From: Saccostrea cucullata
Lineage: Eukaryota
Direction: 5' to 3'
NCBI RefSeq assembly: GCF_032062105.1
Contig: NW_026932763.1
Span: forward strand, 372,001 to 436,000
DNA length: 64,000 nt
Below are positions 1-64,000 of this stretch, piece by piece. Position 1 is the first letter of the stretch, and every line of letters begins with the position of its first letter. The notes under the pieces were generated by a model, which did no database searches, was not told where the DNA came from, and saw only the letters and a program-made list of their open reading frames with translations. Made by a program: the position numbers and the translations under genes.

Positions 1-1485
1 AATGTAGGACAATGACATTCTTTTCCCTGCTATCCGTAAAATACTGATTGAATGTTCATACCTATGTGTTCTGTAGAAATACATAGCCAGAAACAGAATA
101 TCTGACGCAAAACCAAACTTACAAGACAGTTTTAGCAATGCACATACTTTATCAGTTTTGTAATAAATCTTATTTTGATATCTAGGTACATTTACACTAT
201 CTTGTATCAGAGAGGCTGCGTTCTGTAACAAAGTCGCTGTTAAACATTGTACTATAACTGCCTGATACGATGCCAGCTTACCACTTATTATTTTCTCTAT
301 GCGTTTCATGTGAAATGCAAAGTCTCTAATATGAGAAAGACCCAAGAGTAATGGCACTAATTCTACATATTTATTAATATCTGACTTGGCGCTATATCTG
401 ATTCTGATTTCGTCTGAACTCACCCTCAATGATCTGTTTAGAGAGGCTACAAGAAGGCGATCCCTCAGAGTTGGGCTTAATAGCAGACTTGAATAACCAT
501 TACAATACAAATCATACAACCGAGTAAACAATGACATTTGAACAAAACCACTGATCTTTTGTCGAAACATGTTGTTTTGTGGAATAAAAAAGTTAGAACA
601 TTCTCCAACACGTACACAGTAAACCAAAAATTTCAAACATTTCAAAAAACAGTCCAGTTAGTTATCAGGTGTCCAAATTAAGGTACTATGTGTATGGATT
701 ACCCAAAAAACAATTGTTTTCAAGAAGTATGAACAAAGAACTGGGTAACTGTTCTGAAAATTAATCACTTCCTTTAGAAAAATTTTAAGGAGACCATAAC
801 ACAAAAATTGACAATGATTCATTGAATAAACAAGCTTTTGTTCCGCCCTAGAAAAAGAAATCCTCCACTCTTCCACATTTTTAGGTGTACTGCCAATAGG
901 AACAACATGAAATCCTCCACTCAGTATTTCCGATACAACAGTTTTGGATGGCCAAACTTTATGTCGTGATCTTTGTGTCCATTGAAGGGCTAACATAGGC
1001 CAATGATGTGACTGGAAGCAATAAACAAAGTCTGATTCAAAATCTTTGCCTAAAACAAACGAAGAACAAGGCCCATGCAGGTATGGTATAGAAAGATGAC
1101 ATTTACCAGCATTCTGCATCTGCACGAAACGTAAATACTGTTTGCGAAATAGGTCACTAGAAATGTAAAGTTTGTTATTCATCACGACACAAGATGATCT
1201 GACTTCTTTTGTATCTGTTGGACTCATCAATCTTAGTTTAGTGAAACCCGGAGGTAAATCATCACACTCCATCAGAATAATAGTTTGCAGTGGGATACGG
1301 TAGAAAGAGATCTGAGAGAGATCACATATTACCTTGTGGCTAATTAACCAGCATATGAAGTCCGTATCTGAAGTCCTCAGTCTGAATCCCTCGCGCCTAC
1401 TCCCACTCCTCATTGACTGTTTTCTCACCTTTAAGTGTTCGTACCTATTTCTTATCACCTCCATTATGTCATGGACATCTCTCCT

Positions 1486-2552
1486 CGCAGCACAGTTAAG
1501 GGTACAAAAAGGAGGCGGAGCCTAATTTGTACGGGAAAACTTGACTATGACATCATACACAATATACGTCATACAACATTTCTTTAAAATACCACAAAAT
1601 GAGTTTATCTGCTAATTTAACCAGTAAGAAATCATCGAACTACAGAAAAACTTACTACAGCGTGTTGTTTTGTCGTTAGTGAAATCCCACATAACAAGTT
1701 ATGAACAAGTCACTGATCGCAATACACTTGTCAATATGACGTCATTTCTTACAACGTGACGTAGTTTGTATGCAGTGAGAGACAGATCAAGTAATATTTT
1801 CTCAACAAAATATGTATTCTCTAATATAATATATATATATTAAATATAATATAATAAAATATTATTTTCAGATAAAATATGGGCCAATAACTAGAATTTA
1901 ATGTCTTCTTCACTATTTTATTAATATATTTTCTGCACATTACGTATTAAATTGACACTGCCTTATATCTGTACGCAAGTACATCGGAGGGTAATGTGTG
2001 GGGTCTTAATAAATCGATCTAGTGCAAGGGCATAAACTCTATGGATCAAAGTAAGCTTTTACATTTCAACTATAGAACTATTAAGGTATCGGAAAAGTGC
2101 TGCGATCCTGATGAAATCTTAAAAACAATTTAATTATATCAATATTTCATGCCGCTGACCAGCAAAAAATATAGCATTCGGTCATACAAGTATAATTCTA
2201 ACAATGCAATTGCAGAATTTAGACAGGATCGCAGCACTTTTTAGAAACTACAATGCGTACTGAAAATATTCATATACTAAACTTGGAAATCTAACTCGGT
2301 TATGCCCTTGCACTAGTGGTATTTATATGTAACATCAATACTTCAAGTCCATGTGCTAAACGCGCGTGACTGCTGCATCACGTGACTAGTCTAAATATAA
2401 AATATAATTGTCCTCGATATGTAGTTATTAATCATAATTACAATTATCCGATATAAATAATGTACTAAAAATAATCGCCATTCCGATTACGAAAACATTT
2501 TTAAATACAAAATTTAGTCGATATTTCCATTGCGCACCTTAACAGTACTGCG
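1486..2552. mobile_element. Non-autonomous TIR DNA transposon (1067 bp, 2-bp TSD) inserted in the cGLR coding sequence
   Basis: 16-bp TIR CGCAGYACWGTTAAGG (14/16) at 1486-1501 and 2537-2552. CT is duplicated at 1484-1485 and 2553-2554. Removal restores the host frame. Confidence 0.85.
2019..2316. mobile_element. Nested MITE-like fold-back with two inverted-repeat pairs
   Basis: Perfect 17-bp IR CTAGTGCAAGGGCATAA (2019-2035/2300-2316) and perfect 18-bp inner IR AAAAGTGCTGCGATCCTG (2093-2110/2224-2241). Confidence 0.7.
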
Positions 2553-3164
2553 CTGAATATCAAGTCTGTGGGAGTTCCTATCAAGTGACAAATTTCCAGA
2601 TAGATTGCGTCAAATAGTTGAGCTAATTCATCCATTTGATGTTTTATTAAACGAGATATTTGAAATAGTAGAAATCTGAAAAAAAGGAACATTCATATAT
2701 ATATAACATAATTGTGTAATTGTTGACGAACTATTTTTTCAAAGAAGAATGTTTCACCTCCTTTGAAAGAAGTAATCTCTTACCACAGAATATCTCTATA
2801 AATGTCAAGATGAGAAAGTTAATAGATGTATTTGTACTAACTTAATTGGAGGTTATTGAAAGGTATATTATACACCTATTTACTGGCTATGAGAACAATA
2901 GCAAGTTTATCGTCCCCCAAGACAGCAAACTATTTCCCGAGGCGAGATGAAAAGCGAGGGAAATCGAATGTTGCCTTTGAATAGTTTGAGGACTATTCAC
3001 CATGGGCAAATAGCACAAAAACTATTTCACGGCAGAGACTGTTTAGTTTAAAAAAGCATGTTTATTCGTCTTTTTTAATGTAGATAAAATAAACAGATGT
3101 ATAATAATTCTATTTACATACCTACATTACGTCATACATAAATACATATCTAACTGTTATTCGT

Positions 3165-4705
3165 AATAAGATAAAATAAAATAAGATAAGATAAGATAAT
3201 TTTATTTCCAATTTTGGGCCCAGAAGGCATAACGGTTTCTTACAATGACAAGATAATAGTTCTGAAAGAAAGGTTAGTAAACATATACAAACATAGACAC
3301 ACACACGTTTATATCCGATTTAATATATACAAGTAACTGAACATGTAGATGCAGCAGTTTGGGCTATTAAATTGTCAATTCACATGCGATCAAAATAAAT
3401 ATTATCAATATACATATATACCAGTTTACAAGTAAATATGTATCTCTAACATCATTTATGAAAACTCATGGTATTATGCCTTATTTTGAAGGCTTTAACA
3501 AGATATTCACTTAGCTTTGTAATAATTAGATTATCTTCATTAGACATTAACCAGAGAAATTTGTCTCCTTTTGAAAATAATATGAAATTTTTGTTAAGTA
3601 ATGAGATATCACGAAAAAAATTATCTCTCTCCTCAGTATATAACTGGCATTCAGTAAGAAAATGATATTCATCTTCTATATTATTTTGGTTACACATTAA
3701 ACATATTCTTTTGTTTCTATCTAAGGGAATTCTTTGACCAGCATTTTTTTTCACAGATTCATATCAGCATTTTTCAATTCTTAGGTCATGAGCGCTTATT
3801 CTAAATCTGCAAATGGATTTTCTTATTTCATGAGATTTGATGTACATATATTTTCTATTGTAAAATTTTCTTTAAACATAAAATAAGTAGTAAGTTTTCC
3901 AGAGTCAAGTCCCTCTTCACGTTTCATTTTCCAATATTTCAATATTGTAGGAAGTGTTTTTTCACATATTTCTTAACTTGTTTTTTTTAATGTGTTTCTG
4001 TATGTTTTACATTCTGGTAATGCGAGATTAATTTTCTTATTGAAATAAATTACATTTTTGTACCAGCAGTTTATATTGCCTTACTAAGGTTAATACTTAA
4101 TACTTTTTGTATATGCTTTATGTAAAAGGGAAGATTCTGGACTTGATTGCAACCTATGCCAGTATGATAATATGTTTTGAATTATTGAAAAATACATTGG
4201 GTATCTTCCCAGTTCAGAAATTAATGCAATATTATTACTTCTTTCCCAGCTACCAATTGATATTTACAAAATTTGATATTTAAGCTTTCTGCCTCCCACT
4301 CTTTAAAAAGATCGTATAAAATTGATGTTTGTTTTTATCTTGTATGCGTGCTGTAAGGGTTTCCCAAATTCCACAGCCATATAATGCAATAGGCTTTATC
4401 ATGTGATAAAAAAAGATGGAGTGTTTTGATGGAAGGATGAATAGCTTTTAGGTCTTTGTATAATTTGAAAGAGGCTTTAAGCGCTTTATAATATAGACGA
4501 GATCTTGCTTCTTTGAAGGACCCACATGAGGTTAAAATTACACCTAAGTATTCATATTTGTTTACACATTCAATAAGGGAATTTTAAGTGTGAACTTTTC
4601 ATTAATAAAATGACCACTTTTGTTAAACATCACTACTTTGGGTTTACTTGTATTTATATCTAAGCACCAGTCTGTAGAGTATTTATAAAGTAGGTCTAAT
4701 TTGTT
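3165..4705 (-). mobile_element. 5'-truncated degenerate LINE (CR1/L2-group-like), RT C-terminal part plus 3' UTR
   Basis: LDLLYKYSTDWCLDINTSKPKVV near 4630-4700 (late RT motif). RICLMCNQNNIEDEYHFLTEC CCHC knuckle in ORF 3452-3754. Frameshifted. (TCTTA)n-type tail at about 3165-3200. Confidence 0.85.
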
Positions 4706-5709
4706 CGGAATATACTTAACAATGTCTGGCTAATACATGTAATAAATATAACAGATATATTTGCAAATACGTCAAAATTAAATTCCGTTAAATTACACAG
4801 CTTTTATAAAAAAGAAAATGCATTGAAAATCATGTTTTTCATTCTTTCGTCTGTAGACACAATACGGTGTTCCCTTACCTGTGCTTCTGCTTTGAAATAT
4901 CGCCTCCAGTAGTTTGTGTTGTTGTTTAAAAGCTTTCAATGATCTGTTATAGAAAAACTTTGAAATATAATAAAATTATAGCCACATGTACAAGTAATAT
5001 GTATGAATGGATGGTATCCACAATTTTGTTTTAAATGTTTAATATAGCGAGTTAGGTGTACAACTTAATTTAAGAAAAGGGAAGTAGATAATGATAGATT
5101 GTTGTCGGCATTTAATACTAATCTCCTTGATTTACTATAGTTAACTGTAGTAATCTAAAGACAACTATATATATTTTTTGGGGGTTGTTCTACGGCTTTT
5201 AATAGGGAGCAATTTTAAGGGATAATAGTGAAATATTATGACCCTTTTTAAAAATACAGATTGATTCTTAATTTATTTCAGACCTTTTAATTAAGAAATT
5301 AAAGAATTTAAAAAAAGAGTCTATGGGGAGCTGTTTTCGATATCCTGCTTCCGAACAATTACCAAGATCCACATTTGTACAATGAACATAATCATGCTTT
5401 CATCTTTTTCGACAAACGCATGAGCTGCGTTTTATATAATGTCATTTCTGGATCTTTACGAGGTATAACGCAAATATTTTTTTACAATTTTTTTTTTTAT
5501 TTTATTTTTTATTATTATTTTTTTTTTTTTTTTTTTTTGCTTTCATTATTTTATATTTCTCATTCTAAATGTTTGTTCATTTTCTTAAAAGTTCTTTTTT
5601 GGCAATGATAAATGTATTCCATAATATATCTTTTTAAATATATAGTATTTAGAGTTAAACTATGCAATCCTAAGTGCATCTTCGATCCAAAGCACCCATA
5701 GATGGTGAA

Positions 5710-5773
5710 TCCGCCGAAAAATGGCTGAAATATTGCCGCCTCGGCGTTAAACAATATCAATCAATCAATCAAT
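5710..5773 (+). mobile_element. 64-bp 5'-truncated retroposon tail
   Basis: Ends GTTAAACAATA(TCAA)n. 13-bp TSD CATAGATRGTGAA at 5697-5709 and 5774-5786. Confidence 0.7.
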
Positions 5774-6453
5774 CATAGATAGTGAAAGATTATACTTATT
5801 ATTATAAAACATTTTTCACAAGACAAACTTACTGATGTGGAGTGCAGTTATGTTAAGGTCACCCAAAGGAAATACGCCTTGAAATGTAAAACAAAAAATG
5901 AGCACAATGTCGATATCTTTCTAAACACATTGCATTATGATTAATGGGAATTCTACTCATCATATAAAAAGGTGTGTGTATAAAATATATTGGGTTGAGT
6001 TTGGCCAATCGACTTTATTATATACAACAGTTGTTAGTCACATGACAAATTAAAATTTAAAAAAAAATATACTTCTGCAAATGTAAAAACAATGTTATTC
6101 GATTCATTTTATTTTTCCTGAAATCCCCTCGATAAAAAAAAAACTTCCTATGCTAGTTAAATGTGTCCATGTATATTCTACTAGTACTATTAAGATGCCT
6201 TACCATAAATTATCTACTAGGACGTAATATGCATTAAAAAAACTACGAAATAAAGCAATAGTGCACAACCGTCCAGCTCTCACACAGGTATGATGAGGCT
6301 ACAACCAAATATTCAACTCGTCTACACAAAATGAAGTCATAGTAAATTATATGACATGAACTCTAGAGCTGGCGATTTCTTAAAATCTATATTTAAAGAT
6401 TGATTTGAGGTGGTCGTAATAAATTGAAATACACCGCATGCAGAAAAAGTATA

Positions 6454-7798
6454 CGAGGGCTCTTCAAAAATTACACGGACTCTGCTATTATTTATTTTTA
6501 GAGAGGTCTAGTTATAAAATATCACTGAAATATTTATCTTAAAGATTTCAATACATTTTTGTCAATTTTTTTTTTTTGTATTAAAAAAAATTCTTCCTAA
6601 AATTATCGCTGTGTTAATATCGCTGAAGGGGAGGTACGGGGCCTAACACACACAAAAAAAAAATGAAACAAAAACACGCGAAATCCAAAATTTAACTCAA
6701 TAATTTGATATATTTCGCGATGTTTTTCGACAATTTTCTTAACTGTTTCTTTAAATTGCTAAATAAGTATGTTTTTGAATTTAAAAGTACTATTACAAAT
6801 GATTTTTCTCCCATGCAATTCCATTGAAAATGATTGTGAAAATGACGTCTCCTAAATTTGACGGAGCACCATCTTTTTGTTAAACAATTTGTAATGCTCG
6901 AGATATCGTGTCGCCCGCGTGGCGCAGTGGTTAGAGCGTCTGCTCTAGACTCGCGAAGTAGGGAGTCAATCCTTACGTCGCAGGTTTGAATCCCACTGTG
7001 GGACGTGGAGACCGGTCCTTCGGGTGAGACCGTATAAACCGAGGTCCCGTGTCGCAGTAGGTGCTGACACGAAAAAGATCCCTCACTGCTCAAAGGCCCT
7101 GAGTGGACAAAATGTTTAGCCCTCCATCGGCAAGTGTTGGAGTCTCCAAATGAGTGAAAAATTCTCGAGAGGGACGTTAAACAACATACAATCAATCAAT
7201 CGAGATATCGTCAACATACATCTAAAATATGCATAATGAAATATGTAGTAAACTGTGGTGTTCGTGACATTTGTCTACAAATAGCAATTTGGAATTTTAG
7301 ACATTTAGATCTCTTTAAATAAACTATATGGGGGGACAGGAAGAAGATTATCCACAAAAACTTGATACGGACTGTAAAGAACGTGATTGACAGTGACCAA
7401 AGTCGCACTATATCCCATTTATACCTGAAGTTCTTGGTTTAAAATTTAAAAAAAATGCTAAACTTGTTCTATTGATTTTAAGCTTGGTGAGAAATAATGT
7501 TTGGATGTTGAATAGATAAGGTAATTCAAACTGAACAGCAACCATTTGAAAAATTTTGAGAAAAGAAAGTTAATATTTTTTTTATATTGCCAATGACGTC
7601 AACGATTTTTCTGCTCCGTGATTCTATGTTATGTCCAGATAAATCACCCAATATTTATACCATTCACACCATTTTGATATGAAATTTTGAAGACCATATA
7701 AGTAAAGATTCTGTTATATTATGTTTGACATTTTGTGCGATCATATTGTTAAATATTTTTCTTTGCAACAAGTCCGCATAATTTTTGAACGCCCCTCG
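6454..7798. mobile_element. Tc1/mariner-type non-autonomous element hosting a SINE
   Basis: Imperfect ~28-bp TIR CGAGGG..TTCAAAAATTA..CGGACT at both ends, flanked by TA. Confidence 0.8.
6910..7199 (+). mobile_element. Full-length tRNA-derived SINE (Deu/Nin-like central domain)
   Basis: A box TGGCGCAGTGG, B box GGTTTGAATCC, central AAACCGAGGTCCCGTG...AAAGATCCC, (CAAT)n tail. Perfect 12-bp TSD TCGAGATATCGT at 6898-6909 and 7200-7211. Confidence 0.9.
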
Positions 7799-9262
7799 TA
7801 TAGACAGAAACTTGTCGTTCTTGGGTGGTATAAATGTGTATGTATTTGTCATGGGGATTAAATATCAAACCTGTGACGTCATAACTGTTGATCTGTATTA
7901 GCAGAGTGTAAGTTAAATGTTTTTTATGTTTGGAGAATTCATGTAAACAAACACAAGAAATCGGTCATTAAAAGCATTTAGCATGAATATAGTGTAATTC
8001 ATACCGTAATAGAGCTTATGAATAAGGTATACTAATATGATTCTACAATTGATTCGTTCAATAGAAGCATACAGTTTGTTTATACTTCAGCATTTTCTCT
8101 GTCGTTTATAATCGTACAAAATGTGCAAGCGTTCAGCTCTATGCCGCATACTATGAAATGTAATTTTTGTTTCTTTCGAAAGTTCTTATTCTATTGCATT
8201 TGGAGAGTGCTGCTAGAATCGTATGGTTTACGGAAATTGATACATTTTTTTTCTATCTTATGTTTACAAAATGTTAAAATTTTGGTAATGTTTCATCCGA
8301 AAGGAGAGTAGGAATCTAGCAGCACTTTTAATGGCAAAATTATTATTTTACATAACTATTATTACAAATAAAAAAATAATTATCCCCAGGCTATTGTTGA
8401 ACATTTCATATTTTTCATTAAGACATATTTTCTCTATTTATAGACGTCACATGATTGCGTCGTTGTGTAGTGCTTCCTATAGTACAAGTGTCATTGACAT
8501 CGAAAGAATGCATAATGATTGCAAAAGTTTATCCATGACTTTTCTGAATTATTAGTGTTACATATTACAAAAATGTGCAAATCCTCCGAATTCTGATCTA
8601 TGTGCTCCCTTATCATACACGCGCAGTACTAATCCGAATAGAAAGTGATAATAGCTAAACGTATTTAAATAAAATTTTTAGTAAAGGTGATATCAAGGAA
8701 CTTTTGAGATTTGCGAAGGTCTGCGCCTGTAATTTTATTACGTTACTGTATATCCAGATAGAAGCACATCTTAGGCACAACATCTCCTAATGGTTGCATT
8801 ATCAGTGTTGGAAGGGGTACTATTCGTAGAACTAAATTTGATTTTGCAAACCTTTTGTACTGTACATGCTGCTCGAATCTGTTTGTTACTTTCATTTAGG
8901 AGGTAAAATATACATGTAAAGAATAAAATACACACCTATTCTAAACCAATTTTTATTTGCGAGCGAAAAATTCTCTCGAGTTTTGCGAGATTCTTTCACT
9001 TGCAACTATTTCTTGTAGCAAACCAGTTATTCAATAAATATCGGTACAATTATTTCATAATTGATGACAATAAATACATATACATGCATTTTATAGCAGA
9101 ATGAAGTTTTCATTAATTTCCTTAAAATTCTGGAAAATTATGTTGATTATTCTTCAACTGACAATTCAGTTATTTTTAGAGGTTTTACCAAGTATATTTG
9201 TACTGTAAAAAAAATACTGCAGTCAATTAAACACGGATTAAGTGAATCCTCCCCAGCACCAG

Positions 9263-9481
9263 GCCCCAAGACCATAACATGAGAATAGACTTAAGTCAAA
9301 ATTATGATTTTGAATAGCTTGTGTTTAATAATACATACAATATTAAAAATTTGTCCATGTGTGTAGAATATTTTAATTTAAAGATATGGTAAAATTTTTG
9401 TTTTGTTATCAAAATGATTTCAAAAGTTATATAGATTTGATATTTTGACTTTAGTCTGTTCTTAGATTATGGTCTTGGGAC
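9263..9481. mobile_element. PIF/Harbinger-like MITE
   Basis: ~40-bp imperfect TIR GYCCCAAGACCATAA...AAGTCAAAAT. 3-bp TSD CAG at 9260-9262 and 9482-9484. Confidence 0.6.
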
Positions 9482-10409
9482 CAGGTCTAGGGTAGTTACA
9501 ACTTTGTTCATTGTTTACCCCTTACATCATAGAGATAATTTTAAATATGTGATGTTTTAAAACCAAAAAACCCCACCTAAGGGTAATAAAACCTATGATT
9601 TGAAATTCCCCTGCTAATAAATATTATACACATAATTTATGTGTAATCCAGCATGCTAGAGGGTCACGGCGAAATACTTTTGCCTTGGCGCCAAGTGACC
9701 TCTAGCATCCATTGTAAAAATTTTCGCCGCTGATACCGCAAGTGGAAATAAATCATTTAATATAAAAATAAGGCTCACTAAATTAATGAATGGTAAGAAA
9801 TAATAAAATATTCACTATTTACGATAAAACTTATGCATAAAACACTGCTAATCTCATGTATTGGCAATAAATCAATAATGTTAAAAATTAAAGCAAAAAT
9901 TGAAACAAGTCGTCTGTTAAAAATTCGAGAATAAAATGCAAAATTAGAGGAAACAAAAGTAGTCTAACGCAAAAAAATATAGAATAATGACAATTTTCAT
10001 TAATGAACTACAATGCACACTGAAGAAAATGTTCCGCCCAAAATCTCAGGCAGAACGAGCTCGCTGGAAAATGGCCTTCGGATGCAAGAGTCCGAGGTAT
10101 ATAAGGAGCGTAGGGACGTTAACTGAGGCTCTTGCTTGTAGGAGTAAGTTTATGTGCTAAATTTAGAGGAACAAGGTGGACAATTATTAAAAAAAACAAT
10201 TTTTAATGGTATCCTCAATCACTGCATTAAACCAAACTACATGAACAAAGAGTAAAGTAAAGCAAATTAATAAGATCTTTCCTTGGTCATCATTTCCATG
10301 TCTTTGGTACATTTGTTGAAAACCAAGGGACAGGGAAGTTTATCTTTTTTTTGTATAATGCATTTTAATTTTAGTTAATATTAAATATGAAGATAAAAAC
10401 TAAAAAAAA

Positions 10410-10495
10410 ACACACATTAAAAGTCCATTAAAAGAATACAAATCATGAGCAGACACACATTAAAAGTCCATTAAAAGAATACAAATCATGAGCAG
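10410..10495. repeat. Perfect 43-bp tandem duplication
   Basis: ACACACATTAAAAGTCCATTAAAAGAATACAAATCATGAGCAG occurs twice. Confidence 0.9.
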
Positions 10496-10499
10496 AGTA

Positions 10500-10580
10500 A
10501 ACACCGATCTCTGAAAAACTTCAGAGGTAAAATCTGGTGTCATGGAGGAGTGAGCATCCCCTGCCGACACACCATTTGCT
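10500..10580 (-). mobile_element. Fragment of the Penelope-like element 3' region also seen at about 27100-27160
   Basis: CATGGAGGAGTGAGCATCCCCTG is the reverse complement of CAGGGGATGCTCACTCCTCCATG at about 27115-27138. Confidence 0.6.
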
Positions 10581-10625
10581 CATTGTCATAATCGGTTAAA
10601 CGGAAAAGTTAATAGACAATTCAGT

Positions 10626-10781
10626 NNNNNNNNNNNNNNNNNNNNNNNNNNNNNNNNNNNNNNNNNNNNNNNNNNNNNNNNNNNNNNNNNNNNNNNNNNN
10701 NNNNNNNNNNNNNNNNNNNNNNNNNNNNNNNNNNNNNNNNNNNNNNNNNNNNNNNNNNNNNNNNNNNNNNNNNNNNNNNNN
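10626..10781. other. Assembly gap (156 N)
   Basis: Run of N. Confidence 1.
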
Positions 10782-10842
10782 TGTCAGTCAATCGAGTAAA
10801 TGATAGGATAATATGTGCTGAAAAGGTCAGTATATCAACCAT

Positions 10843-12385
10843 TCAGTGCCGACCGGACACAGCCTAACAGAAAGCGAACCAATAGCGCATCCCTGCTTCG
10901 CTCTGTGGGTTATCTTCGGGTTTGCTCGGGATCCACTAAAGCTGAACCCAAGGAACCAAGAGTCCATGCACCCGTAGCGGACCCAGAGTGAACCCGCATA
11001 TATTGCAGTCGATATTGCTTTACAGAGCTGTCAATCAGAATAAGCAATATAAACAATCAGCGCTTCCATCAATCAAAATGGCATATTGAGCTGTCGATTG
11101 GGATTAAAAATCGAATGTGTTGATGTTTCTTGATATAAACCCATGCATTGTACAAGCAAGCAAAGCGTGTTAATGAACAATGTAATTATTTTACATGTGT
11201 GATAATTTAAATGTTTTTTTTTTCATTTTATTTTATATTTATGTATTTTGATTCTCCAGACTGTTTTTTTTAAATTTCTTTTAGAAATTCTTAATTTTTT
11301 TTTATTCTTAAAGCAATTAATAATTTCTATAATTTAATTATCTAAGTAGAATGATACATGAATATTTACCTATTTATCTTCTTAGTTTTTTTTTCTTTTT
11401 TTTTTTGTACCAGTATGAACAGTCCATTGATAGATATAAATTTGGTAAATATATCAGTCAATTCGTAAAAGAAAAAAAGAAAATAATAATTATTACATTT
11501 TTTACTGAAAAATATAAATAATAAAAAAAAGCATCTATACATTATACACATAGCACTAAGTCCCGCTAAAAGAGTTCAAGGAACATAAAACTTTTTCACC
11601 ACATTTAATGTGCATTTAATTAAATGTCAGTGACAGCATACTTATGTCCAAGTAACCGATAAATTAACAAAATTAGATTCAATGATTTATTTACGATTGA
11701 TCCCTTTAAATTTTAAAGTTAAGAAGTAAAGTTAAAAAGTCTGGTCTTATAGGTACAACATACATACTGAAAAATGTCGGAAATGAAAACAAACCGCCCC
11801 AAAAAATGTCGGAAATGAAATGATGTTAATTACCAAAAAATTCTGGAATTTAAATGCACCCTTCCAATACAAGGAGTTCATTTGTGGATTCGATCATTGT
11901 TGTTTCTGCGGCGATCAATACATATACACTGTACATATATACAGTGACATTATGGAGAACATTGATAAATTTTGGTATAAAAACTTTTAAAAACCAATTT
12001 TTTTTTACTTAGAAATCATTTGATTGCCGCAAGCTAAATTCCGAAAATGAAAAAAAATATACATCGTAAATGAAAACAAAAAATGTCTGAATTGAAATTA
12101 AAAAAAAAAAACGAAAATGCTATGCATATTTCTGGAAATGAAATGGAGCGGTATGGGAATATACAACGACCAGGTTTACTGACTGCAAGATTAAAGGGGG
12201 GGTCCGCTTCACGCATGAGTTCGTAAAGCGATCCCAGAAAGCGAACGCTGGATTTGCTTTAGGGGACTCAGAGCTGACCATAAGCGATTGAACGCTGAGC
12301 GAACCAAGCGTGCACCCTAAGCATACCCAGAGCGATCCTAAAATTTCTGAAAGCGAACCCGAAGTTGACCCATTAAGTTGAACTA
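10843..12385. mobile_element. Probable non-autonomous DNA element with GC-rich subterminal GCGAACC-type repeats
   Basis: GC-rich repeat blocks at 10860-11000 and 12200-12375. 17/20 inverted match between about 10907-10926 and 12352-12371. True termini and TSD not resolved. Confidence 0.45.
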
Positions 12386-12565
12386 GTAAACTACTTCAAG
12401 ACTCACATCTATTTTCGAACAAGCAGAATTCTCACTTTAATCCCACTTCCGAAGCTTTTACTAAGTGATATTTCAACATTCTGACTGGAATTCTGTTAAT
12501 GGAGATATTGGGGGATTCTGAAAAGATTAAGAGTAAATCTGATAGCATGAACGTTGACAAAAATA

Positions 12566-13638
12566 CGAGGGTCATTCAAAAAGTTCGTAAGATTTCGCCA
12601 TACCATTTTTAGTTAACGTCATATTATATCCAAAATGTGTGCGCATATTTAAACAATCCTTTCAAACAATTTGAGCAACAAAATTTGAATATACCTTGAT
12701 AATAGTAAAAATTCTTAAAGATTTTAGGCAGCAAAAATGTGGTCACGGAGCAGGGTCAAAATTGAGCTATCTACCAATTATACACTTTATAATATTAAAA
12801 GTCATTGGTTTAATAAATGGCGCTTAAACAGAATAAAAATGATATGCTTAAATTTAGTAATATTCTATTACTTAAGATGGTAAAATTTAATACAATACAT
12901 CGCTTAGTTTAAATTATATCAATTTTTAAAGACAGATAGACTTTATTCAAACAAGCAACAAACGATGACGTCAGAGGACGTCACGGAACAGCGAGTAGCG
13001 ATAAAATTTGTTTTGTTTTTGAGAAACCTTTAAAACAAACTATAAGAATACTTAAGGAACCAAAAAATTGATAAAAAAAACATGAACCATGCAATTGTTT
13101 ATAATAGAAAAGACCATTTTTTGAGTGTTCAAAACGTTGAATCGCACGATGAATGGTCTGTAAAGACGAGGTTGTAGTTAAAATCTTGTCAACAGAGTTG
13201 ACACGTCATAAAACTTGATGTGTGATTCACTTTTTCGGAACTTGTGAAAGTTACGTGAAAAAGACTTCGAAATTATTGACAATCTAACTGAAGCTACTCA
13301 AACAATTGTTAAATAACTAGGTGCTAAGTGTTATAGATATGATTTTAAGAATGAGGAAGATTCTACACACCATGTATGAAATGAAAAGGCAGCGTACGTT
13401 TAAGAAACATGCTCGACGTTGTTTTTTTACGTCACAGTGTTGTTAACCGTGCTCCATGGTGACAAAACATGTTGCTTTTAAAATTGTCTAACATAAGTTC
13501 CATTTAATCAGATGGAATGAAACTTTACACACCGACAATATAAATGTTTGACATATAAAAACATGTTGATCTTAAGTTTTATAAAAATAAAATATGATGA
13601 TAGAGGACATTGTCTACGTATTTTTTAAATGATCCTCG
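12566..13638. mobile_element. Tc1/mariner-type non-autonomous element (duplicated copy at 17742-18817)
   Basis: TIR CGAGGRTCATTYAAAAA at both ends, TA/TG flanks. Confidence 0.75.
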
Positions 13639-14328
13639 TGTATGTAGAGACGAATTGAATCGACATTTTAAGTTTAAATAAAATTAATACATATTTTCAA
13701 ACCCAGAGAGACCAGTCGGGGTACCGGAGAGACATACCCTTCTGCCATATAATGCATAGTGGGGTGTGTTTTGGTGGAGCGAATGTTTTTGAGTTTTGAC
13801 GATTTTTTTTCATATTTTACACATAATGAATACGTGTAACAAATATAATTTGTGAAAAAAAATGTCCAATTACTTCCGAGCTTGAATACCGAGGAGGTAG
13901 GGGTGTGTGTACTGTCCACAAGTACATGTTTCATTTACGTATGCACTTTTCATTCAAAAATGTGCAAAAGCTTGATTAATTTTACAGACACGTTAGGAAA
14001 TAATTTTAATTTTTTTAATGACGCGTTTACCATATTATTACGATAATTATAATCAAGCTGAAATTGTGTTCATCGAAATGGCTTCCTTTTTGCGAAGGTA
14101 ATCTAGCAGCAAAGATCAGAAGCCGTAAAATTAATTTGATGGTGGCCACGGTCGTCAAACAATGTAAAAAAGTTATACACAAGGACAAGTAGCTAAATAT
14201 TCATCAAATTCAAGTACCCAATGGATCTTATTTTACTTGATTGACGGGGAATACAGATAAGGTATTTCTAAGGGCGGTGCTATATGTAATTATTTCTGGC
14301 TTTAATATCTATCCAAGTTATACATGTA

Positions 14329-14563
14329 CTGTATAACCTGGGTTACGGTAGTGTCTGTTCAAGGCTTAAACTGTATCTTCCAAGGTTTTAAAGTATAACT
14401 TGTGTAGCTATTAAGTTCTTTCTTTATAGTTTAATTTTTTTCCGTTAAGTGAAGGGAAAAAACACAACTTCACCTTGAAAGTAATAAGATGTTAAAGTCA
14501 CGACAAGCAGTTTAATACGTTTTGATGCAAGTCATTGTGAGGTAGCCAACCCAGGTTATACAG
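14329..14563. mobile_element. TA-flanked MITE (duplicated copy at 19505-19738)
   Basis: Perfect 16-bp TIR CTGTATAACCTGGGTT with TA on both sides. Confidence 0.75.
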
Positions 14564-15559
14564 TATAAATTAATTTTCGCCAAATGCAAACATGCATTAA
14601 AACGTTAATTAAATCATTTAATATATGGACACTTAAACAAATAATCTTTTCCTTAATGTATACTATATTGGAATGGATGAAATTATTATTATAATGTCAT
14701 TCTTTGTTTAATCTTTTTCTTGTTTGCACTCTTCGTAAATCTGGTGTTATGTACGTTTGCTTAATTTATACAGTCTCTCTGGTGCCACGGAAGAATCATA
14801 TTCTTGAAGTTAAAACTTGAAATCAGAAATATTATTCATGGTAAGAAATTTTCCGGGTAGACTTTTTTTTTTGCTTTTGTCTTTTTTTTTTTATTTTTCA
14901 GGCAGGAAAAAAACTTTTAAGCTCATTATAAAACATATGTTACAATGATAATAACATCTGTTAAAAATTACAGTGTGTGAGATAACGAATGAAATAGCAA
15001 GGAAGTATTGAGACAAATTTAATTTCGTGACACTGTCAGACATCGCAAAGGCAAGAAATAAATTCCTCAAATATACTTTCAGTACATTATAAATATAAGC
15101 ATGATTAACATATCTATTTATATATTTATAGTACTCACACCAAGGAATACTTGGAAATCTAAAATGAATCATTATTTTTTTATTTTTTAAATATCACGAA
15201 ACAAACAGTATTTTTTACTCTAATTGCTAAAAACAGATACGCTTGTATCAAAAGAGTCTTCTTGTATTTGGTGTTAGAAACTCTGCTTCTTGTCTCTGTT
15301 TGTCACGCCCTGCACGCAATGAAGGTATTTTTTAGACAGAGAAAAATGTTGCATGGAATGCACAATACGTATCCGCGTATTCATTTCTTCACCTTTTAAA
15401 CATTTTATGACGACCAAGAATAGGGCCAAGATTTGATAAATCATTTAATAAAGTTGGTTTGTGAAACACTTATGCTCCAAATGACAACTTATAGAGTCGG
15501 TTAAAATTTCTCAAATGCACATCGAATGTGTAACACAATTAATTACAAAAAATAAGTAA

Positions 15560-17084
15560 TAACTACAGCAAACCTCTTTGCAAAGCTACGAGTAGGTTTT
15601 CCGTCCTGTTTGACCGGAAGTAGCTTTCATTTTCAACAGAAATGAGAAATAACGCCAAAATATGCTTTGAATCCTCTAAAGCCAAGTTAATTAATGCGAA
15701 AATAAGCCAATTTTTGCTTTTTCCGGTTTGACCGTAAGTAACGACGACGGACGGAAAAATAATTTTTAAGCTTTCAGAGACATGTGTTACCCAAAAACTT
15801 GTCAAGAACGGCAAAAATACGCAATTTTCTACTATTTTCTACTACTTCCGGTTTGGCCGGAAGTGAACGACGCTGGACGTATTTTGACAACTCCAGTAGA
15901 TTTAGGTTGACATTTTGAACAACTTTGCTTCATTGACGGATTACAGATTCTTAATACTTTTGAAAAATACAGAAAAAAACTTTCGGCCCCTGTAGGCCCT
16001 TCATTTTTAGGTGCTAGCCTTTTTTTTGGAGATATCAGTTGAAAGATCGTGTAATTTTACATTTCTATTGTTCTACATGACTTAAAAAAATATTTCTAGG
16101 TAAAAAAAGTTTTCGTTGAAAAGGTGTCAAAATTTATGAAATTCTTGATAGGACTATTTTCGGGCCATAGCGAGCGTCGGCGCTTCGTACTTCCAGTGAC
16201 AATTATATACTCATTGCACTTCTCCTAAGGTTGCTCTATCATCACTGAAAATTTCATACATCTATCTTCAACAGTTTTTGATAACATTGCTAGACAAAAT
16301 GACCCACTAAAAATGACAAAATCGCGAAAATCTCCGAACCGGAAGTGACGTCATCAAAATAAAAAAAATGGATCTAGATTTTTTGATCTTCTATCAGACC
16401 TGAAAGTTTCTTGAAAATCCATTGAGCCGTTTCCGAGAACTCGCGTAAGAAAAAAATAATAAGTAGATGAGATATCATTGTGAGCAAAGATTAGTTTTTC
16501 CGTTGAATTTTTCGATGAGATGAGATGTGGTTTTGACTGAGATATTCGTTAAAAGCGAATGTCATTAAAGGTTTTCTTCATTAAATTTAAAGTTTCTGAT
16601 TTATATCAAGATATCTTGAACATCTTTTGTTCAATATGGCTTATGAAAATATTCCCCATTTTCAAGATGTACAGCATCAAAGATATAGCATTTTGGTCCC
16701 TAGCAACCCCTCATTACGTAACAAATGATCCAAATTTTATCATATATTGTTGCAAATCTTTAAGATATATACCCTTGCTTCAGTAATGTATTACAAAACA
16801 TTAATCATAAGAGAGTTAAATATGAAAGTCATTTGGTCCTTTTGAGCCCCTAATTTGAAGCGTCAGCCCCTTTTTCTTGATATCAAAGAAAGGTCTTGTC
16901 ATTTTAAAGATTTTTTGTTCAACACTTATTTAGAGATTTCTTTTCGTTGTGGACATATGCTGAATGGAAATATTTTAGGGGCCAAGTCCTTAATGGGGCC
17001 GTTTTACAAAAATTCAAAGTATGCATATTGTTTAGAACATTATTTTGATCATCTTTTGTTGAATATTTTATAAAAATATTGTCC
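15560..17084. mobile_element. Helentron-type non-autonomous element(s), truncated at the duplication junction
   Basis: Starts ACTACAGCAAACCTC..GCAAAGCTACGAGTAGGTTTTCCG (terminal hairpin plus subTIR). Many CCGGAAGT motifs. Homologous to 21110 onward. Confidence 0.6.
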
Positions 17085-20000
17085 TGTTTCTGCGGGGATC
17101 AATACATATACACTGCACATATATACAGTGACATTATGGAGAACATTGATAAATTTTGGTAAAAAAAACTTTTAAAAACCAATTTTCTTTTACTTAGAAA
17201 TCATTTTATTGCCGCAAGGTAATTTCCGAAAATGAAAAGAAAAATATCGGAAATGAAAACAAAAAATGTTAGAATTGAAATAAAAAAAAAAATCGGAAAT
17301 GCTATGCATATTTCTGGAAATGAAATGGAGCGGTATGGGAATATACAACGATTATTGACTGCGAGATTAAAGGGGGGTCCGCTTCACGCATCAGTTCGCA
17401 AAGCGATCCCAGAGAGCGAACGCTGGATTTGCTTTAGGTGACTCAGAGCTGACCCTTAGCGATCGAACGCTGAGCAAGCCAAGCGTGCACCCAAAGCATA
17501 CCCAGAGCGATCCTAAAATTTCTGAAAGCGAACCCGAAGTTGACCCTAGCGAACTATTAAACTACTTCAAGACTCACATCTATTTTCGAACAAGCAGAAA
17601 TCTCACTTTAATTAATCCGCACTTCCGTAGCTTTTACTAAGTGATATTTCAACATTCTGACTGGAATGCTGTTAATGGAGATATTGGGGGATTCTTACAA
17701 GATTCATAGTAAATCTGATAGCAAGAACTAAGACAGAAACAAGAGGGTCATTCAAAAAAGTCGTAAGATTTCGTCATAACATTTTTAGTTAACGTCATAT
17801 TATATCCAAAATGTGTACACATATTTAAACAATCATTTCAAACAATTTGAGCAACAAAATTTGAATATACCTTGTTAATTGTAGAAATTCTTAAAGATTT
17901 TAGGCAGCAAAAATGTGGTCACGAAGCAGGGTCAAAATTGAGCTATCTACTAATTATACACTTTATAATATTAAAAGTCAATGGTTTAATAAATGGCGCT
18001 TATACAGAATAAAAATGATATGCTTGAATTTAGTAATGTTCTATTACTAAAGATGCTAAAATTTAAAACAATACAGCGCTTCGTTTAAATGATATCAATT
18101 TTTAAAGACAGATAGACTTCATTTAAACAAGCAACAAACGACGAAGTCAGAGGACGTCACGGAGCAGCGAGTAGAAATACATGTAATTTTTTTTTTTTTT
18201 TTGGAGAAACCTTTAAAACAAACTATAAGAATACTTAAGGAACCAAAGAAAATGATAAAAAACATGAACCATGCAATTGTTTATAATAGAAAAGACCATT
18301 TTTTGAGTGTTCAAAACTTTGAATTGCACGATGAATGGTCTGTAAAGACGAGATTGTAGTTAAAATCTTGTCAACAGAGTAAACACGTCATAAAACAATG
18401 TGTGATTCACTTTTTCGGATTTTGTGAAAGCAAAGTTACATGGAAAAGGATTCGAAATCATTGACAATCTAACTGAAAGTACTCAAACAATTGTTAAGTA
18501 ACTTGATACCAAGTAATATGATTTTAAGAATGAGGAAGACTCTACACACCAAGTATGAAATGAAAAGGCAGCGTACGTTTAAGAAAAATGCTCGACGTTG
18601 TTTCTTTTACGTCAAAGTGTTGTTAACCGTGCTCCATGGTGACAAAACATGTTGCTTTTAAAATTGTCTAACATGAGTTCCATTTAATCAGATGGAATGA
18701 AACTTTACACACCGACAATATAAATGTTTTGACATATAAAAACATGTTGATCTTAAGTTTTATAAAAATAATATGATGATAGAGGACATTGTCTACGTAT
18801 TTTTTGAATGATCCTCGTATATGTAGAGACTTTGTGAATCGACATTTTACATTTAAATAAAATAAATACATATTTTAAACCCAGAAAGACCAGTCTGGGT
18901 ACCGGGGAGACATACCCTTCTGCCTTATAATGTATAGTGGGGTATTTTTTGGTGGAGCGAATGTTTTTGAGTTTTGACGATTTTTTTTTCATCTTGTACA
19001 CATAATGAATACGTGTAACAAATATAAATTGTGAAAAAAATGTCCAATTATTTCCGAGCTTGAATACCGATGGGGTGGGGGTGTGTGTACTATCCACAAG
19101 TACATGTGTCATTTACGTATGCACTTTTCATTCAAAAATGTGCAAAAGCTTGATTAATTTTACCGACACGTAAGGAAATAATTTTCATTTTTTTAATGAC
19201 GCGTTTATCATATTATTACGATAATTATAATGTAGATGAAATTGTGTTCATCGAAATGGCTTCCTTTTGCGGAGGTTATCTAGCAGCAAAGATCAGAAGA
19301 CGTAAAATTAATTTGATGGTGGCCACGGTGACAAAGGTGAAAAAGTTATACACAAGGACAAGTAGCTAAATGTAAATCAAATTCAAGTACCCAATGATGG
19401 ATCTTATTTTACTTGATTGACGGGGGATACAGGTAAGGTATTTCTAAGGGCGGTGCTATATGTAATTATTTCGGGCTTTAATATCTACCCACGTTATACA
19501 TGTACTGTATAACCTGGGTTACGGCAGTGTCTGCTCAAGGCTTAAACGTTATCTTCCAAGGTTTTTAAGTATAACTTGTGTAGCTATTAAGTTCTTTCTT
19601 TATAATTTATGTTTTTCCATGAAGTGAAGGGAAAAAACACAACTTCACCTTGAAAATAATAAAATGTTAAAGTCACGACAAGCAGTTTAATACGTTTTGA
19701 TGCAAGTCATTGTGAGGTAGCCAACCCAGGTTATACAGTATAAATTAATTTTCGCCAAATGAAAACATGCATGAAAACATTAATTAAATCATTCAATTTA
19801 TGGACACTAAAGCAAATAATGAAAGAAATATATCTTTTCTTTAATGTATACTATATTGGAATGGATAAAATTACTATTATGATGTTATTATTTGTTTAAT
19901 CTTTTTCTTGTTTACACTCTTCGTAAATCTGGTGTTGTGTACGTTTGCTTAATTTATACAGTCTCTCTGGTGCCACGGAAGAATCATATTCTTGAAGTTA

Positions 20001-21109
20001 AAACTTGAAATCAGAAATATTATTCATGGTAAGAAATTTTCCGGGTAGACTTTTTTTTTGCTTTTGTCTTTTTTTTTTATTTTTCAGGCAGGAAAAAAAC
20101 TTTTAAGCTCATTATAAAACATATGTTACAATGATAATAACATTTGTTAAAAATTACAGTGTGTTAGATAACGAATGAAATAGCAAGGAAGTATTGAGAC
20201 AAATTTAATTTCGTGACACTGTCAGACATCGCAAAGGCAAGAAATAAATTCCTCAAATATACTTTCAGTACATTATAAATATAAGCATGATTAACATATC
20301 TATTTATATATTTATAGTACTCACACCAAGGAATACTTGGAAATCTAAAATGAACCATTAAATTTTTATTTTTTAAATATAACGAAACAAACAATATTTT
20401 TTTTTTATTCCAATTGCTAAAAACAGATACGCTTGTATCAAAAGAGCTATTTTATTTACAAATTAGATTAGTCTTGCTTGTATTTGGTGTTAGAAACCCT
20501 GCTTCTTGCCTCTGTTTGTCACGCCCTGCACGTGATTTTTTTTAAAACTTCGCGATGAACCAGTACATCGATGAATCAATACATTGTTTGGAAATAAAGA
20601 ACATTAATTAATGTAATTTTATTTTGAATAAAGACATTGGAAATGTTAATATAAGATGTTAAATGATTTCTAATGCATTTCCGACTGGAACTTTTTAATA
20701 AGTGGCTTTTGCCAAGATTGATTACCCATCGCTTTATGCCGAGATTGCAATATTTCAAGCATATATCAACAGTTAAAGATTAAAAAATCTTATTAATGAT
20801 TTCAGTTTCAAACTGGTAACTTTGAGAATATTTGAAACTATGTTGCAATGGACAATTTATTCCGCGCAATGATGGTATTTTTTTAGACAAAGAAAAATAT
20901 TGCATGGAATGCACAATACATATCCGCGTATTCATTTCTTCACCTTTTAAACATTTTATGACGACCAAGAATAGGGCCAAGATTTGATAAATCATTTAAT
21001 AAAGTTGGTTTGTGAAACACTTATGCTCCGAATCAACTTATAGAGTAGGTTAAATTTTCTCAAATGCACATCAAATGTGTAACACAATCAATTTAAAAAA
21101 ATAAGTAAT

Positions 21110-23611
21110 AACTACAGCAAAGCTCGTTGCTAAGCTACGTGTAGGTCTTCCGTCCTGTTTGACCGGAAGTAGCTTTCATTTTCAACAGAAATGTGAAATA
21201 ACGCCAAAAAATGCTTTGAATCCTCTAAAGCGAAGTTAATTAATGCGAAAATAAGCCAATTTTTGCTTTTTCCGGTTTGACCGGAAGTAACGACGATGGA
21301 CGGAAAATTAATTTTTAAGCTTCCAGGGACATATGTTACCCAAAAACTTGTCAAGAACGGCAAAAATACGCGTTTTTCAACTTCTTCCGGTTTGGCTGGA
21401 AGTGACGACGCTGGACGTATTTTGACAACTCGAGTAGATTGAAGTTGACATTTTGAACAACTTTGCTTCATTGACGTATTACAGATTTTTAATACTTTTT
21501 GAAAAATAAATGAAAAACTTTCGTCCCCTGTAGGTCTTCATTTTTAGGAGCCAGCCCTTTTTTGGAGATATCAGTTGACAGATCGACGTGTAATTTTACA
21601 CTTCTATTGTTGTACAAGTCTTAAAAAAATATTTCTAGGAAAATGAAGTTTTCGTTGAAAAGGTGTCAAAATTTATGAAATTCTTGATAGGACTATTTTC
21701 GGGCCATAGCGAGCGTCGGCGCTTCGTACTTCCGCTGACAATGATATGCTCATTGCACTTCTCCTAAGGTTGCTCTATCATCACTGAAAATTTCATACAT
21801 CTATCTTCAACAGTTTTTTAGAACATTGCTGGACAAAGTGACCCTCTAAAAATGACAAAATCGCGAAAATCTCCGAACCGGAAGTGACGTCATCAAAATA
21901 AAAAATGGATCTAGATTTTTTGATGTTCTGTCAGACCTGAAGGTTTCTTGAAAATCCATTGAGCCGTTTCCGAGAACTTGCGTAAGAAAAAAATGGTAAG
22001 TAGATGAGATCTCGTTGCAAGCAAAGATTAGTTTTTCCGTTGAATTTTTCGATGAGATGAGATGTGGTTTTGACTGAGATATTCGTTAAAAGCGAATGTC
22101 ATTAAAGATTTTCTTCATTAAATTTAAAGTTTCTGATTTATATCAAGATATCTTCAACATCTTTTGTTCAATATGGCTTATGAAAATACTCCCCCTTTTC
22201 AAGATGTACAGCATCAAGGACATAGCATTCTGGTCCCTCGCAACCCCTCATTACGTGATCTAAATTCTATCATATATTGTTGCAAATCGTTAAGATAAAT
22301 ACCTTTGCTTCAGTAATGTATTACAAAATATTAATCATAAGAGAGTTAGAGATGAATGTCATTAGGTCTCTTTGAGCCCCTAATTCGAGGGGTCAGTCCT
22401 TTTTTCTTGATATCAAAGAAAGGTCTTGTCATTTTAAAGATTTTTTGTTCAACACTTATTTAGAGATTTCTTTTCCTTGTGGACATATGCTGAATGGAAA
22501 TATTTAGGGACCAAGTCCTCAATGGGGCCGTTTTACAAAAATCCAAAGTATGCATATTGTTTAGAACATTATTCTGATCATCATTTGTTGAATATTTTAT
22601 CAAAATATTGCCCCTTCTTTATATATAAAGCGTGAAAGATTGACATTCTGGTCCCTTTTGACCTTTAATTACGTACATGTAACATATGATCCAAATGTTA
22701 TCTTATATTGTTGCAAATCGTTAACACGAATGCCTTTTCTTCAGTAATGCATAACAAAATATTGATCGTTATAGAGTTATAGATGAAAGACTTTTGGCCC
22801 CTTTGAGCCCCTAATTTGAGGAGTCAGCCCCTTTTCTTGATGTCAAATGAAGTCTTGTGATTTTGAATCAAAATAATTCCACTTTTTGAGATATAAAGCG
22901 TCAAAGATTTGATATTCTGGCTTCTTGTGACCCTTAAATACGTAACGTTTTATCTGAAATATATTACAAAATATTGATCAATAAAGAGATAAATGAAAGA
23001 CTATTGGAATTCTGAGCCCTTGATTTGAAGGGGTCAGCGCCTTTTTCGTGATTTCATATGAAAGGTCCTGTAAATCTGTACAAGTTTTATTCTATATATT
23101 TTAACAAATTATGAATAGATACGAAGATATAAAACAAAACATGTCAAATTTTGTGAGATATTTCTGAGACATTTTTGGGGCTCTACCGAGCTTCGGAGCC
23201 TTTGGCGCTAAAAAGATTTGGATGCCTGCCTGCAATTCAGCAAACCTTTCCTTACTCTCAACGAAAATCTTGACCCAATATCTTCAGTCGTTTTGGAGGA
23301 GTTTCCAGGACAAGCCGACCTCCTAAAAAATCAGAAAATCGTCCATATCTCACGACCGGAAGTGACTTCATCACCGATTTATATTTCCTACAAGGTTCAG
23401 ATGACTATCTATTAGTTCTGAGAGTTTGGTGAAAATCTATCGAGCCATATCTGAGAAGTCGCGTGCACAAAATCGGTAAGAAAAAAAGAATAATAATACG
23501 AAAAAAACGAACGAAAACAACAAGGAAACGAATGACCTTAATAAAGAAAATAGTGGAAAAGAAACCTAAGAAAAACAATAAGGTCTTCCGCTGAAGACAA
23601 AAGACCTTTAA
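21110..23611. mobile_element. Helentron-type (HINE) element with nested copy and internal diverged tandem repeats
   Basis: Terminal hairpin plus AGGTCTTCCG at about 21110-21152. Matching AGGTCTTCCG...AAGACCT hairpin at 23581-23610. Second start near 21999 and another at about 23630. Confidence 0.6.
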
Positions 23612-25021
23612 GATACTACAAGTAATAAAACTAAAGCAAACCTCGCTGCAAAGCAACGAGTAGGTCAACCAGATGTAACTTTTCATAAAAAAAATAAGTA
23701 ATGACGTGTCCAATGATTTAAATCCGCCAAATGTATGTTAATTATTGCAAAAATAGGTTATTTTGGCTACTTTCGGTTCGACCCGAAGTGACATCAACAG
23801 ATGTAATATTCAGTTTTATGCTTTCAAATCATACAAATTATCGAAGATGTGTCAATTACGACAGAAATATGCATCTATACACCATAAAAGTTCGTAATAT
23901 TGTCTATTGCATGTCATCTGTGTTACAGTACCCGTAATGTTATTCTTGACAATTCTATCGTGTCCTATCGTGCGTGTCTCCTATCGTATCTTGCTTGAAT
24001 CCTATCGTATCGTGCATGTATCTTTCTTTATTCACGAAGTTCATTCATTATTTTAACCACTTTTTTTTTATATATGTGAATAATTCTAGATTGAAAATCA
24101 CTTTCAATTTAAATAATTAGAAGGAACACATGAAAGAAATTGTTTTATTTTAGCTGAAAGCTTAAGGTACTTTTTTTCATCTATGGTAAAGTATTAGACA
24201 TAAAAAAGTAATTTTTGTCAAATTAATCTAGACTTCAGCAAAACATTTCCGCTTTGTCCTGATCGCAGCTTGATAAAGAATAGAAATGAATAGCATAAGT
24301 TTTACATGAGATAAAGGACAAATTATGTGGACTTTATGTCTTCAATTGGATATAAAGAAGGGATGTTTTCAGTTAGCAATAAACACTTCCATTACATTAT
24401 CGATTCGACATATCCGCCAGATAAAAATATAATAAATAAACCTGATAGTCTGAAACATTTGGTTTTTATTCTCTTTTCTCGTCAAAAAAAATTGTTGAAT
24501 TTTTTGCGGGAAAAATTCTTCCTATGTATACATGTATCAATTTTGAACTCTGAGTATGGAAAAAGCAGGCAAACATTATTTTAAAGATGTCCTAACGTAA
24601 TGAACATCAGAAGGGTTAAAAAGTTAAAGACCAGTTTCCCTTTTATTTACCACATCGTAGTATATTGATTTTGTCTTCAATAAATTGGATATACAAGAGA
24701 AAATTCTACAGAAAAGCTTTTTCTTATACGTAAAAAAGCTCATGAAAAAAAACTAATAAAAAAATGCTAATTTGATAATTGTATAGAATAAAAATACATG
24801 TTAAACAAAATATGCGCAGTTTCAAGAACCATCGATTTTACATATACCTTGATACTATAATTATCACTTTATACATTGTGATATCCAAGCACATTTGCAA
24901 ACTATATATTGCCAATTTAAATTAAGTATTTTTTTCCTGTCTAAATAAAACCAAATCTAGACGTGATTATGCTTGGGTAAATTGTTCACTTCTTGACCTT
25001 CTTGAGATCTGTCATTTCATT

Positions 25022-28000
25022 TCATTGATTGTAGTATATACTCGTGCCAGTGCATTGAATATGATCACAAACAGCTTTATTCACCAGATGATATTCATCC
25101 TAAAAATTACATCAATAGATTAATCCATACAAATGTTGAGTACAGAGTAAATTAAGAAACTAATTTTGTAGATATCGTAACAATTTATAAGGGATTTCGA
25201 ATGGAATGCCGGGTATTTAATATATATTTGTAACCGTTTGGATTAATTATTTAACAGGGACTTGAACTTGGCCTTTTCATTGTATAAATGACAAAACAAC
25301 TGACGAGGTTGGAACAGAACTCCGGTCTTCTGACTTGAAGTTGTCTGACAGCAGTGAAGACGTCCACACAACCATCCATGTTGATCTGTTGTATCACGTT
25401 ATGAACGGCACAGAAAACCCCACATAATGCTGCACCATCCCTGGTAAAAAATATATACGTCAGTTTAACAATAATTATGTGCATCAATTCTCCTCGTATT
25501 TTGTTTCGACATTTAATGTGATCTTAAAGAGCAAATCAAATTCTTAGATGACGCCCACTATACGTTGCAATTTATAAGTAGGATATGGAGATAACGAACA
25601 GTATAAAACTCAAGAATTTCAAAGACAAAACTTTAAAACATTTAAACCTAAAGATTGTTTATCAAAGTTAATGATTATTTCTGTATTAAACTATTAAGAA
25701 GTTAAAGTCTCTGACGTAAATAGACAACCTGCTAACAATTGTGATGGGAGTTTCTGTTTCAATATTTAGTGTGGCTGAGACCAGACTCCGAAGTTGAGAT
25801 GTGTCAAGAGGGGTTCCGGAAGAATGTATGCTGATCTTCGGTTCTATTACTGTCACGGTATGAACCTCCTCTTCATTCTAAAGAACGAAGCTTGTTGTAC
25901 TATTAAGAGTGCATGGCCGTTCTTTAATTTTTGATTCAAGAAAAAAAACTACTCTATTTAAACACGCATTTCCAAAAATACCTAAATAAATAAAATAGAA
26001 AAAAATATGTTGCTTAAGAAAGATTTAAAAAAAAAAACATGCACATTAAGTTATTCCTTCTTACATTTTTCTCCAGAATGTGAAGAGTAGTGCAGGTAAG
26101 GTCACTTTCAGATCTGTTTTGAATATGTATGGTGAAAGGGGGTACTGCATTTAAAGATGAAGGGCGTGGTAACCATGTTTTACTCTATATAAGAAAAAGA
26201 AAAATAGATTGATGCATTTAAATATTCTGCAAATAAACAGAAACCAGTAAAAAAAAAGTATACTCTGAGACAAGAAACAACTTTTAAAAAAAAATGTATG
26301 GAACATCTAACCTACCGGGGAAACAGATGTTGAAAGTCACTACCCTCTCAGGTAATTTAAGCACCATTAATCTTCTTTACTCACCTTTTCAATGGATTTA
26401 TTTTTGTGGGATGGGTTGGGAACGGATCGATGTACATGTGGTTATCTGGATATTTTATACTTAATAATTTATTATAATTATTTTTGAATGTAGAAGATTG
26501 AACAAATATTGACCATCAGCTTATATCTTAAAAAGTAGTCAAAGGGAAAAATCAAGGGGAAAAAGTTTGATATTATATTGCATATATATTTAAAAAAAAA
26601 TGAATGTTCTTCCAGGAGATAGGACATGTAGTGCCGCACAGATAAAACGGCTAAATGGACATTTAAGTATAATGTAGCAATCTGTTTATTTAAAAAAAAA
26701 AAAATCTGAAATGAGGTCAATTTCATACCAAAAAGAAGAAAAATAAAATAATCAGGGAACGGCAAAATATTAATTTTACTTTATATCACCTTCATCTTTA
26801 AGCTGATAAAGAATTATCATGTTCTTTTTGTTTATTTGGTTTTGAATTATTATATCATTTTATTTCTTTTTTTACTCTCCTGTATTGTATTTAATAAGAA
26901 TATCAGCTTTCTTGTTTAAAGTCATCATTTCGTAAGTTCTATGGTTGATACAATGACCTTGTCAGCGACTACGGTTTATCATTAAGTATAAGTCAATTGC
27001 TGACTGATATTTTTCATACTCATTGTTAGTGCATTATTTAAACATTGAATTTACGACAGATTTCTCCTTTATTTCCAGATCAAAAAGGAGCATACGGCAG
27101 GTGTGACCGGTCACCAGGGGATGCTCACTCCTCCATGGCACCTGATCCCACCTCTGATGTTTTGGAGGTCTACGTTTGCTCTGCTCCTATTTTGTATTGT
27201 TTTATGGACTTTGATATTGAATACTGCTCGTAATCTCCATATCCTTCTATCCACTTAATCTACTTTATTACATTTTGCAATCAAGAAATCGACCAATTTT
27301 TACAATTTGTCAATAAGTCGGATATTAGATTTCGGAAAAAAATAATCCCAGGCAAATTTATACTAAAAAAAAACGTATTTCTTTTTTTATATATTGCTAT
27401 TTTTCTTCTCTGACATGATTACCTCATCTTTGAAAATTATGAAAATGCTTTTTGTATATTTTGCTTCAAAAACTATTAATTTGCCTTGATACATAAGGTT
27501 TACAGAGATAACTCATCACCGTCCGACAGCTGGAATGGGTTCTCTTTGTAAAATATTTTTTTTGAATAAAGAGTACAAGAGCACAAAGTATATTAAAACG
27601 TCGTTGTTATTCACAACCTTAAATTCAATCTTTGCAAAGGAGAAGAGTTGAATTTTAGATAAGTGACACAGTTTTACGTAAGATTCAAATAAGCAACACT
27701 CAATTACCCTCCGCTCTAACCGTCATACAGAAAAACATGTATAAAATAAAAGGAAGCATCGCTCTTTCTCATTATCAACATGCATCAATTTCAACAGAAG
27801 AGTATATTTCTACAATAAAACATAAAAAGCATAACCCTTAAAATCATCTGAGCCCAAAGTAATACAATTAAAGAATTAAAATTTCAATGTTATAATTTAA
27901 TGTAATATTTTCAATATTTCCCTTTTCTTATTTATGTACACCTAACCCTGGGGCCCGGTACTTGACAATTTTTATAGAGGGATTATCGCAATCATGCTAT

Positions 28001-28850
28001 CAGTTTAATGTCCAGGATAAAAGTAGAAAATTTTATGAGATTGTACCCATTTTGACGGTTTTGGCCAAAACATTAAAGTCAAGGCCTAGGGGAAGAAGGG
28101 ACCAAAACATTCACCATATTTGTTTCTCTTCTTTTATAGGTGTTATTTGACAGATTGTTATAAATCGGTACAGCTTCTGCAGATAAGAACCTAAAAAATT
28201 TCAAAAATAACGAACGAAACCCAATTTATTACGATGGACAAACACGGATTGGAAAAGGACTCCCTAGTCGCTTAAAAGTGGAATCATTTTTAGTAAAATT
28301 ATCAATGTTTCAGCCTTATATATCATTACATACCGAATCAATCGCGTGAAGAGGATCCATACAGACGACAGTGTCAGATTCATGATCATTAAGCAGGCGC
28401 AGGAAGTCAACAGCGTCCTCTTCCGTCGGATATTGCGTCACAATAAACGCTCTACTGTTAGTGTACGACTAATAAAAGAAAAAAAAAATAATAAAACGTC
28501 AACAAAAAAGTCCTTGATCTAAAATGCAGACTAATTTTCTCTTGCAATAATGCGAAATATGGTTATAATGCAAACAATGAAGATTATATATTAGAACGTC
28601 TTCATAGCAATACACGTCGCTATAGATTTTTAGGAATAAATTTACAACAATTTCAAATGCTAAGATCTTTAATACTTACTGGAACAGATACTGCATTGAT
28701 GAAGTTTCCTCGTTTAAGGACGGTAGAAGAAAGATGAACACTGTATTTATCCACTAATTTAGAAAAAAAATAAGAAAATTCTCGGATGTATGTAGACAGT
28801 AAAATAAATGATCCTTCATCATTGAAGGTTGTCAGAGTAATATCATTCCC

Positions 28851-28907
<57 letters not shown>

Positions 28908-31900
28908 AATATTTTAAGTCTTATCTTGAACATAATGGGTAAGTGAGGTGTTAATATATATCAAGGATACACCATGGCTAAATTAATTGGAAAATAGAAA
29001 GTTTCATATTTTTGTACTTTTTTTCTAAAGACAGAAATTCTGTGTTTTGGGAGAATAATATTGGGGGAAAACAGAAAATATATAGATTAAATTAAGATTT
29101 TTAAATATTTTTATATCATAGGGACTAACTTTCAGAGGGAAGGTTTAGGATATGCATCCAAAAAGCTGAAAAACCTGTGATTTTCACATAATACGACTAA
29201 GCCTTTTCATAACATGCACCATACACTAAGGGACGATGGATTAGATATTTAAGAAAGTACACATAAGAGAAACAAATAGTTTCTAACTACAGTTGTATAT
29301 CTGGAAATATAAGATATTTATCCTATATATTATTCAATATGTGACATTTGGAATTTTCAGTATGTTATCAACTAAATTCAGACAAAAGCTCTGGCATGCA
29401 AAGTATTAGGATTTTTTTTAAATTGGCAAAACGATCCTTTCTTTATGAGAAAAAAGAATGAAAAAAAACAAGATATATAGGTAAAATGTTAGGTACATGA
29501 ACTTAAAACGCTTTATCATGCGTTTTGTGACCAATTATTGCATGTATTAAGTAAATTTAATATATAAAATACAATATAAAATAACAATCAAAAGTTTTCT
29601 ACACATCAGCAAACCAAGTATTGCTGTTATGTTGCAATACATTACTCGTTGGCTCACATAATAGTGAAGAAGAAAATTGGTAACAGAATGAAATAAATAA
29701 AAATGTAACCTACGTGGCAATAAACGACTGGAATGGATATCCCCACAACCATCCCTTGCCAGCTTGAAATCATCTTCATTATATTTAGGTTGTATTTTCA
29801 TTAAAAGCTATTTATAAAAACAGTTAAACATTTTATAAAACCGTAATTATAAATTCTTGATAACGATAAGAATTTTACTCCAACAAGAGATGAAAGGGTT
29901 AATTTTTGAAAAGGGACAAAGAATTTATTTTTTCTCTTAAATACCATTAAAAATCAATAAACATCAGAAAGACGCATTCTAAACAAAACCAGTTAGACCT
30001 TTGTTTTCTTCATAACTGGAAAGTTCTATTCTCCTAAAATGTCTTACTTTGCTTGAAAACTAGACGCTAAATGCTATTTTGTTCTGCCTGCTAATCATTA
30101 TTTTGAATCTGAATAAGAGTACTGATATCACAAAACATTTTTACTTATCGAATTTTGATGTGTTTCAATGGTATCATGATGTGTGCTGCTATCATTTTTA
30201 AAAGAAAATGCTTAATTAAATAAAAATGAAAAGCGGTTATATTTATCATAATTATTTTCGATCACATAAATAACAGAATTAGAAATAAAGAAATCAAACG
30301 TCGGTTTAAGATCAACACCCGTATACATATGGTTAAGTCAGACGTATTTTATTCATTCACTTAGGCTTATCTTTCTTTTTATCATAACATATCATCATCG
30401 ACGTCATTACAAGTAATGGAAGCATTGTTTTCATTATTATTATTTTTTTTGCAAGGGTTTTTCTTTAAGGAATGATTGTCTTATTTTTCGATTTCAAGAT
30501 GTGATCAATCGAATGGCTTGCGTGATAATTCGCATAAACTCCGAAGGCGTGTATGCCTAAAATTATCACGCAGACCAATCGATTGATCATCGTCATAAAA
30601 TTGAAAAATCTGACAGTTATTCCTTATATGTACATGCTTTGATTCCGCCAATCCACATGCTCCATGCCCTGTTTCTCTTTAGCTGTTAGTCTCGCCCTGC
30701 ACGAGTCTCAGACAAAGACATTGGAAATGTAAATATTTTGTAATATAAGGTGTACCTGAAATTCTTTTCGAAGCGTGTTCTGATTTGCTGGTTTGTCTAC
30801 TGTCATGGCGTTTGCATTTGCCGTAAATTCCTCAATTGTTTTGACCATCACCGGCGATTTGAAGATTTCGTTCAAAGAAAGAAATATGGTCATATATTGT
30901 TCCTGAAACAAAAATGTAATGTTAAATCCAAAGAAAAAAACATACAGGCCTGCATAATAGTTCTTCGTTCGTTTATTAATATTTACTTATGGATTTTGGC
31001 TGTTAAAAATTATAATTTTAATAATGTTTAAGTTATTTCGAAAGTGAAAAGTTCTTGCAATCTACTAGGAAGCTAGGATTGGAAAACTAGGTTCATTATC
31101 GTAAATAATTATAATCACTTCATTGTTTTAATCTTTGGAATTTTTTTACTTGCATTTTTTAAGCTAACATAGCAGATTTTCAGTAATTACACTCAAAAAG
31201 AAAGTAATTCGATGAATAGATAAATTAACTGAAGATACCAATTTTTTTAATCATTTTTTTTTATTCATATTAATAAATAATTTATTGTTATTATTTACTA
31301 ATGAGAGTTATCAGTAATTCTCCTCTTTATACACAATTTATTATTAAAGCGGTAGAGGGAAAGCTGGATAAAATGTACATTTTTTTAAATAATAATTTTA
31401 TTAGGCTTACATAGGTTTGGACCATATTCATCCTGCTTTCTCTCATCTTCTTGACATACTCTGCGACGTTAACTTTCCCTGTCTTTCTTCCTATCTTGTT
31501 CAGAACGTCTATTGCTATGTATGTCCCGGTTCTTCCTATTCCTGCACTTAAAAGCATAAAAAAAATACTCTAATTAGTTGTTTAACGTCCTCGAATTTTT
31601 AACTTCTAGAAAAGACACAATTTACTGTAAGCAGGTGCAACGGGGGTAACCACAACAAATCGTACATTACAATGAAAACAGACCGAAATATAAACGAATC
31701 TTTTCTTCTTTTTTGCGGAAAGGTTTAACCAGGATTATAGTCGATTTTAGTCTTTGACGAACGTGTCATTACCATTTTGATCATTAAAATTTATCAAAAG
31801 AAAAGTTTTATCCAATATTATTTCAAAATCATTTTATTATGCAGTTTTACCTGCAGTGTACATCAATTGGAGAGTCATTCTTATTGGTGCCTGTTTTCGT

Positions 31901-34900
31901 CACGTGATAAAGGAACACAACAAGGCAGAGAGGTTCAGGAGTCCCATGGTCGGGCCAAGCAGTGTAATGGTATTGTGTTACAAAACGAGGCCTTTTTGAC
32001 TGTAATTTAAATATTTTCATAAAATATTTCAAGTCATTTATTTTAATTTTCTGATTTTTAATACACAAATCAAAACAGAAATGGGAACATTAAGCCTCAC
32101 TGGATAACCTCATTTCTTTGAAATTTCTAATACTAAAAATGACGGGCGGGTTCTTCCGCTAATAATGAATCTAGACTCAGTGATAAAAATGTCATTGAAA
32201 AGAGCAATGCAATACTTAACGTCATAAATAATACCATTACTAATTGCATGCTTAGATTATTTCCAAACTGTGCATGAAGGCGGAAGTTAATGAAAGTAAA
32301 ATATGAAAGAGTTTCTCTATCGTGGTTTTCATGAGATGAAACCCCATTCGGTCTTTTAAGCAATGATGTATTATCAACTGCTTTACCTCCTCTATATGCT
32401 AGTAGCTCACCTCCTTGTCGTTAATGTTAAATTTACGAATACTGTAGAATGCGTACTCCTTTTCCTCTATCATTTTCACAGACATCTTTCCGTAGATTAT
32501 GTTCTGGTTAACTTCCGGCCAATACTTCGCACATTTGGTCTAAATAATGATTTAAAAGATTGTAATAAAATAAATATGGAACATTGAATTTAAATTTCAT
32601 AATGTACATATTTTCTTATAATTCCTTTTATTTCGGTTAATAGAACAAACACATATTTGAAATATATGAAGTTTTATGGAGTTAGAAAAAAATGGGAACA
32701 CTTTCAGATCCATGTTACCTTATTCCCTTCTTTCAGGTTGGTTAACATAACAATGATGGATACATGTTCCTGCCAAACCATTGTCCAAAAATCGTTTACC
32801 GTGTTCTGTTTTGGTCCTAATCATATAGCATGGAAATTCTCATAAAATATATCGCAGATGACATTTAAGATTCTTACAGACTGTTACACAACATTGTAGA
32901 ACAAGCATTTCCCTAATTATCAAGCTATATTAAACTGATATTCTTAGCTTAACTTTAACTTTAAATTTTAAACTTAACAAAGGGATGTGTTAAGACACTG
33001 TTTGAAATACTTGTTGTAAGTCGAAAAACAATACATACTCATATATAATTATAAAACAGAAGTATCTGAAGATATCGAAACTGTACTAGAATGGAAAAGA
33101 AAAGTAGCATTTGGAACTGAAGCTCTGCAAAAATAACACACGTAATAATTATCTCTATTTGCGTGTCTTTTTGAGACAAGATTGCAATAAGACTATAATA
33201 GCTTACTTATCTCTGACAAGTGGATCTGAAAATTGACAATTTTGTATTGTGTATCAATAATGATAATAATGTAATTTACCTTGGGCAGCAATATATTGTT
33301 GTTCTTGCTTTGCACCCTAAAAAAGCAACTCTACTTATCATATTTTGCATTAAAAACAATAAAAAGAGCATACGATAATACAAATGAATCTAATCAATCA
33401 GGAAAAAAATTCCTATATGCAGCTTAAAGAGAAATGTGTATGGAGCTGTATATTTTAGTTTTATAAACTAAGATTTTGGGAGGAAAGGTACTATATACAT
33501 GTGAACTAAATTGATGTTAACAAGCATCGCCTTATTGTTGATAAGGAAAATACATACGTTGTTTTTTTTGTGTTTTTTTTTTACGTTAAGCTTTTCTTTA
33601 CCTGTATGTAATTAGCGTTTATGTAATCAGATGCCGAATCAGTTTTAAGTAATATTCTGGAGTGGTCATCTGGATAAAAAAAAGATATAGAATATAAATT
33701 AAGATATCTTTTAATGCAATCCAATGTATGTTACCATAAAAAAGAATACAACAATGCAATCTCGAAAAAAATGCAACGATTAACTAATTATGCATATGGA
33801 ATGAATGTACATATATTTGTAAATTCGATAAAAAAAAAATACAACCAAGTTAAATACTAACATGGAAACGTTGTCTTATATCTATTCTTGAGAAGATTTT
33901 CTTCTCTCTTTCCAGCTTCGCACTTGTATCTTTCTCCATATGGCAAAGTCTTTAAAAAATAAATCACAAACATAAAGCTTTTGATCCCCTTCTATTTTGG
34001 GGTGTCTATGTATACATGTTTGTGCCGTACAGTTTTCTTATTATTGTACTGTTAAGACAGATAATGTGTAAACAGTGTGTTTATATTTAAATCACCAATA
34101 CTTTTAACATGCAGAGAAAAAAATCTTTAAAACGATGCCCCTTTTCTCAAAGAAATGCAAATACAGGACTATAATGGTTGTATTTTTCTCAGGTGCCTAC
34201 TTACCGCATATTCCCTCTGAAACCCATCATCTTTATTCTTCCTTTTTTCAGCTATATATGTATCCAGTTGCTCTAGAGGTATGTCCCGAATCACTACTTC
34301 GTTTGCATAAAAATCTCCGTAAGGATTTTCCGAATGTATTTGCTCATCAACATCTTCATCAACTTCATCATTTCTTTTTTGAACGCTTAGCAGTTTTTGC
34401 ATTCTGGTTTTCTTACTTTTATTTCCTTGATCAGTTGATGACCAATGATTTGAATTAATGCTTGAGAAATTTGTTTCGGGTATTTCTTTATTTGCTAAAA
34501 TAAGTAACAAAGCAATTAAATTTATTCCTGTAATAATGTGATGAATCAGAATCAATGTGTTATGTAAATAACGACTCACAATTTTGAGTTCTGTTTGTAT
34601 CTGCTTTGGACCTGTTATCTTTCTTTAAACTGCGCCTTCTATAGAGAAAACCGAAAATGATTAAAATGCAAAGTATCGAAATGCATGTGATATATGTAAA
34701 ACACGATTAACAAGAATGAAAAGTATAACTGTACAACAAATGATCATGAATGCAAATCTAAAACGTATATTGACCGTTTTAAAGTAAGAACTGCTATAAC
34801 AACGACGATACACGCGATAGTAATTCCAGAAACCCCACCAATGATCGTCCCAATATTGTTACCATTGCCTTGTTGAGGAGACGTTTTCTAAAATATTAAT

Positions 34901-37900
34901 ATTCATAATGATAAGATTTTGATATTATGCATATACAAAGTTTTTTTTAATTTCCCTAATAAAGAATAAAATTCATTAGATGCTATTTATTTATTTCATT
35001 GAATATCCAAAACCAGATTGATTCGTGCATATTGACCAATTTCGAGTATTACGACTATTGGCTAGATTCAGAGGAATTCCTAAAAGTATTTTTTCTTACA
35101 TCAAAAAGAATTTTCCGATATAATACATGTACATATTCAAAAAAAAAATAATAATTTCAATATTGGAATGTAATTTTAAAAAGACGTATTTAGGTTTGAA
35201 ATCTTCAAACAAAAATCTAGAGATATGATTCATAGTGAATCGAAGTAAAAAAAAATAACTATGGTTAACTGTGGTATACTTTTTCAGAAAAAATCGGGTT
35301 CAGAGATACATGGTTTACTGTACCGACATTGCAGGGCATTCTCCATTATGTGGATTGCAAGTATTATTTACACAGTGGCTGCTACAGTTCTTTAAGCAAT
35401 TCATGCCATACGTTCCTGGATCACATACTATAAATGAAATACTTATTGAATATATTTCATCTTACAGTTACATTCGTAAAATATAACCTTTTCTCTTCAA
35501 CAGAAATGCACAGATTCTTCTTTCCCCTGAGAAAATATGTGATGTGATAATAAAAATACCTGTTAAACATAATAAGTCTTTATATCCCTGAATACATCCA
35601 TTTAAACATGTTCCATTGATATTGTGACATTTATCTCCATCTAGACACTTGCCACAGTGTTGACTGCAGTTCTTGCCGAACCTTTTGTTTAAACATTCTG
35701 TATATAGATATAAATATATTAAATATTTTCCTCTTAATAATATATATAAACGACCTTTTCAAATTAAAGATAGAGGAATCAAAGTTAAACGACGTATGAT
35801 TTCTTTTTTTTCATATATAATCTTTTTTAACTTTTTTTCCCATTTTAAACATAGCCCCAAAACTCTAAATGTATATGTAATATGAATAATGCATTATTTA
35901 TTTTTTTGATAATGCTTACCATTTTTGCACTGAAGTCCCTCAAAACCAGGCTGACAACCGCCCAAACATTCACCAGTTGTTCGATTGCATCTGCTAGGTA
36001 CACCACAATTTTCATCACATTGTTCCATACAGGTTATACCGAATTTTCCATCCGAACAAACTAATACCAAAATAAAAGAAAATAACAAAAAAACTTACAA
36101 ATCTAGTATCTTACTTAATTTTTAGAGTATTTGTGTCATGATTATTAAGCAAACAAATGTAAATTTTAATTATTTTAAAACTTTTATGGACTCATGGAAA
36201 TGTTACCGTCTTTACAAAGATCCCCTTCAAACCCAGAATCACAGCCTTCGAGACAAGACCCATTGATGTGATGACATTGTTTGTATTCCTGACACGCTCC
36301 ACAACTCTCTCCACATACAGAGCCGTATGTTCCGTTATCACATTCTATTAATTGGGTGGAAGGGATAGTTGAAAAGAATGAAAGATTTTTTTTTCCTAAG
36401 AAGATCATTTACATAATCGCCTGCATTTAATTTAAAACATTTTAATTTTTTTAAAAACATTTTACAACATTTTAAATGCCAAAGCTTTGCTAAAACACGA
36501 AGAAATTTATTCTTAAGTAGATAGTGGCGTAGGAGGCATATTCTAAAGTAAATGCATAGAGGTTTATTACTCGAGTATAAGATTGGTTATTCAATTTATC
36601 AAAAGCAATGGGAAGAAAAAAATGTTTGTTATAGTTATAGATTCCATTAATTGTATAAGACGGTTTATCTAAAATAGTTCCATTATGATTCTGCTATATT
36701 TAAATAATTTGCTTCGTTGTAACACATCAATTAAATAGATAAATATTTAGTTCATATCGTAAATCATAAGTTACCTACGTCACAGTCAGTTACGTCAATT
36801 GCAAATTACCCCAGGTGACGTTGATTGTAAAATTGCTCAATTTGATTGAAATTTTAATTGAAAGGAAGGGAATGAAATGTACCTTGTTCTCGCCATTTTT
36901 TTTTTCTGATTGAGAAAGTGAATAATGCATGTCTTTCAAAAATCCTGAAGTCATTAATATGATTATGTTTTTTTTTTTCATTTGTGACCCAGAAATATGC
37001 ATATTCCGTTATCTTTTGCAAAGCGTCAATTAGCTAGCAAAATAATATCTTAGCCATCAGACAATTACATGTATGTTTTATAGCAGTTATAAATTGTATA
37101 TAAAGTATCAAAATCAGTGAATCCCAGGGTCGTAAACAGCATTTTTTTTATATTGTTTATCTATTAATTTATTGAAAATATTAATTGCAATCCTAATTAA
37201 ATATAATTCAATTCAACTGGGGTTCCTTACTCTTTTCCTTGTTCTTTTTTATTTTATTTTACTTTTGCTTTTTCATACTTACGTAGTTCACACTGATGTC
37301 CCTTGTACCCAGGTTTACATCCCAGACATGCACCTGTCTCTATGTGACAATAACGACAGTTTGTATCAGGACAAGGGAGAGAACAATCTGGACCATAGAC
37401 TCCTACATTTTGGCAGCCTTAAAAGTAAATGAAATCCATCTAAGTATTCATAAATGATTTAGAGAATTTGGAAATATGTTTAATGTTATAAGAAATATAG
37501 GCTTTAATATTTTTTTTTATTCATAATTATTTAAATTTTTATGATGAATTAAGGAATTGATGCCATTAACATTGCATGCTAACTTTTAGTAATTTCGATA
37601 TAAAAAAACACCTGAGTGCTAAAAAAAAGTATATGTAAAGTGTATACCATTAACTTCAACTTCACACAATTCAACGTGTGCATATTGGGACAATTCCCAG
37701 GCATTTTCACGTGAAGGCTGGGGTCTTTCATTGTAATATATGACGTACTGGCCATGAACAGGGCACCTTATATTGACAACAGCCGGTATTGTGGCTCTAG
37801 TGTACTTTTCATCGTGTAAACATAGATAACCATGATGTCTGTTTGTTGTGTTGGAAACATAAACGTAAAATCCCAAAAATCGGGTAGTGTAGCCATTTGA

Positions 37901-40900
37901 AAAACCTAAAAAGAATACATTTATCTATATAAAGCTAAATTCCTTTCCATGTTTGTTTTTTTCACCGGTAATCATCAATTGGCTATTCTTCCTTTAACCT
38001 ATAATTGTCTTGTAATTGAGTGAAAAGTAACATTAGTTTCTCAAGAATTATTAATTCTAAACTATTGAAGAAAGGACTTTTATTATTTATGCTGTTTCAC
38101 CGGATATTTTAATCTGTATTTCCTCAAGTAATTGATATTCAGCAAATTTTGTAGTCGATTTAACATCAACATCAGCACTTATTTGTCACTGTTAACATCG
38201 CAGTACTGTTAAGGCAACACTTTCTGTAAAAAGTAATGGAATCCGATGCATATATGTTTAAAAGTTTTATTTTTCAGCAAGACACTCTTGTTAAAATGGC
38301 TTTATGGTATCTTGATTGATTGATTAATTGATTGTATATTGTTTAAGGTCCCCCTCGAGAATTTTTCACTCATGGAGACGTCACCGTTTGCCGGTGAAGG
38401 CCTTCAAATTTAGACCTATACTCGGCACTCAGGGCCATTGAGCAGCGAGGAATCTTTATCGTGCCAACGCCTGCCACTGACACGGGGCCTCGGTTTTTAA
38501 GGTCTCATTTGAAGGACCCGCAACTTTCACTTTAAAGTGCTTAGAGCATGGCAAAGGAACAGTCGCTACCTATTTTAACGACTAAGTCAGTCGAGGCCGA
38601 GATACGAACTCACGACCTCCCGATCACGGAGCGAGCGCTCTACCGACTGAGATACCGTGAACGGTTTAAGGTATCTTGAAGAGTATGTCCATCGCTTTTC
38701 ACATCGGTAATTTTTTTTTTGACTTTATGTGACTCTTAAGTCACACGGACTCCGGTTTAAGTCAAATTAAACAAAATCTGCAAAGTCAATGCAAACAAAA
38801 AAATAACGGCAAAATGTTTTAGGAGTTGCCAATGTATGTATACTTTCTAAAACGTAATGCTCATTCAGTTAGTTGTTCAGCTAAAACTGACAGTAGTGTA
38901 TGAAAAATAGGATATTTTCCTACATGTTATTTCATCGCGATTTATAAATTACCTAAAAGATTACACGTACACAGATATGAGCACGACTTTTTTGAAAATT
39001 TTACAATAAAATAAAAAAAATGAAAAAAAAACCTTTTAGCCCTTACACTTTTTGATTAAAAAATAAATTCTGATCCAATTGTTTTGTAAAACACGCTTTG
39101 ATTGGATATGTCACTGATGTTTGAAACAGATAAATGAACATTAAGGAGTGAAAGCTTTTCATTGTGAAGCCATATAGGGCCATACTATAATATTCAAATC
39201 AATATCATGAATAGAAATATATCTATATTATAGGATTAAACGTTCTTTTTGAAAAATTTATCGATGTGTAAACTCTTGACATTTTACTCACAAACTAAAT
39301 AAAAGTGCGAAGCACTTTTATGTTAAGTTTGTGAGTAAAATGTCAAGAGTTTACACATCGATAAATTTTTCAAAAAGAACGTTTAATTCTTATAATTCCA
39401 ATATCGAATTTTTAAAAATATTTAAATTATTTCTCTTTGAGGCCTCCATACAATCTGTTATTTATGGACGGCGTAGGAATACATTTTACCGTAAAGGAAC
39501 GTAATCGAGATGAATTTCGATAGAGTTCAACTTAAATTGTCAAAACAATCGATAAATAAACTTATAATAACTAATCAAATGTTGTTTAAGTCAACAAATA
39601 TCTTAATTACGAGTTTACTTCAGAATAATTCGTCTTTGACCATGGCCATGTTGACATAAGCAACAACTCTCATAGGGAAAGTTGCAGACCGACGACGCCT
39701 TCAATTTGCACTTTTTTTTCAAATATTGAAACAATATAGAAAGTAAATATGAATTTGATGCTAATAGGGCAAGAGTTTGAGGTACGTTTCTTTTCCCTGT
39801 CAAAACGATACAGACTGAGCTTATTTTCTACGTTTGAACGTTGAGACAGCGATTTTTAAAATTCACACTCGTGATCGGACAGTGACATAAACATTTTCAC
39901 GGCGTCCATCAGTTAGGCAGTCTAGTATGTTGCCAGTTTTGTTTAAGCCCTAATATTAAATTTAAAGTTTCTTGTATTCATTATTTAGCCAGAACAGACC
40001 CAGAAATAACTGCTTTCATTGTTTATACGATAACCTAGTAGTGTCATCAAGAAAGTAGTTCTGATTGAAAGAATTTATCGATGTGTAAAAATTTTCTGGA
40101 ACGTGTTCTCGTCCAATCAAAACACAGGAAATCAATAGATAAAATGAAGATTGGAATTATATGTATATATATTTGTATCTTTATGTGATGGTTTTTAAGC
40201 AATTTATTACATTTTTCTTCTATTTTTTAGAATAAAGGATATGTGGTTGCATGCTAATTTAGAAACAAAACTCTGTGATAAAAATGATGAATTCAACTTT
40301 TTTATCGTCAATTCCTTTAACTATGCAACAATATACCTTAAGAATCTCAGTTGATTCGATACACAAGAGCATGTTCAACGTATGAAGAATTCCTAAAAAG
40401 AAGTTAATTACCGACAGAGTCTTTTAGATTTTAGATTTTTAAGTCATCATTTCGTAACTATTTATACACTTAATTGACGACGGATTTTCCTGTATCCAAA
40501 CAGTTTAAAAAAGGGTGGAAACATTTTTTTTAGGTTCAGAAAGTCTATCCTGTTATCTTTCTTTCTAAATATATTTTGCTTTAATACATATTCTCCCACG
40601 ATTATGTTTTGAAATGTATAGAAACCTAATGTCTCTTTAGATGCACAAGTGATATAATGACCCGATTTTATTTCAAACTGGGTATGAATATATTGCTCAC
40701 AGAAACTCTATTTTAAATTTTATTGACATTTTATGCATCCGACTGTATATATTTGATGTTCCCTTTTTATTACAATTATATTTATCTCACATTTTAATTT
40801 ACACAATACCAAGTGTGCAACAAAAATTTTCATTTGATTTAAATATAACCACAACGCATTTTTTAGAGTATAAAAGCGCTGAATAATTACCCCATGTGGA

Positions 40901-41436
40901 ATCGTCTGTCCTGTAGTATATTGTTATATCATGAATGCTGTGGATGGACGTCAAGTTTACCCACCAAGTCAGATTACTGTACCCATCAGCTGATATCGTG
41001 CATTGTCCTCCGTAGGCTGTTAACACACTTTTTAGTCCATCAACAGCATTACTGGAATCAAAGGTAGCTTGTCCGTAATTTCTATTGGAACTGTAGTAAA
41101 CATGCGCTTGGTACGTTGGGTTATTGAAAGCTATATTTTCTAAAAATGAATAAAATGTGAAATAATGTGGTCATTTGCTCACTACCATATTTTTTTTAAA
41201 GAATTATAATCATTTATTAAATCTTACTAAATTACATGAACGGTTTAGAAAATGTTTCGTTATAAGATTTCATTTATTTCAAATTTATTTATTTTTGAAG
41301 AAGATTTTTCTTGAAAAAAAAAATGTTGCTTCAATTCCTGAAAATTTATTAATATTCTCATAATACGATTTTAAAAGATCTTACCATATCCATAAACAAT
41401 AGGTAGTACTGTTATTATCAGACCCAAAGCTAGCAT
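25022..41436 (-). CDS. Receptor-type protein tyrosine phosphatase: signal peptide, F-type-lectin-like domain, 5 EGF-like exons, TM, PTP D1 (active), PTP D2 (degenerate); 1104 aa
   Basis: 26 GT-AG coding exons in consistent phase, 3315 nt total: 41385-41436, 40891-41139, 37648-37905, 37283-37417, 36207-36344, 35920-36060, 35560-35697, 35324-35427, 34775-34887 (TM), 34580-34638, 34205-34494, 33862-33949 (KNRY), 33602-33669 (DYINA), 33280-33316 (YIAAQG), 32719-32816 (DFWTMVW), 32411-32539 (KCAKYWP), 31851-31999 (WPDHG), 31411-31546 ([10 protein letters not shown] across the junction), 30756-30902, 29714-29807, 28680-28753, 28334-28468, 26065-26184, 25729-25877, 25305-25440, 25022-25099. Start context GCCGCCATG. 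Confidence 0.93.
26890..27240 (+). mobile_element. Penelope-like retroelement 3' fragment in a PTP intron
   Basis: Degenerate FRKFYG*YNDLV at 26928-26963, followed by the GGTGTGACCGGTC...GGGGATGCTCACTCCTCC...CACCTGATCCCACCTCT block. Family assignment is from recall. Confidence 0.6.
28855..28907. repeat. (CT)n(GT)n compound microsatellite
   Basis: Direct reading. Confidence 0.95.
30466..30626. repeat. Imperfect ~160-bp palindromic element with CCGAAGG apex; partial relative at 50362-50468
   Basis: TAAGGAAT...ATTCCTTA ends, arms GATCAATCGA..TGCGTGATAATT / AATTATCACGCA..TCGATTGATC, apex at 30541-30547. Confidence 0.75.
38316..38664 (-). mobile_element. tRNA-derived SINE, second family (different head, shared Deu-like domain and tail)
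   Basis: tRNA-like head at about 38590-38664, AAACCGAGGCCCCGTG core, GAAAAATTCTCGAG..TTAAACAA(TCAA)n tail. 15-bp TSD TTTAWGGTATCTTGA at 38301-38315 and 38665-38679. Confidence 0.88.
39228..40161. mobile_element. Element beginning with a near-perfect ~165-bp palindrome
   Basis: 62-bp perfect arms 39235-39296/39326-39387 and GCGAAGC apex at 39307-39313. TATAATTCCAAT (39391) is inverted at about 40150-40161. Third AATTTATCGATGTGTAAA at about 40072. Confidence 0.7.
40270..40460 (+). mobile_element. Penelope-like RT C-terminal relic
   Basis: Broken translation [11 protein letters not shown]...CNNIP...[19 protein letters not shown]. Confidence 0.65.
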
Positions 41437-43264
41437 GGCGGCGTGGTGAAGGAGACACTCTTACCAATGAGGAAGTTAATAATATAGTGCAACAGAGCGA
41501 AAACTCTACCCCATTTGCTGTTACTTGATAAACAAGTTATTCAAACATCACTGATTTTGTTTTGACAGCTCTTATACATTTTTAAAATAAACATTGAAGG
41601 AGTCAAGTTACATTTTTAAAGACATGACAAAATGATTTCTTATCTGCTTTGTTAAAGGCTGTGTAAATATTGTCTAATTTCTTTCCTTGTTAAAGGTGAC
41701 GCACTGAAGCGATAGAGAAAAATCGACATTTCATTGTGTCAGTCGGTATGACATAAGAATGCAATAAAGTATATGTATTTCAAACACTTATGTAAGAGTA
41801 ACCTAAAGGGTACCTGTCATGATAGAACAAGACTATTTCACACTTGCACGTTTTCGCACAGTGATCTCTTTTGGGTACCAAAAAGTCATGTAAAAGTTCC
41901 CCTTTAATCCTTTGCTCTGGTCTGCTACTCCTGTATCTTTTCTAGATAGAAAAAAAAAACATAAAAGTTTTTATTATTATTATTATTAAAATGTCCAATA
42001 TTCCTTATACAATCAAAAACATGATGAAGAAATAAAACAAAAAAAGATAGCACACATTTCTGAATTAAAAGCTTCCTCGCATATGAGTTTAATGTAACGG
42101 AATTTTAACGAATGATAATTTTATTGCGTAATCTTATAATGAAAGCAGTTGAATATTTCCTGGATAATCCGATAGTTGTCCCGATATATCCAGGTCGAAG
42201 GACAAACATACATGTAATATAAAGTTCTCTTTTAAGAAGCAAGATTTATTATACGAAATGTTGCCTGCATATTGATATAAGGAAGAGATATTAATTTACA
42301 CGTAGATTTTAAAGCGAAGGGATAAAATGGATTATAATCATCTGTTTATTTTTGGCAGACAGGTATTTTTTTTGATGTTCCTTAGCTCTCCTACAAAAAA
42401 CCTTTCTGCTTGAAGGAGAATTTTTTTTTTAATTTCTAATATGGAAATTATTATATAGAAAGGAGGGAGAGCTTCTTTGTGAAACATTATTCATCATTTT
42501 TAGCGTTCTGTATAAGAATTTGTAAACCTGTAAACCTTGTTTCTTTAATATCTATCCGACTAATAATTATTTTATTTTGATGAACAATAAAGATTCAATG
42601 AACAGTACTATCCATTCTGAAGTTTGTAGGATGGAGGCATAAGAATTCCATTAGTACCTATACTTTTCTTATGAACGCTATGTATGACTTACCTTCAAAC
42701 TATCGAATAAGAATTCTCAGATGGGCTTTAAAAATACGCATTTAAAGTGTTTGCAGACGATTGAACACCACACACTTTTTAGATCTTACAGCTTGATTTG
42801 TTATGTAGGTTTTATATTACATCCTTTGTTTGACAGCTTTTAAAAGAGGAACTAAAAACTGGACAGAACAATAATCTCTACCTTAATTTCCTATATATTG
42901 CTTTCATAAATTGATAATTCATTTATTGAGCCTTTAAATTTATTAATATATGATTATCTTACTTTACATATTAAAGTTGAAATTCATAAAGCAATTAAAT
43001 GTCGAGTCTGTGTTGAGTTATGATAACAACTAATCAAAGTACTGAGAGTACTGATAGGGGAAAGCATTATTGCAAGTTCTCATGTTCAAAAGTTTAATAA
43101 CACATATTTGAAGTATAAAATGTTTTAAAGGAGGGAGGGGTGATAAATATTTTGAAGTTTGTAGTATTGAAACCAAGGAACAAGAATGAATAATATGTCT
43201 CCCTTTTGAAGCGGAGACATGAGAATAAGGGACATCAATAGCAATATGAATATTTTAACATTTA

Positions 43265-43593
43265 TTATACCCCCCTCCCCCGCTTGAACAGCGGGAGGGT
43301 ATACTGTAATCGGTATGTCCGTCTGTCTGTACGTCTAGCTGTCCGTCCGTCCGTCTGTTACGCTTTGGGGTACTCATCTCATATCCACAACTCCTCTTAT
43401 ACCACTGAGTGAAATTTAATGAAACCTACACAGAATCTTTATTAAATATTGCCATTGTGCACCTTCTATTTTATTTTTTGATGCAACACATATTTTGGGT
43501 TTCCCGACCACAGCAAAACATGGACTTTCCATGATAATCATTTGGGAGGCGGGGGTATCATTTAGGGAGCTCAATGCTCACAGTACCTCTAGT
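43265..43593 (+). mobile_element. Helentron-associated (DINE-1-like) element
   Basis: TTATACCC subTIR with hairpin, (GTCC/GTCT)n microsatellite, GGGGGTAT subTIR, GAGC..GCTC stem-loop, CTAG end in a T-rich site. Confidence 0.8.
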
Positions 43594-44520
43594 TTTTGTC
43601 AAGTATAAGAAGTTAAAATTGATATGCAAGTTGCAATACATAAAAATTGTAAAATATGGTTTTGGCGAACAAAAAATGGATAATTATAAAGTTTCACACA
43701 AAAATGAGTACTAATGAGTAATCGAAAACAATAGATATCACAACTGCTTTTTTTGTTTTTATGTGTATTAAGTTTTAGTACCAATGACACAAATTCTTGT
43801 TATAAAACAGCTAATTAAATAAGGATGCAACATACATAGGAGACTTTACATAAATTTACAATGTGCTTGTGGTTCTATGAATTGTTTTCATTCAATACAC
43901 CTATGGCCCAGGTAAAACAACTCACAAGTATCTAAAGCTGATGACAGGTGAACCCTGTGTTGTCATGATGTCCAGAATGAATGGAATATTTTTTTTCAGG
44001 AGAGCAAGTCCTTGAACGCCAGACAATCTTTAGTTTTATTACTGTGGTAAATTTGTCTTTGATGATTGTAAAATATTGGTACATACATCCCAATATCAAT
44101 GCCAGGTGATTTTTTTTTCTGGATATTATCTACGCCATTTCCCTCGAAACCGTCTTTCGGAGAATTTTCTACAAAGTGTATAATTGAAAAAAAAAATTAA
44201 GAATATCTCATAATGTTTAATAGTATTTAACAAAATTATTTTACAATGTATTCGGCTTTCAATAAATGAAATCAAGATCCTCAATTGACCTTTTATGATA
44301 TATTTTAATATATTTCCTAGGGAAGTCAACTTTACGAATACGAAATTACAAGTACGAATACTAAAAATAGGTACTCAGTTACTCGGATGTATATTATTTC
44401 TTATTTCAAAGTACACATTTGTATCAAAATCTTATCAATTATAACTAAAACATGCAAATGGTAATTAGCATGTCTTCATTTACACCTAGCTGTAAAACAT
44501 CCGTTTTCGCCTTGATCTAC

Positions 44521-44553
44521 ATTCATTCATTCATTCATTCATTCATTCATTCA
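44521..44553. repeat. (ATTC)n microsatellite
   Basis: Direct reading. Confidence 0.95.
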
Positions 44554-46586
44554 GTGAAATCTAACAAGCATAGAAATTAATGCCACTCTACCCAAGATTC
44601 AAAACCGCTGAACGTCAACTTGTGTAGTAAGTTAAGGGTATGTATACTGGAAACAACCAACGAATGTTAGAATATAAGATTAGCGATGCTGACAAACAAC
44701 ATCCGACCTCTCTCTTTCACTAGTTATATAATTACTTACATGACTGTGTACACAGCAGTTTGTCAAGTAGATCCAATTAAAGCAACCTTTTTTTAATTGT
44801 TGGTGTATATTGTGCATTTGTGTTTTATTTGATAATTAATTTTAGTACCAAAATTTTTTCCAATGGAATTGGTAATTATTTGTACATTTATTGCATTGAT
44901 TAACATGATAAATTCAGCTTTGTGGGTTAACAGAGCTTAATTTAACTAGGCTTGATGAAAATAAAACTTTTATCTGTAGTTTACCGTGTAACTGTGTATT
45001 CAATTGGGATAAAGTCAGAGTAAGTGATTATTAAATATTGACCAATTTGACTTCCCTATTTTTTTTTTGTATTTTTTTCTCTCTCAAAAGCCTACTTCTA
45101 TAAGTAATCATGTATTTGCATGTATTAAAAAAAAAATGAAAGAAAATACGCAAGTCAACAAAAATAAAAAAAAATGTCAAAATATACTTTCAAAAATAGT
45201 ATTCGGTTCATTTTTGCCATCATAACAAGAACATTTGTTATGCTATCAAAAATCATAAAGCATGAAAAATTTTCCACTAGAAATATATTAAATTGATGTA
45301 CTGGTCTCTGGTCGTGCTGAGTAGAGTTTTCTTCTGCCATTTAGAGGTGACACAGAGCAAATTCACATTGCAATCTTAATCATATCCCACTTTCTGTAAG
45401 CTGCCTCCATAGGAGTATTAAAATAACTATTCGTTCTATTATAAGCCTATTATTTTTATTGGACTTTTTTTACTTAAATCAAAATAAATTTTGATATGAT
45501 AATAACGATAAAGATTGGGAAGGGGGTCGAATATGATTTAGCGAGTTGTTTGCCCTTAGTTTAAGATACATCCGTTTGGAGTACCATGATACAGGGCAAA
45601 CATCTTGAGAGGTCAAAAGGTCAACAAAGCAAATTATATGTAAAAGGCGGCTTCCGCCTAAAACGCAAGTTAAACACGAGGGTATGTGCGATTGCACATG
45701 CTTAAGTTACATGTATTTTCCAAAAAAGGAAGACAAACATATCTGTTAGAAATACAGACATTTTAATAATATCTTTATGACTACATGTAGAAGTATTTTG
45801 GAGTTTTTGTATTTATTAACGAACACATATCTGTGTTTTAAAAAGCACCGGTTATGGGCAACTTTGCATCTTTTAAATTTACTTTTTTTCATTTTTTTTT
45901 TTACAATGTTTATATTTTTTTCTAAGGGATTCTTAATTAAACAAAAGCTTTCATGTTTTAAGTTCACCAGGCAATAGTAACAGATGAAAACAGAGAAACA
46001 GGGAAGTTTAATATCGATAGGATGAAGAAAGTCAGAAGAAAAACTTAATGATATGACTTAAAAGAAGCACACAAAGGATGATAATTAAAAAAAAAAAGAT
46101 TGTTCCACTAATATCAATTTAGTACAGATTTAACGGTTGCCTTTGGTGAAGCTTGTCTTGCGAACAAGAATATCATGAATTACGATTTGTTTTTAAACAA
46201 AGGTCTTCATGTTGCGTTGACTTCGTTATAACCAAGTTTTACTGTGTATATTTTGTAAAGTGCTTAACATTGCCTTAATATTTTAAAATTAACTAATTGT
46301 ATCGTATCCTCCTCTACCTGAAATGAACTTTTTATAGCAGGCTGCTATGAACCATAATATGATTAGTGAATAAAACTATGTGGATTTTAATTGCTCACCC
46401 ATAATTTGATAATGAATATCACAATGAAGCCAAAAGTCAAAAACATTATTCATTCATAAATCATTCTTCTCTTCAGTATTTTCACTTAATATTAAATTGA
46501 CTTAAAGTCAAATTATATTCAACAATTGAATGGGCGGGTTACGTTCACAAATGAAATTCTACCTATAATCACGGTCCTGTAACAAT

Positions 46587-46882
46587 GTCGCCCGCGTGGC
46601 ACTGTGGTTAAAGCGTCTGCTCTAGAGTCTCGAAGTAAGGAGTTGATCCTTGCGTCGCAGGTTCGAATCCCACTGTGGGACGTGGAGACCGTTCCTTCTG
46701 ATAAGCCGTATAAACCGAGGTCCCGTGTCGCAGTTGGGTCTAATACGTAAAAGATCTCTTCCTGCTGAATGGTCCTGGATGCCGAGTATAGGACAAAATT
46801 TGTAGCTCTCCACAACAAGTGGCGGCGTCTCCGTTTGAGTTGAAAATTCTTGAGAGGGACATTAAACACTATTTAATCAATC
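46587..46882 (+). mobile_element. tRNA-derived SINE, same family as 6910-7199, more diverged
   Basis: Collinear with 6910-7199. B box GGTTCGAATCC. Remnant TSD GGTCCTGT at 46573-46580 and 46888-46895. Confidence 0.88.
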
Positions 46883-47418
46883 ATAAAGGTCCTGTGAATT
46901 CGAATATGTCAAAGTCAAGTTTTGTTTTTGTTTATTTATTTATTTATTTTTTCAGGGTCCATTTTTTATTTGTTTTCTAGATCGTTTCAAAAATACAATG
47001 CAGTCTTTAATTATGAGAGTTGTTAGAACTTTAAGTAAATTCATTATATAATGTTCTTTAAATCGATTTCTAATGTCGTTTTGAAAAAAAAAAAGAAACC
47101 AGATTATCTAACCCAGTTCCTTAAGTGCATATTTAAATTCGTGAAACACATGTTTCCACTCTCTAGTCTTGTTTTTTTTTAAATAAATACAAAGAGAAAG
47201 TAGTCTCTGAATAATCTGTAAGGCATCCAGTTATAGAGTACGTTGAAAACTTTATTTCAATAAAATACCAACATTCAGTTTAGTAAGGATATTTTTTTTA
47301 ATTCAGTTTATTTTATTTATACATGATAACCGCAATTCTTCTTCACTTGGATTGAAATCATTTACCTGTATATGGATAAAGCTTACCGCTCATTTAATAC
47401 TATGACTCGGAACAAATA

Positions 47419-48427
<1,009 letters not shown>

Positions 48428-49475
48428 CAAATAAATGGTTTCATGAGATCAATCAAATGATAAAGAACAACTGTCACTATAGCAGCTTATATGAAATGTT
48501 TACCGTTTATGAGCTATAACTCAAAATCTTTCTGGGACCCAGGATCCCTTATTTGAGGGGCTAGCCCTCTTTTAGTGATGAACGAGATTTTTTCAACATG
48601 TCTCAACAACTTATTTTCAGTACAAACGATACATAAGGAGATATAAGTAAATTTTTCTGCATTACGGCATTTACATTTTTCACCCTATCTAGCGCTGTTT
48701 TGAGCGCAGAAGTAACAAAAAAAAAAAAAGATATGCATAACTGCAATTCTTCAATTATTTAAATTAAGTAGAATATTGCCCAAACTTTTGACGTCTCTGG
48801 GCCTTTATCTGGAAACGAATGGTACCATATTTTCATTTAAAGGGAAATAACTCCAAAGCAAAAGATAATTTTTGAAATGTAAAAAACAATCTTACTGAGT
48901 CTTGTAACATCTGAATCTCTAATTATTTGTACCAAATCGGTTGAGAAATGAACGGTTTATGAGGTTTCAAAGGCATTTAGGGAAAAAAGAATAATAGGGA
49001 ATAATCTTAAACAGAATAATCAGTGCATGTAGGCCTTCTGCACAAGCGAAAGACCTGAATTACGGTAATCGGTAGAAGGCATTTACTTGTAACGAAAGAC
49101 CCTAATAACTACTAAATACTATAATATAAAAATTAAAACATATCATTGAATAAGTATTTTATCAACAGTTGCCATCTGGAAGCTTCTTTCACTGATTGTT
49201 CTTTGGTTTATCATTTTCTATCGCAACCCATTGGAAGGTATTGAAAAACAAGAGACAGAAACAGAAACATGAATGTAAACAATGAAATTATAGATTTGGA
49301 CAGCATAAATCAAGCTTATGATAACATTCAAGGACAAAGAATTGCATGCATTTGATTTTTGATTTAAAAAAAAAAATATTTAAAATATATCATTTTCAAA
49401 AAAGAAAATCTTCAAAGCTAAGCAATTCAAATTTATCAATTTTTCTTTCAAATGTTTCAGAACGTCAATATTTAT

Positions 49476-49539
<64 letters not shown>
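49476..49539. repeat. (CT)n microsatellite
   Basis: Direct reading. Confidence 0.95.
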
Positions 49540-49541
<2 letters not shown>

Positions 49542-49575
49542 AGTAACTGTGTAAAATTATTAAGACAGGTTTCCT

Positions 49576-52500
49576 CTAAAAATCATTTTTCAAACATATC
49601 TTCTTAGGTGGAGGTGGTGGCATTGGTCGTATAGGGGGTATAACTGGATGTCCAGCCGGTGCTGCCTTTGGTCGTGTTCCACTAATTCCAGATGTAACCT
49701 CCGCAATAGTAAATTGTACCTCCACAGAGATCTCATTATGTCCAAAACGATCTAGTAAGAAAAAAAAAGATTTATTCTTCTTGACTCGCGTTGTCCTGCG
49801 GTGTTGATAAAAAGAACATGAATGCAGAATCAATTTCTGTTTTTTGCACAGTAGCATATATACATGGTAATTTCATTTCAATTAAAAAATCCTTTTTTGA
49901 TAGTCCAGGTCTGACATTTGAGGTAAGGAAGACACTGTTCCTCATAAATATACGCAAGGAATTAAGTATCGCGTAATTTTTGGAAAAGAATCACGCGCAA
50001 AAATAAAATTTCATTCCCTTTTTTATGGTGCTGAAATCTATATAATCTCTGGAACAACTTTCCATTTGCAAAATATCATTCTCGTGATTTGACGTTGAAG
50101 AGTCTTAACATCTGCATAATAAGTACTCGCAAACATGTACATTATCAGAAAAAATGCTCAGGAGGAGAGAATTTTATTTAAGATCGATTTTTTTTCATTG
50201 AAGACACCTACTCTGCTAAGTTATGTAAAGAATAAAAAATTTAAGCGCATAGAATTGGTTTGCTGCCAATATTTCATAAACAAATGAATATATTGACAAA
50301 TGGTTTGCTTTACAGAGATACGTTTAGGCCTCCAAGAAAGTATCACCGTGTACTATTATACAGGGAATAGCTGTCTTATTTTTCGATTTCATGATGTGAA
50401 CAATAGATTGGGTTGCGTGATAATTTGCATAAAGGCTAAAGACATTTCCGATCGGTAACGTATTCCTTTACAGCATTTTCTAATGCATGTTTTGTGCGAT
50501 AATTGAATAATGAGCCATCGAAATTTCCTAAATGTTAAAATTCACAAATACGAGGGTTGATCCAAAAGTAATGTCACACTGTCCATATCTTTTATATTTG
50601 GCGTCATATTATCAAATACAATATACCAAAAGATGCACAATTACAAATCTAATTAACATTGAAATTCTCATGTAATAATGTTTATTTGAATTTATTTTAT
50701 AGATGTTTGAAATATAGAGCATAGTGGGTGTCGCCGCGTCACAACTGAACGTCAAGTTTTAAAGTGTATTTTTTGTCAGAATGAAAAATACAAACCCATT
50801 AAAAAGGTTCTAAAAAAAGCACCTAATCTCTCATTTTTTTAAAAGACACAATTCAAGTCAATTTCTAGTCTTTTATTGAAAATCAAATGATGGCATTGGT
50901 ATTTGTGATCATAAATATTGTTGTTTTACTCTGTTGAAGTGAACAAAGGGATTGTCGAAATTGTCGAAATGATAAAAAAAAAAAACCCGGCTCGACGAAG
51001 TGTACTGCATTTTTGCTTCAAAATATAGAAATCATCACTAGCGACAGTTGTGTTAATAAATAAGACTCACAGAATAAAGAATATAAGTGAGAGACTTCGT
51101 AATAGATGATTTCAGTAATTTTGGTCGGATGGTGTGTCATTGAATGATCAGCAGAGGACAAGAAGACCGAAAGATAGGAGATCAGATGGAAACATTCAAT
51201 GGTGTCTGACGTTGTCAAAACACACAAAGGGATAGAGTGACATGTGAATTTTTAAGTTTGTATTCTGCTACTGTTTAAAATATTTTGACAAAGGGCTTAA
51301 TTATGAAAAGATTGAGTGTATAATGGTACCAAGAATTCTTAAAGAGAGTGAAATTGGTGAAAGTCTTTGCGAATCACAAATATTTTTTGATGAAATATAG
51401 GGAAAACGCTTGAAAGAATCACGGTGTGTATCCGTCATATGATGTTATATTTAGGTGCGGCGACTATAATAATTGCAATTACCATCGTTTAAAATCTGAT
51501 ATTTTGGAAAGTATACATCATATTCCTTTGAATTTTTCATGTCTCATTTGAAATTAATGAAGTTTTCATCATGTGTAATTTTGTTGTTTTACGTCGAATT
51601 ATAGCAATTTTATCGAAGTTGTGACATTACTTTTGGATCAACCCTCGTACGTATGTTATAAACAATGGAATCTTAACATTCATGTTTTTCTTAAATATTT
51701 CTGCAATTTATTCTGATAAACCCATTTATAATGAAATTAATATATAAGGAAAAACGAAATTATTAAATTAAGAAAAACGAAATGGTTTATTAAATTATTT
51801 CGTTTTTCTTTATTAAATAATTTCTTTTTTCTTCGCATATTAATTCGTTTTTCTTTTTATATTTATTATGTGGCCCCGAAAGAAGTTGGGCAACATATTG
51901 CGATTGTACTCATGTTTTTTGTTCTACGGACTGTTTCTCGGATAAGGCTGGGACAATCTTCCTGAAACTTTCCACAAAGCAAGATCACTTGATGTAGTTG
52001 TGTTGTGTGTTCATTCAGTTTCAAAATGGCTACCATAGCCATGGAAACCTGCAAAAAGCGACGAATTTTTACCGCAAGTCTTCTCTCTGGTCCCTTGAAC
52101 ATTCGTCGTTCTTAAATCTTAGTATTAAAAGGACTGATACGAATTAATGGTTTTACAAGCTTATCTTATCGGTATTGTTTTTGTAATACAAAATAATACA
52201 GTCCTCTCCAGTCTGGGGCGACATACGCTATAGTTTGCAATAGCAGACTTTCTAGTTTAGTTTCCTTTATATATTAATTTCGTTTTTCTTTATACATCAA
52301 TTTCGTTTTTCTTTATACATCAATTTCGTTTTTCTTAATTTAATAATATCGTTTTTCTTAATTTAATGATTTCGTTTTTCTTTATTTAATAATTTCATTT
52401 TTCTTCATTTATTTATGGTTTGCACTATTGGGCTTCCGTAATCAAGTGATATCGTTACAAATGTGTTTTAATATAGTCTACATAAATTGGTCATACTTAA

Positions 52501-55270
52501 ATACCTAAAGTACAAATAAAAATCAAAATCGACCTTGCTATGCAGTTGTATGGATTGGGCGCATTTAGAGCTTCGGAAAGCCTTCACATACAGTCCCTGA
52601 AACGTTCTACTTTCCCTTTTTACCGTTCGCTCACCGTTCGTTCAGCGTGTGTTCACCGTTCGCTCTCCGTTCACAGTTTTGCGTTCACCGTTCACCGTGC
52701 GCTCGCGTTCACTGTTCACAAAACGTTCACCGTTCGCTCTTCGTTCCGTTTACTTTGCGTTCACCTTGCGTTCACTGTTCACTTATCGTTCAGTCTTCAT
52801 TGTCATTCGGAACTCCGAAGTGAAAGGACTTATCTTTTTGATGGTAAGGATTTACACCTTTTTTAATTGAATAACTAAAATATCGTGTTTGAAGAATAAT
52901 TATTTCATTGCGAAAGTTATCTACGATATTTATATTTCTATAAATATAACCTAGCTGTTACTTTATCCGTGAAATTTCCCTAAAAAATAATACATTAAAT
53001 ACCTACATGTATGTAGAACGATGCTAAAATATTAAATTTAATAAAGGGCGATGTAAAAATGCTTCACGCTCGGCATCATCTTGTTGTAATGTAAAAACGA
53101 CAAATCATTTATGGATGGATATCTAAGTAAGACAAAAATACACAACAAAATTATTTCTAACATGTATTTTAAAAAAATTCACGAAAAAATATATGAGAAC
53201 TACACATAGGTCTGAGAATTATGAACAGTACAGCAGATATTCAGTTAATTTAATATCTCTAGAGCTAATGAAATTTATTAGCATGCTTTTAAATTTTAGA
53301 AAAGACCAACTGTTTAAAATGTAATACATTAGATTTTTTTGTACACTAAGTTAAGTGTAATATTAGAGAAGAAGAATTCCTTAATTCACCGTACCTAAAT
53401 ATATGTTTGCCATTCAATGTGATTACGAGCCCCCCCCCCCCCCCCCTTCCGTGCGTTATCTCCCGATATCAAATACTTAGCTAGTATATCCAGAATATTT
53501 CAATTAATATTTAAAGTGTATTGTAACACAAGAAAAATTAATTTTAAAACGAACATCAAACAGTCATTAAACAAAAGTATTTCGAAATATACATGTACGG
53601 ACAGTAGTTTTTAAAATTGGCAGGGAATATGTTTCAAATTCAATTTCAAACTTAATCCTTAGAAGTATAAATTCCCATTATTTATATATTTTCTCTGCAG
53701 GAATGCAATAAAGTGCCCCGCCACAGCATGATAGCCTGTCAAATATTGTTCAATAATAATAAATTGGTTAGGATGCAAGGAAATCAGGTAGCCTTGATTA
53801 ACAGATTGACACAGATTTCAATGATTTAATTTCCATTTCTTATCATACATCTCTAAGAGACTTGCAATGTAGGGATTGTTTATAAGAAATACATCATATA
53901 ACTCTAAACTGGTTGTGTTAGAGCATAACAAATATCCATCTGCAGCTTACTTAAACTTAAATTGTTTATTGCATATTTTATGAAATAATAGAAATGCTAG
54001 AGTTTAAATAAAAAAATCAAACATAAATTATAATTTCTTCTGACTATAAAATTCAATGTGAGACATGACTGCAATTTGTTGCAAATATATAAAAATTGAA
54101 ATATATATATTTTTTTCAATGAACACATGTATAATTAGTTTTAATCATACTATACAATACTAATTTAGTTTTAATCATACACTAAAACATCAATTTGTTT
54201 TAATTACATTACACCAATTGAAAGATCTTTATCTGGACTAGCCATCAAGAACTCTTAATTAACACAAGCAACTATGAGGCCATTTCTTTTTGCCCAACTC
54301 CCAAGAGATAAATTAAGATAACAGCTGCATCATTGCTAGAGATGCTCTTAGCTCCTGACAATAAACTCATTAATTTCTCTCTAATTTGACATGCAAAGTT
54401 TCTGCTATCAAAATTCTTCTTGACCAGTGCTTGATAATTATGCCCATGGGACAAACTGAATTCCTCTCAAAGCATAAACATATATTACAGATTGCTGTAA
54501 AGTATATAATGAAAAAAATATGGTTTTACTTAATTTAACATTTTTTAATAAGGATACAACTATATTTTTAAATTTTTAAGGTATATGAAGTTTGAAATTT
54601 AAAAGACTTAGTTTTAAAAAAAAATCACTTAAATTAAAGGTCACAGTGACCTTGAAATAGGCTGCGACACACCTTCTACAATAGCTGTATACTTTTGCCA
54701 AGTTTGAAAGCTCTAGGTCTCATAGTTTTCTAGTTATGAGCCGGACAGGATTTTTCCATATTTGGTTATAGCATCTTTATTAAAGGTCAGAGTGACCTAC
54801 TTTTTGTGCGAGACACACCTTCTACCCAAGATGTATCAGCTGACAACGTTTGGTAACTCTAGGCCTTATAGTATTAAAGTTATGAGCCGGACACGAGAAA
54901 AGCTAACAGACGGACAGCTAGACAGACGGACGGACACGAAGCCTATAACATAATACGTCCCGTCTTAAGACGGGCGTATAAAATTCAGATCTAAAAATGA
55001 AAAGTAAAAATATTAAAACTTTTTGGAAATACTACATGACTCTTTACCTTTGCCATGCTCGGTGAAACGAGATTTCCACACCTCCGCTTTGATTGGCAGG
55101 CCAAGCACGTCTGGTGAACCATGTGAAAATGAAGATGGAAAATAAAAGCCAATAGTTACTGTGAATTGAATTTGTTAATCTTAAGAATTTGAATATTTTT
55201 ATTGCTTGGACAATTTCGGAAAAATAATAAGAATTTCTATTTGATACAACAGATATCTGAGAATGGGGGG

Positions 55271-55339
<69 letters not shown>

Positions 55340-56955
55340 ATTTTTTCTGTTTAATAAAAACTATGACAGCACTTTACTTATTTAGTTTTTAGTTTTTAAA
55401 ATTTAATCTATTACAAATTATTTTAATGCCTCTTTCCATCATCTTGTCCGAGAATAATCACGACCTGGAAATGTCTACAGATACATGTAGAAGTTAGGTA
55501 ATATAATTATCATAAAAAATTCAAATTGAAACATAAATATAGAATATTTTGCAATCGGGTGTTCTTATGCAATACGTTAACAGACAATTGTGAATTTCAA
55601 AAAAAAAAAAAATCCGTTATTTTACTCAGAATCGCGTTGGCACGAAAATACATGTTTAGTTGTTTCAACCGGGTACAATGAAATTAATTCATTCTATAAG
55701 TAGCAGTTCTATCTTCTAAAGTCCACATTATTTTATAAGTGAAAAAAATAAGCATAATTATTTACTATATAAGTAGATAATTTTATTTTTTAACTACACG
55801 CGGTAACAAATACACGTTTTACGGCGATTAAAATCATGTTATTAAAATATCGATTTAAACATGGGTATGTACAGAAAAAAATGTGTTTATTATTTATTTT
55901 TTTCCTATCTATTTATTTATCTATTGTTTATCTAAGTAGTAATTTTATCTTCTAAAGTCCACATTATTTTATTAGTTAAAAGAATAAGCATAATTATTTA
56001 CCATATAATGTAGATTTATTTTTCAACTACACGCGGTAACAAACACATGTTTTACGGCGATTAAAATCATGTTATTAAAATATCGATTTAAACATAGTTA
56101 TGTACAGAAAAAAAAAGTTTTTATTATTTATTTATCTATCTATATAATTATCTATTGTTTATCTATTGTTTATTAATATTAATTTATGACATTTGAATAA
56201 TAGAATAACAGAATAATTTCAATGTAAGGAAAAGATCGAAGGTATTCCGAATAAATCGTTCATCTTGCGTTCACCGTTCGTTCACCGTTCACATTGCGCT
56301 CGCGTTCGCGCTCAGTTCGCATTCTGCGTTCACTTACGGTTCACCGTTCACACATCGTTCACCAAGTTGCGTTCAGCGTTCGCACATCGTTCACTCACCG
56401 TTCGCTCTGCGTTCGTTCACCGTTCGTTCAGGGTTCGTTCACCGTTCAGGTGGGAAAGTAGAACGTTTCAGGGACTGTAGTTGCATTAGAAAAAAATATG
56501 CTTCCTGCAGTTTACATACAATCTTCTCAGTGAATCCTCTTATGAAAAAATTAATAGTTATGTGTCATTTATCAATAATGAATAAAAAAAAAATAATGTG
56601 TTTCTATTAAACAAATTATGATCAAGAAGCTACACATTCATATGCTAAACACCGTCATGCACAGAAGTCTGTTTAAAGGGAATTCCTTTCCTTGTATGCT
56701 AAAAATAAATGGTGTATCAACGTATGCTTGTATTATTCCTTCTCTCTATAAATAGTTATTAAGTCATGGTCATGAAAAAAAGGAAGAAAAACAACCAAAG
56801 AAAAACTAAAAAACAAATATGTATATAATGAACCAAACTCATTTTTCTACGAATTTAATATTCAAAAGTTATCAATCCGAACAATCTTATAATGTATACT
56901 TGTATTGTGGATTTGATTTAAAAAGGTATGTTCCAAAAAAGCACATAGAGAAATG

Positions 56956-56987
<32 letters not shown>

Positions 56988-57678
56988 TCAGGGTGTCCAT
57001 TGTTAAACATATACCTTATTATATAAAACTTGGTCCATACAAAAAGTCTTCGTTTGGTTGTCCTAGACACTTGGATACTTTCATTTTATTTAATAATAGA
57101 ATTTTGGTTGAAGGTAAACAATTCTAAAGGATTTTATTTTCTTTTTCTTTATCTGAAAGTGTATTAAAATGTATCACATACGACATATCTATTCACTGTT
57201 TAGTAAAAATGGAAAAGAAACTATATTGTATTTTCTTGAAGATTATATATATATTATTAGGAAAAAGACAAGTTATAACCAGGGCAAAAAAAATCCTACC
57301 TCTGATGTTTTAGAAGAATGCTTTTGTTTGCTTCTGATTTGATTTAATTGCATTAACTTTTGAATTTGAATACGGCTTTTTTATCCATAAATTTACAAAT
57401 ACCCTTTACGTTTTTACTGTTCACGTTATGTTTAAAAAGAAATGTATTCAATAATTGTTTGTAAACTGTAGGATACAAATATGATTTAATAACTAATAAA
57501 CAGAAAAAAATATCAACAGTAACTGTATAATTATATCTAAGAATAAAGAAATAAAAATCGTGGGTAAAGTACTCAGAAAATGCAACTTACCTTCTCGATG
57601 TATCGAAGTAAATATTATAATCAATAGAAATATCGTAAACATAATCAGACAAAATCTCGAAAAAAAACTTGATTTCAT
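49576..57678 (-). CDS. Candidate small secreted or membrane-anchored proline-rich orphan protein (108 aa, 3 exons)
   Basis: Exons 57591-57678 (MKSSFFSRFCLIMFTIFLLIIIFTSIHRE, CAAAATG, donor GTAAGT), 55048-55110 (DVLGLPIKAEVWKSRFTEHGK, donor GTAAAG) and 49576-49751 (DRFG...PPIRPMPPPPPKKICLKNDF*), all phase 1. TATAAATA at 57758-57765, AATAAA at 49471-49476. No homology recognised. Confidence 0.45.
50551..51647 (+). mobile_element. Mariner-derived non-autonomous element
   Basis: Perfect 28-bp TIR CGAGGGTTGATCCAAAAGTAATGTCACA with TA flanks. Decayed transposase motif GLIMKRLSV*W/VPRIL (WVPRxL-like) at about 51293-51340. Confidence 0.9.
51740..52440. mobile_element. Degenerate fold-back element with ~21-bp AATTTCGTTTTTCTT repeats and a CCGTA end
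   Basis: Repeats in both orientations. Right end GGGCTTCCGTA at 52430-52440. Left terminus not found. Interrupted by 51864-52256. Confidence 0.5.
51864..52256 (+). mobile_element. Helentron-associated element
   Basis: subTIRs TATGTGGCCCC / GGGGCGACATA, 5' hairpin, GCTAT..ATAGC stem-loop, CTAG end. Confidence 0.7.
54632..54982 (-). mobile_element. Helentron-associated element end with ~146-bp satellite-like units
   Basis: Two diverged units starting TAAAGGTCA.AGTGACCT (54635, 54781), (GACG/GACA)n and hairpin ATACGTCCCGTC-TTAA-GACGGGCGTAT. Other end not defined. Confidence 0.7.
55274..55335. repeat. (CT)n microsatellite
   Basis: Direct reading. Confidence 0.95.
55697..56165. repeat. Two diverged tandem copies of a ~236-bp unit
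   Basis: TCTAAAGTCCACATTATTTT at 55715 and 55951; CGGCGATTAAAATCATGTTATTAAAATATCG in both. Confidence 0.9.
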
Positions 57679-58824
57679 TTTGTTGCATTACAAACTTATA
57701 TACCCTTTCTCTAGGAGTTAAGTTGGAAGATTACTTTGTAGTAGACCTCAACTTCCTTATTTATATTTTAAATGCCTGTTTGCAGGCATATTTGTTCAAA
57801 CCGGTTTAAAACATTTGTTTAAAATTAAAATCAAATCAAATGGATTTTTAAATAGTGTTCATAACACCGTTTTGAATATGTTCCAATTAACATTCAACAG
57901 CAGTACGACGGAGTAAGTTCGTAATTTATGAAAAAGTATTTCCAAATCAAGTCTTGAAATAGATCGTTCAATTTAAGGTCAGAATGAATTTTGAAGCAAT
58001 ATGTTTATAATATGCCAATTAACCAGTAGGTAGAATCATCTATGAAAACCCCCAAATTTACATGTCATCTGACCTCGTGTTTTAAATGATATTTAAACCT
58101 AGGTGTCAGGTTCTTTTGACAAGATTCCAAATTAATCACAGTAAGAAGGCTTCATTTTCTGCTTAATTCATTTATTCTTGTAGCAGTAGAAAGAAATTTG
58201 CACCCTTGTAAGTTATATATTATGGACAATGTTATTGGGGATTAGAAGGATTCTTTTTGTCGTATATTTCGAGTATACTTTAAACTGAAGATTGGTCATT
58301 TCTTCTATATTTCTACTAATAAGTACAATGCACATTCATATGAAAATACCTCATATACTTATAAAAACAACCATAAATTACCGTATAATTGGAAATTCTA
58401 GCAAGTCGCAACACTATCCTCAGAAAGAGGTATCCAATTTTAAGCGAGATGTTATGTTAGCTTAACATGCTCACTTATGAAGCTATTACATATAAAATGT
58501 ATTTGATTTTTAGCAATGTTCTATTTTAGCGATCTCAGAATCCTCGGTAATAATGCCAAAATTTAGTTCCTCGCTTAAAATTCTTTTTATACGGTATTCA
58601 TTTAATAAAAATGAATGTCACTAATGCAGGAAAATCCAGAACAATGTATTAAAATGTGTCTGTATGTGAGCATATATTTTCATTATGCTTGTTGATCCTT
58701 TGAAGCTAGGTTGAAATGTATTTGTGTAGATTAAATACAACACTAGGCAAGTGACATATTTGTATACCTTGAATTTATTACGCAACTTCGAGCCAAAGGA
58801 GTTCGCACGGATCCCATATATTAC

Positions 58825-59878
58825 AAACTTTGGTGGCAGCAGTGGAATCTTAAAATACATTATGAATGCAACGGGGAAAGAACATATTGCTCAGATTGCA
58901 AGTATGCTTTAAACGATGAATTTGATAGAGGAGAAATTGAAGAGATGTTAATTTTACAGTTCCATTACTAAAAGTGACAAGCAGCATGAAGCAAGAAGTC
59001 TTAACATTTTATCACCTGGGTATTATGACCAATGTGAAATGTCGCCATATTCATTCACAGACCGCAAAGTACAAGGAAAAAGAAATTACTATAAAAATGA
59101 GTCTAGAGAAAAGTCTCGATAATCATATACCAGTGTCAGAACACGACCAAGTGTTCACTTTGCTGACGAACATTGTAAAGGATAAGGGAAAGTTGACTGA
59201 TTAAAAAGCAATCTATCAATCGGAGCAGGTGATCGTAAGAAGCCTTCTGAGCTAAATGTTTCTAGAGACAATGCAAAAGTACCATTGCAGACATAGACAT
59301 ATAGGGTAGATAGAGACAATGAAATTGCCAGTAAGTCAGCGACTTATGACGACTCAAGCTGTTGACTTGATTACACGTGCCATTTTGAAGCCTGTACCTA
59401 CATGAATGGCTGGGACTAACTGAAAAGGCATGTTAATTACTTTGTCACTGCGTGGACAAGCAAAAGCTGTGCTAGGCAACATGCCAAGTGACAAGGAACA
59501 GCAATACAGCACACTTATTTGATCTTTGCACAGGAAATGCAGTAATGCAGTAGAACTGATGACCGCCAGTCAAACACACACCCAGATGACAAAGAACCAA
59601 GTACATTTTTGTAAAGGACCCAAAGTGTTTTCTGGAATCGGGACTTTAATTAAGGAATGAGGGTAGTATATCAGTGTATTAAGGGCGAGAATACAAAAGT
59701 ATTCTTTGACACCGGAACAACTGTTACATATGTATTCACTTGTCCGCAAAGTTGCATGAACTGTCCGACCACTGTCCGAACAAACCTACAAAAAATTACC
59801 CAGACCATAATGTCTGCTAATGGTACACCATTGTCAGTCAGAGGGAAGGCGGAGCATCGATTTTGCAAGCAATGACTT
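58825..59878 (+). mobile_element. Ty3/Gypsy LTR retrotransposon relic (PBS, gag, protease)
   Basis: Putative LTR end TACA at 58825. PBS-like TGGTGGCAGCAGTGGAAT at 58831-58848 (tRNA-Leu type). Gag-like HFEAC..MNGW / LRGQAKAVLGNM at about 59380-59485. Protease-like FDTGTTVT and SANGTPLSVRG in ORF 59657-59875. Stops and frameshifts. Confidence 0.8.
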
Positions 59879-60057
59879 TAAGAAATGTTGTTTTTATTCA
59901 GTGCTTTAAAACCAAGAAGAAACATCTACCTATGATAAACACTGACCAGAAACAATAGCAGTTTTTAAGGGAATTTCCTGTTTGTTTTCATGTATGCTAC
60001 AAATACATCCTTAACCAAAAAATACTATAGTTTACTATTGTTAAATGTAGTTATAAC

Positions 60058-60168
60058 GTTGACACTTTAAAAAACTTTGGTTTACTAAAGCGAAAAGTTT
60101 GACACTTGGAAAAACTTTGACGAAAACTTTGACACTTTGAAAAACTTTGGCGAAAAATTTGACACTTT
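60058..60168. repeat. Minisatellite, about 30-bp unit
   Basis: TTTGACACTTTGAAAAACTTTGRCGAAAA-like unit, about 3.5 copies. Confidence 0.8.
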
Positions 60169-60439
60169 CATTTACAAATACAGTTATCTATATTTACTAT
60201 AGTTAAATATATTTTTTTTTGTTTTTTTTTTATTTTTTTGTTCTATCAATGACTATTTGCATAATTACTTTATCTGAGTGTAAATAGTTCCTATGACGTA
60301 CATGTTTGTCACAAAAAAGCCCAAGAGAAATTAATGCAGAGACATCTAGCATTAAGTCTGGGATTGTTAAATCTATTTATTAAAAACTATTTGTTTTAAA
60401 CTTTGATGTTGAAAATTAAATTATATAAAAATGAATCTG

Positions 60440-60445
60440 TTTATT
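60440..60445 (-). promoter_or_regulatory. Putative polyadenylation signal of the EGF-repeat receptor
   Basis: AATAAA about 90 nt downstream of the stop codon. Confidence 0.5.
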
Positions 60446-60539
60446 ACTGCGAGACATATTCGGTCAACTTCGCGGCGCCTCGCTGCGCTCGCTATAACTT
60501 TGGCCAATATGAATATAAGATGTGAACGTTCAGATCCGA

Positions 60540-63116
60540 TCATAATCTGATGGTAGCGCCAGTTCCCCCCAGCTCCTGATATCTGTTCTTGTCGTCTTCA
60601 TCAATTTTATTAGAGCTAATTCCCATGTTAAATGATGTTGACTTTGTCTCTTTATCTTCTTTATACATCGATTTCCTTATTTTTCCTTTCAGATTCCATC
60701 TACAGAGATATTCAAATTGTGTTGAAAATTGTCAGTTTTTTCCCTAAACAAATCTAGGAATTTTGAAATATGAGAGAGAGATAAAGAGAAGGAGAGAGAG
60801 AGATGTTTGCTTGTCCTATATATTCATCAAAGATAACTTACCTATAGATACAGATGTAGGCAATTAAAATGCCGATTATTATTAGACAAACACAGAGAGA
60901 GGCAAGAACACCATTAAATCTTGCGAGACAATCAGTATCAATAGTTTTCTCTGCAACTGCATAGAGAAAAAAAATCATATCGATAATTTTGGATCTATTG
61001 ATGTAACATAATATTCCTTTATTTCAACGTTGTGATAACATTAAGTAGATTATTAACTATTAACCTTGTAAACACATAGCACCCTGCCATCCACCAATAC
61101 ATCCTTCATTACAATATCCTGTCACGTGGTTGCAGTCACGTGATGACTTGCAGAAAATGCTGCATTCTTTTTTGCAATTCTCTCCATAAAATCCTGCCTT
61201 ACACACTGTCATTTGAAGTAAAAGGTTCATTTAATTTACAAAGAACTATGCTAAATGAAATATTTTGATTTCTGTTTTAAACAGTGAAATATAATTTCTA
61301 CCCATTAAAGGTAATGTGTTAAAAGTATAAAATCCCTACTGACATACTTATGCCTTATTTTCTACATTTTATTCTAAATTATGAAAGTTAAATTACTTTC
61401 ATTGCATAATATTCCTATATATCCATCCGAACATATTCCAGGACAAGAACCATTTACATAGTGGCAGTTTGAGTCCTGACAGAATCCACACGAATTAGAG
61501 CAGTTTTCACCGTACTTATTTTCCTTACAAACTGAAAAAAAAACATTTCTATTTATTACTTTTTCGTCCATGAATTTCATTTCATTATCCTTTTTTCATA
61601 TATTCTCGTACATAAGAAATTGAATTGTCTTATCGAAAATTCAGTTCTTAGTAATAAAAAAAATCAGGAGAAAAATAGCATTAAAGTTTAAAAGCCATAT
61701 TAAAACAGTAATCTGGAACCTTCTTCGCATCGAGGTCCCTCCCAACCTGGTTGACATCCTCCCTCACATTCTCCTGTCGTTCTGTTACATCTAAATGGTA
61801 CACCACAGTTCCCATTACAATTTTCATTACAGTTGATGCCAAATTTTCCAAGAGAACAACCTAATATAAATTTCTACATTGTATGCCGTTTGTCTGCTAA
61901 AGTGTTTATGTATTGTTAAATGATATGACCGATGATAATTAGTCTGGTAGAGTGTTTACGTATTCTAAAATGACAAATAGAGCCGATGATAAAAAAAAAT
62001 GCTAGCTATCAATGCTTAACTTAAATTATTAATTTTTTACCCGTTTTACAAAAAAATCCTTCAAATCCTGCATCACATCCTTCAAGACACGACCCATTGA
62101 TGTGGCGACATTGTTCATATCCCAGACAAGCTCCACAGGTCTGTTCACAATTCTGTCCATATCCTCTGCTGCATTCTGTTAAAACCAATTAATAAACTAC
62201 AGTGTAATTCAATTAAATATTGTAGAGAAATGTGTTTAATAAAAATAACTATTGCAACACCCTAGCCCAAAGATGCCCAGTGAGAAGAATTTGCACCATA
62301 AAAGAAACCTACGTATCAATATATTTAGCTCTGAATGCTCATTTAAGGTCAAAATTTGAAGGCCGTGAGGTATGATATCTCAAAAGAAGTCTATCAATGG
62401 TGGCTTAGTTCAATTATATCATTTCATATCAGCTTAAGGTGTTGAAGGTAGCGATCATCAAATAAGCATAACCTAAAAAAAAACCACTTTTATTTAATAC
62501 TTTTTCATCAATGAATTTCATTTCACTATCCTTTTTTCATATATTCTCGTACATAAGAAATTGAATTGTCTTATCGGAAATGCAGTTTTAAGTAATTAAT
62601 AGAAACAGGAGAAAAATAGCATTAAATTTTAAAAGCCATATTAAAACAGTAATCTGGAACCTTCTTCGCATCGAGGTCCCTCCCAACCTGGTTGACATCC
62701 TCCCTCACATTCTCCTGTCGTTCTGTTACATCTAAATGGTACACCACAGTTCCCATTACAATTTTCATTACAGTTGACGCCAAATTTTCCAAGAGAACAA
62801 CCTAATATAAATTTCTACATTGTATGCCGTTTGTCTGCTAAAGTGTTTATGTACTGTTAAATGATATGACCGATGATAATTTGTCTGCTAGAGTGTTTAC
62901 GTATTCTAAAATGACAAATACAACCGATAAAAAAAAATGCTAGCCATAAATGCTTAACTTAAATTGTTAAATTTTTACCCATTTTACAAAGCAATCCTAT
63001 AAATCCTGCATCACATCCTTCAAGACAGGATCCATTGATTTGGTGACATTGTTTATACCCTAGACACGCTCCACATCTCTGTTTACAATCCTGGCCATAT
63101 CCACCACCGCTGCATT
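60540..63116 (-). CDS. MEGF10/Draper-like multiple-EGF single-pass receptor, 3' portion; short tyrosine-motif tail, no PTP domain; 5' exons beyond the window
   Basis: Phase-1 EGF exons 62979-63116, 62661-62801, 62041-62175, 61720-61860, 61397-61531, 61065-61205. TM exon 60842-60956 (GVLASLCVCLIIIGILIAYICIY). Last exon 60540-60699 (...IDEDDKNRYQELGGTGATIRL* as assembled). Confidence 0.88.
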
Positions 63117-63125
63117 CTGTTAAAA
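61560..63125. repeat. Intragenic duplication of an EGF exon pair, period 941 bp
   Basis: About 61560-62185 matches about 62500-63125, including introns. Confidence 0.92.
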
Positions 63126-63447
63126 CCAAATAATTTAATTTCACTTGTATCAAGCTATTTCATTGGCTGACGCATTCAGAGGAACATATAATATCTTGGA
63201 TAACATAACTTGCCTATGTCACAATGAGTTACGTCAAAAACGTATTACTCCACTTGACGTTACTTTTTAACTAATGCTCAATCTGAAGCCTTATTCTGGA
63301 GGAAAAACTTATTGTCTATACTGAAATTAAATTATAAGGAATGAAGCTAATGTTAGGTGTGGTATTTGGGGGGGTACCAAGTTTTATTATGAGCAAAGAG
63401 CGATAACTCTAATATTGTTTTTGTAACTTTTCGCTGAGCTCTTCTTT

Positions 63448-64000
63448 GTCAGAAGTTAGAATTTGGTGCCTCGTCCTACAATAAAAGTGTAAACACCTAA
63501 CATCTATCTTATTTTCTCCAGGTAATTATTTAATTAGCACATTTATATGCAATGTATATTACCGAACTTATTATTGAAATCCATTTGATATGTTTCTAGT
63601 CAGTATATGTTAGGTCACACAATTATTAACTTGAATTATGAAAATTGTTGACTAGGCCAAGCACATGTGCGGCACATGTTCCCGCCATTTGTACTTTTCA
63701 GTATTCTATCATTTTTAATTAGAATGTCGTATAATTTACATAATTCATAAAGGTCAGATGTCATTAACTGTTATATTGTACATGTAAGGATTGTAATTAT
63801 ACTTTATTAAGCTTTATTGAATGAATTATGAAATTACCGTATATACTCATCTGAATGCGCACTGTTGAATTACGTGCAGTTTGTATGAAATTACCGTATT
63901 TCCTCTTGTAAACACATTTTGTAAAATTGAGTCAGAAGTTAGAATTTGGTGCCTCGTCCTACAATAAAAGTGTAAACACCTAACATCTATCTTATTTTCT
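63448..64000. repeat. Identical 70-bp direct repeat, period 483 bp, second copy cut by the window edge
   Basis: 63448-63517 equals 63931-64000. Confidence 0.9.

Follow-up and report, generated by a model that had tools for sequence, protein, structure and literature searches.

The 64,000-nt window of Saccostrea cucullata DNA analysed here (NW_026932763.1:372001-436000) contains two neighbouring genes on its minus strand that are probably members of one large, tandem-clustered receptor family, in which an EGF/lectin ectodomain is joined either to a protein tyrosine phosphatase (PTP) or to an ITAM tail. Gene 1 (41.4-25.0 kb) encodes a complete receptor tyrosine phosphatase: signal peptide, galactose-binding-like lectin domain, five EGFs, transmembrane segment (TM), intact D1 and dead D2. 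Gene 2, 19 kb away on the same strand (63.1-60.4 kb), has a TM of its own, preceded by six EGF exons and followed by a 55-aa tail. The original prediction had taken the two for a paired-receptor system. Part of that reading stands: homologous lectin/EGF modules precede a tandem PTP in gene 1 and an ITAM-type tail in gene 2, and the two tail types are interleaved in the genome. However, gene 1 and gene 2 are two ordinary members of a family of hundreds of genes rather than a special pair, and in gene 2 the lectin domain is broken and the assembled ITAM is frameshifted.

Shared ectodomain exons and unlike cytoplasmic regions

Translation of the plus strand gave many stops, and the minus strand, in phase 1, gave Cys-rich EGF modules. 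The exon coordinates originally proposed were correct, with both genes read on the minus strand, and the features are as follows.

Gene 1
41385..41436, minus strand: candidate signal-peptide exon (17 residues), donor G/GTAAG, phase 1
inside open frame 40802..41170, minus strand: lectin exon 1 (galactose-binding-like, F5/8 type C 2)
37622..37924, minus strand: lectin exon 2
37257..37418, minus strand: EGF0
36207..36344, minus strand: EGF A exon (phase 1-1)
35920..36060, minus strand: EGF B exon
35318..35758, minus strand: membrane-proximal EGF C and D exons, PTP-type-specific module
34747..34887, minus strand: transmembrane exon
30657..34450, minus strand: juxtamembrane region and PTP D1 exons
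25022..29807, minus strand: PTP D2 exons, last exon 25099-25022 including the stop

Gene 2
62979..63116, minus strand: EGF A exon
62661..62801, minus strand: EGF B exon
62024..62188, minus strand: open frame of EGF A' exon (copy of A), 3' end at 62039 by RNA joint
61720..61858, minus strand: EGF B' exon, 45/46 identical to B
61397..61531, minus strand: EGF E exon, ITAM-type-specific proximal module, from RNA joints
61065..61205, minus strand: EGF F exon
60842..60956, minus strand: transmembrane exon, joints 60956/61065 and 60699/60842 in 3-4 runs
60530..60699, minus strand: coding part of the tail exon; stop at 60542-60540 in the assembly frame and at 60532-60530 in the family (ITAM) frame
60565..60570, minus strand: run of six G in the tail, one G more than in paralogues and RNA
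60358..60381, minus strand: AATAAA and 3' end of the mRNA; contigs stop at 60358-60360 in three runs

EGF A of gene 1 (36207-36344) and of gene 2 (62979-63116) are identical at 30/45 residues and EGF B (35920-36060 and 62661-62801) at 32/46, close to the 30/46 and 32/47 first counted by hand, and all four exons have AG...GT borders, which bears out the shared ectodomain exons. Lectin exon 1 is 73-83% identical between the genes. Past EGF B, where they had been described as unrelated, the two are only 33-40% alike, the proximal EGFs included.

The signal-peptide exon of gene 1 remains a candidate call, with a conserved counterpart in the matching DNA upstream of gene 2. PF22633 matched lectin exon 1 of gene 1 weakly when that exon was searched alone and scored above the cut-off in full-length homologues (Pfam), and the full-length paralogue P0122 is colinear with gene 1 over residues 18-1070. 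In D1, KNRY (at ~33.89 kb), YIAAQ/GPKQNT..DFW, KCAKYWP, the WPD motif as WPDHGTP, the HCX5R motif as VHC/SAGIGRTG divided between two exons, and the Q-loop QTyEQY were all found, and Pfam Y_phosphatase was matched on exon after exon. This is in line with the intact D1 originally proposed, and the motifs predict an active phosphatase domain. The layout is that of a receptor PTP, with an extracellular domain, a single TM and a second PTP domain (29.8-25.0 kb), and in an 11-residue stretch of this D2 the catalytic Cys and Arg are replaced. For P0063, a full-length oyster relative, the best solved relatives of the catalytic region are RPTP alpha, epsilon, sigma, LAR and CD45, and its cytoplasmic region has RPTP alpha (6uzt, E 1.7e-119) and epsilon as nearest matches and CD45 as a further one.

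In gene 2, the separate TM and the 55-aa tail with an acidic stretch followed by YQEL were confirmed, to which we add a tandem duplication of the A-B exon pair inside the gene. RNA contigs from three other studies, whose RNA nature follows from their spliced joints, cross GT-AG joints at 60699/60842, 60956/61065, 61205/61397, 61531/61720 and 61858/62039 and finish ~20 nt past AATAAA; none of the gene 2 contigs runs on towards gene 1. Gene 2 is thus transcribed, spliced and polyadenylated independently, and neither an untranscribed gene 2 nor splicing onward into PTP exons, the two outcomes named beforehand as refutations, was observed. Across the gene 2 EGF exons the contigs are only 93-96% identical to the window, and for these exons alone a very close, unassembled paralogue could conceivably be their source; the tail contigs show 6 differences besides the extra G in ~340 bases of tail exon and 3' UTR. 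One contig carries ~170 nt upstream of EGF A' that could not be placed on 58.5-64 kb.

The ITAM tail and the 5' module of gene 2

The tail of gene 2 encodes the acidic DEDDKNR followed by YQEL, with YDRI in the +1 frame of the assembly, and in ten paralogous tail exons the canonical family tail ends YQEL-x8-YDRI-stop. These exons are 78-87% DNA-identical, 8/10 read ...YQ/LELGE...Y-D-R-I/L-stop, and in 10/10 the G-run is one G shorter than in the window. The RNA contigs of X1, X3 and X8 likewise miss one letter at 60565. The ITAM of the window copy is therefore broken by a single extra G, which cuts off the second YxxI and leaves only YQEL, and since transcripts from other samples lack this G, either an error of the assembly or a rare allele accounts for it. 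What had been called a latent YDRI is instead the normal frame of the family.

Genome-wide, the back-translated ITAM motif found 66 sites and its reversed control 0. Only the window copy was out of frame, and 64/66 had the same length; of the other two, one was that frameshifted copy and one had a spacer longer by one residue. Among the retrieved proteins, 42/79 carried the motif no more than 6 aa from the C-terminus (spacer 8 in 36, 9 in 6), from Saccostrea, Ostrea, Crassostrea and Magallana. Across the 36 spacer-8 tails, E and L of the first motif were invariant, as were, by demand of the search pattern, both tyrosines, and Q and G were present in 33/36. Two YxxL/I motifs are thus present in the family frame, as in the window copy without its extra G, at a spacing within the 6-8 residues (maximum 12) of an ITAM, and acidic residues precede the first tyrosine, with DEDDKNG/R-Y in this tail subfamily and D, E and N enriched at -6 to -3 across genera. 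These patterns support the family tail as a predicted canonical ITAM, conserved in paralogues and other oyster genera, which makes the ITAM-type tail stronger than first thought. In one metagenomic protein YQELGEL..PS.Y occurs as four repeats, in most of which the second Tyr lacks L/I at +3.

The expectation that gene 2 would also begin with a signal peptide and a lectin held for the signal-peptide exon (C14900:445522-445575, outside the window) and for lectin exon 1, but the latter carries an in-frame TGA where gene 1 has GGA, and lectin exon 2 and most of EGF0 are lost, with a 7.8-kb insertion. No lectin exon 2 and no further EGF exons were found at 63.15-72.6 kb. Upstream DNA, signal-peptide exon and lectin exon 1 together form a 5' module recently copied from that of gene 1, to which it is 80.7% identical in DNA over 1057 nt, non-coding stretches included. 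Skipping of the dead lectin exon would keep the frame, because it would join a phase-1 end of the signal-peptide exon to a phase-1 start of the EGF exons. Given the damage, the product of gene 2 is predicted to be at best a lectin-less EGF-ITAM receptor. A copy of gene 2 on C17283 has the same 5' damage and an open ITAM frame whose stop codon is lost.

Family organization and alternative readings

At least 319 candidate copies of lectin exon 1 and at least 66 ITAM sites occur genome-wide, along with dozens of phosphatase-tailed sisters that share the architecture and lie on the same contigs (359 database relatives at E<=1e-30), and ITAM and PTP genes lie interspersed in shared clusters, as on C14900, C11818 and C3112. 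Both tail types are found in four oyster genera. The proximal EGFs, TM and tail track the tail type: EGF D of gene 1 was the best match of the last pre-TM EGF in 6/6 sampled PTP-type paralogues, most of which also had an EGF C-like exon. Lectin exons 1 and 2 and EGF A/B do not track it. In the lectin tree, the PTP label needed 8 changes over 9 rows against a shuffled mean of 8.6, with labels made noisier by some chimeric NCBI models, and lectin exon 1 of gene 1 and gene 2 were sisters with an SH-aLRT of 98. The clean separation by tail type named beforehand as a refutation is thus not seen in the lectin-domain trees, and the two types share clusters. EGF A/B of gene 2 resembles that of other ITAM genes (up to 86%) more than that of gene 1 (66%).

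We propose a shared design of single-pass receptors, with a signal peptide, a galactose-binding-like (F5/8 type C 2) lectin and MEGF-type EGF repeats on phase-1 symmetric exons, in which each cytoplasmic version would come with a membrane-proximal EGF pair and a TM of its own. One version, that of gene 1, would be a tandem PTP, nearest to RPTP alpha/epsilon in its catalytic region, with D1 intact and D2 without catalytic Cys/Arg, and the other, that of gene 2, a ~55-aa tail of acidic residues, YQEL, eight residues, Y-D/E-x-L/I and a stop. Ligand-driven clustering may lead to phosphorylation of the ITAM by Src-family kinases, on which Syk would dock, and PTP-tailed sisters with similar ligands may tune the same phosphotyrosine signalling by dampening or priming it. 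A Syk that binds an ITAM receptor exists in oysters (PMC6994640). For the family as a whole an on/off receptor system is plausible, but gene 1 and gene 2 illustrate it poorly, since in this copy of the genome the lectin domain of the ITAM gene is lost. The two are neighbours with opposite tails, presumably of opposite output, in one cluster, and their ectodomains are not near-identical (30/45 and 32/46 in EGF A/B, 33-40% beyond, 73-83% in the lectin).

A serious possibility, if not the one we prefer, is that the genes are not paired at all but are two neighbours in a birth-and-death tandem array, with shared exons reflecting common descent and exon shuffling and each gene acting alone, for example in adhesion, scavenging or engulfment. 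The copy numbers above would fit this, as would the closeness of gene 2 EGF A/B to non-neighbouring ITAM genes, the C17283 duplicate, for which no PTP exon appeared among the matches listed, and the broken lectin domain of gene 2; against it, both tail types persist together in clusters in four oyster genera, and lectin domains unsorted by tail, with opposite-type neighbours that can be closest relatives, are the expected look of a shared-ligand system. It is also conceivable, though doubtful, that gene 2 is here a decaying pseudogene whose transcripts come from intact alleles in other animals, as the 5' lesions shared with C17283, the +1 frameshift unique among the 66 ITAM sites and the lack of the extra G in other samples would suggest. 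Yet the eight exons for EGFs, TM and tail all keep an open frame and good splice sites, lectin-exon skipping preserves the frame (phase 1 to phase 1), homopolymer indels are a frequent kind of assembly error, and the second copy with the same 5' damage has an open ITAM frame, albeit without its stop codon.

Two further alternatives concern how the tails would act. That YQELG-x7-Y-D/E-x-L/I is a pair of YxxPhi sorting or endocytosis signals, or a dock for another adaptor, rather than a functional ITAM seems improbable. YxxPhi motifs bind AP-2, and acidic residues and L/I at +3 define an ITAM and are dispensable for sorting signals. Two such motifs can also serve in endocytosis, which would suit receptors annotated as scavenger or engulfment-like and the metagenomic repeat that mostly lacks the second L/I; however, the spacer is fixed (8 in 36/42, 9 in 6/42, and equal length at 64/66 genomic sites), acidic residues precede the first Tyr, L/I is retained at +3 of both tyrosines, and the oyster Syk binds an ITAM receptor (PMC6994640). 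We also consider it unlikely, though less so, that PTP-tailed members are positive regulators priming Src-family kinases, such that the tail types would cooperate rather than oppose each other. The affinity of the P0063 cytoplasmic region with RPTP alpha and epsilon and its match to CD45 are compatible with this idea, as RPTP alpha and CD45 can prime (activate) Src kinases, but the present data have no bearing on substrate choice. Receptor phosphatases are reportedly given a role in kinetic-segregation work on Draper. That work, which compares the triggering of Draper with that of mammalian immune receptors (PMC6219719), weighs against priming.

Comparison with known systems

Draper, CED-1, MEGF10 and Jedi-1 (MEGF12) resemble the oyster genes in being single-pass receptors with many MEGF-type EGF repeats and an ITAM tail, and NCBI names oyster family genes MEGF10/11, draper-like or CED-1-like. 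Unlike Draper, CED-1 and MEGF10, the oyster proteins have a galactose-binding-like lectin rather than an EMI domain at the N-terminus; Pfam found only F5_F8_type_C_2 and EGF, and no EMI, in full-length family members. The oyster tail is only ~55 aa long with the ITAM at the very C-terminus and the classic 8-residue spacing, whereas the Draper ITAM spacer is longer than 8, NPxY is present in 0/10 paralogous tails, and dozens to hundreds of clustered oyster copies contrast with one to three genes. Signalling from the Draper-type ITAM runs via Src-family and Syk-family (Shark) kinases (PMC6219719). Within oysters, the CgIgR-CgSyk system of Crassostrea gigas likewise joins a receptor with a classical cytoplasmic ITAM to a Syk with two SH2 domains in haemocytes (PMC6994640), but CgIgR is a single-gene Ig-domain receptor for which no phosphatase-tailed sister is described.

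Gene 1 has the exon order and, in its homologues, the PF22633 domain of the GBD + MEGF RPTPs of the Biomphalaria sudanica SudRes1 region, which combine a galactose-binding domain, MEGF, one TM and a tandem PTP in clustered, highly polymorphic genes that lose domains between haplotypes and lie adjacent to MEGF/GBD genes (PMC12297450). That description contains neither ITAM tails (0 occurrences of ITAM) nor an activating counterpart, and the likeness of snail and oyster, two different mollusc classes, is one of architecture. RPTP alpha/epsilon (R4) and CD45 share the tandem D1-D2 with an active D1 and a degenerate D2 predicted for the oyster, but their ectodomains are unrelated, those of the vertebrate enzymes being short and glycosylated or FN3. 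The vertebrate paired receptors KIR, LILR, Ly49, SIRP and NITR are clustered, fast-evolving genes with similar ectodomains, opposite tyrosine outputs and repeated tail swaps, a pattern that the oyster family may share. The oyster family differs from them in having lectin + EGF rather than Ig or C-type lectin ectodomains, which in the present pair are 65-83% and not above 90% identical, in carrying the ITAM in cis and not on a DAP12 or FcR-gamma adaptor, and in building its presumed opposing arm as a covalent tandem PTP in place of an ITIM that recruits SHP-1/2.

Two minus-strand receptor genes and their exons

The shared EGF exons of the two neighbouring genes lie at the coordinates of the original prediction, and both genes sit on the minus strand. 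A plus-strand reading of the four quoted exons was rejected, as it runs into stops throughout; on the minus strand in phase 1, they encode six-cysteine EGF modules, each bordered by AG and GT, with lengths divisible by three and a start phase of 1. Residue identity between paired exons was 30 of 45 for 36207-36344 vs 62979-63116 (predicted, 30/46) and 32 of 46 for 35920-36060 vs 62661-62801 (predicted, 32/47).

41.4 to 25.0 kb, minus strand: gene 1, the phosphatase-tailed receptor, colinear with its paralogue P0122
41436-41385, minus strand: candidate signal-peptide exon of gene 1, donor G/GTAAG
25099-25022, minus strand: last exon of gene 1
63.1 to 60.4 kb, minus strand: gene 2, the ITAM-tailed neighbour

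Gene 1 colinearly matches residues 18-1070 of the full-length database protein P0122 (1095 aa) with nothing missing, and its candidate signal exon is followed by two lectin exons, five EGF exons, one TM exon and one juxtamembrane exon, and then by PTP D1 and D2. The intact D1 that had been predicted was recovered motif by motif across the exons (KNRY, DYINANY, YIAAQ/GPKQNT..DFW, KCAKYWP, WPDHGTP, VHC/SAGIGRTG and the Q-loop; the slash marks an exon joint), and the active-site loop of D2 lacks the catalytic Cys and Arg. The solved structures closest to the cytoplasmic half of an oyster relative were RPTP alpha, then epsilon, sigma, LAR and CD45. The lectin part is galactose-binding-like; the Pfam profile PF22633 is weak on a single gene 1 exon and exceeds its cut-off in full-length homologues. 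P0122 and P0187, a further protein (gene 1's contig), were rejected as the annotated protein of gene 1, being other genes.

Gene 2 contains EGF exons A, B, A', B', E and F, followed by its own TM exon and tail exon. A'-B' is an internal duplicate of A-B, with B and B' identical at 45 of 46 positions and the two A open frames visibly alike. We rejected this duplication as the joint of a recombination between PTP-type and ITAM-type members (family members sorted by cytoplasmic tail), as both copies are about equally far from gene 1 at the DNA level. EGF A of gene 2 is nearer to the paralogues compared with it than to gene 1.

Elsewhere in the window, 12000-23700 on the minus strand holds two to three tandem copies of a ~5-kb unit with shared open frames (for instance 13677-13934 vs 18756-19112, 15277-15444 vs 20783-20995, and 15566-15838 vs 21133-21537). 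At the left edge, 1-1521 holds long minus-strand open frames (219 and 287 aa), and a run of N lies at 10626-10781.

Reading frame and transcripts of the gene 2 tail

In the assembly, the gene 2 tail ends ...IDEDDKNRYQELGGTGATIRL-stop. A whole-genome DNA search with the tail exon returned ten paralogous copies at 78-87% identity, all ten of which have one G fewer in the run of six G at 60570-60565. Eight of these tails read ...DEDDKNGYQELGELALPSDYDRI/L-stop, while the remaining two differ, one through loss of its stop codon and the other through a stop ahead of the second tyrosine; the ITAM peptide carrying both tyrosines is YQELGELALPSDYDRI. As judged from its sequence, the family tail of gene 2 is a canonical ITAM, in which acidic residues precede YxxL, eight residues and YxxI/L, and the YDRI that the original prediction regarded as latent is the family's real frame, from which the window copy deviates. 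A back-translated ITAM motif pattern matched 66 genomic sites vs 0 for the reversed control. Of these, 64 are equal in length and one has its spacer lengthened by a single residue, and no site other than the window copy is out of frame. A third invariant tyrosine (YKED/YIEE) occurs ~12 residues past the TM in 8/8 aligned tails.

RNA evidence came from small contig sets of four studies, the sole runs containing this stretch, aligned to 58501-64000; the runs were coded and none was recorded as RNA, so that their RNA nature was taken from the spliced joints. The contigs were only 93-96% identical to the window in the EGF exons and crossed GT-AG joints (CT..AC on the plus strand) at 60699/60842, 60956/61065, 61205/61397, 61531/61720 and 61858/62039, and three of them finish at 60358-60360, ~20 nt past AATAAA. 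Given these joints and AATAAA-proximal ends, and as no contig continues into gene 1, gene 2 is transcribed, spliced and polyadenylated independently, which agrees with its proposed status as a separate receptor gene rather than a silent copy or an upstream part of a phosphatase transcript. The contig covering the tail, found in three runs from three studies, shows six other differences over ~340 bases plus one gap, a single letter missing at 60565 that restores the ITAM. Either an assembly error or a rare allele accounts for the extra G. A one-base homopolymer difference thus determines whether the second tyrosine motif of the ITAM is read, and this is easily checked in population data.

Two short stretches of this region, 59973-60156 and 63101-63284, reached very high contig depths (up to ~1300) in all four runs with many loose ends and back-joints, and are probably dispersed repeats transcribed within many genes; one of the two has a 75% match in a gene 1 intron (36765-36845).

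Shared ectodomain modules in the pair and in the family

The 5' end of gene 2 was sought in the next 10 kb of contig C14900 beyond the window (436001-446000). Upstream of gene 2, 1057 nt are 80.7% identical to the signal-peptide exon, the first lectin exon (lec1) and the upstream non-coding DNA of gene 1. The rightward extension called for by the original prediction therefore does reveal a signal-peptide-like exon and a lec1 relative, the latter being the closest relative of gene 1 lec1 in the genome (73% aa identity vs <=62% for others), but this lec1 has an in-frame TGA where gene 1 has GGA, and the second lectin exon has been deleted together with most of EGF0. A search of 63.15 to 72.6 kb revealed no other lectin or EGF exon of gene 2. 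Contig C17283 (6431-10189) carries a mosaic duplicate of gene 2, perhaps a haplotig or a segmental copy, that is 97.7% identical in its 5' part and ~85% in the remainder from EGF to tail; the A-B duplication is absent from it, and its ITAM is no longer followed by a stop codon (YYRIW...). As this duplicate bears the same TGA in its lectin exon, the damage in gene 2 is real and not recent. Relative to the duplicate, the window copy has a 7.8-kb insertion in the large intron of gene 2. The insertion (~63137-70953 in extended window coordinates) holds long open frames resembling a mobile element. Since phase 1 is both the end phase of the signal-peptide exon and the start phase of the EGF exons, skipping lec1 keeps the coding frame, and we infer that a lec1-skipping transcript would yield a protein with its signal peptide, six EGFs, TM and ITAM.

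The shared 5' module is the one pair-specific signal and looks like a recent exchange between opposite-tailed neighbours. The idea of paired receptors is a reasonable one for the family, but this particular pair is a weak example of it, because the lectin domain of gene 2 is dead, its EGFs are no nearer to gene 1 than to other members, its assembled ITAM is frameshifted, and no phosphatase exon was among the matches listed on the C17283 contig of its duplicate.

Across the family, intact ITAM-type genes encode a signal peptide, a lectin domain, ~nine EGFs, a TM and an ITAM tail, and the six sampled PTP-type genes encode lectin, EGF0, further EGFs, A, B, proximal EGFs closing with a D-type exon, TM, juxtamembrane and PTP. 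The last EGFs, TM and tail sort together by tail type, as gene 2 EGF F shares 77-84% identity with ITAM paralogues, and at each sampled PTP-type locus the last EGF best matches gene 1 EGF D. Neither the lectin exons nor EGF A/B follow tail type, and exon A or B of several PTP-type genes is nearer to that of gene 2 than to that of gene 1. A lectin-domain tree of 72 rows, built on stacked lectin exons (other searches were run exon by exon), likewise showed no clean split by tail type, an outcome that would have spoken against pairing: the PTP label takes 8 changes for 9 rows vs a shuffled mean of 8.6, and lec1 of gene 1 and lec1 of gene 2 are sisters with 98% SH-aLRT. The apparent identity of locus L024 and protein P0025 in this tree stems from a chimeric NCBI model.

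Candidate lectin exons number at least 319 in the genome and ITAM sites at least 66; PTP exons number ~30, with 53-79% identity in the WPD exon, and many of these lie on lectin/ITAM contigs. Along 521 kb of C14900, ITAM and PTP genes alternate. Among 79 retrieved proteins, 42 end in the ITAM, from Saccostrea cucullata (the species of the window), Saccostrea echinata, Ostrea edulis, Crassostrea virginica, Magallana gigas and C. angulata. A phosphatase-tailed member has 359 relatives at E<=1e-30, with oysters accounting for 120/120 of those listed, and a search with the EGF-to-tail half gave 76 relatives. A profile of eight ITAM tails searched against 1.84 billion representatives returned two hits, and the TM and tail region of P0003 (XP_062620190.1, named 'multiple epidermal growth factor-like domains protein 10') returned two further hits; these low numbers result from clustering by the long ectodomain and from length filters, not from rarity. 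ITAM copy number varies in the family, as the longer tails of the oyster homologues P0015, P0036, P0043 and P0044 contain two to four ITAM-like repeats (YQELGPRTE.SDNG.YQEL...). A 199-aa JGI/IMG metagenome protein, P0002, has four tandem copies of YQELGE(L/I)..PS.Y, which is also the motif of the oyster tails, with I at +3 of the second tyrosine in the last copy only.

Current names (MEGF10/11, PEAR1-like, SREC-like and RPTP alpha/epsilon/T/kappa-like) conceal the lectin domain and the ITAM, and several NCBI models of the family are chimeric. P0025 (C14900) joins RPTP gene exons at ~151 kb to EGF/TM/ITAM exons at 51-47 kb. A single locus with ITAM and PTP alternative 3' ends was rejected, as the remaining exons of P0025 lie 100 kb off behind another lectin exon, and P0025 is most likely a chimeric model sharing its first three exons with the PTP gene at L024. 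In P0005 (Saccostrea echinata 'stabilin-2-like'), the ITAM tail (…YQELGD) runs into the lectin exon of the next gene, probably another chimeric model.

Proposed signalling model and comparison with known systems

ITAMs are phosphorylated by Src-family kinases and bound by the tandem SH2 domains of Syk-family kinases, and RPTP alpha and CD45 remove the inhibitory phosphate of Src kinases. The lectin/EGF ectodomains would bind glycan or protein ligands, upon which ITAM-type members would activate haemocytes via Syk, and PTP-type members with related ectodomains would be drawn to the same contacts and alter the phosphotyrosine balance there. Their effect could be dampening, by dephosphorylating the ITAM, or priming, by removing the inhibitory phosphate of Src. 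In oyster haemocytes, an Ig receptor that carries an ITAM is bound by a Syk possessing two SH2 domains (PMC6994640), and the triggering of Draper, an EGF-repeat receptor, is reported to resemble that of mammalian immune receptors (PMC6219719).

It is possible, if on balance doubtful, that oysters, and perhaps molluscs in general, possess a large and rapidly diversifying immunoreceptor system in which one interchangeable lectin and EGF recognition cassette has been re-wired, again and again, by phase-compatible exon recombination to a canonical cis ITAM, which would act through Syk, or to a cis tandem PTP, as an invertebrate counterpart of the paired activating and inhibitory receptors of vertebrates. 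Such re-wiring would, quite tentatively, make an enzyme rather than an ITIM the opposing arm, and the gene-1-like 5' module of gene 2 a fresh trace of the process. If both tail types act on the same phosphotyrosine pathway upon binding of related ligands, molluscs would have evolved a clustered multigene set of matched activating and phosphatase receptors independently of vertebrates, a matter of relevance to how innate immunity achieves specificity and sets its thresholds in the absence of antibodies.

Draper, MEGF10 and Jedi-1 are known examples of EGF-repeat receptors that have an ITAM, and the oyster family differs from them in lacking EMI and NPxY and in having a lectin head and a C-terminal ITAM of classic spacing. 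Neither the family's ITAM nor its pairing with RPTP sisters was found in open-access text searched with ITAM plus oyster, mollusc, MEGF or Draper. The SudRes1 schistosome-resistance region of the snail Biomphalaria sudanica contains clustered, polymorphic GBD+MEGF RPTP genes, and the paper describing it does not mention an ITAM (PMC12297450). With the phosphatase-tailed architecture placed in a resistance-associated locus, an ITAM-tailed counterpart would supply that locus with a testable signalling logic.

What the first reader, a model, noticed from the sequence alone, without database searches (positions are those of the whole stretch)
60530..60600. ITAM toggled by one base in a G homopolymer
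Seen: with the assembled G6 run (plus-strand C6 at 60565-60570) the tail reads DEDDKNRYQELGGTGATIRL*. With G5 it reads DEDDKNR-YQEL-GELALPSD-YDRI*, a canonical YxxL-x8-YxxI ITAM ending exactly at a stop (60530-60532). SDYDRI also fits the ITIM pattern SxYxxI. Known: a single YxxL after an acidic patch is a hemITAM (Dectin-1, CLEC-2). Inference: G5 is ancestral, and G6 is either a homopolymer assembly error or a real allele converting ITAM to hemITAM-like.
Basis: partly seen in the sequence, partly recalled or inferred. Interest (0 to 1): 0.7.

Follow-up and report, generated by a model that had tools for sequence, protein, structure and literature searches.

The report
Frameshift in dead oyster receptor copy
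The extra G that breaks this oyster receptor's activation motif lies in a gene copy that already carries an early stop codon and lacks two exons, and no related tail examined has that extra G, so it is likely an assembly slip or harmless decay rather than an immune on/off switch.

Summary
The sequence observation is right. C6 lies at 60565-60570, the assembled tail ends YQELGGTGATIRL*, and the neighbouring frame gives YQEL-x8-YDRI*. G5 is the normal state: 12 of 12 paralogous tails in this genome lack the extra G. Spliced contigs about 98% alike, from 4 samples in 3 studies, all show one C fewer. No G6 was seen elsewhere. The switch is not supported. The gene (signal peptide, lectin, EGF repeats, TM, tail) has an in-frame TGA at codon 63 and lacks lectin exon 2 and most of EGF exon 1. 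A sister contig shares the TGA and the missing exons. A Gypsy element sits in an intron. The G6 tail also fails the hemITAM consensus (1 of 3 acidic positions). Whether G6 is assembly error or neutral germline slip is open (about 50:45). The family ITAM is real and conserved. A neighbouring gene with a closely related head ends in phosphatase domains; the scan has noted this ITAM/phosphatase pairing before, in other oyster DNA.

The parts
60530..60699 (-). Last coding exon (cytoplasmic tail) of a lectin-EGF-TM receptor gene copy. The family frame ends YQELGELALPSDYDRI* (TGA 60532-60530); the assembled frame ends YQELGGTGATIRL* (stop 60542-60540).
   Evidence: splice joint 60699/60842 in public contigs
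60565..60570 (-). G6 run (C6 on the plus strand), one base longer than in all paralogues and in the near-identical public transcripts
60842..60956 (-). Transmembrane exon (AEKTIDTDCLARFNGVLASLCVCLIIIGILIAYICIY)
   Evidence: joints
61065..61205 (-). EGF-like exon, the last before the TM exon
   Evidence: joint 60956/61065
61397..61531 (-). EGF-like exon
   Evidence: joint 61205/61397
61720..61860 (-). EGF-like exon (Pfam EGF_laminin, E 0.00087, below the curated cut-off); second copy of a tandem two-exon duplication
62041..62175 (-). EGF-like exon, second copy of the duplicated pair
62661..62801 (-). EGF-like exon, first copy of the duplicated pair (blocks 61529-62193 and 62470-63134 are 91.8% identical)
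62979..63116 (-). EGF-like exon, first copy of the duplicated pair
63351..64000 (+). 5' LTR of a 7.5-kb Gypsy-type LTR retrotransposon inserted antisense in an intron of the gene. It continues to G000:C14900:442809, with target-site duplication CTAA. The gene's broken 5' part lies beyond it: lectin exon C14900:445026-445280 with TGA at 445146-445144, and signal-peptide ATG at 445575.
25254..41436 (-). Neighbouring receptor gene with the same kind of head (signal peptide, two lectin exons, EGF exons, TM) followed by tyrosine-phosphatase domains. Context, not part of the frameshift itself.

Best explanation
The G6 run is a one-base slip in the last exon of a gene copy that has an in-frame stop at codon 63 and lacks two exons, so this copy likely makes no receptor and the slip likely has no signalling effect. 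Intact members of the family are single-pass receptors (signal peptide, galactose-binding-type lectin domain, EGF repeats, TM, tail of about 55 residues) that end in YxEL-x8-Yxx[IL]. They are predicted to be tyrosine-phosphorylated on clustering and to recruit Syk, by analogy with oyster CgIgR. This copy has decayed: a nonsense codon, a deletion, a retrotransposon insertion and the +1 G. The +1 G is either a consensus error of the assembly (my odds about 0.5) or a neutral germline slippage after the gene died (about 0.45); the data here cannot separate the two.
For: Shown: 12 of 12 paralogous tails lack the extra G (8 have G3, 2 have G2, 2 have G5), and 11 of 12 keep YxxL-x8-Yxx[IL]. A genome-wide pattern for the G6 form matches 1 place, this one. 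Contigs about 98% alike from X1, X2, X4 and X8 (3 studies) each show one C left out at the run; in X2, X4 and X8 that accounts for 15.58 of 15.6, 8.9 of 8.9 and 8.1 of 8.1 of the depth. 0 of 156 fetched proteins carry the GGTG frame, while 22 of 156 carry Yx[ED]L-x8-Y. The gene has TGA in lectin exon 1. Sister contig C17283 has the same TGA in an exon 254/255 identical, also lacks both exons, and has further stops, so the TGA is not a sequencing error. No lectin-exon-2 match lies between the lectin exon and the EGF exons even at E 20, and only a remnant of EGF exon 1 with a mutated donor is left. The Gypsy element has a CTAA duplication. Tail lesions occur in 3 of 6 copies with other damage and 0 of 8 intact-looking copies (Fisher p 0.055; classes assigned by hand). 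Residual indel noise in the assembly: two near-identical contigs differ by 12 gaps against 9 substitutions in 7,974 columns, mostly at homopolymers. Inferred: null allele, Syk recruitment by intact members.
Against: No reads of the source individual were found (no run held half of the words), so G6 is neither confirmed nor excluded as real. Only 8 of 24 listed runs were laid, and contigs drop rare variants. In X15 part of the depth over the run comes from pieces not shown. Length errors at short runs are rare here: 1 of 81 runs of 5-7 bases differed between the near-identical contigs, and the retroelement frames are open over 5.4 kb with 12 runs of 5 or more, which weakens the error reading. 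Real length polymorphism is also rare: 0 of 30 runs of 5-7 bases at 2.7% divergence. The 3' half of this copy is not otherwise decayed: its EGF and TM exons are open and it is about 98% like transcribed sequences, while it is only 85% like the sister pseudogene. It may therefore be a recent recombinant with a live copy. The stop-bearing exon is frame-symmetric (255 nt), so skipping it would keep the frame. The Fisher test is not significant.
Confidence: 0.9

Rival explanations
1. G6 is a real, expressed allele that turns a two-tyrosine ITAM into a single-tyrosine hemITAM-like or decoy tail. The stop-bearing lectin exon would have to be skipped, giving a lectin-less EGF receptor.
For: The run is a G5, which can slip; 2 of 12 paralogues also have G5. 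The 3' exons are open and near-identical sequences are transcribed. The stop-bearing exon is frame-symmetric. An NCBI model of the upstream neighbour, P0004, omits lectin exon 2, so exon skipping in the family is conceivable. Short-run errors are uncommon in this assembly.
Against: G6 is seen nowhere else. The copy has a stop at codon 63, shared with a plainly dead sister copy. Acidic residues fill 1 of the 3 hemITAM positions. In PMC3576117 (passages) an FcRgamma ITAM with one tyrosine removed did not signal unless DED was placed upstream of the YxxL.
Confidence: 0.04
2. The contig is chimeric: the 3' half belongs to a live ITAM gene and was misjoined to a dead 5' half at the retrotransposon or the tandem repeats. 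G6 is then a plain assembly error in a working gene.
For: Identity to sister contig C17283 drops from 97% (5' part) to 89% (intron) to 85% (3' exons). The 3' half is about 98% like transcripts. A 7.5-kb element and 146-bp tandem repeats lie at the transition.
Against: The element has matching CTAA flanks. The sister contig is colinear through the same interval without the element and has the same exon set. Mosaic identity is also what unequal crossover in a tandem family gives (general knowledge).
Confidence: 0.06

Closest known systems
CgIgR of the Pacific oyster (PMC6994640; passages seen)
   Same: Oyster single-pass receptor with tail EGDYTELGQCDPETPYEKL, i.e. YxELG and an 8-residue spacer as in this family; reported to recruit CgSyk and promote ERK phosphorylation.
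   Different: CgIgR has five Ig domains outside. This family has a lectin domain and EGF repeats. Syk binding is untested for this family, and this copy is a pseudogene.
[quoted passage not shown]
   Same: Clustered single-pass MEGF10/SREC-like receptors with galactose-binding/fucolectin signatures, either without (1B) or with (1C) two phosphatase domains. This is the same pair of architectures as this gene and its neighbour.
   Different: The word ITAM occurs 0 times in that paper's main text; its supplements were not read. Orthology was not tested.
hemITAM C-type lectin receptors CLEC-2, Dectin-1, CLEC9A (PMC3576117; passages seen)
   Same: The G6 frame leaves a single YxxL with acidic residues somewhere upstream.
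   Different: Those receptors have acids at -2, -3 and -4; here these positions are N, K and D. They are C-type lectins, and type II membrane proteins (topology recalled). This one is type I and carries an upstream nonsense codon.
Drosophila Draper / CED-1 / MEGF10 (Draper's ITAM cited in PMC9546547, passages; the alternative splicing of Draper tails is recalled, not from a call)
   Same: Multi-EGF single-pass receptor with an ITAM. NCBI names intact members of this family 'multiple epidermal growth factor-like domains protein 10'.
   Different: This family has a lectin head and a very short tail; no EMI or NPxY motif was noted in P0004 or P0006 (read by eye). The name is an automatic label and orthology was not tested.

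Membership tests
ITAM (family frame, G5) | Yxx[I/L]-x(6-9)-Yxx[L/I] (consensus as given in PMC9546547) | tested here: met
   YQEL-GELALPSD-YDRI, spacer 8; same pattern in 10 of 10 tails of alignment A2
ITAM (family frame, G5) | Cytoplasmic position after a single TM segment | tested here: met
   TM exon 60956-60842 is spliced to the tail exon in public contigs
ITAM (family frame, G5) | Acidic residue at -3 of the first tyrosine (D/ExxY, as given in PMC6994640) | tested here: not met
   Position -3 is K here (DKNRY); the acids lie at -4 to -7
ITAM (family frame, G5) | Both tyrosines conserved under selection | tested here: met
   Y40, E42, L43, G44, S50 and Y52 are invariant in 10 of 10 tails at 65% mean column identity; 22 of 156 fetched proteins have Yx[ED]L-x8-Y
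ITAM (family frame, G5) | Double phosphorylation and binding of the Syk tandem SH2 domains | not testable with these tools
   Needs a bench assay; shown only for CgIgR
ITAM (assembled frame, G6) | Two tyrosine motifs | tested here: not met
   Only YQEL remains
hemITAM (assembled frame, G6) | Single YxxL in the tail | tested here: met
   YQEL. The tail exon also holds MYKE, which is not a YxxL.
hemITAM (assembled frame, G6) | Three acidic residues at -2, -3, -4 of the tyrosine | tested here: not met
   N, K, D: 1 of 3 (sequence; definition from PMC3576117)
hemITAM (assembled frame, G6) | Expressed, dimeric receptor that signals through Syk | tested here: inconclusive
   No transcript with G6 was seen and the gene has an upstream stop; signalling is untestable here
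ITIM | [I/L/V/S]xYxx[I/V/L] | tested here: met
   SDYDRI fits and S is invariant in 10 of 10 tails, but it is the second half of the ITAM; recruitment of SHP-type phosphatases is untested
Scavenger class F-like lectin-EGF receptors (subgroup 1B type) | Signal peptide, galactose-binding/fucolectin domain, multiple EGF repeats, one TM, no phosphatase domain | tested here: met
   Architecture from exon maps. Pfam F5_F8_type_C_2 and EGF_laminin hits are weak and below the curated cut-offs. In this copy the lectin domain is half deleted and interrupted by a stop.
Unprocessed pseudogene | Disabling lesions independent of the feature in question | tested here: met
   TGA at codon 63, shared with a second contig; lectin exon 2 and most of EGF exon 1 missing
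Unprocessed pseudogene | No full-length translatable transcript from this haplotype | not testable with these tools
   No run of the source individual was listed; both lays covered only the 3' exons

The most novel reading that the evidence does not exclude
The G5 run is a slippage site that yields a real, segregating G6 allele. It is expressed through skipping of the stop-bearing lectin exon and gives a single-tyrosine decoy or hemITAM-like receptor, which tunes an oyster system of ITAM receptors paired with phosphatase receptors that share heads.
Probability: 0.04. Interest if true: 0.65.

Novelty: new member of a known kind. Interest (0 to 1): 0.16.

Why it matters
The single-base switch most likely does not exist, so the finding as posed matters little. 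It is a reminder to check the whole gene before reading a tail frameshift as regulation. What survives is the family: an expanded, fast-turnover set of oyster lectin-EGF receptors with a conserved ITAM, auto-annotated as MEGF10, in which 6 of 14 examined copies show damage. They sit beside phosphatase receptors with related heads. If these prove to be activating and opposing partners, they would be a molluscan counterpart of vertebrate paired receptors, relevant to oyster disease resistance and to the snail resistance clusters of similar architecture. That idea is untested, and the scan has already noted it elsewhere.

Tried and rejected
Looked for an allelic haplotig carrying the same tail in the assembly: none; the best other match is 85% identical. 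Sequencing runs: no RNA holder listed on record, and no run held half of the words. Raw reads X18 and X19 did not bridge the G run (paralogue reads, clipped). X20 had 4 clipped reads that continue after five C, which fits G5, but they carry other differences and may come from a paralogue. X15 (DNA?) has its longest contig about 93% alike, so it was not counted as an allele. Alternative acceptors in the last exon: none gives both tyrosine motifs with C6. Tested whether the EGF-1 remnant is a common repeat: it matched only itself and the end of EGF exon 1 of a paralogue. Tried to separate error from real slip by run-length statistics: 1 of 81 against 0 of 30, not decisive. A second homologue search on the TM and tail region gave only 2 proteins among 36 candidates. 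Literature: ITAM + oyster + EGF + tyrosine phosphatase gave 2 unrelated papers; ITAM + bivalve + MEGF10 gave 0; ITAM + Crassostrea + Syk gave 9; some searches were seen as listings only, apart from the papers opened from them. I found no paper on this family's ITAM in these searches; the library lacks most subscription journals. The scan's earlier notes had nothing near this place.

Full report
Observation. The plus strand has C6 at 60565-60570. On the minus strand the last exon starts at 60699 after a CTGTAG acceptor. In the frame handed on by the TM exon it reads RWNLKGKIRKSMYKEDKETKSTSFNMGISSNKIDEDDKNRYQELGGTGATIRL*. The neighbouring frame after the run reads GELALPSDYDRI* with TGA at 60532-60530.

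What the gene is. The window is G000:C14900:372001-436000 of a 1.17-Gb animal assembly. A protein found on a contig of the same length as ours carries the NCBI label Saccostrea cucullata, 'multiple epidermal growth factor-like domains protein 10', so this is an oyster. Upstream of the tail lie a TM exon (60956-60842) and six EGF-like exons up to 63116; two pairs of these are a tandem duplication, 91.8% identical. Public contigs and reads confirm the joints 60699/60842, 60956/61065 and 61205/61397. Intact relatives have a signal-peptide exon, two lectin exons (weak Pfam F5_F8_type_C_2 hit), EGF exons, TM and a tail of about 55 residues.

Which frame is normal. A search of the own genome with the tail scored 14 candidates and gave 13 matches: this copy and 12 others. 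All 12 lack the extra G: 8 have G3, 2 have G2 and 2 have G5 at this place. Eleven of the 12 keep YxxL-x8-Yxx[IL]; L011 has a stop in place of the second tyrosine. L007 and L008 are near-identical, so these are 11 distinct genes. The next gene upstream on our contig ends YEEL-x8-YEII. In an alignment of 10 tails (9 of the 12 plus the upstream gene; L004, L008 and L011 left out) both tyrosines, E-L-G and the serine before the second tyrosine are invariant. A pattern specific for the G6 form matches 1 place in the genome, this one. Among 156 proteins fetched, 0 carry the GGTG frame and 22 carry Yx[ED]L-x8-Y. By a loose rule whose chance rate I did not measure, 44 have an ITAM-like tail, 29 have phosphatase motifs, 19 a single YxxL/I, 27 no TM and 37 none of these.

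Other individuals. Of 24 listed runs none held half of the sampled words, so the source individual was not among the indexed holders. I laid 8 of the 24. Contigs that span the tail and 3' UTR with few differences come from X1 (6 other letters over 60358-60699), X4 (6), X8 (6) and X2 (4 over 60361-60585): four samples in three studies. Those of X1, X4 and X8 are spliced to the TM exon. Each has one C left out at the run, i.e. G5, and in X2, X4 and X8 the deletion accounts for essentially all depth. X20 had 4 clipped raw reads that continue after five C, possibly from a paralogue; X18 and X19 did not bridge the run. X15 (DNA?) had 3 contigs with a base left out, its longest about 93% alike; the rest of its depth came from pieces not shown. 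No G6 was seen. Contigs drop rare variants, so a rare G6 allele is not excluded.

The copy is broken upstream. Beyond the window the gene has a signal-peptide exon at C14900:445575 and lectin exon 1 at 445280-445026. That exon has an in-frame TGA where paralogues have a glycine codon. It is codon 63; one search printed one residue too many because it took the donor three bases too far. Lectin exon 2 is absent even at E 20, and only the 3' end of EGF exon 1 remains, with a mutated donor. A Gypsy-type element of 7.5 kb (RT, RNase H and integrase hits; LTRs 661 of 675 aligned bases identical; CTAA duplication) sits antisense in the next intron. A second contig, C17283, holds the same two-gene arrangement at 95-97% identity in the 5' part. 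It has the same TGA (exon 254/255 identical), lacks the same exons, has no Gypsy element and carries four more stops in its EGF exons. The nonsense codon is therefore real and older than the split of the two copies. Against a simple story: the 3' halves are only 85% alike, and ours is open and about 98% like transcribed sequences, which points to recombination with a live copy (or, less likely, a misjoin). The stop-bearing exon is frame-symmetric and could in principle be skipped. Across the family, 6 of 14 copies have stops, partial exons or no head within the fetched DNA. Tail lesions fall in 3 of those 6 and in 0 of the other 8 (p 0.055; classes set by hand, and some 5' ends were not fetched).

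Error or real slip. Two contigs 99.66% identical over 7,974 columns differ by 12 gaps but only 9 substitutions, mostly at homopolymers and once as a compensating pair inside a tail exon. This looks like residual consensus noise (inference). But only 1 of 81 runs of 5-7 bases differed, and the retroelement frames on our contig are open over 5.4 kb containing 12 runs of 5 or more, 6 of them G/C. Real differences are as rare: 0 of 30 runs of 5-7 bases at 2.7% divergence. The two causes cannot be told apart here. I put error at about 0.5, neutral slip at about 0.45 and anything functional at about 0.04.

How it works. Shown: the family tail is a conserved YxEL-x8-Yxx[IL] behind one TM segment. Inferred: clustering by a glycan ligand leads to phosphorylation and Syk recruitment, as reported for oyster CgIgR, whose ITAM EGDYTELGQCDPETPYEKL has the same core and spacing (PMC6994640, passages). 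For this copy, normal splicing ends translation at codon 63, so the tail frame is likely irrelevant. Even if made, the G6 tail is a poor hemITAM. CLEC-2, Dectin-1 and CLEC9A have acids at -2, -3 and -4, and an FcRgamma ITAM lacking one tyrosine was silent unless DED was added upstream (PMC3576117, passages). Here those positions are N, K and D. The SxYxxI match is real and conserved, but it is the second half of the ITAM; the ITAM and ITIM consensus used are those in PMC9546547 (passages).

Context. The gene at 41436-25254 has the same kind of head followed by phosphatase exons (Pfam Y_phosphatase at or above the cut-off in 5 of the 6 exon pieces of its phosphatase region that were scanned; an [10 protein letters not shown] motif can be read across an intron). 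Lectin exon 1 of the dead ITAM copy is 217/250 identical to it, against 149/235 to 167/243 for four other family members, and 1.2 kb including introns aligns at 78%. This suggests head sharing between ITAM and phosphatase receptors (inference; no tree was built). Snail resistance clusters hold the same two architectures (PMC13712769, passages; ITAM is not mentioned in the main text; supplements not read). Three earlier AI notes of this scan report the pairing in other genomes. They are leads, not support; I had noted the pairing before the look-up.

Verdict. This is an ordinary broken copy in a birth-and-death receptor family. Interest 0.16.

Noticed in passing
window 25254-41436 (-): Receptor tyrosine phosphatase gene (signal peptide, two lectin exons, EGF, TM, tandem PTP domains). 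Its first lectin exon is 87% identical to that of the dead ITAM copy, against 63-69% for other family members: possible paired receptors with head exchange.
   Followed up: partly
L011 (G000:C22351:61762-61896): Paralogous tail with a stop in place of the second tyrosine (YQELGELALPSD*), a natural single-tyrosine tail; but only partial TM and EGF exons remain upstream, so it is probably a gene fragment.
   Followed up: yes
L004 / G000:C17283:6856-10200: Sister pseudogene: same early TGA and missing exons, four further stops, and a one-base insertion at the tail stop that extends the frame by 12 residues. 97% like our copy at the 5' end but 85% at the 3' end.
   Followed up: yes
window 63351 to G000:C14900:442809 (+): Gypsy-type LTR retrotransposon with long open gag and pol frames, LTRs about 98% identical apart from a G run of 7 against 16, and a CTAA target-site duplication; absent from the sister contig.
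   Followed up: partly
L015 (G000:C14900:449770-458560, -): Intact-looking upstream family member ending YEELGQRTLPSEYEIIQKLS*. Its NCBI model P0004 omits lectin exon 2 although an open exon is present in the DNA.
   Followed up: partly
protein P0005: An unnamed 199-residue protein with four tandem YQELGE-x6-Y units, showing that the same motif also occurs as a multi-ITAM array.
   Followed up: no
window 1-1521 (-): Mab-21/cGAS-like nucleotidyltransferase frame (Pfam Mab-21, E 5e-12) interrupted by an in-frame stop at about 658-660; possibly another pseudogene.
   Followed up: partly
L007 / L008 (C11818:1-8000, C20099:36000-44000): Two contigs 99.66% identical with more indels than substitutions, including a compensating indel pair in the tail exon (ESQK against EVEK): likely redundant sequence showing the assembly's residual indel noise.
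   Followed up: yes
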